A stretch of 64,000 nt of DNA from Mobula hypostoma (taxonomy: Eukaryota), in NCBI RefSeq assembly GCF_963921235.1, contig NC_086097.1, positions 20,090,001 to 20,154,000 on the forward strand, read 5' to 3'. Under the pieces are notes generated by a model. It made no database searches, was not told where the DNA came from, and was given only the letters and a program-made list of their open reading frames with translations. Below are positions 1 to 64,000 of the stretch, one piece after another. Position 1 is the first letter of the stretch. Every line of letters starts with the position of its first letter. The position numbers and the translations under genes were made by a program.

Positions 1-24
1 AGTGAAATGTGTCAAATTGTTAAA

Positions 25-250
25 ATTTTGCGGGTCAGTCTGCAAGTGTTGCCATGCTTCTGACACCAACATGGCATGCCTGTGACTCACTAACCCTCAT
101 CTCTTCTTTGGAATGAGGTAATAATCCGGAGCACACAGACGAAATGCATGTGGTCACGGGGAGAATGTACAAATTCCTTTCAGGCATTGGCAGGAATTGA
201 ACCCCTAATGCTGTAAAGTGACGAGCTAACTGCTACGCTATCATGTTGCC
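25..250 (-). mobile_element. V-SINE/HE1-like tRNA-derived SINE, degraded
   Basis: Reverse complement of the V-core TTTGTACATTCTCCCCGTGACC, with GGGTTCAATTCC B-box and TAGCGTAGCAGTTAG A-box; boundaries approximate. Confidence 0.7.
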
Positions 251-403
251 CTAATACTGTAATTCAAACTAACCTGCAATCCAGCTCACGGGTCTAAACT
301 CAATCACCTAGATTTCTTGGTAATGGGAATTCTTCATTTCTATTTGTGGAGTTGGGTTTTACAAAGAGGAAAAATGTTACAAGATGTTCATTGTATGCAA
401 AAC

Positions 404-548
404 CTTTTCACTGGCAAGCTGTGTGTTTTTATCTTCTAGAGCCTTGTAGCTCTTCCTCCTTTGTTCTTCTTCCATCTTGTAGATCTTTATTGTCTCATGT
501 AGTCTTACATTTTCTTTAAAGACACTTTGAGCCCTTTCGTTAAGATTC
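404..548 (-). CDS. BBOF1: BBOF1 coding exon 7 (NLNERAQSVFKENVRLHETIKIYK...QLASEK); gene continues beyond window start
   Basis: CCTTCCACAG acceptor, AAG|GTTTTG donor, 145 nt, phase matches exon 6; VFKENV motif as in human BBOF1. Confidence 0.9.
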
Positions 549-619
549 CTGTGGAAGGAGAGATACAGAATTTGATATGATTAGTCAATACTTACACCGA
601 TTTGTTCCAGCAAGAATAG

Positions 620-1260
620 ATCAGTGTTGGATCCCCTAGTGTTTGACGTATATATTAACAATTTGGATGGAAAATGTAAGTAGCACGATTAGTAAGTTTG
701 CAAATGACCAAAATAAGTGGTATGGTACACAATGAAGAAAGTTATCTAAGATTGTACCAGGATCACAATCAACTGAGAAAGTGACCCAAGCAATGGCAGG
801 TGGAATTTAATTTAGACCAACGGGAAATAATGCATTTTGGAAACAAACTAGTGCAGGATTTGTGCAGAAATGTCAGGGTGCTGGGGAGTGTTGTAGAACA
901 GCAGAGCTTAGGAGTCAAACACATACTGTAATTCCATGTAAATGGCAACACAGGTAGACAGAACACTCGGCTACATCAGGTGAGGCTTTGAGTACAACAG
1001 GTGAGACGTCATGTTAACAGTTGTATAGGACATTGGTGAGACCACACCTGGAATATGGAATGCAGGTCTGTCAGGTTGCCATAATGTAGGAAGGATGTAA
1101 TTAAGCTAGGAGGGGTGCAGTAAAGGTTCACAAGGATGTTGTTGCAACTGAGGAGCTTGAATAATGAGTAAGCACAGGATAGTCCCAGCCTTTTTTCCCT
1201 GGAGCAAAGGATCTTATAGAGATTCATAAACATAATAAGGGGCATAGATAGAGAAACACC
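620..1260 (+). mobile_element. Degraded CR1 LINE fragment (RT C-terminal region)
   Basis: Remnants of SKFADDTK, KWQVEFN and YRTLVRPHLEY; boundaries approximate. Confidence 0.75.
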
Positions 1261-2134
1261 AATACTTCTAAAAGGTAACTTGACGAGCAACTAAAATTTG
1301 AGCTGGGAAGTAGTATTGACCCAGACAGATACTTCTTATACCTATGTTATTTACTTCTTTAGGGATACAACATGGTAACAGGCCCTGCTGGCTCAAAAAG
1401 CCCAAACTGTCTAATTACAGATATGTGCCCCATTAACCTACTAACTCGTATGTTTTTGGAACGGGGAGGCAACTTCTTGATCATTCTGGACTCAATACAC
1501 CAACTAGCTTCTTTACTGTGATGTTTTTTTTATGAGGTGTTCATATCTGATTAGCAAATTATAGTGTTCCTGTTAAAGTGGTTCTTCCAGCTAGAGTGAA
1601 ATTCAAAGAAAAAATCTGCAGGTGTTAGAAATCTGAAAAAATATGGAAAAACTCATGGATCAGGCAAATATTCTGCTGGATTCAATTTCAATACATGAGT
1701 GCTAAGGTGTACATCTTTGTACTTCTGTAGAATGGCAGTTCACAACATCGATCTTGCCAGCAAAACCCAGATCCTGAAATGCACTTTAGACAGAACTATA
1801 CACATTGTCAATATGTTGCATCAGCAGTGTTCCCTTGTTTACAAGAATTGTATCCAAGCTGTCTCCACTTTAGCATGAGAGCACTCTGCTTGAATTAGAA
1901 GACTGGGTCTTGAGAACAAAATACTTCTCCACTTCCCAATGTAGCACAAGGGAATAATGCTATATTGCCACAGCTGCAAATTTTCAATTGGACATTAAGC
2001 TGAGAATCCTTTTTCTCTTAGAGAAAACTATAAGATCACACTGCACCATCTGAAAAAGAATAGAAGAGCTCCACATGACATCCAAAGTAATATTCATTTC
2101 TTGATCAGCATCTGGAGACAGATTATCCCATCCT

Positions 2135-2456
2135 TTCCTCAGGCTTTTTCCACTGTGTTTGGATGAGACTAGAACCAGAGGTCATAGATTATGGGTGAAA
2201 GGTGAAATATTTAAGGCAGACTTGAGGGAGAATTTCTTCACTCGGAGGGTGGTGTGAGTGTGTAACAAGCTGACAGCAGAAGTGGTGAATGCAGGTTTGA
2301 TTTCAACATTTAAGAGAAGTTTAGGCATGGGTGAGAGGGGTATGGAGGGGGATGGTCCAAGCGTGGGTTGATGGAACTAGAGAATAATAGTTTGGCACAG
2401 ACTAGATGGGCTGAAGGGTCTCTTTCTGTGCTGTGGTGCTCTATGACTCCATGACT
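2135..2456 (+). mobile_element. CR1 3' end fragment
   Basis: LFPL..ETRTRGH and NFFTRRVV remnants with CTATGACT-type tail. Confidence 0.75.
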
Positions 2457-2575
2457 CCCCATATATAATTCATCTTCTACATTACCTACACTCTAACAGC
2501 TTCAAAAGTACAGCCGGAGAGTGAGAAACACAGAATTAATATTCCCCCACTGGGAATCTTAACTCTGATTCGTTT

Positions 2576-2757
2576 TTTTTCTTCTCTCTCTCCCTCTCTC
2601 CCTCCCCCTCTCCTCCCCTCCCCCTCCCCTTCCACCACCTCCCCTCCCCCACTCCCCCTCCCCTCCCCCTCCCCTCCTCCATCACCCTCCTCCCCTCCCC
2701 CTCCCCTCCTCCCCTCCCCTCCCCCTTCCACCACCTCCCCTCCCCCTCTCCCCTCCC
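2576..2757. repeat. C/T-rich low-complexity tract (G-rich on the BBOF1 transcript strand)
   Basis: Repeated CCCCT/CCTCC units over about 180 nt. Confidence 0.9.
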
Positions 2758-2911
2758 TGAGTATTTGCAGTGTTTTCTGATTTTATTTTGGATCTACAGC
2801 ATCTGCAGGCTTTTTCTTTGCATTTTTATTGTTTGCAAATATATTTGAAATGGAACTTTACTGAAGTAAATTGAGGAAGATCTGGAAAAACTATTGCAGG
2901 CAAACTCTTAC

Positions 2912-2982
2912 TTAACGGCTTCAGTGTGAGCCTGCTCACTCAGCTGATTCAGCCTCTGCTCTGCCTCCCGCTCCAGACGGAC
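2912..2982 (-). CDS. BBOF1: BBOF1 coding exon 6 (VRLEREAEQRLNQLSEQAHTEAV-K)
   Basis: TTTTAG acceptor, AA|GTAAGA donor, 71 nt; aligns to human HRLEQEAEKKIIMLAERAHHEAIV. Confidence 0.92.
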
Positions 2983-3058
2983 CTAAAATTAAAAGTCAAT
3001 ACTACTGAATGCATTAATACTATTACAATGTAATGTGACTACATTTTTCTCATTCTGT

Positions 3059-5420
3059 TAGAACATCGAACATAGAAATTTACAGCACATTACAGGCCCT
3101 TTGGCCCACAATTTTTTGTCAACCATGCAACCTATTCTAGAGACTGCCGGGAATTTCTGTAGCACATAGCCCTCTATTTTGCTAAGCTCCATGTACAGTG
3201 GCATACAAAGGATTGGGCACCCCTGGTCAAAATTTCTGTTACTGTGAATAGGTTAAGTGAGTAGCAGATGAACTCAACTCCAAGAGTCATAAAGTTAAAG
3301 ATGAAACATTCTTTTCAACATTTTAAGCAAGATTAGTGTATTATTTTCGTTTTGTACAATTTTAGAGTGAAAAAAGGAAAGGAGCATCATGCAAACGTTT
3401 GGGCACCCCAAGAGATTTGAGCTCTCAGGTAACTTTTACCAAGGTCTCAGACCTTAATTAGCTTGTTAGGGCTATGGCTTGTTCACAGTCATCATTAGGA
3501 AAGGCCAGGTGATGCAAATTTCAAAGCTTTATAAATACCCTGACACTTCAAACCTTGTCTCAACAATCAGCAGCCATGGGCTCCTCTAAGCAGCTGCCTA
3601 GCACACTGAAAATTAAAATAAATGATGCCCACAAAGCAGGAGAAGGCTATAAGAAGATAGAAAAGTGTTTTAAGGTAGCCGTTTCCTCAGTTCGTAATGT
3701 AATTAAGAAATGGCAGTTAACAGGAACAGTGGAGGTCAAGTTGAGGTCTGGAAGACAAAGAAAATTTTCCAAGAGAACTGCTCGTAGAATAGCTAGTAGA
3801 AAAGCTCCTGTTTGACTGCAAAAGACCTTCAGGAAGATTTAGTAGACTCTGGAGTGGTGGTGCACTGTTCTACTGTGCAGCAACACCTGCACAATTATGA
3901 CCTTCATGGAAGAGTCATCAGAAGAAAACCTTTCCTGCATCCTCACCACAAAATTCAGCATCAGAAGTTTGCAAAGGACATCTAAACAAGCCTGATGCAT
4001 TTTGGAAACAAGTCCTGTGGACTGATGAAGCTAAAATAGAACTTTTTGGCCTCAATGAACAAAGGTATGCTTGGAGAAAAAAGGGTGCAGAATTTCATGA
4101 AAAGAACACCTCTCCAACTGTTAAGCACAGGGGTGGATCAATCATGTTTTGGGCTTGTGTTGCAGCCAGTGGCACGGGGAACATTTCACTGGTAGAGGGA
4201 GGAATGAACTCAATTAAATACCAGCAAATTCTGGAAGCATACATCACACCGTCTGTAAAAAAGCGTGAAGATGAAAAGAGGATGGCTTCTACAACAGGAT
4301 AATGATCCGAAACACACCTCAAGATCCACAATGGACTACCTCAAGAGGCGTAAGCTCTAGGTTTTGCCATGGCCCTCGCAGTCCCTTGACCTAAACATCA
4401 TCCAGAATCTGTGAATAGACCTCAAAAGAGCAGTGAATGCAAGATGGCCCAAGAATCTCACAGAACCAGAAGCCTTTTGCAAGGAAGAATAGGCAAAAAT
4501 CCCCCAAACAAGAATTGAAAAACTCTTAGCTGGCTACAGAAAGCGTTTACAAGCTGTGATACTTGCCAAAGGGGGTGTTACTAAGTACTGCCATGCAGGG
4601 TGCCCAAACTTTTGCTTTGGGCCCTTTTCCTTTTTTGTTATTTTGAAACTGTAAAAGATGGAAATAAAAAAGTAATCTTGCTTAAAATATTAAAGAAATG
4701 TGTCATCTTTAACTTTATGCCTTTTGGAAATCAGGTCATCTTTTACTCGCTTAGCTATTCACAATAACAAAAATTTTGACCAGGGGTGCCCAAACCTTTG
4801 CATGACACTGTACCTATCTAATGGCCTCTCAAAAGACGCTATTGTATCCGCTTCCACTACTGCCACCAGCATTGCATTCCACACACCCACCACTCTCTGT
4901 GGGAAAAACTCACCCCTGACATCCCCTCGGTACCTATTTCCAAGCACCTTAAAACTACACCCCCTTGTGTTAGCCATTTCAGCCCTGGGAAAAAGCCTCT
5001 GGCTATCCACACAATCAGTGCCTCTCATATTATACACCTCTATCAGGTCACTTCTTATTCTCTGTTGCTCCAAGGAGAAAAGGCCAAGTACACTCAACCT
5101 ATTCTCATAAGGTACACCCTCCAATCCAGGCAGCATCCTTGTAAATATGCTTTGCACTCTCTCTGTAGTATCCACATTCCTCCTGTAGTGAGGTGAGGTG
5201 ACCAGAACTGAACACAGTACTCCAACACCAAGGTCTCATATGACCATAACATTACCTCACGGCTCTTGAACTCAATCACACGGTTGATGAATGCCAACAC
5301 ACCATATGCCTTATCAACAACACTGTCAACCTGCACAGCAGCTTTGAGTGTCCTAACGACACGGACCCCAAGATCTCTCAAATCCTCCATGCTATCAATA
5401 GTCTTACCATTTATATTACT
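3059..5420 (-). mobile_element. CR1 LINE 3' portion interrupted by a Tc1 element
   Basis: ORFs 4759-5175 and 5094-5390 encode CR1 RT C-terminus (LEYCVQFWSP, ERVQ..FTRMLPG); CTAAGCTCCATGTA|CCTATC rejoins across the Tc1, matching the intact site near 38852. Confidence 0.9.
3196..4810 (+). mobile_element. Tc1/mariner transposon, full length, inactivated (IR/DR-type ends)
   Basis: TA|CAGTG...CACTG|TA; inner repeats TTTGGGCACCC; transposase remnants GEGYKKI, VLWTDEAKIELFG, KHRGGSIMFWAC, QQDNDPKH with frameshifts and stops. Confidence 0.95.
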
Positions 5421-5520
5421 TTAATGAATTAAAGTTCTGTGCTATTTGCTGAAAAAGTGCTTTACTACTTACTCAAAAATAATTGCAAATTACTTTAAAA
5501 CTACAAAAAGCATAATTATA

Positions 5521-6068
5521 ACATAGAATATAGTACATAGAACACAATACAAGCCCTTCGGCCCACGATTTTATGCCGACCTTTTAATCTATTCTGTGAT
5601 CAGTCTAACCCTTTCCTCTCATGTAGTTCTCCATTCTTCTTTCACCTATGTGCCTATCTATGAGTTTCTTTAAAGGTTCCCGATGTATTTGCCTCTACCA
5701 CCAACCCTGGCTATGCAATCATTCACTTATCATTCTCTGTGTAAAAAATTTTCCTCTGACATCCTCCCTATTCTTTCCCCCAGTCACCTTAAAATTATGC
5801 CCTCTCATTTTAGCCATTGCTGCACTGGGATAAAGGGGCTGGCTATCCACTCAATCTGGGCCTCTTATAATCTTATACACCCCTTTCATGAGAATGCTAC
5901 CATCTCATCTTCCTTCACTCAAGAGAAAAGTTCTAGCTCACTCAATCTTTCCTCATAAGACATGCTCTCCAATCCAGGCAGCATCCTTGTAAATCTCTTC
6001 TACACTCTCTCTAAAGCTTCCACATCCTTCCTGTAATGAGGTGACCAGAACTGAAGACAATAGTCCAA
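5521..6068 (-). mobile_element. CR1 3' fragment
   Basis: Reverse-strand VQFWSPHY..ERV.KRFTRMLPGL remnants and CR1 3' UTR/tail. Confidence 0.8.
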
Positions 6069-6907
6069 GAGAGAGCTTATGTGGACAAAATCACTGGCAC
6101 AGACCAGAAAGGCCTGCTTCCATGCCATAACACTGTGATGGCATGAATACTTTTCTTTAATTGCAAATAATATTAACAAAGGGTCCTCCCTGGGTCCGTT
6201 AGGTCAATGTTGGGCTCAACATTGTGGGGGACCGTCAACAGAGTTACAGTCATTATCACACATATCTTGGCGAGTCTGGTGTAAAGTCCTAACACTCAAA
6301 TTTAGCACGTCTCAGGTTTTATCAAATGATGATCGTCTCATTGTATGTTTCTGGCATTTTCTCATTTTGTTGTCGTTATAAATATTATTTGTTTAATCCT
6401 GAGAGCAACAGGTTTCAATGGCATAACTGTTAATTGAATTTATATATTGTGGAGCTCAGTAGCTCTTCTCAATCAATACCCATTGTTTGAAACCTATAAT
6501 CTATTAAAATGCTTTCTCACTACTTAAGTAAGATATTTATATTTTCCTTCCTGGTGAAATTATATTTAAATTATAAATGTAAATTTATAAAGAGTGTGTG
6601 TGTGTGTATAAACTGCATATATCACCAAAGCAAAATGACTCAGTCCTTACTCTTGCTTCCCCTCCCCATGCCCCAACCTGCATCCGTCCTCTTTTGCCAC
6701 AAGCTAGCCCCTTCCCTCTAACTCTTTCTGAAATCTTTTTTTTGACAATAAGAGGTCTGAAACACATGAAAGGAGGGGAGAAGGAAAGGTCCCCTTTGTA
6801 CAGCTGCAGAGTACTTTCTGTCACCAGTCACATGCCAATATTTGCAATTGTAGACAGGCCAAAAATTAATTAGTGTTAGACTAGATTTTTGGCTACCAAT
6901 GACATAC

Positions 6908-6988
6908 CTTTCCTTCAAAAAATTTGTTTTCCAGCTGCCTCAGTGTTTCTTTGTGTTCTTTGTTTGCTGTGTTCATAGCCTCTTTTAT
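6908..6988 (-). CDS. BBOF1: BBOF1 coding exon 5 (IKEAMNTANKEHKETLRQLENKFFEGK)
   Basis: TCTCAG acceptor, AAG|GTATGT donor, 81 nt; aligns to human HQETLRRLESRFFEEK. Confidence 0.92.
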
Positions 6989-7398
6989 CTGAGATGACAA
7001 TAAAAAAATTGAAAAAACATTTATTTTGTTCTTGTATCACCCCAGATTCGCAACGATGTAACAGATCTCTTTTCTATGCAATGGTACTTTTTGGAAAGAA
7101 GTTAAATGAATACTTGACTGTTTTCATGGGCAAATGGAAACATCTCACCATAGGTACTATGTTGAAGAAAAGGATGAGAGATCATCCTTCAAAGGAAACT
7201 GATGATGTGGTTACATATCATTGTCTGTTTGCAATTTGAAACCATAATTACAACAGTGATTGCACCTTGAAATCAGTGCATTCACTCGTATGTAAATTGT
7301 TAAAGGTGCTAGTACAATACTGTAGTTTTTTTTGAAACAACAAGTCACCATTTAGCAACATCTAACAGCGAAGACTGAGACCATGCATTCTTCTGTAC

Positions 7399-8232
7399 TG
7401 TTATGAGAATACACATAAAATTAAGATGTTTGCTGGCCTGGGCTAGCATCAGTGGCATCAGCAGTTGGTCTGCCACCTGCCCTCAGGGGAAGGAGAGATA
7501 AGGAACAATGGAGCAGCGTCTGGAGATGTGTAATGAAGGGATGTGGGAGGAAGAGCTGTCTGGAGCGGCTCCCCCCTTTGAACCCTGAACTGTTTGAAGT
7601 GATGGACAGGCGATACCCCAGCAGGGGGATAAAAAGGTACAGGTTCGCTAAGACAGACACACACGCCACCCGAGGTAACGAGACCCTGGAAGCGGTACGC
7701 TTCTCACGAGTGGGTGGAAAGGTACGATCAGCGGGAACCCGGTGTGTGTCCGCCCTTGCCTGGGTGCCGGGTTCACTGCAGAGGATCGACCGCATCTGGA
7801 GGAGGGGTCACAGTCGGTGACCTCAGGTGACATCACCAAGGACCCGCCCAAATGCTGTTTGTGAGCCATCTCGCTGGTCTGTGAGTGAAGCTGTGCTGAA
7901 TGATGAGTTGTTCCTATTCTATGTCTCTCTTCCCCCACCTTGTCCATCGCCATGGCAACGATTACTGCGAACTGAACTACTAAACTGGACTGAACTTTGA
8001 GTCATTTTGAAATTGGTCATTTACCCCTAGACAACGATAGAGCTTGAGTGATGCTGTTATCTTAATTCTGTGCACATGTGTGGTTATCATTGTTGAATTG
8101 TTGCATTTATTATCCTTTCGATTACTGTGTTGCTTGTTTCTTTAATAAAACTTTCTTAGTTCTAGTACTCCAGACTCCAACTGAGTGATCCATTTCTGCT
8201 GGTTTGGCAACCCAGTTACGGGGTACGTAACA
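7399..8232 (+). mobile_element. Solo LTR (834 bp; Gypsy or ERV type)
   Basis: Termini TGTTA...TAACA; 4-bp TSD GTAC at 7395-7398 and 8233-8236; GATAAAA TATA-like near 7627; AATAAA near 8144. Confidence 0.85.
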
Positions 8233-9660
8233 GTACCAACACAGAGGCTGTGTACAAGAAGGGCCAGAGTCACCTTTACTTCCAGAGGAGATTGAGGTCT
8301 TTTGGAGTATGCAGGCCTCTCCTTCACATGTTCTACCAGTGTGTTGTTGTCAGTACAATCTTCTATGCGGTGGTGTGCTGGGGCAATGGCATCAACACGG
8401 ATGATGCCAAATGGCTCAATAAACTGATTAGAAAGGCTGGCTCTGTTATAGGAGTCAAACTGGACAAAATGGAGACTGTGGTAGAACAACGGACGCTACG
8501 GAAAATCCTGACAATTCTGGACAATGTTTCTCACCCTTTGCATGCCACCTTGGCTGAACAGAGAAGCACTTTTAGTAACAGATTGTTGGCCAGAAGAAAC
8601 TTCAGTCTGATCAAGGACAGGGGAAGCAGACAAGCCAGATGTCTTTGCTTCCCCCATTTTGTGGACTCTGAACGATTTCTTGCTCTTGGATAATCTAATC
8701 AGAGCAACTGAATATGGACACAGGAAGCTTCAGGTAATGATCTGCTAAACTTGAGACCATTCTCAAACAAATAGCCATTTGTTATGTAAAGGGCATGGAC
8801 TCTGAACTGTTTCTTGCTCTGGGACAACCTAATCGGAGCAACGGTCTCCTCTGAGACCATTCTCAAAGGAATAACTACTTCTTATGCAAAATGCCAGACT
8901 TGCAATCGGTAATCTTGTTAGACTCTGTCTGGGTTGCCTCATTTAACTGGTTTGGACCAGTCAGAGTGTAAAGACACAAATGCACATGGCTGGGATGGGC
9001 AGAGCCATGGAACAATGTTGGCTGTAGCCCTGTACAATGACCCAGTAAGAAGGTGATCCAGGTAAGTCAGGTAACCTTGAGCCAGTGGGATGGAGATCCA
9101 ATGGTTCAATTGATGAGGAACAGTACAAGACTCAGGAGCTCCAAATACGCAGGGGCGATAACTCTCCAGCAGCCAGAGACCAGCCATCGCGGACAAGGAG
9201 GACCCCACGGACACGTGGAGATTGGGACCACGAGGAATGCCTGGCCAGCGTAGGCTCGTTTCCCAGGTAATGCCTTTTCTCTTCATTGACTGTTCATGGA
9301 CTGCCAGGGATTTCTAGTAGGGTGCACACAGAGACAGTTTGTGAACTCACGTGCTTTTAGTTGAAACAATAGAAGTTACTTGTCGTTAACTACAGATTCT
9401 TTGTGCCTCGCTGATCATTATTACAAGGGGTGATTCTTGTAACAGGACTAAGACAACTCTGCCGCTCCAAAGAGTGTTACGAGGTCATTCTTACCCTCGG
9501 CCATTAGGCTCTATAATGAGTCAACCTATAACTGGGTTATAACTCCTGTTGGACTGTTTGAGGTAACTTATTTTTTTATTCTTTCTTACTTCTCCTCTAA
9601 TACTTGTATATTTATATATCTGTGCACTTGTAATGCTACCATGACACTGTAATTTCCTTA
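8233..9660 (+). mobile_element. Rex1/Babar-like LINE 3' fragment interrupted by a second solo LTR
   Basis: YKKGQSHLYF..RLRSFGVC, FYAVVCWG, SHPLH..EQRSTFSNR; continues after 9444 with RSFLPSAIRLYN. Confidence 0.85.
8584..9444. mobile_element. Solo LTR (861 bp) with internal duplicated enhancer-like blocks
   Basis: Termini TGTT...AACA; degenerate 4-bp TSD (AGAT/GGAC, inferred from AGAC); the host LINE rejoins when it is removed. Confidence 0.7.
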
Positions 9661-9883
9661 AGTGTACATATTTGATCCCTTACTTGAAATTACTGCTAGA
9701 ATGTAGAAGTACCAGCAAGGAAAATCTTAAATGGTAAAAGTACGGGTTGGAAAAGACTAAGTGGATTTTTTTTTTGTTTCCACAAATAAACTGATCAATT
9801 TTCTAAGAGAAATAAATTTTAACTGACGCATTTAATTTTCTCTCCTTACCCCGTTTTCACTTATTGTCGTAAATTTATATTTA

Positions 9884-11596
9884 CAATGGATTCCAGTTAA
9901 TTAGACCACTGGTTAATCAGGGCAGCTGCTTATTTGGGACAACTATAAAAGAATAAAAATGAATCGAGAAAATAGCCAGAATTTCCTTTGTTTATTTGGG
10001 ACACTATGCTGCTTAATTGGAGCAGGAGACAGTTACCAGTTTCTAACTAGTGTCAGTCACATGCATTTGCATGACTTTTAGACACTACACCATGCTAAGA
10101 GTGAACACTCTTTAAATAATGTCAGTTGTGTGCACTGTGTTCAAAAAACAGTGATTTTTGTCACTGATAGTTGGTGAGAGATAATCAGTAAGACAATTTA
10201 GAACTGCTTTGTTGACTGCGTTTTCAAGCTTTCAGGCCTGGAGTTGCCTAAAACAGCTGGGAGTGAAAATGAAACAACTTCACTACTTTAACGAGTTAGG
10301 AACTACAAAGAATTTAAAGGTATTGACAATCATCTTGAATATTACAATGGAAATGAAGATTTGGAGGATGCAATCATTGATAGGATTGTATGAAGGTAAT
10401 CCATATCTAGACTAGGTGTCGGCATCAATTTATGTTTATTTACAGTCAATCAAAAGAACATGGCAAGGAACATACTTTATACTTTATCACCAAACAATTG
10501 ATACTAGAACGTACGATCATCACAGCGATATTTGATTCTGCGCTTCACGCTCCCTGGAGTACAAATCGATAGTAAATATTAAAAATTTAAATTATAAATC
10601 ATAAATAGAAAATAGAAAAGGTTAAGTAAGGTAGTGCAAAAAAACCGAGAGGCAGGACCGGATATTTGGAGAGTACGGCCCAGATCCGGGTCAGGATCCG
10701 TTCAGCAGTCTTATCACAGTTGGAAAGAAGCTGTTCCCAAATCTGGCTGTGCGAGTCTTCAAGCTCCTGAGCCTTCTCCCGGAGGGAAGAGGGACAAAAA
10801 GTGTGTTGGCTGGGTGTGTCGTGTCCTTGATTATCCTGGCAGCACTGCTCCGACAGTGTGCGGTGTAAAGTGAGTCCAAGGACGGAAGATTGGTTTGTGT
10901 GATGTGCTGGGCTGTGTTCACGATCTTCTGCAGCTTCTTTTGGTCTTGGACAGGACAACTTCCATATCAGGTTGTGATGCACCTAGAAGAATGCTTTCTA
11001 CGGTGCATCTATAAAAATTAGTGACGGTTTTAGAGAACAGGCCAAATTTCTTTAGTTTTCTCAGGAAGTAAAGGTGTTGGTGGGCCTCCTTGGCAGTGGA
11101 CCCTGCTTGATTGGATCAAGTCAGGTCATTTGTGATATTGACCCCGAGGAACTTAAAGCTTTTGACCTGTTCCACTTGCGCACCGCTGATGTAAATGGGG
11201 TTGTGCGGTCCGCTACTCCTTCTGAAGTCAACAACCAATTTCTTCGTCTTGCTGATGTTGAGCGATAGGTTATTGTCTTCGCACCATGCCACCAGGTTCT
11301 TAATTTCCTCTCTGTACTCAAACTCATCATTACCCAAGATACACATTGGATTGAATTCCTCCGTTGATAATTATTGGGAACTAATACACAGTTTTATAGT
11401 ACTGTAGTAGTATTGATAGTATTCTAATTTGTTCTGATTTTTACTTAAATACATAATATATTACTCAGTTAAACAGTAGTTTGTCTTTTCTATACCTCTT
11501 TAGCTATTTCCATCAAACTTCAGCTAACTGGAGCAGCTGCTTAATTGGGCCAAAATGTACTGATCCCAATGTGTCCCATTTAACTGGAATCCACTG
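9884..11596 (+). mobile_element. Tigger/pogo-like non-autonomous DNA transposon carrying a nested Rex1-like LINE
   Basis: TA|CAATGGATTCCAGTTAA ... TTAACTGGAATCCACTG|TA TIRs; internal transposase C-terminal-like remnants near 10190-10390. Confidence 0.8.
10471..11341 (-). mobile_element. Rex1/Babar-like LINE, 5' truncated
   Basis: YREEIKNLVAWCEDNNLSLNISKTKKLVVDFRR, SFKFLGVNITNDL, LPSGRRLRS..RFGNSFFPTVIRLLN. Confidence 0.9.
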
Positions 11597-11608
11597 TATT
11601 TGTATATT

Positions 11609-12091
11609 TCATACTTTATTGTCACCAAACAATTGATACTAGAATGCACAATCATCACAGCAATATTTGATTCTGTGCTTCCCGCTCCCTGAATTACAAA
11701 TCAATAGTAAATATTAAACATTTAAATTATAAATCATAAATCGAAAATTGAGAAATGGAAAGTAAGGTAGTGCAAAGAAAACGAGAGGCAGGTCTGGATA
11801 TTTGGAGGGTACGGCCCAGGTCCGGGTCAGGATCCATTCAGCAGTCTTATCACAGTTGGAAAGAAGCTTTTCCCAAATCTGGCCGTATGAGTCTTCAAGC
11901 TCCTGAGCCTTCTCCCGGAGGGAAGAGGGACAAAAAGTGTGTTCGCTGGGCGGGTCGCATCCTTGATTATCTTGGCAGCACTGCTCCGACAGCGTGCTGT
12001 GTAAAGTGAGCCCACGGACGGAAGATTGGTTTGTGTGATGTGCTGCGCCATGTTCATGATCTTCTGCAGCTTCTTTCGGTCTTGGACAGGA
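11609..12091 (-). mobile_element. Second copy of the same Rex1/Babar-like family, more truncated
   Basis: Near-identical ORF 11827-12096 and 3' UTR to 10471-10955. Confidence 0.9.
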
Positions 12092-13354
12092 CACACAGTA
12101 TTTGTTCATGGGATATGGATGTCTTGACCATGCACCATTTATTGTCCACCTCTGAGAAGCCAGTAAGGAGTTAATGATGTGTTTCTGGAGTCACACATTT
12201 CAACTACAAGGATATCAGTGAACTAGAATTGTTTTTGCAACATTCCAGTACTTTTATGATAAGTCAGATTAGTTTTATTTTTAATTCCAGATTAATATGT
12301 ACATCTTAATTTAAATTATTCTGTGGATATGGTGAAAGTGAATCCTAAACTAATTTTCTTGGATCAATGATCCAGAGCTCTGCTAATATCGTAACTCAAC
12401 CATTAGTCCGCCGTGTCACTCCAAAGCAGTGTTGTTCATTTTCCATGTATCGATAAGGAAGGTATATCCAATGTAAAGATTGAGCCAAAGGTGAAACCCC
12501 TAGCTTCAAGAAGTGATGGTGCCCAGGTGTAAAAGTTGTTGCATCCTTGCCGTTTGAGGAATAGGACAACTTAGGTTCTTCAGCTGGAGAAAAAACAGGA
12601 CTGGACGGATTCATTGGGAAAGCTGATCACATTTGAGATCCCCGTTGACCTCAAAGTAAACAAACCTCCCAGTTAGACAGGATGGGTTTGGTAACAACAG
12701 GTTTGAATGTTAGATGTAAGTCTCGGAAATAAAGCTAAAATGTTCTTCCCTGTGCCCTGCAGAAGGGTCTTGGCCAGAAATATTAACTGTATATTCATTT
12801 CCATAGACGCTGCCTGACCTGTTGTGTTCCTCCAGCATTTTATGACTATTGTTTTGGATTTCCAGTATCTCCAGAATCTCTTGTGTCTGAAATATCCATG
12901 AATACTTTTCTCAGGGAAGGTAGTTGCATCATAAACAGATCTCTATTTACTGATGGTGAGTGTGAAGAAAGAATAAGGAAAAACACCTTTAAAAATGGAG
13001 ATTTGCTATTCAGCTAGAAGAAAATATGTATAAAACAAATTTAGAGCAAAATGGCAACATTCAAACAGAAACTTCTCAAAATAATTAAATAACACAGAAT
13101 CATTACACTTAAATGACAATTGTTAATAGCTGTTCACCAGTTATATCCTCAATTGCAGAAAAATAATCCAGTATATAATTATTAACAAGTAGTCCTTGTA
13201 ATTATAGTTAATAATCATAAATAACTTACTTTGTTTAATATTGAGTTATTAATTTCAACAGAACTTTGTTAACACCAGATAACCAGTTTGCGTAATGCTT
13301 ATGATTTAATTTATACAAGTGCATACATAAACTAACAAGTCTAAATGGACTCAC

Positions 13355-13498
13355 ATCATCCAATTCATTTTCCAGGAAAACTTGTTTCTTCCTGAATTCT
13401 TTGACCCTGTTCAATTCTCCTTGAATTAGCTGCATTTCTTTCATCTTTTGCAACATTTTGTTTTGCAAATGCTCAGTTTGTTGGGTGTGGATTTCGAT
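13355..13498 (-). CDS. BBOF1: BBOF1 coding exon 4 (IEIHTQQ...RVKEFRKKQVFLENELDD)
   Basis: TTTCCACAG acceptor, GAT|GTGAGT donor, 144 nt; aligns to human ...IQVERELDD. Confidence 0.92.
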
Positions 13499-13862
13499 CT
13501 GTGGAAATGTAAGAGAAGGTTCAAGCAAAGTTGACTGCAATGCAGCTTTTCACTGAAAACACATTCATTATGTAGGCAGTTCCCCTATATTTATGGAGGA
13601 AATTTTATTTATGTATCTAATCATAGTAGTTCAACAACAAAAAGCATACAGTATATTTTATGTTTGCAGTACGATCACCAAATATGCAAAAACACTCCTG
13701 GTGAACTTAATATCAGAGTGAGCAATTGAGAAGTTAGAAAAAATCTTCCTTACAAAAAGAAATGTTGGACTCTGTACCAAGAAGCAATAATTGGTTGCTT
13801 AATAAACAAATGGAAAACTGATATCAGTCTTTCCTTTTCAAACAAATGGTATAAAATGATAT

Positions 13863-15842
13863 AAAATATGAAAGTTGTATGAAATGTATAGGAAACAGGG
13901 GGTAAATCAGGTGCTTGAGGAGTATAAGAAGTGCAAGAAAATACTTAAGAAAGAAATCAGGAGGGCTAAAAGAAGACATGAGGTTGCCTTGGCAGTCAAA
14001 GTGAAGGATAATCCAAAGAGCTTTTACAAGTATATTAAGAGCAAAAGGATTGTAAGGGATAAAATTGGTCCTCTTGAAGATCAGAGTGGTCGGCTTTGTG
14101 CGGAACCAGAGGAAATGGGGGAGATCTTAAATAGGTTTTTTTGCGTCTGTATTTACTAAGGAAGCTGGCATGAAATCTATGGAATTGAGAGAATCAAGTA
14201 GTGAGACCATGGAAACTGTACAGCTGTACAGATTAAAAAGGAGAGGTGCTTGCTGTCTTGAGGAAAATTAAAGTAGCTAAATCCCCGGGACCTGACAGAG
14301 TGTTCCCTCGGACCTTGGAGGAGGCTAGTGTTGAAATTGAGGGGGCCCTGGCAGAAATATTTAAAATGTCGCTGTCTACAGGTGAAGTGCCGGAGGATTG
14401 GAGAGTGGCTCATGTCGTTCCGTTGTTTAAAAAAAGATCAAAAAGTAATCCGGGAAATTATAGGCCGGTGAGTTTAACGTCAGTAGTAGGTAAGTTATTG
14501 GAGGGAGTACTAAGAGACAGAATCTACAAGCATTTGGATAAACAGGGGCTTATTAGGGAAAGTCAACATGGCTTTGTGCGTGGTAGGTCATGTTTGACCA
14601 ATCTGTTGGAGTTTTTCGAGGAGGTTACCAGGAAAGTGGATGAAGGGAAGGCAGTGGATATTGTCTACATGGACTTCAGTAAGGCCTTTGACAAGGTCCC
14701 ACATGGGAGGTTAGTTAGGAAAATTCAGTCACTAGGTATACATGGAGAGGTGGTAAATTGGATTAGACATTGGCTCGATGGAAGAAGCCAGAGAGTGGTG
14801 GTAGAGAATTGCTTCTCTGAGTGGAGGCCTGTGACTAGTGGTGTGCCACAGGGATCAGTGCTGGGTCCATTGTTATTTGTCATCTATATCAATGATCTGG
14901 ATGATAATGTGGTAAATTGGATCAGCAAGTTTGCTGATGATACAAAGATTGGAGGTGTAGTAGACAGTGAGGAAGGTTTTCAGAGCCTGCAGAGGGACTT
15001 GGACCAGCTGGAAAAATGGGCTGAAAAATGGCAGATGGAGTTTAATACTGACAAGTATGAGGTATTGCACGTTGGAAGGACAAACCAACGTAGAACATAC
15101 AGGGTTAATGGTAAGGCACTCAGGAGTGCAGTGGAACAGAGGGATCTGGGAATACAGATACAAAATTCCCTAAAAGTGTCGTCACAGGTAGATAGGGTCG
15201 TAAAGAGAGCTTTTGGTACATTGGCCTTTATTAATCGTAGTATTGAGTATAAGAGCTGGAATGTTATGATGAGGTTGTATAAGGCATTGGCGAGACCGAA
15301 TCTGGAATATTGTGTTCAGTTTTGGTCACCAAATTACATGTAGGATATAAATAAGGTTGAAAGAGTGCAGAGAAGGTTTACAAGGATGTTGCCGGGACTT
15401 GAGAAACTCAGTTACAGAGAAAGGTTGAATAGGTTAGGACTTTATTCCCTGGAGTGTAGAAGAATGAGGGGAGATTTGATAGAGGTATATAAAATTATGA
15501 TGGGTATAGATAGAGTGAATGCAAGCAGGCTTTTTCCACTGAGGCAAGGGGAGAAAAAAACCCGAGGACATGGGTTAAGGGTGAGGGGGGAAAAGTTTAA
15601 AGGGAACATTAGAGGGGGCTTCTTCACACAGAGAGTGGTGGGAGTATGGAATGAGCTGCCAGACAAGGTGGTAAATGTGGGTTCTTTTTTAACATTTAAG
15701 AATAAATTGGACAGATACATGGATGGGAGGTGTATGGAGGGATATGGTCCGTGTGCAGGTCAGTGGGACTAGGCAGAAAATGGTTCAGCACAGCCAAGAA
15801 GGGCCAAAAGGCCTGTTTCTGTGCTGTAGTTTCTATGGTTTC
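13863..15842 (+). mobile_element. Young 5'-truncated CR1 LINE (RT domain largely intact)
   Basis: 365-aa ORF with [43 protein letters not shown] tail; 13-bp TSD TATAAAATGATAT at 13850-13862 and 15843-15855. Confidence 0.96.
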
Positions 15843-16249
15843 TATAAAATGATATGCAGCCATGCTGACAAACAAAGTAGAGATATGCTGTAGATTAGGG
15901 TAAGCTCCTCTTGTAGTAGAACAGGCTTAAAGGCAGGCTGGATAATTTTTTGCTCTTGCATCTGATAAAAACATTTAAGAACAGATAATTGCAGGATAAA
16001 AAGAGCATTCAAAAATTAATCTCACTGCCATGCACTCCTATGACTTAATATTAATCTAATCATCTCTTGATAGGTCATTCTCCCTGGCAAAGCATTCCAT
16101 GTACAAACAAACATTTAGAAAAAGAACTTTCCTCAAACATACTGTGATTTGAGCTGCGACATAGCATGGCCCTTTGTTACCACGGCCACACATTGTACTG
16201 CTAGTTTCAGTATTTTACTCCCTTGCATCCAGAACCAATTACATAAAGT

Positions 16250-18365
16250 TGGTAGCATAGTGGTTAGCACAACGCTTTACAGTACCAGTGACCCAGGGTT
16301 CAATTCCCACCGCTGCCTGTATGGAGTTTGTATGTTCTCCCCGTGACCACGTGGGTTTCCTCCCAGTTTCCTCCTACATTCCAAAGATGTACCAGTGAGT
16401 AGGTTAATTGGCTATTGAAAATTGTCCCATGATTAGGCTCGGATTATAGCAAATAATATCAAAGAGGATACTAAAAGCTTTTTCAAGTACATAAAGAGTA
16501 AAAGACAGGTGAGAGTTGATATAGGACCGATAGAAAATGATGCTGGAGAAATTGTAATGGGAGATAAGGAGATGGCGGAGGAACTGAACAAGTATTTTGC
16601 ATCAGTCTTCACTGAGGAAGACATCAGCAGTATACCGAACACTCAAGGGTAGCAGGGAAGAGAAGTATGCGCAGTCACAATTACGACAGAGAAAGTACTC
16701 AGGAAGCTGAATAGTCAAAAGGTAGATGAATCTCCCGGACCAGATGGAATGCACCCTTGTGTTCTGAAGGAAGTAGCTGTGGAGATTGTGGAGGCATTAG
16801 TGGTGATCTTTCAAAAGGCGATAGATTCTGGCATGGTTCCGGAGGACTGAAGGATTGCAAATGTCACTCCGCTATTTAAGAAGGGGGCAAGGAAGCAAAA
16901 AGGAAATTATAGACCTGTTAGCTTGACATCAGTGGTTGGGAAGTTGTTGGAGTTGATTGTCAAGGATGAGGTTACAGAGTACCTGGAGGTATATGACAAG
17001 ATAGGCAGAACTCAGCATGGATTCCTTAAAGGAAAATCCTGCCTGCCAAACCTATTACAATTTTTTGAGGAAATTACAAGTAGGCTAGACAAGGGAGATG
17101 TAGTGGATGTTGTATATTTGGATTTTCAGAAGGCCTTTGACAAGGTGCCACACATGAGGCTACTTAACAAGATAAGAGCGCATGGAATTACGAGAAAGTT
17201 ACATACGTGGATAGAGCGTTGGCTGATTGGCAAGAAACAGAGAGTGGAATAAAGGAATCCTATTCTGGTTGGCTGCCGGTTACCAGTGGTGTTCCACAGG
17301 GGTCCATGTTGGGGCCACTTCTTTTTACATTGTACATCAACGATTTGGATTATGGAATAGATGGCTTTGTGGCTAAGTTTGCTGACGATACGAAGATAGG
17401 TGGAGGGGCCGGTAGTGCTGAGGAAACGGAGAGTCTGCAGAGAGACTTGGATAGATTGGAAGAATGGACAAAGAAGTGGCAAATGAAATACAATGTTGGA
17501 AAGTGTATGGTTATGCACTTTGGCAGAAGAAATAAACGGGCAGACTATTATTTAAATAGGGAAAGAATTCAAAGTTCTGAGATGCAACGGGACATGGGAG
17601 TCCTCATACAGGATACCCTTAAAGTTAACCTCCAGGTTGAGTCAGTGGTGAAGAAGGCGAATGCAATGTTGGCATTCATTTCTAGAGGAATAGAGTATAG
17701 GGGCAGGGATGTGATGTTGAGGCTCTATAAGGCACTGGTGAGACCTCACTTGGAGTACTGTGGGCAGTTTTGGCCTCCTTATTTAAGAGAGGATGTGCTG
17801 ACGTTGGAGAGAGTACAGAGAAGATTCACTAGAATGATTCTGGGAATGAGAGGGTTAACATATGAGGAACATTTGTCCGTTCTTGGACTGTATTTCTTGG
17901 AGTTTAGAAGAATGAGGGGAGACCTCATAGAAATATTTCGAATGTTGAAAGGCATGGACAGAGTGGATATGGCAAAGTTGTTTCCCATGATGGGGGAGTC
18001 TAGTATGAGAGGGCATGACTTAAGGATTGAGGGGCGCCCATTCAGAACAGAAATGCGAAGAAATTTTTTTAGTCAGAGGGTGGTGAATCTATGGAATTTG
18101 TTGCCATGGGCAGCAGTGGAGGCCAAGTCACTGGATGTATTTAAGGCAGAGATTGATAGGTATCTGAGTAGCCAGGGCATCAAAGGTTATGGTGAGAAGG
18201 CTAAATGGGAGAATGGATCAGCTCATGATAAAATGGCGGAGCAGACTCGATGGGCCGAATGGCCAACTTCTGCTCCTTTGTCTTATGGTCTTATGGATTA
18301 AATCGGGGGATTGCTGTGCAGCGCAGCTTGAAGGACCTATTCTGTGCTGTATCTCAATAAATAAA
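16250..18365 (+). mobile_element. V-SINE/HE1-like SINE (16250-16446 and 18295-18365) split by a CR1 insertion
   Basis: A-box TAGCATAGTGG, B-box GGTTCAATTCC, V-core GGAGTTTGTATGTTCTCCCCGTG; SINE tail resumes after 18300. Confidence 0.8.
16447..18294 (+). mobile_element. CR1 LINE, 5' truncated
   Basis: RT ORFs 16923-17252 and 17207-18301; TCTTATGG tail; TSD GGATTA at 16441-16446 and 18295-18300. Confidence 0.95.
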
Positions 18366-19680
18366 CAAATTTACAAATTGTGGACACTTCCACAATTTCC
18401 TGTTGTGCTATCTGAAACCGAGTACTTCAGGTTTTTGAAAGTTTTGTTAGCACTTTATGCCTCTGAGCATACTTATATCTCAAATGTGTCCTTCACTTTG
18501 TTTCTGTTACTCTTAAAGAATGATTACATAGCATCACATAATGATACAGCACAAAAGGTTGTCATTTATTTGGAGGTACAGCACAGTAACAGGACCTCCT
18601 GGTTCAACAAGCCCACACTGCCCAGTTACACCTATGTGACCAATTAACCTTCTAATCTCTACATCTTTGAAATGTCGGAGGAAACTAGAGCCGGGACAAC
18701 GTACAAACTCCTTACAGACAGCGAAGGGAGTTGAACATGGGTTGCTGGAGCTATAACAGCGTTACACTAACTGCTACGCTATTGTGCTGTCCTCAAGATC
18801 AATCTTTAGGGCAAATATCCAATCCAATTAATCCCTGCGGTTTTACTCCATATCCTGGTAAATCTATAGATATATTTATTGGATTATTCTGCAAGTGATA
18901 CAACAGAATATAGATCAGTTATAGTTATGGACGGAGTACTGGCAGATGGAGTTTAATTTGGGAAAGTGTGAGGTTTTGCACTTTGGGAGGTCAAATATAA
19001 GGGGAAATTGGGACTGATGTACAGAGGCATCCTGGGGTCTATGTCCATAGATAGATAGCAGAGTCTTTTTTCCATGGTAGAAATACATGGAGGATATAGC
19101 TCTAATGAGAGAGGGGGACAGTTTAAAAGTGACCTGTGGATTGTTTCTTTACATGGAGTATAGTAGGTGCCTGGAACTCACTGCAATGATTGGTGCTGGA
19201 AGCAGACACAAAAGTGACCTTTAAGTGTATTTGGACAGGCCAATGAAATTGAACATAGAACGTAGGACGGTATAGCACAGTACAGGCCCTTCGGCCCATG
19301 ATGTTGTGCTGACCGTTTACTCTACTCTAAGATCAATCTAACCTTTACCTACCCCATAGCCCTCCATTTTTCACACTATTTGTTAATGATCTTAATGAAA
19401 GAATTGACGATTTTTGTGGCCAAGTTTGCCGACAATAAAAGATAGGTGGAGGGGCAAGTAATGTTGAGGAAGCAGTGAGACAGCATAAGGTCTTGGATAG
19501 ATTAGAAGAACTGGCAAAAAAACCAAACAGCTGGAGAAATTCAGCAGGTTGAATGGTGTCTGTGGAGGCAAAGAGATAGTTGAAGTTTCAGGGTGAGACT
19601 CTGCATCAGGGTTGAGTTTAGTCTGAAGTTATGTTCTTTACAAATTCCATAAGTACACAGGAAAAACGGCAAACACTCAC

Positions 19681-19746
19681 CATTTTCTTATTCTCATCAG
19701 CCGCTTGTTGCTTTTGATCAATTAACTTCTGTTGAAGTTGGTTAAT
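19681..19746 (-). CDS. BBOF1: BBOF1 coding exon 3 (INQLQQKLIDQKQQAADENKKM)
   Basis: TTTTACAG acceptor, ATG|GTGAGT donor, 66 nt, phase 0-0; coiled-coil segment aligning to human IEKLKQQLNETKEKAQEEKDKL. Confidence 0.88.
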
Positions 19747-20055
19747 CTGTAAAACACAAATTTATTTGATTATATTGACAAGAATCAGCTTTTTTTTAGG
19801 ATCAAAGCCAAATTACTAACAGCTTTTGATTCTCCTCTCATCCTGAATGCAAACACGAAACAGCATGACGCAGAGGTCTCAAAGTAAATTCTCTAACATT
19901 CTGCATGATGATCTAATTAGAATAAGAAAGACTATTCACAAACACTGGAAAAGCAACAGGCTATTCGGTCCATCAACCTTGGTCTGCCTTTCCATCACAT
20001 CAAATTCATTTACCCATCATTGGACCATATCGTTTGAAGTGAAATAGGAATTGAT

Positions 20056-22952
20056 ATGGGAGATGAGGGGAGTAATGAATTAAAAGTATTGTATATGAAT
20101 GCACAGAATATAAGAAATAAAGTGGATAAGCTTGAGGCACAGTTGGAAATTGGTAAGTATGTTGTGGGAATAACAGAGACATGGCTTCAAGTGGACAGGG
20201 CCTGGGAAATGAATATTCAAGGGTATACGTCCTATCGAAAGGTCAGACTGATGGGCAGAGGGGGTGAGGTGGCTCTGTTGGTGAGGAATGATATTCAGTC
20301 CCTTGTGAGGGGGGACATAGAATCAGGAGACATAGAGTCAGTATGGATAGAACTGAGAAATTCTAAGGGTAGAAAGACCCTAATGGGAGTTATCTACAGG
20401 CCCCCAAACAGTAGTCTGGATGTAGGGTGCAAGTTGAATCAAGAGTTAAAATTGGCATGTCGCAAAGGTAATGCTGCAGTTGCTATGGGGGATTTCAACA
20501 TGCAGGTAGACTGGAGGAATCAGGTTGGTGCTGGACCCTAAGAAAGGGAGTTTGTGGAGTCCCTCCGAGATGGATTCTTAGAGCAGCTTGTACTGGAGCC
20601 CACCAGAAAGAACGCAATCAATGAACCAGATTTGATCAGGGACCTCGAGGTAAAGGAGCCATTAGGAGGCAGAGACTATAACATGATAAGTTTTAATCTA
20701 CAATTTGAGAGGGAGAAGGGAAACTCGGAAGTGTCAGTATTACAGTTGAACAAAGGGAACTATGGTGCTATGAGGGAGGAGCTGGCCAAAGTTCAATGGA
20801 ACAATACCCTAGCAGGGATGACAGTGGAACAGCAATGGCAAGTGTTTTTGGGAATAATGCGGAAGGTGCAGGATCAGTTCATTCCAAAGAGGAAGAAAGA
20901 TCCTAAGGGGAGTAAGGGGAGGCCGTAGCTGACAAGGGAAGTGATGGACAGTATAAAAATAAAAGAGAAGTATAACATAGCAAAGACGAGTGGGAAGCCG
21001 GAGGATTGGGAAACTCTTAAAGAGCAACAGAAGGTAAGCAAAAAGGCTATATGTGGAGAAAAAATGAGGTATGAAGGTAAACTAGCCAGGAATATAAAGG
21101 AGGATAGTAAAAACTTCTTTAGATATGTGAAAAGGAAGAAAATAGTTAAGACCAAAATTGAGCCCTTGAAGACAGAAACGGGTGAATTTATTATGGGGAA
21201 CAAGGAAATGGCAGACGAGTTGAACAGGCACTTTGGATTTGTCTTCACTAGGGAAGACACAAACAATCTCCCAGATAAAAGAGTGGCCAAAGGAAATAGG
21301 ATAATTTCCTAGATGAGCTGAAGGAAATTTATATTAGGCAGGAAATGGTGTGAATAGATTGTTGGGTCTGAAGGCTGATAAGTCCCCGGGACCTGATGGT
21401 CTGCATCCCAGGGTACTTCAGAAATCGTGGACACATTGGTAATCATTTTCCAATGTTCTATAGATTCAGGATCAGTTCCTGTGGATTGGAGGGTGGATAA
21501 TGTTGTCCCTCTCTTCAAGAAGGGAGGAAGAGAGAAAACAGGGAATTATAGACCGGTTAGCCTGACTTCGGTGGTGGGAAAGATGCTGGAGTCAATTATA
21601 AAAGATGAAATTACGACACATCTGGATAGCAGTAACAGGATCGTTCCGAATCAGCATGGATTTATGAAGGGGAAATTGTGCTTGACTAATCTTCTGGAAT
21701 TTTTTTGAGGATGTAACTATGAAAATGGACAAGGGCGAGCCAGTGCATCCACCTGGACCTCTGTGTACCTGGACTCTCAGAAAGCCTTTGATAAAGTCCC
21801 ACATAGGAGATTAGTGGGCAAAATTAGGGCACATGGTATTGGAGGCAGAGTACTGACATGGATTGAAAATTGGCTGGCTGACAGAAAACAAAGAGTAGCG
21901 ATTAACGGCTCCCTTTCAGAATGGCAGGCAGTGACCAGTGGGGTACCGGAGGGTTCAGTGCTGGGACCGCAGCTGTTTACAATATATATTAGTGATTTAG
22001 ATGAGGGAATTAAAAGTAACATTAGCAAATTTGCCGATGACACAAAGCTGGGTGGCAAGTGTGAAATGTGAGGAGGATGTTATGAGAATGCAAGGTGACT
22101 TGGACAGGCTGGGTGAGTGGGCAGATGCATGGTAGATGCAGTTTAATGTGGATAAATGTGAGGTTATCCACTTTGGTGGTAAGAACAGGAAGGCAGATTA
22201 TTATCTAAATGGAGTCAAGTTAGGAAAAGGGGAAGTACAACAAGATCTAGGTGTTCTTGTACATCAGTCACTGAAAGCAAGCATGCAAGAAAGCTAATGG
22301 CATGCTGGCCTTCATAACAAGGGGAATTGAGTATAAGAGAAAAGAGGTCCTTCTGCAGCTGTACAGGGCCCTGGTGAGACCACACCTGGAGTACTGTGTG
22401 CAGTTTTGGTCTCCAAATTTGAGGAAGGACATTCTTGCTATTGAGGGAGTGCAGCGTAGGTTCACAAGGTTAATTGCCAGGATGGCGGGACTGTCATATG
22501 TCAAAAGATTGGAGCGACTGGGCTTGTATACTCTGGAATTTAGGAGGCTGAGAGGGGATCTTATTGAAACATATAAGATTATTAAGGGATTGGACACACT
22601 GGAGGCAGGAAGCATGTTCCCGCTGATGGGTGAGTCCAGAACCAGAGGCCACAGTTTAAGAATAAGGGGTAGGCCATTTAGAACGGAGTTGAGGAAAAAC
22701 TTTTTCACCCAGAGAGTGGTGGATATATGAGATAAAAAACTTTTTCACCCAGAGGCTGTGGAGGCCAAGTCACTGGATGCTTTCAAGAAAGAGATGGACA
22801 GAGCTCTTAAAGACAGTGGAATCAAAGGTTATGGGGATAAGGCAGGAACTGGATGCTGATTGTGGATGATCAGCCATGATCACAGTGAATAGCGGTGCTG
22901 GCTCGAAGGGCCAAATGGCCTACTCCTGCACCTGTTGTCTATTGTCTATTGT
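20056..22952 (+). mobile_element. CR1 LINE with nearly complete ORF2 (APE endonuclease plus RT), disrupted
   Basis: KVLYMNAQ, GITETWL, IYRPPN, MGDFN (APE); NYRPVSLTS and FADD (RT); multiple stops and frameshifts; TTGTCTA tail. Confidence 0.95.
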
Positions 22953-23732
22953 CACTCACTGACACAAAATTTTCCAGTCCTGAAAAATCATTCCAGGATC
23001 CAAAGCCATTTGACAAGAAAGTTCCAAATTTCTGCTCTTGTACTAGAAAGTGCATCCTGACTTTGCTTTTGATGGTCTAGACCATGGGTTCCCAACCTAT
23101 GGTCCATGGATCCCTTGTTTTGGTTCATAGCATAAAAACAGTTGGATTTTAAGATTACATGCTCACCATAGAGAGAAAAAAAAGTTTCTCCACTTCTATC
23201 CTGTCATAATTTATAATATTATGAACATTTGAATAATTTCCCAACCTTCTACAGTCAAGGGAGTACAAGCTTGGTTTATGCAACTAGTCCTCATGACTTA
23301 ACCCTATAAGTCCCAATTTTTTTGACTAAAGCTCCACATTTTCAAGATCAATATCCTTCCTGCAAAAGACTGTTGAGAAATGAACAAAGCACTCAAAATG
23401 GGGTCTGACCAAGGTTCTATCCTTTTCCACATAGCATACTCCCTTCAGTATTCCCCCATGAATTTAGCTCTAGCGTTTGCCTTTAATTATACCGATTTAC
23501 TACTTAGCAGGTTGGAAAGGCGACTGAATCTTTATTCTCACATGAAAGAAAATAAACAAATACAGAACTCCATTCAAGTCCTCAAAAAATATCCATGAAA
23601 GGGAATTGCAGTAAAGGAGCCACACTACATCAAACATGGTTGTGTCAGGAACAGGTTTGATAGGGATAAAGAGAAGTATTATATATTAAATAAAATTTAA
23701 ATTCTTGGGAAATCATTCAAGATTCTTTTTAC

Positions 23733-23985
23733 CTTAGCCTCTTTCTCCAAGTCCTGTTTCTTTAAATATGAGATCACTTCCATAGTATTCCTCTCTACTT
23801 GAAACCGATCATTTATTAAAGATTCATTGGCTCTTGCAAGCATTCGCGCTGTGTTGCGATACTCCATTTGTGACTTCTCAATAACATTCAACTTGGATTC
23901 CCACAAAGTAGCATTGACTTTTGCCTTTTCCACATCTGAATCCGTGGAAACCTTCGCATCAGATTTTTCATCTTTTTTCTTTTTT
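23733..23985 (-). CDS. BBOF1: BBOF1 coding exon 2 (KKKKDEKSDAKVSTDSDVEKAKVNATLWESKL...VISYLKKQDLEKEAK)
   Basis: CTTAG acceptor, AAG|GTAAAA donor, 253 nt; matches recalled BBOF1 motifs AKANASLWEARL and VLSYLKKQD. Confidence 0.92.
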
Positions 23986-24569
23986 CTAAGTAGATAAACA
24001 AATATTTCTGAAGGAAATACTTTAAAAAGCTATTTGTTTACTAATTCCCCATTTCCAAAAAAAAACCTAGATTATTTCTGCATCAGGTAGAAAGAACATC
24101 ACTCATTACATCAAAGTTCAAAGTACATATACAGTATGTCACCATATACAGATTCATTTTCTTGTGGGCATTCACAGCAAATACAAAGAAACACAATAGA
24201 ATCAGTGAAAAACTGTACACAACAAACGGCCAAACAACCAATGTGCCAAACAACAAAAAAAAAGATTCATGATAGTCTCAGAATTCCTGGCAGACAGGAA
24301 TCCAGATTAAGTAACTGAGAATGCAGACAATTGAATTCCCACCTATTTATCATTCACAATGTATCCAAGTTCAAGTGGCAGAACTAACACTTCCTAAATT
24401 AAAGGGTTCTGCCCTTCTGACTGTATTTTGGCTGACAACTGTGATGTTTTGGTGCAATTTTGGGTGCTGGCAGGTGATTCCTATCTTCATAAACACAATA
24501 GCCATGATGAAATGGCGGAGCAGACTTGATGGGCCAAATGGCCTAATTCTGCTCCTATATCTTATGGCC

Positions 24570-24935
24570 TTAGATGCTGGAAATCCACAGAAACACACAC
24601 AAAATACTAGAGAAACGCAACATGTCTGGCACCATCTACGGAGGGGAATAAACAATCGACATTTCAGGCCGAGATCCTTCATCAAGACCGGAAAGAAAGG
24701 GGAAGAAGCCAGAATAAGGAGGGGGAAAGACAGAAGTTGGCAGGTGAAAGGTGAAGCCAGGTGAAGGGGAAGGTGGGTGGGTGGGAGAGGTGGGAATGAA
24801 GTGAGAAGTTGGGAGGTGATTGGTGAAAAAGGTGGACTGAAGAAGAGGGAATGCTAAAGAGTATAAGAGTGGAAGTGGCAGCAGAGAGAGGAGACAGGCA
24901 GGTGAGGTGACAGAGAAGGAGTAAGAGGAAAGCTG
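24570..24935 (-). mobile_element. Penelope-like terminal-repeat fragment with hammerhead-like motif
   Basis: Shared family motif AGATGCTGGAAATCC..CACACACAAAAT followed by a purine-rich tract; ribozyme-like core at 24653-24690. Penelope assignment inferred. Confidence 0.65.
24653..24690 (-). ncRNA. Degenerate minimal type I hammerhead ribozyme motif
   Basis: CGGTC-TTGATGA-AGG ATCTCGG CCT-GAAA-TGTC-GATTG; C3 of the core is U. Confidence 0.55.
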
Positions 24936-25387
24936 TCAACTCCTCATTTTTTGCTTCTTAACTAAATTTGGAGAAGGGTCCTAACATCTAACCTTGGCTG
25001 TGCTCACATCTAACAAATTTTAGTAATTGGCCCACAGAACCCGATCCTCTTTGCGTTCCATGTTGCTTGTAATGTCTCCATTTTTCACAAATGGAAAATG
25101 TATCTTTATTAGCTTTTCGACTGTAGTGTTACGTTTATTGGTAGATCTACTGTGACAAGGAGTCATATCCCAAACATTTACCTTTTTCCTGATGCTGAAC
25201 AGCATGCCACTCGACCCCAGCAATTTGGTTCAGTACTTGAAAGGAATGCGATTCATGTTTACAAGTTTCTGCCCCAGCAAAACCTTCCTTCATTTTGACA
25301 GCAGGTTAAAATAAAAGCAAGACAGAAGCGGCTAGACTCAATGTTGCAAACAAATTATTTCAGTGAAATAAACAAAAGCAGGGTTAC

Positions 25388-25407
25388 CCTTTTGCTTTCT
25401 TCGGCAT
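25388..25407 (-). CDS. BBOF1: BBOF1 coding exon 1 (MPKKAK-G)
   Basis: ACCATGCCG start at 25407; donor GG|GTAACC, phase 2; joins exon 2 in frame to give the lysine-rich N-terminus MPKKAKGKKKKDEK, like human BBOF1. Confidence 0.8.
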
Positions 25408-25486
25408 GGTGAAGTGTAGTTAAATTCAGAGTTGCTGTACTGGAAGTTAATTCGCTTTCAGTCGGTCACGCACCAGGCCTGCAGCC

Positions 25487-25556
25487 GTTACCTAGGAAAC
25501 GGGATACACAATGTTTGGGTGACGTGATATGCAAGGAACATACTTCTGTGACGTAA
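25487..25556. promoter_or_regulatory. BBOF1 proximal promoter: RFX X-box plus two CRE-like sites
   Basis: GTTACCTAGGAAAC (25487-25500), TGACGTGA (25520-25527), TGACGTAA (25549-25556), about 80-150 nt upstream of the BBOF1 ATG; X-boxes are typical of ciliary gene promoters. Confidence 0.7.
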
Positions 25557-25730
25557 TACGCAGAACTTCTCGTGTAATTTAGAAGTTCTGGGATATACGT
25601 TTATAATATACATGTTTAATCTGCTTGCTGATTTACATTGCGTTTGAAATGCTTTATACTGAATTTTCTAAATATAAACTCGTGCAAGGGAGAACAAAGT
25701 GTTCAAATTTGGTCTCCACACATACAATGC

Positions 25731-27027
25731 TCGAGATCTCATTGAAACCTACCGAATATTGAAAGGCGTAGATTGCGTGGCCGTTGACATCCACGAAAAA
25801 GTCACAAGCACCACCAGACTTTGTGCTGATAATCGTTTGATATATCAGCCAATTAAGGCAGCTGATGATAAAGATGCTCTCCAAAAAGATCTTGATAGGA
25901 TGGTTGAGTGGTCTCAACAACGGGGCATGTAGTTCAATCCTTCCAAATGTGAAACCATGCGTGTCAGCAGGCAGAGAAAACCAGGTAAAACATCATATAA
26001 AATCCTAGGTGTCACCGTTGAAGAAACCAAACACATCAAGTATCTTGGTATCAAAATCCAGAATGATCTACGCTGGAACTGTCAGAGGCATCATGCAACA
26101 GGAGTCCTAAATTTTTTGAGACGCAATTTTCATCATTGTTTAGCTTCAGTTAAGGAGAAGTTGTACCCCACCAGTGTTAAGCCACATTTAGAATATGCAG
26201 TTGCTGCATGGGACCCATACACAAACAAAAACACTACTTCCATCGAGCGAGTCCAAAGACAGGCAGCCCGATTTGTCACAAATACATATGAGAGAGAAGC
26301 GAGTGTTACTCAACTTTTAAGTTCATTAAAGTGGGACTCTCTCCAAGATAGACGCGAAGCACACCGCCTGACCTGTTTTTACAAAATGTTAAATGGTCAA
26401 CTCGACATAGACTACCAATCCCACATCAAACCCAAACCTATTAGGAGCAGACGAGGGCACTCAACTCAATTTGAAATACTACCAAGTCAGATGTGTACAG
26501 CGATTCATTCCCCCCCCCCCCCACCACCCCGCACAATTAAAGCATGGAATAATCTTCATCCTACCACAGTCACACAACTAAACCCAATTAAATTTAAGGC
26601 AGTTTTTCTTCTTCAAAAATCTCCTCCTTAAACCCACCCTCCGCCACCTCCAGATTAAATCCCATGCGGAATAATTTGGAGGATCAAGAACCAAGAACCA
26701 AGAAAGGATGTTTCCTATAGTGGGGCAACCTAGGACCAGACGGCCCCGCTTCAAAATAGAAGGACGTCCCTTTAGAACAGAAATGAGGAGGAATTTCTTT
26801 AACCAGAGGGCGATGAATCTATGGAATTCATCGCCGCGGATAGCCGTGGAGTCGTTGGGTATATTTAAAGCGGAAGTTGATAGGTTCTTGATTAGTCAGA
26901 GTATCAAAGTTTATGCGGAGAAGACCGGGGAATGGGATTGGGAGGGATAGTAAATTAGCCATGATTGAATGGCGGCGCAGAGTCGATGGGACGAATGGCC
27001 AGATTCTGCTCCTATGTCTTGTGGTCT
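25731..27027 (+). mobile_element. CR1 3' fragment hosting a nested divergent LINE, between the two promoters
   Basis: DLIETYRILKGVDCVAV-E | RMFPIVGQPRTR rejoins when 25788-26703 is removed; CR1 3' UTR and TCTTGTGGTCT tail. Confidence 0.88.
25788..26703 (+). mobile_element. Divergent CR1-group LINE, 5' truncated, (CAAGAAC)n tail
   Basis: LQKDLDRMVEWS, FNPSKC, KYLGI, LNFLRRN, LEYAVAAWDPY, IERVQRQAARFV, LKWDSLQDRR; tail CAAGAACCAAGAACCAAGAA. Confidence 0.88.
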
Positions 27028-27439
27028 TTTCTGAAGTTTAGCACATCAGGTAGAATCCAGTGCTTCGAGTGAGCTGGTCAAGATTACCAGCATTGCGGAA
27101 ACACTTGTATTTTAAGTTTGCTCTAAACTGGTTTACTATTTTTATCACTTGTACCCAAGTACAGAGAACAATTTTTATTCTGCATGCCATGCAAATTATT
27201 TGATTACAACATTTGTATTGAGGTAGCACAAGGGAAAACAATAACAGAATGCAAAATAAAATAGTCATAGTCATACTTTATTTATCCTGAGGGAAATTGG
27301 GTTTCGTTACAGAGAAAGCGCAGTTATTTAACAACATATTGCTTTATAACGAAGGCTTTTTCTGTTCTTGGGCATTAGTTTTTACATAATTATTCACTGA
27401 AGATTAATTAAGTGTGTACATTAGTGGAAAATAGATTCA

Positions 27440-27740
27440 CCCACCGGTTGCCATAGAAACGAGGCTCTTTTCCATCACGCCGGCCAGTGGGAGGGTCAAG
27501 TGGAGTGACGTCAGTGCGATCGGGCGCGACGTCACGCAGGCCGGACGTTCCGTGCCCGCTAAACACGCACAGTGCGGTGACCGTGGAGCCGGCATCGGAG
27601 CCGTGGCTCGTCTCGGGGTGAGTGGCTATCGTGGTCGTCCGGTTGTCCTGCCCGGTAAACTGCGCCGGCCCCCGGGTCGCTTGGGTGACCGTGAGCGATG
27701 CTGGTGAGAGCTTTCCCTGTTACCGGAGGTTGACACCGGC
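27440..27740 (+). promoter_or_regulatory. ENTPD5: CpG-rich ENTPD5 promoter and putative non-coding exon 1 (donor after 27617)
   Basis: Sharp local CpG/GC enrichment; X-box GTTGCCATAGAAAC 27447-27460; perfect CRE TGACGTCA 27506-27513; GACGTCAC 27528-27535; strong donor GG|GTGAGT with GT at 27618. Confidence 0.7.
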
Positions 27741-28782
27741 TGTGATGTTACTGGAAGTTTCTGCCTGTCGCCTATCAGAGCCACAAGTGTCACCTCTGCC
27801 CCGATGGCTGTGCCAAACTTTGCAATCGATCTGAGCTGATAAGGCTGCCTCTGCCCTGCTGAGGGGCTTAGTTTACCTCGTCGCTTTCCCTTTTAATCGC
27901 ATCATTTATTTTAGAAGCGTTATCGTGCTGTGTTGTGCATTTTCTTTCCTGATTATATTTCACTCCTAAGATTGTAAATCGTCTGATCATGTTCCTTCGC
28001 CCCTACTCCTGACTATTCTGATTGATTATTTTATTGGTAGATGTAGGAAGCATATCTACATTGACGAGGATGTGAATTTTTAAAGAGGAAAAACTGCATT
28101 TGCAAGACATCCAGAGAAAGAAAAACGGTCTTGGAAAATGAAAAGTTTACTATTAGTCTTTCCTGCATGACTTGCTTGTCATTTTCTTTTTAAATTTCCT
28201 GAAGACGTTTTAAAATTGTCAACGAAAAAGAATCACTGAAAGCAAAGTTAGGAAACTGACGCAATTCAGTATTGTTCTTGTGTATGTTGTTTATCCTATT
28301 ACAGACCAGAATAACCTTGTGTAAAGAAAGGAAGGGGTATGAAATCAATAAAGGGCTGAGAAATTAGGATAAGTGGAAACTTCCTTACTGGAATTGTGAA
28401 ATGGGGACGAGGGTGTAAGGAGTATCTAAGGGAAGGCATTCATTCAGTTATTTAGTAAATGGACAATGTTTGCTTGTTTTCCCTGCTGGAGATGCATTGC
28501 TGTGGTAGCTTTAAGGATTTAAGGGTGGTGACTTGTACTCTATTTATTGAGTAGATCTCAATCAGTTATCATTTGGCTGCAGGAGTACATACCTGAGCTT
28601 GCTCAGCATACCCACTGCTTCTGTGCTATTTTGAGATTCTTCACTATTTCAGATGAGATCAAGTGATAATCACTGAAAGGAATCCTGATTTATCCCACTT
28701 CTACTCTCAGCAAGTCTGGACTAAAATCAGGTAATTTAGTACCAAGCACGAATCAAATCTGGGAACTTTGTGAAATGTACAT

Positions 28783-29040
28783 GGGGCAACATGGTAGCAC
28801 AACACTTTATGGTACCAGTGACCTGGGGTCAATTCCCACCACTGTCTGTAAGAAGTTTGTTCATTCTCCCTGTGACCGCGTGGGTTTCCTCCAGGTGCTC
28901 TGGTTTCCTCCCACAGTCCAAAGACCTACTGCTTGGTAGGTTAATTGGTCATTGTAAATTGTCCCGTGATTAGGCTAGGGTTAAATAGGCAGTGTGGCTC
29001 AAAGGGCTAGAATGGCCTATTCTGCACTGTATCTCAGTAA
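28783..29040 (+). mobile_element. V-SINE/HE1-like SINE
   Basis: V-core TTCTCCCTGTGACCGCGTGGGTTTCCTCCAGGTGCTCTGGTTTCCTCCCACAGTCCAAAGAC. Confidence 0.85.
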
Positions 29041-29194
29041 ATGTGGATCAGTACCATATTACATAATGTTTATACACTGAGGTATTAGTCTTTGATACGT
29101 CTCCATGCTCACGTTACTTCTACTTATTGATAGCAATATTTATTTTATTTTAAACTTGTGAAATGAGGACTGAAAATCTTCCAATATGGAAAAC

Positions 29195-30258
29195 GCAGTG
29201 GCCAATTGGCAGGAGGCAAAGAGTGGGAATAAAGGGAGCCTTATCTGACTGGCTGCCGGTGACTAGTGATGTTCCACAGGGGTCTGTGTTGGGATCAATT
29301 CTTTTCAGTGACCTGGATGATGGAATTGATGGCTTTGTGGCAAAGTTTGTAGATGATATGAAGATAGGTGGAGGGGCAGGTAGTTTTGAGGAAGAAGACT
29401 GGCTACAGAAGGACTTAGACAGAGAATGGGCAAAAGAGTGGCAGATAGAATACAGTGTCAGGAAGTGTATGGTCATGTACTTAAGGTAGAAGAAATATAA
29501 GGGTAGACTATTTTCTAAATGGGGGAAAAAAAATTCAAAAATCTGAGGTGCATAGGACCTTGTGTAGTATTCCCTAAACATTACTTTGCAGGTTGAGTCT
29601 GTGGTGAAGAACGCAAATGTGATATTAGCATTCATTTCAAGAAAACTAGAACATAAAAGCAAAGATGTAATGCTGGGGCTGCATAAAGCACTGGTGAGGT
29701 CTCACTTGAAGTATTGTGAGCAGTTTTGGGCCCCTTATCTAAGAAAGGATGTGCTGACGTTGGAGAGAATTCAGAGGAGGTTCACAAAAGTGATTCCAAG
29801 ATTGAAAGGATTGTCATATCAACAGCATTTGATGGCTCTGGGCCTGTACTCACTAGAATTCAGAAGGTATGAGGAGAGACCTCTGAAACCTATTGAACAT
29901 TGAAAGGCCTCAGTAGAGAGGCTGAGAGGCTGCTTCCTACAGTGGGAGAGTCTACGACCAGAGGACACAACCCGAGAGTATAGGGGTGTCCTTTTTTAGA
30001 ATGGAGATGAAGAGAGATTTCTTTAGCCAGAGAGTGGTGAATCTGTGGAATTTGTTGCCACAGGTGGTTGTGGAGGCCAAGTTTTTGCGTATGTTTAAGG
30101 CAGAAGTTGATAGATCCTTGATTAGTCAGGGTATGAAGAGATACAGGGAGAAGGCAGGAGATTGGGGGCTGAGAGGAACAATGGATCAGCAATAATGAAA
30201 AGGCAGAGCAGATTCAATGGACCATATGGCCTAGCTCTGCTCCATATCTAATGGTCCA
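29195..30258 (+). mobile_element. Degraded CR1 3' half
   Basis: ORFs 29163-29489, 29586-29903 and 29986-30195 with VPQGSVLG and QFWAPYLRKD. Confidence 0.9.
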
Positions 30259-30600
30259 ACATCATTTTACCTTTCTCTGCGTCTGTGAGTAAACTCGAGT
30301 GACTGACATACGGCTTTTACATATCTAACAGCATTACTGAATAGTATAGCAAAATATGGAAAGTATCTTATTCTGTAACCATGTTCCATGTTGTAGTCGT
30401 AGAACTATACAGCAAAGAGATGGGCCACTTGGCCCAACTCATTCAGACACCTTAAGGAGGGAGTGTTTTGCATATTTTTATGCAAGAAGGTTTGCTGACA
30501 AATATTTTGCTAAACTTGTACTTCCAGATGTACAAAGTCAGATCAATTTTCCAGATTTAATCTCCATCCCCAATGCTACTGTTTACTCATCCACAGAAAG

Positions 30601-30829
30601 ATGGAATCCTCAAGAAAGCTCTTGGTTCTGGCATCCCTTGTGTCCTTGGTTTACATTTCATCGTCAGAAGTAGACATTTATCACCCTCAATATGGAATTG
30701 GAAATCAGGACATATTATCCTCAAGATTAAGTTCTGGAAATGTATCCAACGTGTTTTATGGAATCGTATTTGATGCTGGAAGCACAGGGACACGCATTCA
30801 TATCTACACATTTGTACAGAAGGGTCCTG
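30601..30829 (+). CDS. ENTPD5: ENTPD5 first coding exon: signal peptide plus ACR1 (YGIVFDAGSTGTRIHIYTF)
   Basis: CCACAG acceptor just upstream of ATG; hydrophobic N-terminus; DAGSTGTR is GDA1/CD39 ACR1; donor G|GTGAGT. Confidence 0.95.
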
Positions 30830-31257
30830 GTGAGTGCAGTTTATGTATTTAGTAAAGTCATTAGCTTATTTTGATTTGGTCATCTTGAATTTTTATTTCA
30901 TACAGTTGAATCTGCTGCGTTTGAAGATTTTAAGGAGAAATTTTAGCTTTATTTGTCACATGTACATCAAAACCTACAGTGAAATGCATAATTTGCATCA
31001 AATCAGATTGCTAAGGGCAGCCTGTAAGTGTTGCCATGCTTCCAGTGTCAACATAGCATGTCCACAATTCAATAACTCTAATTTGTACATCTTTGGAATG
31101 TGAGATGAAACCAGCAAAGGTCACACAGTCATGGGGAGAACGAACAAGCTCCTTATAGACAAACCTGATCAGTGATCGTCAGTGCTGTAAAGTGATAGAG
31201 CTAATTTCTATCATATCTATCACTTCCCAATAAACAACAAATTAACAAGTTTGTTCA

Positions 31258-32120
31258 CAAACAAGAGAAAATCTGCAGATGCTGGAAATCCAAGCAACAA
31301 ACACAAAATGCTGGAGGAACACAGCAGGCCAGGCAGCAGCTATGGACAAGAGTAAATAGTCAACATTTCGGCCAGGACTGGAGGAAAAAAAGCTGAGCAA
31401 TAGATTTAAAAGGTGGGGGGAGGGGAGAGAAAAGCACAAGGTGATAGGTGAAACCTGAAAGGGGAGGAATGAAGTGAAGAGCTGGGAAGTTGATTGATGA
31501 AGGAGATAAAGGGCTAGAGAAGGGGGAGTCTGACAGAAGAGGACAGAAGGCCATGGAAGAAGGAAAAGGGGGAGGAGCACCAGAGGAAAGCAAAGGGTAG
31601 GCAAGGAGATAAGGTGAGAGAGGGAAAAGGGGATGGGGATATTTGTTTGCCATAAATATGAATGAATTTGGTGAGGATGTAAGTGTCATGAATATTAAGT
31701 TTGTAAATTACATCAAAATTGGTACCTTAGTGGAAAGTGAAGGTTGTCTAAGGTTGTACATGATATACACCTGGGGAACACATACAAAATGCTGGAGGAA
31801 CTATGGAGAGGAATAAACAGCTGCTGTTTTGGGCCAATATCTTACTTGATGACCGGAAAGGAAGGTTGAAGAAGACAGAATAAGGAGGGAGGGGAATACA
31901 AGCTAGCAGGTGATAGGTGATAGGTGAAGCTACCTGGGTGGGGGAGGGAGGGTGAAGTGATTACCTGAGGGATGTTGGGTGTGGGTGGGGGGAGTAAAGG
32001 GCTGAAGGAGAGGAGTGTGTATCATGGGAGTAAGTGAAGGAAGAGGGGCACCAAAGGTGAGGAGAAGAGAAGGGGTAAGAGGGGAGCCAGAATGAGGAAT
32101 GGAAAAGGAGAGAAGGGAGA
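31258..32120 (-). mobile_element. Two Penelope-like terminal fragments (31258-31640 and about 31775-32120)
   Basis: ATCTGCAGATGCTGGAAATCCAAGCAAC..AAATGCTGGAGGAAC motif plus purine-rich tracts; hammerhead core deleted or degraded. Confidence 0.65.
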
Positions 32121-32509
32121 TCAACTGGCCAAGTGGGCTATAGAAGGGCAAGTGGAACTTAACCTCAGCAAGTATAAAGTGATGAATTTTGAGAACTTAA
32201 ACCAGGATATTTCACACAGTGAATGGCATAATCCCCTGGAGAGTTGCTAATCATAGATGCCTTGGGGTACAAGCTAGACAAGGTGCTGAAGAAGGCATTT
32301 TGAATGCTTGCTGTCATTAGCTAAGGTATCGAGTATGAGTTGGGTGTCATGTCACAAATGTACAAAATATTGGTTAAGCCAAACCTGAAGTAGTGTTTGC
32401 AGTTCTGGTTGTTACTCTGCAGGAAAGATGTGATTAAGCCAGAGTGTGTGCTGAAGAGATCCACAAGGATGTTGCCTGGATAGGAGGGTGAGTTATAAGG
32501 AGAGATTGG

Positions 32510-32822
32510 TGCTCCCCCTCATTTCATCTCTACCATCTCCTGTCAGGTTCTTTCTTCTTCAGCTCTTTACTTCTTCCATCTATCACCTCCCAGTTTCTCA
32601 CTTCATCCTCCTTTCTCCACCCCCCCCCCACCCACCCACCTGCTTTCTCCCATCAACTACCAGCTTGTACTCCTTCCACTCACCCAAACTTCTTATTTCG
32701 GCTTCTTCCCCTTCCTTTCCAGTCCTGATGAAGGGTGTTGGCCTGAAACATTGTTTATTCCTCTCTCTATAGATGCTGCCTGACCTGCTGAGTTCCTCCA
32801 GCATTTTGTGTGTGTGTTGCAT
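32510..32822 (+). mobile_element. Penelope-like terminal fragment inserted in a degraded CR1 (about 32120-33215)
   Basis: Pyrimidine tract, CCAGTCCTGATGAAGGG..GAAAC, then ATAGATGCTGCCTGACCTGCTGAGTTCCTCCAGCATTTTGTGTG. Confidence 0.7.
32720..32757 (+). ncRNA. Minimal hammerhead ribozyme motif with intact CUGAUGA/GAAA core and decayed 3' arm
   Basis: CAGTC-CTGATGA-AGGG TGTTGG CCT-GAAA-CATT-GTTTA. Confidence 0.55.
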
Positions 32823-33500
32823 ATGAAAGGCTAGAGCTGCTTTTCCTGGGGCAAATGAGATTGAGAGGTGATGTGATATTAGCTGTGTTGATAGGTTAGA
32901 TAGTCAGAATATGTTTCCCAAGGTCGGGGGGTCTGAAACTAGAGGGCACATATGTAAGGTGATAAGGAAGAGGCCTAAGAGGGATCTGAGGAGTTTCACA
33001 TGAAGCGTCTGTGGTAAAGGGAATGAGCTTCCAGAGGAGGTGATTGAAGTCAGATTAGTACAACATTCAAGAGGCATCTTGACAGGTACTTGAATGACCA
33101 GGCCATAGATGGAAATGGATCTAATGCAGGGAAGTGAGATTAGTTTAGATGAGCAAGTTGGTCAGCATGGATGCAGTTGGCCAAGGGGCCTGCTTCTGTG
33201 CTGTACTGTTTCTATCACTGTTATTAAACTGTATTTTGTAGGGTAGAACTGGTAATGATAGAATAATTACAACTTGCATGCCCATATTTAATGTAATGAC
33301 TGAACCTATAAAAAAGTTGTGAATATAATTTAATCTGTGTAAGTTTCCCTGTTTCAAAATTAATTCATCAGATGTGAAACTGAGTGCCATAATTTATATA
33401 AAAAAGCATTTCCTCTTGTTGAATATCGAGATCAAGATTTTTTTTTACAACATTCACTGTATTGTAAAAATGGTAATCGATGCATTTTTCTTTTAACCAG

Positions 33501-33577
33501 AACCCCCTCAATTGTCCAGTGAAATATTTGAGTCAGTAAAACCCGGTCTGTCAGCTTATGCAGATGACCCTGAGCAG
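33501..33577 (+). CDS. ENTPD5: ENTPD5 coding exon 2 (EPPQLSSEIFESVKPGLSAYADDPEQ)
   Basis: Polypyrimidine tract then CCAG acceptor, CAG|GTGCGT donor; KPGLS motif; phase-consistent. Confidence 0.95.
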
Positions 33578-34014
33578 GTGCGTACTACATTTCTTCTTGG
33601 GAAATTCAGTTAGTTAGTTGTCTTGGAAGTTATAGCTATGTATCATTTGTGTGTTTACAGTATACAGGCAGTCAGCAGGTTATGGCAGGGCTCAGTTCCT
33701 GAGTAATGTTCTAAACCCAAAATGTTTGGAGGTCAAAAATGGATAAAATCACTGTGTGGGTGAGGATAACAGAAGAAGCCGTGGCGGAAGAGTGATCAGG
33801 CGCGGGAAGAACCTCACTGACTCTGAGTGACTCTGCTCGGTGCTCCCAGATCTGCTTGGTTTGACCCAGCACCTGATTCTTGTAGCTCGATGGAAGTGGT
33901 GAGGGGGAGAGAATGCACAAAGAACCCCCATTCCCACACAGAAGATGCCTGCAGCCCTTTGCAGTCAGTAAATCCAGCCCCATCCGTCCCACCTGTCTCC
34001 CAAATGGTTGTTCA

Positions 34015-34575
34015 GCATACAAGTATTGATAAGATTGAAAGAGTGCAGAGAAAATTACAAGGATGTTGCTGGGGCTTGAGGCCCTGAGTTATAGGAAAAG
34101 GTTGAATAGGTGAGGACTTTATCCCCTGGAGCATAGGAAAATGAGGGGAGATTCGATAAAGGGATATAGCTTGGATTTATGCAAGCAGGCTTTTTTCACT
34201 GACGCTGAATGAGACTGGAACTAGAGGTCATGGGTTAAGGGTGAAAGGTGAAAAGTTTAAGTGGAACATGAGGGTGGTGAGAGTGTGGAACGAGCTGCCA
34301 GCAGAATCGGAATCTGGTTTAATATCACTGACATATGTCGTGAAGTTTGCTGTCTTTGTGGCAGCAATACACTGCAATACATAATAATAGAGAAAAAATG
34401 TGAGCAGTGGTCATGGATTTTAGTGATGGATGTATGTTCAATTTCAACACTTAAGAGAAACTTGGGTAAGTAAGGATGTGGAGGGCTGTGGTCCAAGTGC
34501 AGGTCAATGGGACTAGGAAGAATAAGCTTGATGGGCTGAAAGGCCTGTTTCAGTGCTGTACTGTTTTATGACCCT
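34015..34575 (+). mobile_element. CR1 3' fragment
   Basis: IDKIERVQRK, RLNR.GLY.LE and TRGHGLRVKG remnants; boundaries approximate. Confidence 0.75.
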
Positions 34576-35429
34576 AAGCTGGGTGTTCATGATCTGTGGA
34601 AGCCCTGTAATTAAACTAACAATAATGCAGATACATTTCAAATATGATACTTAAGAACACTTAATTGGAAATTTTGAATTGTTTAATGTGCATGAAAGGT
34701 AGAGTTTTATGCACCTGCACTAATAATTATGGTTAAATGATAATGCTGTGTACTTTAATTGCTGCATGAGAAGCAGAGTTCTAAGTGATTTCAGTGTATA
34801 AGAACAAGTTTGATCCTGTTCACTTTTACTTCATCTTATTTTTTTTACATGAAGGGAGGTAGATTTCAGGTGGGTAGGAAGAGGAAGAGAATCTTTCAAT
34901 CTCATTTGATATTTGATACGTGGGTAGAATTGTGCAGGATTTGACCTGTTCCTTCAATGACCATACGTGTGGGTTGAATATAACAAGCTTGTACATTTTC
35001 CCCATGAACCGTGTGGGTTTTCTCCAGTGCTCCTGTTTCCTCCCACAGTCCAAAGACCTACCGATAGTAGGTTGATTGGTCACTGTAAACTGTTCTGCAA
35101 AGTTGGTGTTAAACAGGTGGGTTGCAGAGTGGTGCGTCTTGTTGGGCTGCTGTATCCGCAAATAAGTAAATAACAGTGAGCACCAGTAACCACTCTGTTT
35201 TGTTTTCGTCATCTTGTAGATGAGTACATGTGAACAAATTACAAATAACTTTGGAATACAAAAGGCATTATATAGGCACGAACAGTGGTGTCCTTATTGG
35301 CAGCAGTGTGCTGCAACAGGGCTTTGTTTGTTCTGCGACAGTTTGAATCAATCCCTCTGCCTTGGATGCCAACTCCAGCTTGTGCGGAACAGACAAGGAA
35401 TGTGCCTAAAGCAATCTGATGTGTTTTAG

Positions 35430-35573
35430 GGTGCAGAGACCGTGCGTGGGCTGCTGGACATAGCCAAGCAGGCAATACCTTCAACATACTGGTATACTAC
35501 CCCAGTGGTACTGAAAGCCACGGCAGGACTACGACTGCTTCCCAAGCAGAAAGCACAAGCTCTGCTATTAGAG
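35430..35573 (+). CDS. ENTPD5: ENTPD5 coding exon 3 with ACR2 ([15 protein letters not shown])
   Basis: TTTTAG acceptor, GAG|GTATGG donor, 144 nt. Confidence 0.96.
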
Positions 35574-35691
35574 GTATGGCCTTTGAGTGCTATTGCAGAA
35601 CTGACAGAGTATTTACTTGTGATTTTACGGAAGGTGGGGTGGGGCGTGGAATCTGGTACGTAGTGTCACTCTGTTTGGTATACATACAGTA

Positions 35692-36252
35692 CACTCAGTA
35701 GCATCTTTATTAGGGAGCTGCTGTACCTAATAAAGTGGCCACTAAGTATATTTTTATGGTCTTCCTCCCACACTCCCATTTCAAGGTTTGACATGTACTC
35801 AATACTTTAATTTATGAAGGCCAATGTGCCAAAAGCTATCTGCCTGTGACGGTTATTTGAGTTACTGTCACCTTCCTGTCAGCTTGAGCCAGCCTGGCCA
35901 TTCTCTTCTCGCCTCTCTCATTAACAAGGCATTGTTGCCCACAGAACTGCCGCTCACTGGGCGTGCGTTGTTTGTCGTACCATTCTCTGTAAACTTTAGA
36001 GACTGTTGTGTGTGAAAGTCCCAGGAGATCAGTTTTGTGATCCTCAAACCACCCTGTCTGGCACTAACAGTCAGTCCATGGTGAAAGTCACTTGGATCAC
36101 ATTTCTTCCCCATTCTCATGTTTGGTCTGAACAGCAGCTGAATCTCTTGACCATGTCTGCATGCTTTTATGTGTTGAGTTGCTGCCATATGATTGGCTGA
36201 TTGGATATTTGTATTAACAAGCAGGTGTGACTAGTAAAGTGGACACTGAGTG
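35692..36252 (-). mobile_element. Tc1-derived internally deleted element
   Basis: TA|CACTCAGT...ACTGAGTG ends; minus-strand transposase N-terminal remnant MGKKCD.SDF..G..V.ARQGGL. Confidence 0.8.
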
Positions 36253-36369
36253 TTGTTTGTGGGCCAAATGGCTGGTTTTCAAATTTTCCATAATGTCCTA
36301 GACAGGGTGGGGGGGGGGAGGTGGGCTTGCCTGTATATTTTATTGTAGGATAAAAGACTTTGCAAATGA

Positions 36370-37330
36370 TTCAAGATTGACAGTGATAGGAAAGCTTCAG
36401 ACTGCAGGAAGATGTGGGTGATCTTAACTGGGCAGAAAATGGCAAGAGTTCATAGATCGCAAGGGGTGGTGGCGGAGGGGTGTTACCGATTTGGAGTTCT
36501 GTCATCAGTGATGTTCTGTAAGGGTCAGTGCTGGGATCTCTGCTGCATGTAATAATGAACTGGGCAAAATTGTAGGTGTTCTGATTAGTGCATTTGCAGA
36601 TGAGACAAAAATTTGTAGAATTGTGGGTGGGGAAGCAATTTGTCAAAGGATACAGCACAATTTGATCAGATAAAAATGTGGTCTGAGGATTGGCAAATGG
36701 ACAATGTGAAGTGGTGCATTTTGGGAAGTCAAATGCAGGAGAAGAATTACACAACTCTTTGGAGCAATGAGTACAGAGTGATCTTGGGATGCAAGTCCGC
36801 GACTCCCTGAAAGTGGCAACAGAAGCGGGTGGTAAAGAAAACATGGCATGCTTGTCTTCATTCAGGCGTTGAGTATAAAAGCTGGCAAGCCATGCTGAGC
36901 TGTGTAAAACTTCGGTTCGGCTACATTTGGGATATTGTGTGCAGTTCTGGTTGCTGCATTCAAGATAAGGATGTGGAGTCTTTGAAGTGGGTGCTGAAGA
37001 GGATCTCTAGGACGTTGCTCAGTTTAGAGTGAATTCACCATGAGGAGAGATTAGACAAACTTGAACTGTTTTCTCTGGAGCACCAGAGGCTGAAGGGCAA
37101 CTTTATAAAAGTACATAAAATTCTGCGAGATGTGGATAGTGTAGACGGTAAAATTCTAGAGGACATAGGTGTAAAGGAGGGGAAGTGGCAAAAGCAACAT
37201 TTAAGAAACATTTATATAGACACATGAACAGGCAGGGAATGGAGGGATAAGGACCTAGTGCAAGCAGATGGGGTTAGTTTGCAGATTAGCAGATGACGTC
37301 TTTGTGGGGAGAGGGGCTTGTCCTGTGCAG
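36370..37330 (+). mobile_element. Old degraded CR1 fragment
   Basis: GSVLG, FADETK, CEVVHFG and VEYKSW remnants. Confidence 0.7.
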
Positions 37331-37493
37331 CACTGCTCTGTGTTCTAGATTGTATAAATTGCACATGGACAAATGTGGCAAGAAGCACTTATGGCAGCAA
37401 ACATCTCCAGTAAAGGAATCTAATCACCACCTCCAGCAAGAGTATCTATTGCCAAGCAGAGACATTACTGGCATTGAGTCCCACAGCTGACCT

Positions 37494-40400
37494 AGAAACA
37501 TACAAACCCCATTTCCAAAAAAGTTGGGATATTTTCCAAAATGCAATAAAAACAAAAATCTGTGATTGTTAATTCGCGTGAACCTTTATTTAACTGAAAA
37601 AAGTACAAAGAAAAGATTTTCAATAGTTTTACTGACCAACTTAATTGTATTTTGTAAATATACACAAATTTCGAATTTGATGGCTGCAACACACTCAACA
37701 AAAGTTGGGACAGAGTTAAAATAAGATTGAAAAGTGCACAGAAAAGTCATACTACTGTGACAATTATAGCCACCTGGGCTCGGGAGTACTTTAGAAAACC
37801 ATTGTCACTCAACACAGTCCGTCGCTGCATCCAGAAATGCAACTTGAAACTGTATTACGCAAGGAGGAAGCCATACATCAACTCTATGCAGAATCGCCGG
37901 CGAGTCCTCTGGGCCTGAGCTCATCTCGGATGGACTAAAAGACTGTGGAACCATGTGCTGTGGTCAGATGAGTCCACATTTCAGCTAGTTTTTGGAAAAA
38001 ACAGGCGTTGAGTTCTCCGTGCCAAAGATGAAAACGACCATCCAGATTGTTATCAGCGAAAGGTGCAAAACCCAGCACCTGTGATGGTATGGGGGTGCAT
38101 CAGTGCCCACGGCATGGGTGAGTTGCATGTATGTGAAGGTACCATTGACTCTGAGGCGTATATTAGGATTTTAGAGAGACATATGTTGCCATCAAGGCGA
38201 CGTCTCTTCCCAGGACGTCCATGCTTATTTCAGCAGGACAATGCCAGACCACATTCTGCACGGGCTACAGCAGCGTGGCTTTGTAGACACAGAATGCGTG
38301 TGCTTGACTGGTCTGCTGCCAGTCCAGATCTATCTCCTATTGAAAATGTACAGTGCATCATGAGGAGGAGACTCAGACAACAGAGATCACGGACTGTTGA
38401 ACAGCTGAAGTCTTATATCAAGCAAAAATGGACAAAATTTCCAATTGCAAATCTACTGCAATTAGTATCCTCAGTTCCAAAACGATTAAAAAGTGTTATT
38501 AAAAGGAAAGGTGATGTAACACAATGCCTCTGTCCCAACTTTTGTTGAATGTGTTGCAGCCATCAAATTCTAAATTTGTGTATGTTTACAAAATACAATT
38601 AAGTTGGTCAGTAAAACTATTGAAAATCTTTTCTTTGTACTTTTGTCAGTTAAATAAAGGTTCACGTGAATTAACATATCACAGATTTTTGTTTTCATTG
38701 CATTTTGAAAACTATCCCAACTTTTCTGGAAATGGGGTTTGTAGAAACATAGAAAACCTACAGCACAATACAGGCCCTTCGGCCCACAGAGTTGTGCCAA
38801 ACATGTCCCTACCTTAGAAATTACTAGGCTTACCCATAGCCCTCTATTTTTCTAAGCTCCATGTACCTATCCAAAAGTCTCTTAAAAGACCCTATCATAT
38901 CCACCTCCACCACCATTGCCAGCAGCCCATTCCATGCACTCACCACTCTCTGAGTAAAAAACTTAATCCTGACATCACCTCTGTACCTACCCCCAGCACC
39001 TTAAACCTGTGTCCTCTTGTGGCAACCATTTCAGCCCTGGGAAAAAGCCTCTGACTATCCACACGATCAATGTCTCTCATCATCTTATACACCTCTGTCA
39101 GGTCACCTCTCATCCTCTGTTGCTCCAAGGAGAAAAGGCCGAGTTCACTCGACCTTTTCTCGTAAGGCATGCTCCCCAATCCAGGCAACATCCTTGTAAA
39201 TCTCCTCTGCACCCTTTCTATGGCTTCCACATCCTTCCTCTAGTGAGGTGACCAGAACTGAGCACAGTACTCCAAGTGGGGTCTGACCAGGGTCCTATAT
39301 AGCTGCAACATGACCTCTTAGCTCCTAAATTCAATTCCATGATTAATGAAGGCCAATACACAGTATGCCTTCTTAACCACAGAGTCAACCTGCGCAGCTG
39401 CTTTGAGCGTCCTATGGACTCGGACCCCAAGATCCTTCTGATCCTCCACAATGCCAAGAGTCTTACCATTAATACTATATTCTGCCATCATATTTGACCT
39501 ACCAAAACGAACCACTTCCCACTTATCTGGGTTGAACTCCATCTGCCACTTCTCAGCCCAGTTTTGCATCCTATCAATGTCCCACTGTAAATTCTGACAG
39601 CCCTCCACACTATCCACAACACCTCCAACCTTTGTGTCATCAGAAACTTACTAACTCATCCCTCCACTTCCTCATCCAGGTCATTTATGAAAATCACGAA
39701 GAATAAGGGTCCCAGAACAGATCCCTGAGGCACTCCACTGGTCACCGACCTCCATGCAGAATATGACCCATCTACAACCACTCTTTGCCTTCTGTGGGCA
39801 AGCCTGTTCTGGATCCACAAAGCAATGTCCCCTTGGATCCCATGCCTCCTTACTTTCTCAATAAGCCTTGCATGGGGTACCTTATCAAATGCCTTGCTGA
39901 AATCCATATACACTACATCTACTGTGTTTAATCTCATCCTCAAAATATTCAATCAGGCTCGTAAGGCACAACCTGCCCTTGACAAAGCCATACTGACTAT
40001 TCCTGATCATATTATACCTCTCTAAATGTTCATAAATCCTGCCTCTCAGGATCTTCTCCATCAACTTACCAACCACTGAGGTAAGACTCACTGGTCTATA
40101 ATTTCCTGACTATCTCTACTCCCTTTCTTGAATAAAGGAACAACATCCGCAACCCTCCAATCCTCCGGAACCTCTCCTGTCCCCATTGATGATTCAAAGA
40201 TCCTCGCCAGAGGCTCCACAATCTCCTCCCTTGCCTCCCACAGTAGCCAGGGGTACATCTCACCCGGTCCCGGCGACTTATCCAACTTGATGCTTTCCAA
40301 AAGCTCCAGCACATCCTCTTTTTTTTAATATCTACATGCTCAAGCTTTTCAGTCTGCTGCAAGTCAGTCACCAAGATCCTTTTCCATAGTGAATACTGAA

Positions 40401-41023
40401 GTAAGGTATTCATTAAGTACCTCTGCTATTTCCTTCGGTTCCATACACACTTTCCCACTGTCACACTTGATAGGTCCTATTCTCTCACATCTTATCCTCT
40501 TGCTCTTCACATACTTGTAGAATGCCTTGGGGTTTTCCTTAATCCTGCCTGCCAGGGCCTTCTCATGGCCCCTTCTGGCTCTCCTAATTTCCTTTTTAAG
40601 CTCCTTCCTGTTAGCCTTATAATCTTCTAGATCTCTAACATTATCTAGCTCTCCGAACCTTTTGTAAGCTTTTCTTGACTAGATTTATTAGAGCCTTTGT
40701 ACACCACGGTTCCTGTACCCTACCATAACTTCCCTGTCTCATTGGAACATACCTGTGCAGAACTCCACACAAATATCCCCTGAACATTTACCACATTTCT
40801 TCTGTACCTTTCCCTGAGAACATCTGTTCCCAATTTAAGCTTCCAATTTCCTGCCTGTTAGCTTCATAATTCCCTTATTCCAATTAAACACTTTTCTAAC
40901 TTGTCTGTTCCTATCTCTCTCCAAGGAGATAGAATTATGATCACTATCTCCAAAATGCTCTCCCGCTGAGAGATCTGACAGCTGACCGGGTTCATTTGAC
41001 ACCTGACCAGGTTCACTTGACAC
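37494..41023 (-). mobile_element. CR1 LINE (38742-41023) whose TAGAAACA tail is interrupted by the Tc1 above
   Basis: Minus-strand ORFs with [21 protein letters not shown] and GDSDHN; candidate TSD CTGACCT at 37487-37493 and 41024-41030. Confidence 0.93.
37503..38741 (+). mobile_element. Tc1 (DD34E) transposon with about 210-bp TIRs and internal 5' deletion
   Basis: TA|CAAACCCCATTTCC...GGAAATGGGGTTTG|TA; VLWSDESTF, VMVWGCIS, QQDNARPH..SPDLSPIEN with 34 residues between D and E. Confidence 0.95.
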
Positions 41024-41194
41024 CTGACCTGCCACTGTTAACCATTTGAATCAACCATTCACATGCCATGGTGATAAGGGCAGGTCAGAGGCTACGTATC
41101 CTGTGGTGAGTGAATCTCCTACTGACAGCGCAAGCCTTTCAGCAATCTCCAAGGCATAAATCACAAGGAGAGCGCTAACTCACAGTGCCAGTGA

Positions 41195-42040
41195 TCCAGG
41201 CTGAATTCAGCTGGATGTCAGACTTCCTGACCAACAGGCAAGATGCACAACCGCTCCTCCCTCCTCATCATCCTCAACATGGGAGCTCCCCGCCCCCCAG
41301 GGCTGTATTCTGAGCCTGTTGCTGTACACTCTGCTCACACAGGATTACATAGCTATAAACCCAAGTAATCACATTTGTCAAGTTCGCCAATGACGCGACA
41401 GTGATGGGGTTCATTACCAACAACAATGAGATGGCCTGCAGAGAGGTGGTAGGAGAGCTCTTGGGTGGTGCCAATAACCTGTTCTTGCATGTGAACAAGA
41501 CAAGAGATGTTTATCAACTTCAGAAGAACTCACAGCAGTCACACCCCCCTCTACACTGGCGACAGAGCAGTGGAAACTGCAAGCAGGTTCAAACTGCTGG
41601 GAGTGCACATCTCGCACAACCTCTCATGGTCCCAGAACACACATCACACACAATCAGGAAAGCTCTCCAGTGCCTCTACTTTCTGAAGCGAGCTGGGCTA
41701 TGTACATCTATACTCCTGTCATTTTACAGATGCACAGTGAAGAGCATCCTGTCAAGCTGTATGCCTGCATGGTACAGAAACTTCACTGCAGCAGACAGGA
41801 AGCCTCTACAGTGGCTGGTCAAAATTGCCCAATGTGTCACAGGCACCAGCCTGCCTGCCGTCAAGGACATTTATACAGAAAAGGGCCAGTAACATCAGGA
41901 AGGATCCCACCCACCCTGCTAATTGTCTGTTTGTCTCACTCCCTGCAAGGAGGAGGCTGTATAGCATCCATGTCAGAACTACCAGACTCAAAAAGCAGTA
42001 AAGCTGGACAACACTTACACCCACTAACCCATCCCTCCAC
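41195..42040 (+). mobile_element. Degraded Rex1/Babar-like LINE RT fragment
   Basis: PQGCILSLLLYTL, FANDATVMG, FYRCTVKSILSSC..WY remnants. Confidence 0.8.
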
Positions 42041-42854
42041 ACCCCAGTATTTCATGATACTGCATAGCGTGGAGGAACAGGAAGACTTTAGAGTGTATGA
42101 ATAGATATCCTTGAAGATAGCAATTGAGGATTTGAATGTGTGCTGTGTTGGTAGACATTACTGGAATGATGTCATTGCCGTGGAAAAAGTGTAGAGGTTG
42201 TTTAGAAAGGTGTTGCCGGGATTATAAAACCTATGACGAAATATTGCATAAACTAGGGTTGTTTCAGAGGCAACTGAGGAGAGAGGTAGATTGAATGTAA
42301 TTGGTTGAAGTATTAAAGGGAAGATAAGGTGAAACGTTTCTGCCCAGAGAATGGTGGTAGCGTTGAACTCACTGCCTGAAAGACAGAAACACTATACACG
42401 TTTAAACAGTACTGGGTTGAAGACCCATAACCTGGAGGTTTCAGGCCAAACTCTCAAAGGTGGGATTAAGCTGGAAAGCTTCTTTTCAATCAGCACAACC
42501 ATGATATGTTAGAGTATTGCAATTGTATGTGCCCTTTGGCCCACCATGTTCATGCCAATCTCTTCACCCATCCACACTAATCCAATTTTTTTGCTATGAG
42601 AGTGTATTCTTCTATGCCTTGCCTGTTTAAAAGTAGATAATTGCCTCTCAATCATACTAATTGTATCTGACTCCACTACCTCTTGTGATGAGTTCCAGAT
42701 ATCATCCACTCTCTGTGCAAAATGTTTCCCTGAAAACCTCTTCCTCTCACCTTCAACTTGTGTCTCTGGTTTTTGATGCCCTGCCATGAGGGAGCATTTT
42801 GCAGGGTATGAAGAAGAGTCATATAAAATCCTAAGATTTTTTTTCTCTATCTAG

Positions 42855-42930
42855 ATCCAGGAACTTTTTGAGGATTCCCCTTTCCTCGTTCCAGATGACT
42901 GTGTTAGTATAATGAACGGTACATATGAAG
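42855..42930 (+). CDS. ENTPD5: ENTPD5 coding exon 4 ([26 protein letters not shown]), start of ACR3
   Basis: CTAG acceptor, G|GTCGGT donor, 76 nt; aligns to human SPFLVPKGSVSIMDGSDEG. Confidence 0.94.
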
Positions 42931-43817
42931 GTCGGTACCAAAATTCATATATTTTGTTTCAATGGAGCTGAAATGTATCTGTAATAGGGATTAATGATGA
43001 AGTATCAACTGAAATTGAAAGAGTTCTTTGTGATTCATGTACAAGTTTAGTGAAGGGTGTAATAACAATGTTGCATAACGATAATCTCTAAATTTCATCG
43101 TTGCTTAAGCTATTTGCGTTGTTTAAATTACTTGTGATACATTAGGTTTTGCTTCTGTAACGGGCATGAAACCACTCCTTTTAAATGACTTGTTGGTTAA
43201 AATTTGTTTTCTGATCTTGCTTAAATTGAGTTCTAATGCATTGTTAGCGGAATTGTATCAAGGGGAGCATTAGTTCCTTATACTTAAGCTTATTTTAAGA
43301 TCTAGCAGTTGGGTGAGCCACAGGAAAACATTCTTCTCCTGTCCTGTTCTACCATCGTGGACCTGATTTGAGATATAAACTTCGTGCCTTGTTTTGCAAA
43401 TTGCAGGCTGAGGTCTTCTGACCTAATTGTTTCTTTGATGTTGTCTTGCCATGGCCGTGTGGGTGGCCTTTTAGCTCTCCATCCTCATTTTTCCTGCATC
43501 CATTTTGTTTTTCATCTGGTTCCCGGAGCAATTCTGTTTAAAAGATTTTTTTAAAAATTAGCTCTGTTTCTCACATGTACATTGAAACATGAAGTAAAAT
43601 ACCTTGTTTGCATCAGCGATTAGCACTGGCTGAAGCAAGTGTTAACATGCTTCTGGCGCCAACATAGCATGCCCACAACTTGCCCTTACTAAACTGTATA
43701 ACTTTGGAATATGGGAGGAAACCAGAGCACCTGGAGGAAACCCACCACAGTTATGGGGAACACACACAAAATGCTGGAGGAACCCAGCAGGCCAGGCAGC
43801 ATCTATGGAAAAGAGTA

Positions 43818-43851
43818 CAGTTGACATTTTGGGCCGAGACCCTTCAGCAGG
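43818..43851 (-). ncRNA. Degenerate hammerhead motif in a Penelope-like fragment nested in a V-SINE (about 43555-43935)
   Basis: CTGCTGA-AGGG TCTCGG CCC-AAAA-TGTC-AACTG; perfect stem II, core substitutions. Confidence 0.5.
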
Positions 43852-44892
43852 AAGGCTGACTCCTTACAGTCGTGGTCAAAGTTGAACCCCAATTGTTGGT
43901 GTTGTAAAGTGTTAAGTTAGTTGCTGTGCTACTGTGCCAGTGCCTTCTGATACAGTGTAAGATTTGTTACTTCCCTATTACCAATTCTCATGTGGCTGTT
44001 CTTGTCACTCACAGTGCTGGACACATCCTTTCATGTAGCAATGTAAACATCAAGCTCTGGAACTGGTTGGTTAATTGATTGTATAATATTTTCCTTGAGA
44101 AGAATTAATTGGTGACACTTCATTCATGGACTTCTTTGCCTTTGTGCATCTGACCTGTCTTTCACCAGTCACTCATTTGTCTTTGGTGGTGGGGAAATTC
44201 CAGCAACTTGAAACAAAAACCCTACCCCGTTCTTTGGCTTCAAGTAAGGATGTGTGAGAAGAAGCAGTGGAAAGAAATAATGAGCAGTGAATGAAAAATA
44301 ATCATTCAAAGACACCTCTAGTTCCACGCCCAGGTCTATTCCCATCTCTCCTAATTCCTCTACTAACAATTTTGGGAGGATCTTTTTCTGAACTCCAGGC
44401 TTGGATAGGTTGAAATTCCCTCCCTTTGGAAGTATCTTAGACCAGATTTATTTCAAATCAGTCCAGTTTAGATTTGTTTAATTACCACATGTACATCAAA
44501 ACATACAATGAAATGCATCACCCGTGTTAATAACCAATACAACCTAGGGATGTGCTGGGAGCGGCCGGCCCGCAAGTGTGGCCACACATTCTAGCACCAA
44601 CATAGCATGCTCACAATGTTCAGCATAACAATACAAGCAACAGCAACAACAAAACACAGAACAGCAGCAACAAATCCACGCAGCAAACCAAACCCCACTC
44701 CTCCCACACACACAATCTTTCAACCCCGGGCCTCTGACTACCAGTGGACTCCCAGACTCGTAACATCAGGCCTCTGACTTCCCTAGCGGACTCACCGAAT
44801 CGGCACTTCGACCCTCCATATAAACTCTATTCCCTGATCACTGATTGCACAACCACCACGAACCGAACCAGATTGTTCACAACTTGGTGTGT

Positions 44893-45020
44893 TACAACAC
44901 CTGTAAAACGTATTTACCACGCCTCCCCCCCCCCCAGAAGTTTTCATGTTTTATTGTTCTGCAACATTGAATCACAGTGGATTTAATTTGGCTTTTTTGA
45001 CACTGATCAACAGAAAAAGT
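44893..45020. mobile_element. Isolated TIR fragment of the Passport-like Tc1 family
   Basis: Matches 54916-55035 (GAAGTTTTCATGTT..GAATCACAGTGGATTTAATTTGGCTTTTTTGACACTGATCAAC). Confidence 0.85.
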
Positions 45021-46259
45021 ACTATTGCCAGTTAGGTGGTTGAAGACATCATACAGAAGGTTAGTAGACAAGGTAAGAGTTGCAGGGAAAGAAATATCTT
45101 CCTAATTAGAAGATATTTTATTAATTTTATGGGAATACGGTGAACATACTGCCTTTACCAATAGTATTGACCTTGCCTCTGATAGCCACATCCTATAAAA
45201 CTAATAAACAACTATTAAAATTTCTTTTAATTCGGGTCTTTTGTGTATATCTTACTTTTTGTATTTGTCTTTCTTTCGTGAGTTCAATCAGCTGGGCTTC
45301 AAATTCTGAAACTACCTCCTTTAACCTCTCCTGCCTTAAAACGTTCTCTTACAATGATTTAGTTATTTCTCTTCATATCAAGGCAAGGCTGTTCTGTGTA
45401 CTATGAAATTAATCATAAGGGATGGGATGGTGTCTCCTGTCTGTGCTTTGAGTTTGGTAAAACTTTTCCATGAGGGTTTTCTCCTTCTTGCCGTGTTAAT
45501 CCACAGGATCTCAAATTCCTGCCACTGTCTTCGAGTTCGAGGACTCTGTACGTGCTTGAGCGGGAAGGTGGTAGGAAGGAGCAGGGCTTAGTTTAGCTGT
45601 TATTGTTTGTTGCTTCTCCGCTTCTGTGTTGCTGGGCCAAAGACTGTGGACTCCGGAATGTGTGACAACATTTGTGGGCTGCTCCCCATCACATCGTTGG
45701 GCTGAGTTCGTTGTTAACACAGGCGATACATTTCACAGTATGTTTCAATGTATGTGTGATAAATTAATCTGAATATGAACATCTTCAGCTTGCTGTTGAT
45801 CTTTGTGCTCCATGATTCTTCTTGGCTGCACATTAGCATGGTGCTGTTGTAATGATAAACTGGTATCATGGAATTTTAAGGGATGGACCATGACCTGGGC
45901 CTTGTTCTCTATTCTCATGTGAATGGAACCTTTGAGACTAAATAATTTGGAATGTTTTAACTGAAATACAAAATGTGTGTAGTTAGGGTGATTATGCATT
46001 TTTCACTTCACGGGTTATTCTTGCGGAGGCTTATTGTGATAAACAGAAAACACATTAACTTTTATAAATCCTAAATGCACAGTGAACCCATGAAGACTAC
46101 CTCACTTTTTAAATATATATTATTTCTGTTTTTGTACAATCTATTCAATATACATATACTGCAATTGATTCATTTATTTTTCTTATTTCTTCTATATTAT
46201 GTATTGCATTGAACTGCCACTGCTAAGTTAACAGATTTCACAACACATGCCGGTGATTA

Positions 46260-46410
46260 TAGAAACATAGAAACATAGAAAATAGGTGCAGGAGTAGGCC
46301 ATTCGGCCCTTCGAGCCTGCACCGCCATTTATTATGATCATGGCTGATCATCCAACTCAGAACCCCGCCCCAGCCTTCCCTCCATACCCCCGACCCCTGT
46401 AGCCACAAGG
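46260..46410 (-). mobile_element. Short young CR1 3' UTR insertion
   Basis: TAGAAACA tail repeats and CpG-intact 3' UTR GGCCATTCGGCCCTTCGAGCC. Confidence 0.8.
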
Positions 46411-47542
46411 TTCTGATCCGAAATCACTGTTAAAATAATGTTCACTCAGACAAAGGAATGCTAGCTATTTGGGTAGTTTCATTATTTTTTTTGAGTTGAG
46501 TGATTGAGCCAAAATCACACCCTTGTCTTGATAACTTCATGTCTCAGGTTTTAATTCAGGTGTACTGGCACAGCCAAATGCTGTCCTTCAGTTTCTCATT
46601 GATTTCATTACTTTGTTTATGAAAATGAACTTGGAATGGATTCCTCTAAATACCGGCTTCAAACTTTGGATTAAATAACTCTGTCAGAGCTGTATGGTAT
46701 CATGTAGCACAGATCCTTTGAAGGAACAGGTTCATTGTTCTAATTCCTCACTCTTGCTGTATAAATCTCTTTTTTTTTCTAACAAAAAGCAAACAATTTT
46801 TTAAGAATTTAACTATTGGAATAATCCCTCTGCCATCAAATTTCTGAATGGACACTATCCTTCATATTTGTATTCTAGATGATTGGAATTGATTTATTAT
46901 CGTCACACATACTGAAATAGTGTTTTGTTTGCTTGCTTCCAGACATGTCAAACCATACATCCGTACATGGAGATAGTACAAAAGGGAAGGAAAAACAGAA
47001 TGCAGAATGAAGTGTTTCAGTTATAAAGTGCAGTGCAGATAGATACAGTACAAGGGCCATGACAAGGTAGATTGAGAGGTCAAGAGTTGATACTTAGCAT
47101 ATAATATTTTGAATGAAATGGGTAACGCCTCTCTTACCAACTTCCCCCACCCCTACCATTCTTGTTAATCATACCTATGGAAATTATGGGTGTACCTATC
47201 CTGGAGGGAAGTCTGACTTAGGGTTCAATAGGACATTATAGAAAAGGAATCCTTCATAAGATCAAGAATAAGCTAAGTGCACTCTACAATTATATTAAAT
47301 ATTTACAGGTACTAAATAGGTTAGTGGCTTGTTCGCGGTTCATAAAGGTAATGCTGTGTGGGGAGGGGTGGCGGAAAAAACTATAGTAATCCATTGTGTC
47401 CTGGACATGAACTGAAACAAAAGACTAAACTGTCGGGGTGGCGAACTGCTTTACGTTTAAGAGTTTGCCTGGTCTTTATAAGCCACTTTAACGTGAATTT
47501 CGATTGTTTGTGCTGATTGTTTCATTTTGTTTATTTTTACAG

Positions 47543-47578
47543 GAATTTTAGCTTGGATCACAATAAACTTCTTGACTG
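47543..47578 (+). CDS. ENTPD5: ENTPD5 36-nt coding exon 5 (G-ILAWITINFLT-G), ACR3
   Basis: TTTTTACAG acceptor, G|GTATGC donor; aligns to human GILAWVTVNFLTG. Confidence 0.93.
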
Positions 47579-48127
47579 GTATGCTTGCAATTTTGTTTTT
47601 AAATATATCTTCACTTTCCTGTTGCAATCATTGTTTCAACCACAGGGAATAATTCTGGGTTGGAATTTCTTTCTGGAAATGTTTCAGCTTCTTTATTCTG
47701 TAATGTTTAGAATCACTGTTCATGGTTGGTTGTTGCCATAAATCTATGAAATGTTAATCTTTCATGATTTAGTAATAGTAAAAAATGTAAATGCCTGTAA
47801 TGATATCCGGAAGTCTTTATCAGTCTCCAAGCTTTGAGGACCACACAGTCCTTGTTAAATAATTGATTTTCTACATCAATATTCTGTACATCAGCATAAA
47901 GTACAGCAGGACATGTTCTCTTCTCATTGCTACCATCAAAGAGGAGGTGTAAGCACCGGCAGATACACACTCGACATTTTAGGAACAGCGTCTTTCCCTC
48001 TGCCATCAGATTTCTGAATGGACAATGAACCTATGTATACTACCTCGCAATTTTTTTTGCACCTCTTATTAAAAAATATATGTATATACATACAGCATCT
48101 ATATATGTATGTCTATATATGTATAGT

Positions 48128-48436
48128 GTAGGCACGTGGCCAAGTGGTTAAGGCATTCGACTAGCAATCTGAAGGTTGTGAGTTCGAGCCCCAGCCGAGG
48201 CAGCGTGTTCTGTCCTTGAGCAAGGCACTTAATCACACAGTGCTCTGCAATGACACTGGTGCCAAGCTTTATCGACCTTGCCCTTCCCTTGGACAACATC
48301 GGTGTCATGGAGAGGGGAGACTTGCAGCATGGGCCACTGCTGGTCTTCCATACAACCTTGCCCAGGCCTGCACCCTGGAGAGTGAAGACTTTCCAGGCGC
48401 AAGTCCATGGTCTCCCAAGACTAACGGATGCCTTTA
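48128..48436 (+). mobile_element. tRNA-derived SINE with CORE-like middle and RTE-like 3' end, in a TA-rich microsatellite
   Basis: A-box TGGCCAAGTGG, B-box GTTCGAGCC, GTCCTTGAGCAAGGCACTTAA, 3' CCATGGTCTCCCAAGACTAACGGATGCC. Confidence 0.8.
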
Positions 48437-50042
48437 TTTATATATGTATATATGTGTGTGCAAAAATATATATGTATTTCTTATTGCAATCATAGCTTTT
48501 CTTTTAGCAATATGTATTGCAATGTAGTGCTGCCACAAAACAGTTTTCACTACATATGTCAATGATATTACATCTGATTCTTATTCTGAATCTTCAGAAG
48601 ATATGAATTCATTTTGTCCTTTCCCCATTTGTCATACATATTCTAGCACATGACCCAGTGCATTAGAACTCCATAATCATGGCAAAATAGTGAATCACAG
48701 AGAGAACAACAGCTTCTTCCCCCACTGCTATCAGATTATTGAACTGACTTGAAAATCTCTGACATTACCTTTGTCTGTATTGGACTATATTTCTTTTCCT
48801 CCCTCTCAACTTGCAAGACGTCATTGTTTATTTTGATGTTTATTTTTGTGCCCGTTCAAGTTATGTATAATTTATGTATATTTTACATTAATTTGTTTGT
48901 CATGTTTACAGATATGAAGTAATCACTGGATTTAGCCTGAGGGTGATAGATCTGTGGTATTCATTGCCACAAACAGCTGTGGATGCCTAGTCATTAGGCA
49001 TATTTAAAGTGGAGGTTGATTGATACTACATTAGTGAGGCATCAAAGGTTAGAGGGAGAAGGCAGAAATGGGTTGAGAAAGAGAATGAAGCAGGCATGGT
49101 TGAATGGCAGAGCAGACTTTATGGACTGAATGATGTCACACAGCTCTTTGGCTCATAGGGAAGAATGAGGAGGTGATAGATAGGTCCTACAGGGAGGTAG
49201 TCATTCCTAAATTGCAGGAGGCAGGTAGCTGGGTGACTGTCAGGAGAAGGAAAGGAAATAGAAAGCCAGTGCAGATACCCCTGTGGCCATTCCTGAGCAA
49301 CAAGTGTAGTAGTTGTAGCAACCAGGTTTCTGGCACTGAGTCAGGTTCTATAGCTCAGAAGGGAAGGTGGGAGAAGAGGAGTGCAGTAGTGATAGGGGAT
49401 TCCATGTCAGAGGAGCAGGCAGGAGATTCTGTACATGTGAAATAGACACCTGGATGGTATTTTGCCTCCCAGGTGCCAAGGTCAGGGATGCCTCAAATCA
49501 GGTCCATAGGATTCTAAAGCAGCTGGATGTTGTGATACATACACGACATAAGTAGGATGAGATCCTGGAAAAAGAATATATGGAGTTGGGTAGAAAGCTG
49601 AAAAGCAGGACCTCTACTGTGGTAATCTCTGCATTGCTACCTGCACCATTCACCAGTGAGGGTAAGATTACCATGACTTGGCAGATCAGTGTGTGGCTGA
49701 GGAAATAGTGCAGCAGGCAGGGTTTCACATTTCTGGGTGATTGGGATGTCTGCTGCGGAAAGTATGGTATGAACAGTACAAAAAAAGACAGGTTACATCT
49801 GAACTCAAAGGAGACCAATATCCTTGTGGGCGGGTTTGCTAGTGCAGTTGGAGAGGGTTTAAACAGATTTGGTGAGGGCACGGGGACCAGAGTCATAGGG
49901 TTGAGGATGGGGCAGATAGAATCCAAGTAGGTGCAGTGTGTAGTTTAGAAAGGATAAGAACTCAACTTCCAACATGGGGACAAAATTGAAAAGGGTAATG
50001 ACTACAGGACTGAAGATGGTAGATTTGAATGTACGTACTATA

Positions 50043-51625
50043 CAGTGGTGCTAGAAAGTTTGTGACTTAAATTTATGCAGAAATTTTCTCTATTTCTGCA
50101 TAAATATGACGTAAAATGTGATCAGTTATTTAAGTCCTAAAACTAGATAAAGAGAACCAAATTAAATAATTAACACAAAAACATTATACTTATTTATTCA
50201 TTGAGGAAAAAAAATCTAATATTACCGTTTGTACATGTATTTGTTGGAAAAAGTAGGCGAACCTTTGGGGTGTTGCCTTCTACAAGAGCTGTTTGGAGTC
50301 GGGTGTTTTAATCAATGAGATGAGATTGGAGGTGTGGGTTGTAGAGGTGTCCTGCTCTATATAAAGAAAAAGATACAGTCAGGTTACTGATAAAGCCAGC
50401 TGTTCTCAAGAAAGATCTGTTTATGTGCACCATGCTTCATTCAAAACAACTTTCAGAGGCCATTGGAAGAAGAATTATAGAAATGCATGAAGCCGGAAAA
50501 GGCTACAAAAATATTTCTAAAGACCTGAGTGTTCATCAGTTCACAGTAAGAGAAATTGTCCACAAATGGTACAAACTCAGTACAGTTGCTACTCTCCCTA
50601 GGAGTGGGCATCCTGCAAAGATCACAGCAAAAGCACAATGTGCAATGCTGAAGGAGATGAAAAAGAACCCAAAGGTAACAGCAAAAGACCGTCAGAAATC
50701 TCTAGAACTTGTAAAAGTCTCTGTTCATGTGTCCACTATAAGAAAAACACTGAACAAGAATGGTGTTCATGGAAGGACACCACAACGGAAACCACTGCTC
50801 TCCAAAAACAAACATTGTTGCTTGTCTCGAGTTTGCAAAATACCACCTAGATATTCTACAATGCTTCTGAGACAATGTTCTGTGGACAGATTGAGACAAA
50901 AGTTGAACTTTTTGGCAGAAATGCACATTGCTATATTTGGAGGAAAAAGGATCAACACCAAAACCTCATCCCAACTGTGAAGCATGGTGGAAGGATCTCC
51001 ATGGCTTGGGGCTGCTTTGCTGCCTCAGGGTCTGGACAACTTGCAATCGTTGACAGAACAAGGGATTCAAAATTGTATCATGGCAATTTACAGGAGAATG
51101 TCAGGGTAGCAGTCTGTCACCTGAAGCTTAATAGAAGTTGGATAATGCAACAAGACAATGACCTGAAAGACCAGAGTAAATCAACAACAGAATGGTCTAA
51201 AAAGAAGAATATTTGTGTTTTGAATGGCCAAGTCAAAGTCTTGACCTTAATCCTATAGAAATGCTGTAGCAGGATCTGAAGCAGTTCGTGCAAGGAAGCC
51301 CACCGATATCCCAGAGTGGAAGCGGTTGTGCAAGTAGAAATGGCCTATAATTCCTCGTAGCCGATGTGCAGGACTGATCAACAGTTATCGGAAATGTTGG
51401 GTTGAAGTTATTGCTGTACAAGGGGATCACACCAGTTACTGAAAGCAAAGGTTTACATACTTTTTCCAACAAATGCACATAATATTGGATCATTTTTCTC
51501 AATAAATATATGAACAAGTATAATGTTTTTAAGTTATTTATTTGGGTTCTCTTTTTCTAGTTTTAGGACTTACATGAAGTTGTGATCACATTTTAGGTCA
51601 TATTGATGAAAAAATAGAATGCCTA
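50043..51625 (+). mobile_element. Tc1 transposon, defective, right TIR truncated
   Basis: TA|CAGTGGTGCTAGAAAGTTTGTG; GKGYKNISK, LPRSGHPAK, VKHGG, QQDND; right end runs directly into CR1 sequence. Confidence 0.92.
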
Positions 51626-53027
51626 CAATATAGCTTTTTCAGAGTAACTTGTGGTCGAGACCGCTAGGAAGAAGGCAATTCTGAATTGGATGTTGCAAAA
51701 TGAATCAGATTTGTTAAGGGAACTTAAAGTAAATGAACCTTAGGAAGCAGTCATTATATGATAGAATTCACACTGCAGTTCGAAAGGGAAAAGCTAAAAT
51801 TTGATGTATCAGTATTACAAAGGGAAATGCAGAAGCATGAAAGAAGAGGTGGCCGAAGTTGATTGGAAGGGAATATTACTTTCTTGGATTTTGAAAAGGC
51901 CTTTGACAAAGTCATAGTCATAGCAAAGTACAACACAGCAAAGAAAGGGGCCCTTCAGTACATCTTGCCCGTGCCGGATCATTTAAACTACAAACTTCTG
52001 CCGCATATGAGGCTGCTAAATAAGATGAAGGCCTATGGTATTACAGAAAATATGGATAGAAGGTGGAATGATTGGCAGGAGGCAAAGAGTGAAAATAAAT
52101 GGGGCCTTTTCTGGTTGGCTGTCAGTGACTAGTAGTATTGAGAACACTTCTTTTCACATTATACGTCAATGATTTGGATGACAGAATTGACAGCTTTGTA
52201 GCCAAGTTTACAGATGAAACAACGATGGGGGGAGGTAGTGTTGAGGAAACGGAGTTTGCAGAAGGACCTAGACAGATTAGGAGAATGGGCAAAGAAGTTC
52301 CAGACAGAACATAGTGTAGGGGAGTGTGTGGTCATGTACTTCAGTAGAAAGAAAAAAATGTAGACTATTTTCAAAATGGGGTGAAGTGCAAAGAAACTTA
52401 GGAGTTCTTGTGTAGGACTCCAAAAAGGTTAAGTTGCAGGTTGAGTCAAGGGTAAGGAAGGCAAATGCAATCATTTCAAGAGGACTAGAATATAAAAGCA
52501 AGGATATTATGGTGAAGATTTGTAGGGCATTTAATTAGATCACACTTGGAGTATTGTGAACAATTTTGGGCCCCTTATCCAAGAAGGGATGTACTGGCAT
52601 TGGAAAGGGTCCAGAGGAGGTTTACAATAATGATCCTGGGAGTGAAAAGTTTAATGTATGAGGAGTGTTTGATGGTTCTAGACCTGTATTTATTGGTGTT
52701 GAGAAGAATGGGTGGGGGGTGGGGGGGGGGCTCTCATTGAAACCTATCAAATATTGAAAGGCCCAGATAGAGTGGACATAGAGAGGCTGTTTACTTTTGT
52801 GGGGGAGTCTAGGAGCAGAGGGCACAGCCTCAGAACATCCCTTTAGAACAGATAAAGAGTAATTTCTTGAGCCAGAGGGTAGTGAATCTGTGGAATCCAT
52901 TGCCACAGATGACTGTGGAAGCCTAGTCACTGGGTATATTTAAAGTGGAAATTGATAGGTTCTTGTTTAGTCAGGGCATCAGAGGTTATGGAGAGAAGGC
53001 AGGAGAATGAGTTTGAGAGTGATAATA

Positions 53028-53217
53028 GACATGAAAATCTGCAGATGCTGGAAATCCAAGCAACACACACAAAATGCTAGAGGAACTCAGCAGGCCAAAC
53101 AACATCTATGGGAGGGGAAAAAAGTAAATTGTCGATATTTCAGGCCAAGATCCTTCATGAAGAGTTTCAGCTCGAAACGTCAACTGTTGCGTTCCTCCAG
53201 CATCTTGCGTGTATTGC
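53028..53217. mobile_element. Penelope-like head-to-head insert with 14-bp TSD
   Basis: TSD TGAGAGTGATAATA at 53014-53027 and 53218-53231; polarity switches at CTTCATGAAG (53153-53162). Confidence 0.8.
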
Positions 53218-53681
53218 TGAGAGTGATAATAAATCAGCCATGATTGGATGGTGGACTAGATTAAATGGCCTGATTAACCTAATTCTACTCCTTTGTCTTG
53301 TGGTCTAGCGATCTCTTCCCCTTTACCCTAAATCTTTATCCTCTGGTTTTATTTACCACTGATATAGGATAAAGTTTACTGTGGTCTCCCCTAGCTATAT
53401 CTCTAATTTTTTATAGGTCAATCTATAGAATGCCTTCACATTCGGTAGAATTTTGTCTGCCTGACATTTCTTCTGACCCCTCTTAACGTTTCTAATTTCC
53501 TTTTTAAGCACCTCCCTATACTTTTTATGCTCTTAACAGGCCTCCTCTGTCAGTTGTTCCTATACCTGATGTAGGCTTCTCTTTTCCTCTTTCATGGGGG
53601 TGGGGGGGAATATCAGAGGTAAGGTTTTTACACAGTGATCAGTGCATGGAAAGCATGCAAGGGGTAGAGGCAGATACATTA

Positions 53682-54354
53682 GATTAGTTTATGAGGACAC
53701 GCAGTCCTCTTTTATTGTCATTTAGTAATGCATGCATTAAGAAATGATACAATGTTCTTCCAGAATGATATCACAGAAACACAAGACAAACCAAGACTAA
53801 AAAAAAACTGACAAAAACCATATAATTATAACATATAGTTACAACAGTACAAAGCAATATCGTAATTTGATAAAGAACAGACCATGGGCACGGTTAAAAA
53901 AAAAAGTCTCAAAGTCTCTCGAAAGTCCCATCATCTCACGCAGACGATAGAAGGAAGAGAAACACTCTTCCTGCCATGAGCTTCCAGCGCCGCAAACTTG
54001 CCGATGCAGCATCCTGGAAGCACCTGACCACAGCCAACTCTTGAGTCCGTACAAAAACTTCGAGCCTCCGACACCGAGCACCATCTCTGCTGAGCGCTTC
54101 AACCCCAGCCCCGGCAACAGGCAATAGGCAAAGCCGAGGATTTGGGGCCGTCCCCTCTGGAGATTCTCGATCACACAGTAGCAGCGGCAGCGAAGCGGGC
54201 ATTTCAGAAGTTTCTCCAGATGTTCCTCCGTGCTTCTCACATCTGTCTCCATCAAGTCAGGATTATGCATGGCCCTACTTAAATACGATATCATTTCAGA
54301 GCGGCCGCACGCGCTGTGTCGTGCCGCTATCTTCTCCTCCCCTCCTCTCCACCC
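53682..54354 (-). mobile_element. Non-autonomous LINE-UTR-like retroposon (about 670 bp)
   Basis: 5' GGAGAAGATAGCGGC and GC-rich head; 3' AATAAA, hairpin GAGGAC-TGCGT-GTCCTC and AATCT-like tail; candidate TSD CATTA at 53677-53681 and 54355-54359, inside a CR1 fragment. Confidence 0.7.
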
Positions 54355-54915
54355 CATTACGGGCACTTAAGAGATTCTTAGATAGGAACATGATTGACTT
54401 TTTTTAAAAAAGGGAGACTATGTGGGGAGGGAAGGGTTAGATTGATCTTGGAGTCAGTTGAAGTTCATCAGAAAATTGTGGGCCAAAGGACCTGTACTGA
54501 GTTTGACTGTTTGTTCTGTGCTCTATGTTCAATGGTTCTATTTAATATCAGATAATGTACACAATATACTACCTGAATCCTTGCTCTTCGCAGACTTCCA
54601 CAAAACTGAGGAAGAAAAACCCAAAGAAAGATTGACAGAAAAACATTAGAACCCCAAAACCCACCTTCCTCCCTCCCATGCACAAGCAACAACAAAAACA
54701 TGGACCCTCTCCTCCTCAGCCCACTTGCTCCAGCATCAGACTACTTCCTCCCACCATGCAAGCATTAGCAAGCCCCCAGACACCCCGATTATGCAACCCT
54801 TAATCTTCAGGGTTCTGTGTACTTGTTACCTCTGGGATTTAACCTGCACGAACACGTTGGCCTTAAACTTTTACCATTTCTTCTTTGAATGTCTCCCTCA
54901 GTGCAAATGTAATTA

Positions 54916-56441
54916 CAGTGCCTATAAAAAGTATTCACCCCCCGCCCCTGGAAGTTTTCATGTTCTATTGTTTTACAACACCGAATCACAGTGGATTTAA
55001 TTTGGCTTTTTTGACACTGATCAACGGAAAAAGTCTCTTTTGTGTCAGGGTGAAAACAGATCTGTACAAAGTGATCTAAACTACTTGCAAATATAAAACA
55101 AAATAATTGATTATATAAGTATTCACCCCCTTCAAGTCAGTGTTTAGTAGATGGCACTTTTAGCAGCAATACAGCTCTGTCAGATTGTATGGGGATCAAG
55201 AGTGAATCCTTTTCAAGTTCAGTCACAAATTCTCAATTGGATTAAGGTCTGGACTCTGACTTGGCAACTCTAGGACATTGCTTTTTTTTAAGCCATTCCT
55301 GTGCAGATTTGGCTTTGTGTTTAGAGTCATTGTCTTGCTGGAAAACAAATCTCCCAAGTCGCAGTTCTCTTGCAGACCGCATCAGGTTTTCCTCCAGGAT
55401 TTCTCTGTATTTTGCTGCATTCATTTTACCCTCTACCTTCACAAGCCTTCCAGGGCCTGCTGCAGTGAAACATCCCCACAGCATGATGCAGCCACCACCG
55501 TGCTTCACATTAGGGATGGTGTGTTTCTGATAATGTGCAGCATTTGGCTTACGCCAAACATAGCATTTAGTCTGATAGCTAAAAAGCTCAATTTTGATGC
55601 TATCAGACCTTAGAACCTCCTTCTAGCTGACCTTAGAGTCTCCCACATGCCTGCTGACAAACTCTAACTGAGATTTCATTTGAGTTTTCTTTTAAACAGT
55701 GGTTTTCTCTTTGCCATTCTTCCATAAAGCTGGTGAAGCACCCGGGCAACAGTTGTTGTATGCACAGTCTCTCCCATCTCAGACACCGAAGCTGGTAACT
55801 CCTCCAGCGATGTCATGGGTCTCTTGGTGACCTCCCTCACGAGTCCCCTTCTTGCATGGTCATTCAGTTTCTGAAAGTGGCCTGCTCTAGGCAGATTTAC
55901 AGCTGTGCCATATTCTTTCCATTTATTGATCATTGATTTATCTATACGATATTCAGTGACTTGGAAATGTTCTTGTATCCATCTCCTGACTTGTGGTTTT
56001 CAGTAACATTTTCGTGGAGTTGCTTGGAGTGTTCTTTTGTCTTTATGGTGTAGTTTTTGACAGGATACTGACTCACCAGCAGTTGGACCTTCCAGACAGA
56101 TACAGATGTATTTTTACTGCAATCAATTGAAACACCTTGTCTGCACACAGGTCTCCATTTAACTAATAACATGACTTCTAAGACAAATTGTCTACACCAG
56201 TGATGATTTAGTATGTTTTATTAAAGCAGGGTAAATACTTATACAATCAATTATTTTGTGTTTTATATTTGTAATTAATTTGGATCACTTTGTAGAGATC
56301 TATTTTCACTTTAACATGAAAGAGTCTTTTTCTTTTGATCAGTGTTTTAAAAAAGGCAAATTAATCCCACTGTGATTCAAAGTTGTAGAACAATAAAACA
56401 TGAAAACTTCCAAGGGAGGTGAATACTTTTCATGGGCTCTG
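54916..56441 (-). mobile_element. Passport-like Tc1 transposon, defective
   Basis: TA|CAGTGCCTATAAAAAGTATTCACC...[76 protein letters not shown]. Confidence 0.92.
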
Positions 56442-57167
56442 TACTTGCAAGTAAATGCTCCCAATACCCCTTTGATAATGGAATTGGTCTTACCCAAATT
56501 TAAGACTTTTATTACTATCCTTTTCTGTAATTGCTTTAAGTTATACAGATTTATCGTTTATTTTTGTTTCAGATTTATAACTTGTACAGTATTTTAATTT
56601 TATTTTGTTCTAGAAAAAATACAAAGATAAGATCAGAAAATTACTAAAGTTTCATAAACATGGATTTCTGCAGATGCAGAAAGGGTCTCCGCCCTGAAAC
56701 ATTAACTGCTCATTCCTTTCCACAGATGCTGTCTGACTTGCTGAGTTCCACCAGCATTTTGTGTGCATGCTAGATTGCTGAAGTTTCTTTTGGAAAATGC
56801 AACTTCCAATCATGCAGAGGCCCCAGTCTTAAGTACTCCCACTTTCCTCTCCACATGTAATAATTAAGGGACTTTTAATTATTGGTTTGACAGTGAAAAA
56901 GGAAGAATTTTCTAAGAGCTAAACCAGGAAATGTGTATACAACAAGAGTGATTTATCAATTAGCTGAGTTGGTCTCTCAGCAACCTTATGAAACCTGTTA
57001 TTTGCCTACAAAATCTAGACCTACGTGTATAGGGAACTTAGTAATTTGCTTTAGTCCAAATGGCCCAGTGAGCCAAATGGCCTCTATTTCCAAAGTATGT
57101 TAGAAAAGGAAGATTTCTATCAGCGTTTTAGTATGGAAATGTGACTCTCATTGCATGCTCTTTATAG

Positions 57168-57256
57168 GTCACTTGTACAGTGCCAATGAAAACACTGTCG
57201 GAATCCTGGACTTGGGAGGTGCTTCCACACAGATCACATTCCTTCCTCAGACTGAG
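57168..57256 (+). CDS. ENTPD5: ENTPD5 coding exon 6 with ACR4 ([18 protein letters not shown])
   Basis: TTTATAG acceptor, GAG|GTAAGA donor, 89 nt; DLGGASTQ motif. Confidence 0.96.
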
Positions 57257-59939
57257 GTAAGAAAAATATCAAGGACATGAATCTCAACCAGAAACTACAC
57301 GCGTTGAATCTACCATTTAATATAGTCCTGTTTTAATTACTTCATTCTCCCATCGTCCAACCTGAGTGACAAATATATCTGGTGTGATGGTAGTTATTTT
57401 TAGTTGCTGAAATGTATACCACCGGCATTCATAGAACATTACAGCACAGTACAGACTCTTTTGTCCATGATGTTGTGCCAATCCTTAAACCTACTATAAG
57501 ATTAATATAACCCCCCCCCCCCAGGTTCTTGTGGGCAGGTGACAAAGTATTTCAACAGAAATACGAAAGAGCCATTTAGCCTATGGAGCCACTAGTCCTA
57601 GTCCATAAATCATGTTTGACTTGTGGCTTAACTCCATTTACCAGGCCTTGCCTTATCTTCCACATTGTCTGGTTAACCAAAGATCATTGTTAATCTGAGA
57701 TTGAAAGGTACCTAAGGCTTAGCCATTTATAAAAGAGAGTTATGGACTTCTACCACCCTCTAAACGTGTTTCCCAATTTTACTACTGAAAGGCCTGGCCC
57801 TAATTTTTAGACATTTCCTTTGGTCCTGGATTTTCCAATAATTGGAACTGGATTCTCTGTATAATACTGCCTGTTTATTTTCTTTTTGCTTGACCTGTTA
57901 GTCATGAGATTTTCCAGATATAACTTGTGGATATCCTTGTATAGGTCTGGTAAATCTATGCTACACATTCCAAGTTCAAAATATCCTTCCTTAAGGTATT
58001 TTGCTCATGTTATCACCTAACTACTACTTAATCTGTGTTAGATTACTTCTATTCCTTTATATTCTGGTCCTCTGTATATAATGGTGACATGCCATTAACT
58101 TTAATTATTTTCTGTACCTTTCCTAGTTAATTAAATGTCATGAGTCTGAGCTCTAAATTTACTCAGATTTACAGTAATCTCTTTATCACTTCTTTCTTCA
58201 TTAATATCCAAAGTAGACAGCATCCTGCTACAGAGCTTGCAGTTCTCCTTGTTTTACTGATCAATCTTTATCATTGCCCTCACAAATCCACATAGTAGTA
58301 AACCTGTATATTGTGTCTGTTGACTAGAGCAGCTTTACATTTCTGCATTCTGTATCCCAGTCGGCTCTCCTTGCTCAAAGTAATCCCATTCTGATCCTGC
58401 ACATATACTAGGTATGACTTTGGTCTTAAGTAGCTGAAAATTCCTTCCACTTTCACATAGCATAAGTACAAAGTGCATTTGTTATCAAAGTATATATACT
58501 ATATACAACCTTGAGATTTGTCTTCTCACCGGCAGCCACAAAACAAAGAAACTCAATAGAGCCTATTAAAGAAACCAATACAACAAAGACCATCAAACAC
58601 TCAATGTGCGAGGGGAAAAAAGAACAAATCGTGCAAATAATAAAAAAGTGGACAAATGGCACACACAACATGAACTGCAGAGTCCCTGAAAAAGAGTCCA
58701 CAGCCACACAGCCAGTTCAGCGCTGAGGCAAGTGAAATTCACAGAGTAGTGAGTTGAACGCTGGTTCATCCTTTGCCCTTGGCCTTGATATTTTCAATCT
58801 GGCATGGCTTTTAAATCAGTTCATTTTTCACTCATCGGCCCAGGCCCCACCTCTTTGATCTAGCCCCAAGTCCACTCCAGCAATGGCCGCCGCGGCCGTA
58901 CCTTCAACCCTTGAGAGTCCAGTTCGCTGAAGCCTTTGGGGTACCACAAAAATGTCAGGTTGTACAGACGGTTCAAAAGCACAAGTCTCAAAGAGAAATT
59001 ACAGGCTGTGGATTGCAGTGATCGTAATCCAGAAAAAGTGGAATTGATAGAATGTCCCCAATTTCCATTTCAGCTCAATGACGTTCCCCCCCCTGCCCCC
59101 CCAAACGATTGGAGGGATACAAGTTGGAGCCATCAATTGTAGGTGTGCTCATCCAGTCAGTCTTGGTGTCCACTAACACCCACATTCTATTTGGTCATTC
59201 AACCCATTCTGCTATCTTATCTGATTTATACCTGTAGTTTTGTACAATTAGAGACAACAAGTAAAATTTTAGGCATATACCATTGCTAAATGGGAGACTG
59301 GCCATGACATTATATGTCCTTAGAGGTGACAGATTGTGAAATAAACTTTTCATCAGCTTTACCAATGTTCAGTAATTAGGTTTCATGCCCAAGTTTCTGA
59401 ACAGGGCCTTAAACACACAGCTTCCTCAGTTTTAGATGACAGTGCTAACAACTGAATAATCTTCTGTTAACCTAGCAGAAGGCTTGATTTCATTTCCCTG
59501 TAAAAATAACTCTCCCATCAGTTCAAATCGCAATAACTTCTTTAGATGTCAAATAATTCCATCTTTACCACATTCACTCAATATCAAATCCTAATTTTTG
59601 TTTTAATTCCTTATCTTGGTCTTATCACTGTAGCATCCTGTATTTGTGACTCAAGGGTCTCAGCCCAAAACATTGACTATTTTCATTTCCATAGATGCTG
59701 CCAGATCTGCTGAGTTCCTCCAGCATTGATTTTGTGTGTGTGTGTGTGTCTCTGTCTATCTGTCTTGCACACCTTCATGGTTGCCCAAAGGGCCTGTTCT
59801 TGTGCTGTATTGTCTTTAGTAGTCTATGCTGTTGGACATCAGTTCAGTTCAGAAAAGTATGTTGACGATAAATGATCAATTTGTGAAAATAATACACATA
59901 TACTGACATGAGAGTATTAGGAAGGGAGCTTAAATAGCC

Positions 59940-60500
59940 ATAGAACAGTACAGCAGAGAAACAGGCCCTTCAGCCCATCTATTCCATGTCGAACTCTTAA
60001 TCTGCCTGGTTCCAATTGTCTGCACCCAGACCGTAGCCCCCCATATCCCTTCCATCCATGTGCCTAACTAAATTTCTCTTAAACCTGCATCCACCGCTTA
60101 CACACTCTCAGCACCCTCTGGGTGAAGAAATTCCTCCACGAGTTCCCTTAAACATGTCACCTTTCACTCTGACTCCATGACCTCTAGCTCTAGTCTCATC
60201 CAAGCTCAGTAGAAATAACTTGTTTGCGTTTAACCCATCTATACCCTTCATTAATTTGGTAAACCTCTGTCAAATCTCCCCTCATTCTCCTACACTCCAG
60301 GGAATAACGTCCTAACCGGTTCAATTTTTTCCTGTAACTCATTCTTCAAGTCCTGGCAACATCCTTGTAAATATTCTCTGCACTCTTTCAAACTTATTGA
60401 CATCTTTCCTGTAGGTAGATGACCAAAACTGAACATAGCGCTCGAGATTAGGCCTCATCAACATCTAATATGTAACGTCAACATAACATTCCATCTCCTG
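59940..60500 (-). mobile_element. CR1 3' fragment ending just upstream of ENTPD5 exon 7 acceptor
   Basis: Reverse-strand VQFWSSTYRKD..ERVQRIFTRMLPGL remnants and CR1 3' UTR. Confidence 0.8.
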
Positions 60501-60535
60501 TTTACAAGGTTTTTTTTTCTTTTTTATTCTTTCAG

Positions 60536-60615
60536 AGTACACTTCATGCTGCCCCTGAAGAATATATCAATTCATTTGAAATGTTTAACACTTCCTACAA
60601 ACTGTACAGCCACAG
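60536..60615 (+). CDS. ENTPD5: ENTPD5 coding exon 7 (STLHAAPEEYINSFEMFNTSYKLYSH-S); gene continues beyond window end
   Basis: Long T tract then CAG acceptor, AG|GTCTGA donor, 80 nt; aligns to human SFEMFNSTYKLYTHS. Confidence 0.93.
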
Positions 60616-60882
60616 GTCTGATTCCTAACAGTAGTCTTTCAATACCTTTATGCTGAAGTTTCCATTGATAATTGTTTAGTGTTAAGTGTTGTATATTTGT
60701 TGAAGAAAGTTGACAGTTGTTCAAGTTCAAGGCAAGTCCAATGTTTTTTCTCTTAATGCAGAATTGTAAGTTAAAAGTCCATGATAATGTGTTTAAATTT
60801 GTTTCAGTGTTTATTTTTAACTGTTAAAGGTGAAAGATATCATCCTGGTTACAAATTTGTGACAATATTAACTTTTAGTGTA

Positions 60883-62310
60883 CAATGGTGCTGGAAAGTT
60901 TGTCACTCCTGTAGAATTTTCTCTTTCTGCATAAGTACAATGTAAAATATGATCAGGTCTTCACGGTAGTCCTAAATCTAGATGAAAAGCACCCCAATAA
61001 ATAAATAACACAAAACACTATACTTGTCATTTATTTATTGAGAAAAATTATCCAATATTACACGTATTTGTTGAAAGAAGTATGTAAACCTTTGCTTTCA
61101 GTAACTGGTGTGACTCCCTTGTACAGCAATAACTTCAACGAAACATTTCCGATAACTGTTGATCAGTCCTGCACATCGACTACGAGGAATTTTAGGCCAT
61201 TTCTACTTGCACACTTGCTTCCACTCTGGGATATCGGTGGGCTTCCTTGCACGAACTGCTTCAGATCCTACTACAGCACTTCTATAGGATTAACGTCAAG
61301 ACTTTGACTCGGCCATTCAAAACAAAAACATTCTTCTTTTTAAACCATCCTGTTGTTGATTTACTCTTGTCTTTCAGGTCATTGCCTTGTTGCACTATCC
61401 AACTTCTATTAAGCTTCAGGTGACGTACTGCTACCCTGACATTCTCCTGTAAAATGTCTTGATACAATTTTGAATTCCTTGTTCCCTCAACTGTCCAGGC
61501 CCTGAGGCAGCAAAGCAGCCTCAAACTATAATACTCCTTCCACCATGCCTCACAGTTGGGATAAGGTTTTGGTGTTGGTCCTTTTTCCTCTAGGTATGGC
61601 AATGTGAATTTCTGCCAAGAAGTTCAACTTTTGTCTCATCTATCCACAGAACATTGTAGAATATCTAGGTGGTATTTTGCAAACTTGAGACGAGCAACGA
61701 TGTATTTTTTTGGAGAGCAGTGGTTTCCGTTGTGATGTCCTTCCATGAACACCTTTCTTGTTCAGTGTTTTTCTTATAGTGGACACATGAACAGAGACTT
61801 TTGCAAGTTCTAGGGATTTCTGTAGGTCTTTTGCTGTTACCTTTGGGTTCTTTTTCACCTCCTTCGGCATTGCACATTGTGCTTTTGCTGTGATCTTTGC
61901 AGGATGCCCACTCCTAGGGAGAATAGCAACGGTACTGAGTTTGTACCATTTGTAGACAATTTCTCACGGTGGAATGATGAACACTCAGGTCTTTAGAAAT
62001 GCTTTTGTAGCCTTTTGCAGCTTCATACATCTCTACAATTCTTCTAAGGTCCTCTAAAAGTCATATGCACGGTGCACATGAACAGATCTTTCTTGAGAAG
62101 AGCAGACTCTGTCAGTAACCTGACTTTGCATATCTTTTTTATAGGGCAGGACACCGACAATCCACACCTTCAATCTCATCTCATTGATTGGAATACCTGA
62201 CTCCAAATAGCTTTGCACCTATTTTTCTAAGAAATAGATGTAATATTAGATCACATTTATGCAGAAATAGAAAAAATTCTACAGAGTTCACAAAGTTTCT
62301 AGCACCACTG
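60883..62310 (-). mobile_element. Tc1 transposon, same family as 50043-51625, inverted
   Basis: TA|CAATGGTGCTGGAAAGTTTGT...ACAAAGTTTCTAGCACCACTG|TA; ORF remnants match the 50.4-51.3 kb copy. Confidence 0.93.
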
Positions 62311-62892
62311 TAGATCGATGTTTGCAAAGGTGGCCGACTGATCCAAGGGGAAATGACAAATTGGATGCAAAGTGGAAAGAAGCAAAAAGTTTTTTTTAAA
62401 GTTGTTGAGTTTATTTTCACATGCACAAATACATTCATGTACAGGTACTTGGAAACAGCATGACATGTTGTTACATAAGCAGTATACACAGGGAAAGCAT
62501 AAACATAATTGGAACAAAATTATACAAGAAAGAACAATTCGTATGAAACAAAGTACATTGTAGTGCAAAGTGAGGTAGTGATTAGGTTATGCAGCTTGGT
62601 TTCAAGAACTGAGTGGTTGAAAGGAAGTTGTTGTTCCTGAACTTGGTGATATGGGACTTAAGCTTTCTATACCTCCTTCTCAATAGTAAAGGCATGACCT
62701 GGACGGTGGGGATATTTGATGAAAGATGTTTCCTTCTTGAAGCAGCGTTTGATGTAGATACTACTGATGGTTGAGAAGGTTGTGTGTTTGATGTATTGGG
62801 CTGAGTCCACGACTGTCTTCTGCAGCTTGTGTTCCAGCACACTTGAATTGCTGTACCAGATCATGATGCAACCAGTCAGGTTACTTAAAACA

Positions 62893-63080
62893 GTTGTTGA
62901 GTGTCACTGAGTCGTCGTCAACTCATGTAATGAGGTTATCATAAGGTTTTCGTGGCAAGGTATAGAAGAAGATTGCCAGGCCTTTCTTCCATGCAAGTAC
63001 TGCTACTGCCTAGGTTGTATAAACTCAGGATCATCCGCCGTGAAGTCCAGTGATGATGTAACTACACCACCGGCCAGCCC
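62893..63080 (-). mobile_element. tRNA-headed SINE with RTE/BovB-like 3' tail
   Basis: 5' GGGCTGGCCGGTGGTGTAGT head; 3' ATGAGTTGACGACGACTCAGTGACACTCAACAAC. Confidence 0.6.
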
Positions 63081-63231
63081 AAACTGCACAACAATACAGT
63101 TTGTTAACGTGTTCAGTGACATGCTGAACATCTTTGATCTTACAAGAAAACGACACTGCAACACCTTCTTTACAATTGCATCCATGTGCTGGGCCCAGCA
63201 CAGGTCATTCAATATGTTAATATCCAGGAAT

Positions 63232-63521
63232 GAACCCTCTCATAGGGTCAACGGCCATCTAGCAAACACGTGCCGTGAAGCGTGGAAAGGGCATCCCTTG
63301 CATCGAAGCTTGGTCTGGCCATTCACTGCAACAGAACCTCCCCCAGCCGTCTTGGACCCCACCATGCCGCTGGATCCGGGAGATGATGTCGAAAGGATGG
63401 GTCTGGACCTGTGCAACCCCCTATTCATCTAAAATCCACTCACGCACACGCTGTTTCTTTCTGAGGAGCGGGGTACCACCCCACTAACTGACTGATGGGA
63501 TGGATAGCCAGAGAGAGAGAG
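63232..63521 (+). mobile_element. Unclassified 290-bp retroposon with (GA)n tail
   Basis: 10-bp TSD ATCCAGGAAT at 63222-63231 and 63522-63531; CpG-rich body; GAGAGAGAGAG tail. Confidence 0.8.
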
Positions 63522-64000
63522 ATCCAGGAATTTAATGTTGCTGACTCTTTCAACTGCTGATACACTGACATAGACTGATGTACATCCGCCTTTCTTCCCC
63601 CTTCTTGAAGTTAACAATTAATTATTTAGTTTCACGGATACTGTATCATTTCTATATAAGGAGTAGAACGGGGGCTAAGCATGCAGCTTTTGAGATGCTC
63701 CTGTGTTGAGGTCAGCGAGGAGAAGACGTTGTTACTTATCCTCACTGATTGAGATCTGCTGGTGAGGAAGTCAAGGATCCAGTTTCAGAGGTCAAGGTCT
63801 TGAAACTTGATGAAGTTGATAGTTGATGAATAGAAAGCTTAAGTCCCATATCACCAGGTTCAAGAACAACAACTTACTTTCAACCACTCAGTTCTTGAAA
63901 CCATGCTGAACAGCCTAATCACTACCTCAGCAGCCTTTCTTGAGATTTTTATAAATAGCAATCACTCCTCCTCTCATTCTCTGTTCCTTTCCTGAGATTT

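Follow-up and report, generated by a model that had tools for sequence, protein, structure and literature searches.

Decayed ends of an abundant Penelope-like element with a minimal type I hammerhead motif in the genome of Mobula hypostoma

Background

The 64,000-nucleotide stretch of Mobula hypostoma DNA analysed here (hereafter the window; RefSeq assembly GCF_963921235.1, contig NC_086097.1, positions 20,090,001 to 20,154,000, forward strand) contains dispersed copies of a repeat with a hammerhead-like motif, and raises the question of which element they come from and what part the motif plays in that element's spread. An initial annotation, made by eye, read the motif as a minimal hammerhead ribozyme and the repeat as either a Penelope terminus or a small non-autonomous, retrozyme-like family. 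Minimal hammerheads are on record in the pLTRs of metazoan Penelope-like elements (PLEs), including Xena, Poseidon and Neptune of fish (Cervera & De la Pena 2014, PMC4209133), and the role of PLE hammerheads is still termed unclear (PMC8557442).

Results

Using a profile built exclusively from copies lying outside the window, we detected 11 copies within it, with E values from 4e-72 to 4e-5; the reversed window gave no match, and neither did any of ten locally shuffled windows. All ten copies that had been located by eye were recovered, together with one that had been missed (31755-32102):

12754-12885, plus strand: short pLTR copy starting at the motif's upstream edge, with tail and decayed core (E 7e-25)
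19524-19610, minus strand: short, heavily decayed pLTR copy (E 4e-5)
24567-24933, minus strand: long 3'-UTR/pLTR copy of the old subfamily, with tail and decayed core (E 5e-57)
31265-31659, minus strand: long, tail-bearing pLTR copy with deletion of the stem II 5' strand and the bulk of the hammerhead core (E 4e-60)
31755-32102, minus strand: additional pLTR copy, decayed, with internal deletion (E 1.5e-28)
32534-32832, plus strand: long pLTR copy of the same old subfamily, without tail (E 4e-72)
32720-32752, plus strand: the window's best-kept motif, made up of stem I 5' strand (32720-32724), CUGAUGA (32725-32731), extra A, stem II (32733-32744) and GAAAC (32745-32749)
43749-43852, minus strand: short pLTR copy starting at the motif's upstream edge, with two core changes (E 1e-31)
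53030-53158, minus strand: arm of a head-to-head pair, with tail (E 2e-29)
53157-53224, plus strand: tail-less arm of the same pair, with internal deletion and a GAG/CTC stem II at 53162-53173 (E 1e-6)
56681-56765, plus strand: short decayed pLTR copy (E 3e-22)
59653-59741, plus strand: short pLTR copy starting inside the core (E 2e-21)

As the initial annotation had noted, no motif in the window is perfect: every one of the 11 is damaged, and the complete core of CUGANGA, GAAA and UH triplet occurs in none of them. The best-kept motif (32720, plus strand) has an intact stem I 5' strand, CUGAUGA, stem II and GAAA, and has lost its GUC triplet and the stem I 3' strand; the copy at 53157 (plus strand) retains GAAAC-GUC and lacks the start of the core; in the copy whose motif lies near 31357 (minus strand) a deletion has removed most of the core. 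The remaining copies are decayed mainly at CpG sites. None of the window copies should cleave, and they have no likely function of their own. A tblastn search of the window with the element ORF gave no match, and the Rfam hammerhead models matched neither the window nor eight loci that include intact motifs, at E values up to 10.

Genome-wide, the consensus that had been reconstructed by eye proved correct, since a pattern that combines the core and stem II with the palindrome and the 3' strand of stem I matches exactly at 2,170 sites, against none in the reversed control. Exact complete motifs, with CUGANGA, GAAA and the UH triplet, number 54,062 (control, 0), and a relaxed pattern (N7 and 11.1 = C or T; core and stem II only) finds 101,142. 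The motif consists of a 5-bp helix I, CUGANGA, one extra A, a 4-bp helix II, GAAA and a loop-less ACGU palindrome, and thus has the hallmarks of a minimal type I hammerhead: a helix I of 4-5 bp, an extra base after A9 and a palindromic 15.2-16.2. As modelled, the palindrome can make helix III only with a second copy of the motif. The predicted minimum-energy folds of both monomer and dimer pair the core with the cleavage triplet, which is an inactive fold.

Comparing subfamilies, we observed 87-95% identity within the motif and 54-66% just upstream of it, the exception being the two closest subfamilies, which are 86% identical upstream. The downstream body is also fairly conserved (79-82%; 100% for the closest pair), so that some of the conservation of the motif may stem from protein binding rather than catalysis. 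Changes at the level of source copies sit at sites that the fold tolerates, namely N7, loop II, U/C at 2.5 opposite G and C/U at 11.1 opposite G. Position 11.1 is C in the older subfamilies and U in 36 of 54 scored copies of the youngest, including all three full-length young copies; U11.1 still pairs. In all subfamilies the core is immediately preceded by a pyrimidine tract with AG as its last two letters.

The GAG/CTC stem II at 53162-53173 had been read as a compensatory change. Its letters are as described; the interpretation does not hold. Double changes at the pair 10.2-11.2, the one pair tested, exceed independence 2.66-fold (112 against 42 expected), yet non-partner control positions are enriched almost as strongly (127 against 54.5, 2.33-fold; p=0.35 between pair and control). 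There is thus no true covariation at this pair, between subfamilies the stems show only one-sided changes that keep the pairing, and the GAG/CTC copy is a product of decay.

The Penelope inference, and the link to an RT/GIY-YIG frame that was proposed as its check, both stand: upstream, the repeat runs into a GIY-YIG coding sequence, and whole elements with RT and GIY-YIG bear the motif in their pLTRs. The copy L082 is complete, with a pLTR, a 1,043-codon frame encoding RT, a CX4CXXC linker and GIY-YIG, and a second pLTR; it is flanked by a 12-bp target duplication and carries the motif in both pLTRs (at 1288 and 4801, same strand, 3.5 kb apart). Frames of 1,043 codons occur in five of 135 scored matches. 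Within the L082 protein, RVT_1 (residues 555-670, E 6e-5) and GIY-YIG (residues 919-975, E 0.002) score below the Pfam gathering thresholds, while the GIY-YIG of an endonuclease fragment, L050, lies above it (23.2 bits against 22.6). The ORF also contains YIDD and, at residues 883-891, the CX4CXXC linker. Among 8,000 scored candidates, 947 homologues were found, the best named one being from a bamboo shark (71%); a PDB sequence search matched no solved structure. The direct repeats that form the partial tandem of pLTRs span 720 bp in L082, 271 bp in L081 and only 43 bp in L083. From its RT and C-terminal GIY-YIG in one ORF, tandem pLTRs, 5' truncation and tail, the source is an endonuclease-bearing (EN+) PLE. 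A CX2-5CXXC linker between RT and endonuclease marks Neptune and Nematis (PMC8557442), and the linker here fits these clades, Neptune being the likelier because, in a set of 35 animal genomes (31 from vertebrates), the PLEs form four groups that include Neptune and lack Nematis. The window copies are thus very probably old, dead, 5'-truncated pLTR insertions of an endonuclease-positive PLE with a Neptune/Nematis-type linker, whose source pLTR encodes a minimal type I hammerhead.

Insertion ends were scored in the first 80 of 64,413 exact matches, all in the first 4.2 Mb of one contig. The predicted cut is crossed by 74 of these 80 young copies and only two 5' ends fall on it (+28..+30; p=0.42), so that we reject the hammerhead cut as the source of the 5' ends. 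The ends are instead enriched 4.1-fold at the motif's upstream edge (-4..+8), an interval set from an earlier sample of other copies and then tested on these 80; the earlier sample was in part confounded by the divergence of subfamilies immediately 5' of the motif. In 50 of the 80 copies the 5' end lies inside the motif or at most 110 nt upstream of the core, and 24 of these 50 have an inverted partner. Among contigs of four other sequencing runs, those that align with a young copy only in part depart from it at 1284-1285 and 1318-1320, which are the motif's borders.

The 3' ends are bimodal, near +85..+100 and +127..+135, and the resulting tail of about 35 nt is present in 34 of 80 copies. 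All 36 head-to-head pairs that were scored carry it on one arm and lack it on the other. Where two copies lie less than 1 kb apart, they are head-to-head in ten cases, same-strand in two and tail-to-tail in none. Were the inverted arm the result of a simple fold-back, the tail-less arm should lie nested within the other; this origin was rejected, given that the tail-less arm of several pairs reaches further 5' (L032, L068, L078, L102/L103); on our reading of the pair table, two separate primings fit better.

Discussion

Like the hammerheads described in PMC4209133, the motif is of type I, with a short helix I, one additional base between A9 and 10.1 and a palindromic 15.2-16.2 that lacks loop III, and it sits in both pLTRs and occurs mostly as dispersed single copies. 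Its helix II is shorter than that of the Schistosoma families (4 bp against 7-8 bp), and the youngest subfamily has U11.1 where that paper gives G10.1-C11.1 as highly conserved. The same paper counts about 4,000 motifs in coelacanth and 9,000 in Xenopus, against 54,062 here, although the counting methods differ. Its supplements, as far as searched, contain no shark or ray term. In the literature searched we found nothing on point for Penelope hammerheads in sharks, although supplementary files may bear on prior description, and nothing on hammerheads with G10.1 and U11.1. Like the EN+ PLEs of PMC8557442 and PMC3846280 (Craig et al. 2021; Arkhipova et al. 2013), the element has partial tandem pLTRs, target duplications, a CX2-5CXXC linker, adjacent inverted 5'-truncated copies and a 30-40-bp tail at one end; there the tail is described as optional or often one-sided, whereas here it follows a strict one-arm rule.

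The closest functional comparison is with PAc, the Poseidon element of Anolis carolinensis (Frangieh et al. 2024, PMC11167929), whose hammerhead reportedly cuts only with protein and is dispensable for insertion in vitro. PAc likewise has two end points about 35 nt apart, with the hammerhead just upstream of both, and its main template is uncleaved RNA, as would be the case here. It is a Poseidon-clade element with an ORF that begins within the hammerhead, whereas our element has the CX4CXXC linker and its likely start ATG 166 nt after the first C of the core. If the anole element is a guide, the RT/GIY-YIG protein would nick target DNA and reverse transcription would begin internally on the RNA, at either of two positions a short way 3' of the hammerhead; every copy would consequently hold that end and many little else. 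The hammerhead would be weak alone, would depend on a second copy and, probably, on the protein of the element, and would mostly leave the copied RNA uncut; its self-cleavage as a dimer is presumed by analogy with the literature. Tentatively, and as a possibility to which we give rather less than even weight, we hypothesize that head-to-head insertions arise through an asymmetric protein dimer, one target strand being primed at the distal start and the other at the proximal one, which would yield the strict one-tail rule. The template would be uncleaved RNA, on which copying would halt some four times more often at the upstream edge of the hammerhead, either because the RNA starts there or because the new cDNA snaps into the hammerhead rod fold. 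In that case the hammerhead would serve as a signal, structural or gated by protein, instead of producing the template ends, and the family would be a natural large-n readout of Penelope integration.

Other explanations have to be set against this model. The hammerhead could process the element RNA in vivo, motifs of a tandem transcript dimerising to free a unit-length or circular RNA that is the true template, a model put forward in PMC4209133. The preservation of the motif over four subfamilies with fold-compatible changes only, and the two same-strand motifs of L082, agree with it; the copies that run across the cut without enrichment of ends there do not, and nor do the starts of the three full-length copies, at about -167, -618 and +57 of the upstream pLTR rather than +29. 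In the anole element, moreover, catalytic mutants show normal insertion and the site has no RNA read ends (PMC11167929). We consider in vivo processing unlikely, stressing that these observations only weaken it because re-ligated or circular RNA would leave no end mark. Less probable still is that the motif of the youngest subfamily is a catalytically dead relic, retained as a protein-binding or splice-acceptor signal. The fixation of U11.1 in the full-length young copies, the rod-like inactive fold predicted as the minimum and the pyrimidine tract and AG before the core, which recall the D. virilis intron ending at helix I (PMC4209133), would suit such a relic; however, no subfamily departs from the catalytic letters, U11.1 keeps its pairing (G-U, or A-U with the extra A) and complete motifs exceed fifty thousand.

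We regard as highly improbable the remaining proposal, that short hammerhead units form a non-autonomous, retrozyme-like family spreading by itself via cleaved circular RNA. Many copies are indeed only about 95-130 nt long, start near the motif and have target duplications of 7-14 bp, and animal non-LTR retrozymes, which share the type I hammerhead and a derivation from PLE pLTRs, are reported from one cartilaginous fish (Li et al., bioRxiv 10.64898/2026.07.22.740005). Those retrozymes are tandem non-coding repeats, whereas the copies here are dispersed truncations of a coding element, forming a continuous 5'-truncation series into the GIY-YIG ORF. No tandem arrays of non-coding hammerhead units were found among these dispersed copies, same-strand neighbours within 1 kb are rare (2/99 and 0/99 intervals in two match lists), and the 5' ends of short copies are scattered and not at the cut. 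The retrozyme-like alternative of the initial annotation accordingly fails.

Conclusions

The repeats of the window are the decayed ends of a very abundant Penelope-like element, with a hammerhead of a type already described for the class. In itself the finding is ordinary, minimal hammerheads in the Penelope pLTRs of fish having been in print since 2014. Its value lies in the material, one genome with young subfamilies, several complete ORFs and upwards of 50,000 intact motifs, which is suited to asking whether the ribozyme shapes the template and whether the two reverse transcription start sites work as a fixed pair.

A complete Penelope-like element

The copies of the repeat share a common 3' end and are frayed on the 5' side, and the longer ones extend into a GIY-YIG domain, one fragment scoring above the Pfam gathering score and another below it. 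A search with the GIY-YIG protein gave 234,226 first-look genome candidates; 135 were scored, of which five lie in open frames of 1,043 codons, and the anatomy of the whole element was read from three of these five loci. In L082, one of three full-length young copies elsewhere in the genome (L081-L083), a 720-bp upstream terminal repeat (pLTR) is followed by the ORF and then by the downstream pLTR; each pLTR carries the motif, and the target duplication measures 12 bp. The protein encoded from the ATG at 1454 matches RVT_1 (E 6e-5) and GIY-YIG (E 0.002), both below gathering scores, and also has YIDD and a CX4CXXC linker. Linkers of this type are given as a mark of the Neptune and Nematis clades in the sections of PMC8557442 consulted, and the linker found here is of that kind. 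Among the candidates scored, the closest named protein homologue is from a bamboo shark (71% identity), which makes a cartilaginous fish the likely host. No coding remnant of the element was found within the window.

The initial annotation had read the repeat as a ribozyme-bearing Penelope terminus or, alternatively, as a small retrozyme-like family. The former reading is supported by the copies that run into GIY-YIG and by a whole RT and GIY-YIG element carrying the motif in both pLTRs. The retrozyme alternative, under the definition in the consulted part of bioRxiv 10.64898/2026.07.22.740005, fails, since the copies lack the tandem layout and are continuous with the ORF. At two loci (L057, 1159-1289, and L126) ORF sequence seems, by eye, to pass straight into the pLTR, which points to template jumps or internal deletions.

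Copies in the window and in the genome

A profile made from copies outside the window (20090001-20154000 of its contig, in a 3.48-Gb assembly) detected 11 within it; the reversed window and each of 10 shuffled versions gave no hit. All ten positions named initially were recovered, together with an additional copy at 31755-32102 on the minus strand. The consensus drawn by eye was also right: core, stem II, palindrome and the 3' strand of stem I gave 2,170 exact genome matches (control 0). When N7 and 11.1 may each be C or T, the genome contains 54,062 matches to the complete motif (control 0) and 101,142 to core plus stem II alone. Every window copy has lost at least one required letter, as had been noted. 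An Rfam scan gave no hammerhead match in the window or in eight loci, some with intact motifs; we therefore infer that the Rfam models require helix III.

The window is otherwise rich in LINE and transposon fragments:

14237-15772, 16851-18301, 20038-22730 and 29150-30250: diverged LINE fragments with RT and endonuclease-like frames, presumably CR1-like
50468-51513 with 61027-62045; 37501-38743; 54942-56419; 62571-63929: long inverted repeats beside transposase-like frames, which we take to be Tc1/mariner-like
48135-48197, plus strand: weak tRNA-like match (25.2 bits, below the gathering score of 29), probably a SINE head

Structure and conservation of the motif

The proposed type I topology is borne out: the motif is a minimal hammerhead with a 5-bp helix I, CUGANGA, one extra A, a 4-bp helix II, GAAA and the palindrome. 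C15.2 adjoins G16.2 with no loop between them, so that pairing of the ACGU palindrome requires a second copy. Cervera & De la Pena list the same traits for the motifs of PLEs, report such motifs from the fish elements Xena, Poseidon and Neptune, and describe their cleavage as weak and restricted to dimers (PMC4209133, sections consulted).

Among four subfamilies, one of them a single copy, the 38-nt motif is 87-95% identical, the 35 nt upstream 54-66% (86% for the closest pair) and the 14 nt downstream 43-79%. The body, the pLTR part farther downstream, is itself 79-100% identical, and the motif is therefore not alone in being conserved. Subfamilies differ at N7, loop II, 2.5 and 11.1, with the pairs kept. 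The youngest subfamily, to which L081-L083 and most young copies belong, combines C at N7 with U at 11.1; 33 of 54 scored copies carry both. In all subfamilies a pyrimidine tract ending in AG directly precedes the core (window 32695-32724; L082 1255-1287), which looks like a splice acceptor; in D. virilis, according to the same part of PMC4209133, an intron ends at helix I.

A compensatory reading had been offered for GAG/CTC in stem II of the copy at 53162. At pair 10.2-11.2 the genome holds 101,142 unchanged motifs; 2,640 and 1,615 have one or the other position changed, and 112 have both, 2.66 times as many as independence predicts. In a non-partner control (2,087 single, 127 double) the ratio is 2.33, and for this one pair the two excesses do not differ in genome counts (Fisher p=0.35). 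An excess of this kind would be expected from mixed copy ages, and the copy at 53162 represents decay. Apart from covariation, the original interpretation is supported.

Copy ends and the RNA template

With +1 assigned to the C that opens CUGA, cleavage is predicted between +28 and +29. Ends were scored on the first 80 of 64,413 exact genome matches to a body 31-mer (+48..+78), all within the first 4.2 Mb of one contig; they represent young subfamilies, the window copies being older. The 3' ends form two groups, near +85..+100 and near +127..+135, matching the two internal reverse-transcription start sites that define the tail, an extra 3' segment of about 35 nt, in PAc, the anole Poseidon element (PMC11167929, in part). 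The predicted cut is crossed by 74 of the 80 copies, 5' ends are not enriched there (two of 80 at +28..+30, p=0.42), and in the upstream pLTR the starting points of three full-length copies are at about -167, -618 and +57. The copied RNA was therefore mostly uncut, as also in the anole work (same source), although re-ligated RNA would look identical. The 5' ends are 4.1-fold enriched at the motif's upstream edge, -4..+8 (15 of 48 ends within -104..+47, p=4e-5; L084-L163), an interval fixed beforehand on a different, partly confounded sample; such ends occur both with an inverted partner (8/24) and without (7/24). Transcription start, a splice site or snap-back of new cDNA could produce this enrichment.

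Minimum-energy predictions for the monomer and the cofolded dimer alike pair the core with the cleavage triplet, and C7 strengthens this predicted inactive fold. Both the fold and U11.1, present in 36 of 54 young copies, count against function of the motif. The view that the ribozyme processes element RNA in vivo is weakened, and it is possible that the motif of the youngest subfamily is a catalytically dead relic.

Head-to-head pairs

Neighbours within 1 kb were head-to-head in 10 cases, tail-to-tail in none and same-strand in two on one list of 100, and in seven, none and none on a second, overlapping list; an inverted partner accompanies 24 of 50 short copies. The tail is on exactly one arm, that is, one copy of the pair, in all 36 scored head-to-head pairs (L003-L155 and window 53030-53224): 20/20 from 3-kb loci, 15/15 from 80 stretches, and the window pair. 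If the arms were independent, 49% of pairs would be expected to show this (P about 6e-12 for all 36). The junction is shown in 25 pairs, the other 11 being assigned from orientation and distance below 3 kb. The count leaves out duplicate loci (L001, L004, L006, L035, L075, L100), four pairs with the partner end too near an edge (L114, L145, L150, L158) and four with the partner body outside the stretch. L002, L004 and L006, on one contig (C50), share flanks at 93-97% identity and are a local segmental duplication, counted once among pairs. Head-to-head insertion may involve two primings, one per target strand and one at each start site.

That inverted pLTRs may carry a tail on one side, as an optional feature, is already published (PMC3846280, PMC8557442); the strict one-tail rule was not found stated in the literature searched, including the consulted sections of both. 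Further sources consulted were PMC6155905, PMC6765202, PMC2377424 and PMC8969392. We found no paper naming this family in sharks or rays, in a search that took in some of the supplements. Minimal hammerheads in fish PLEs are already known from the portion of PMC4209133 consulted, and the present family is a further case.
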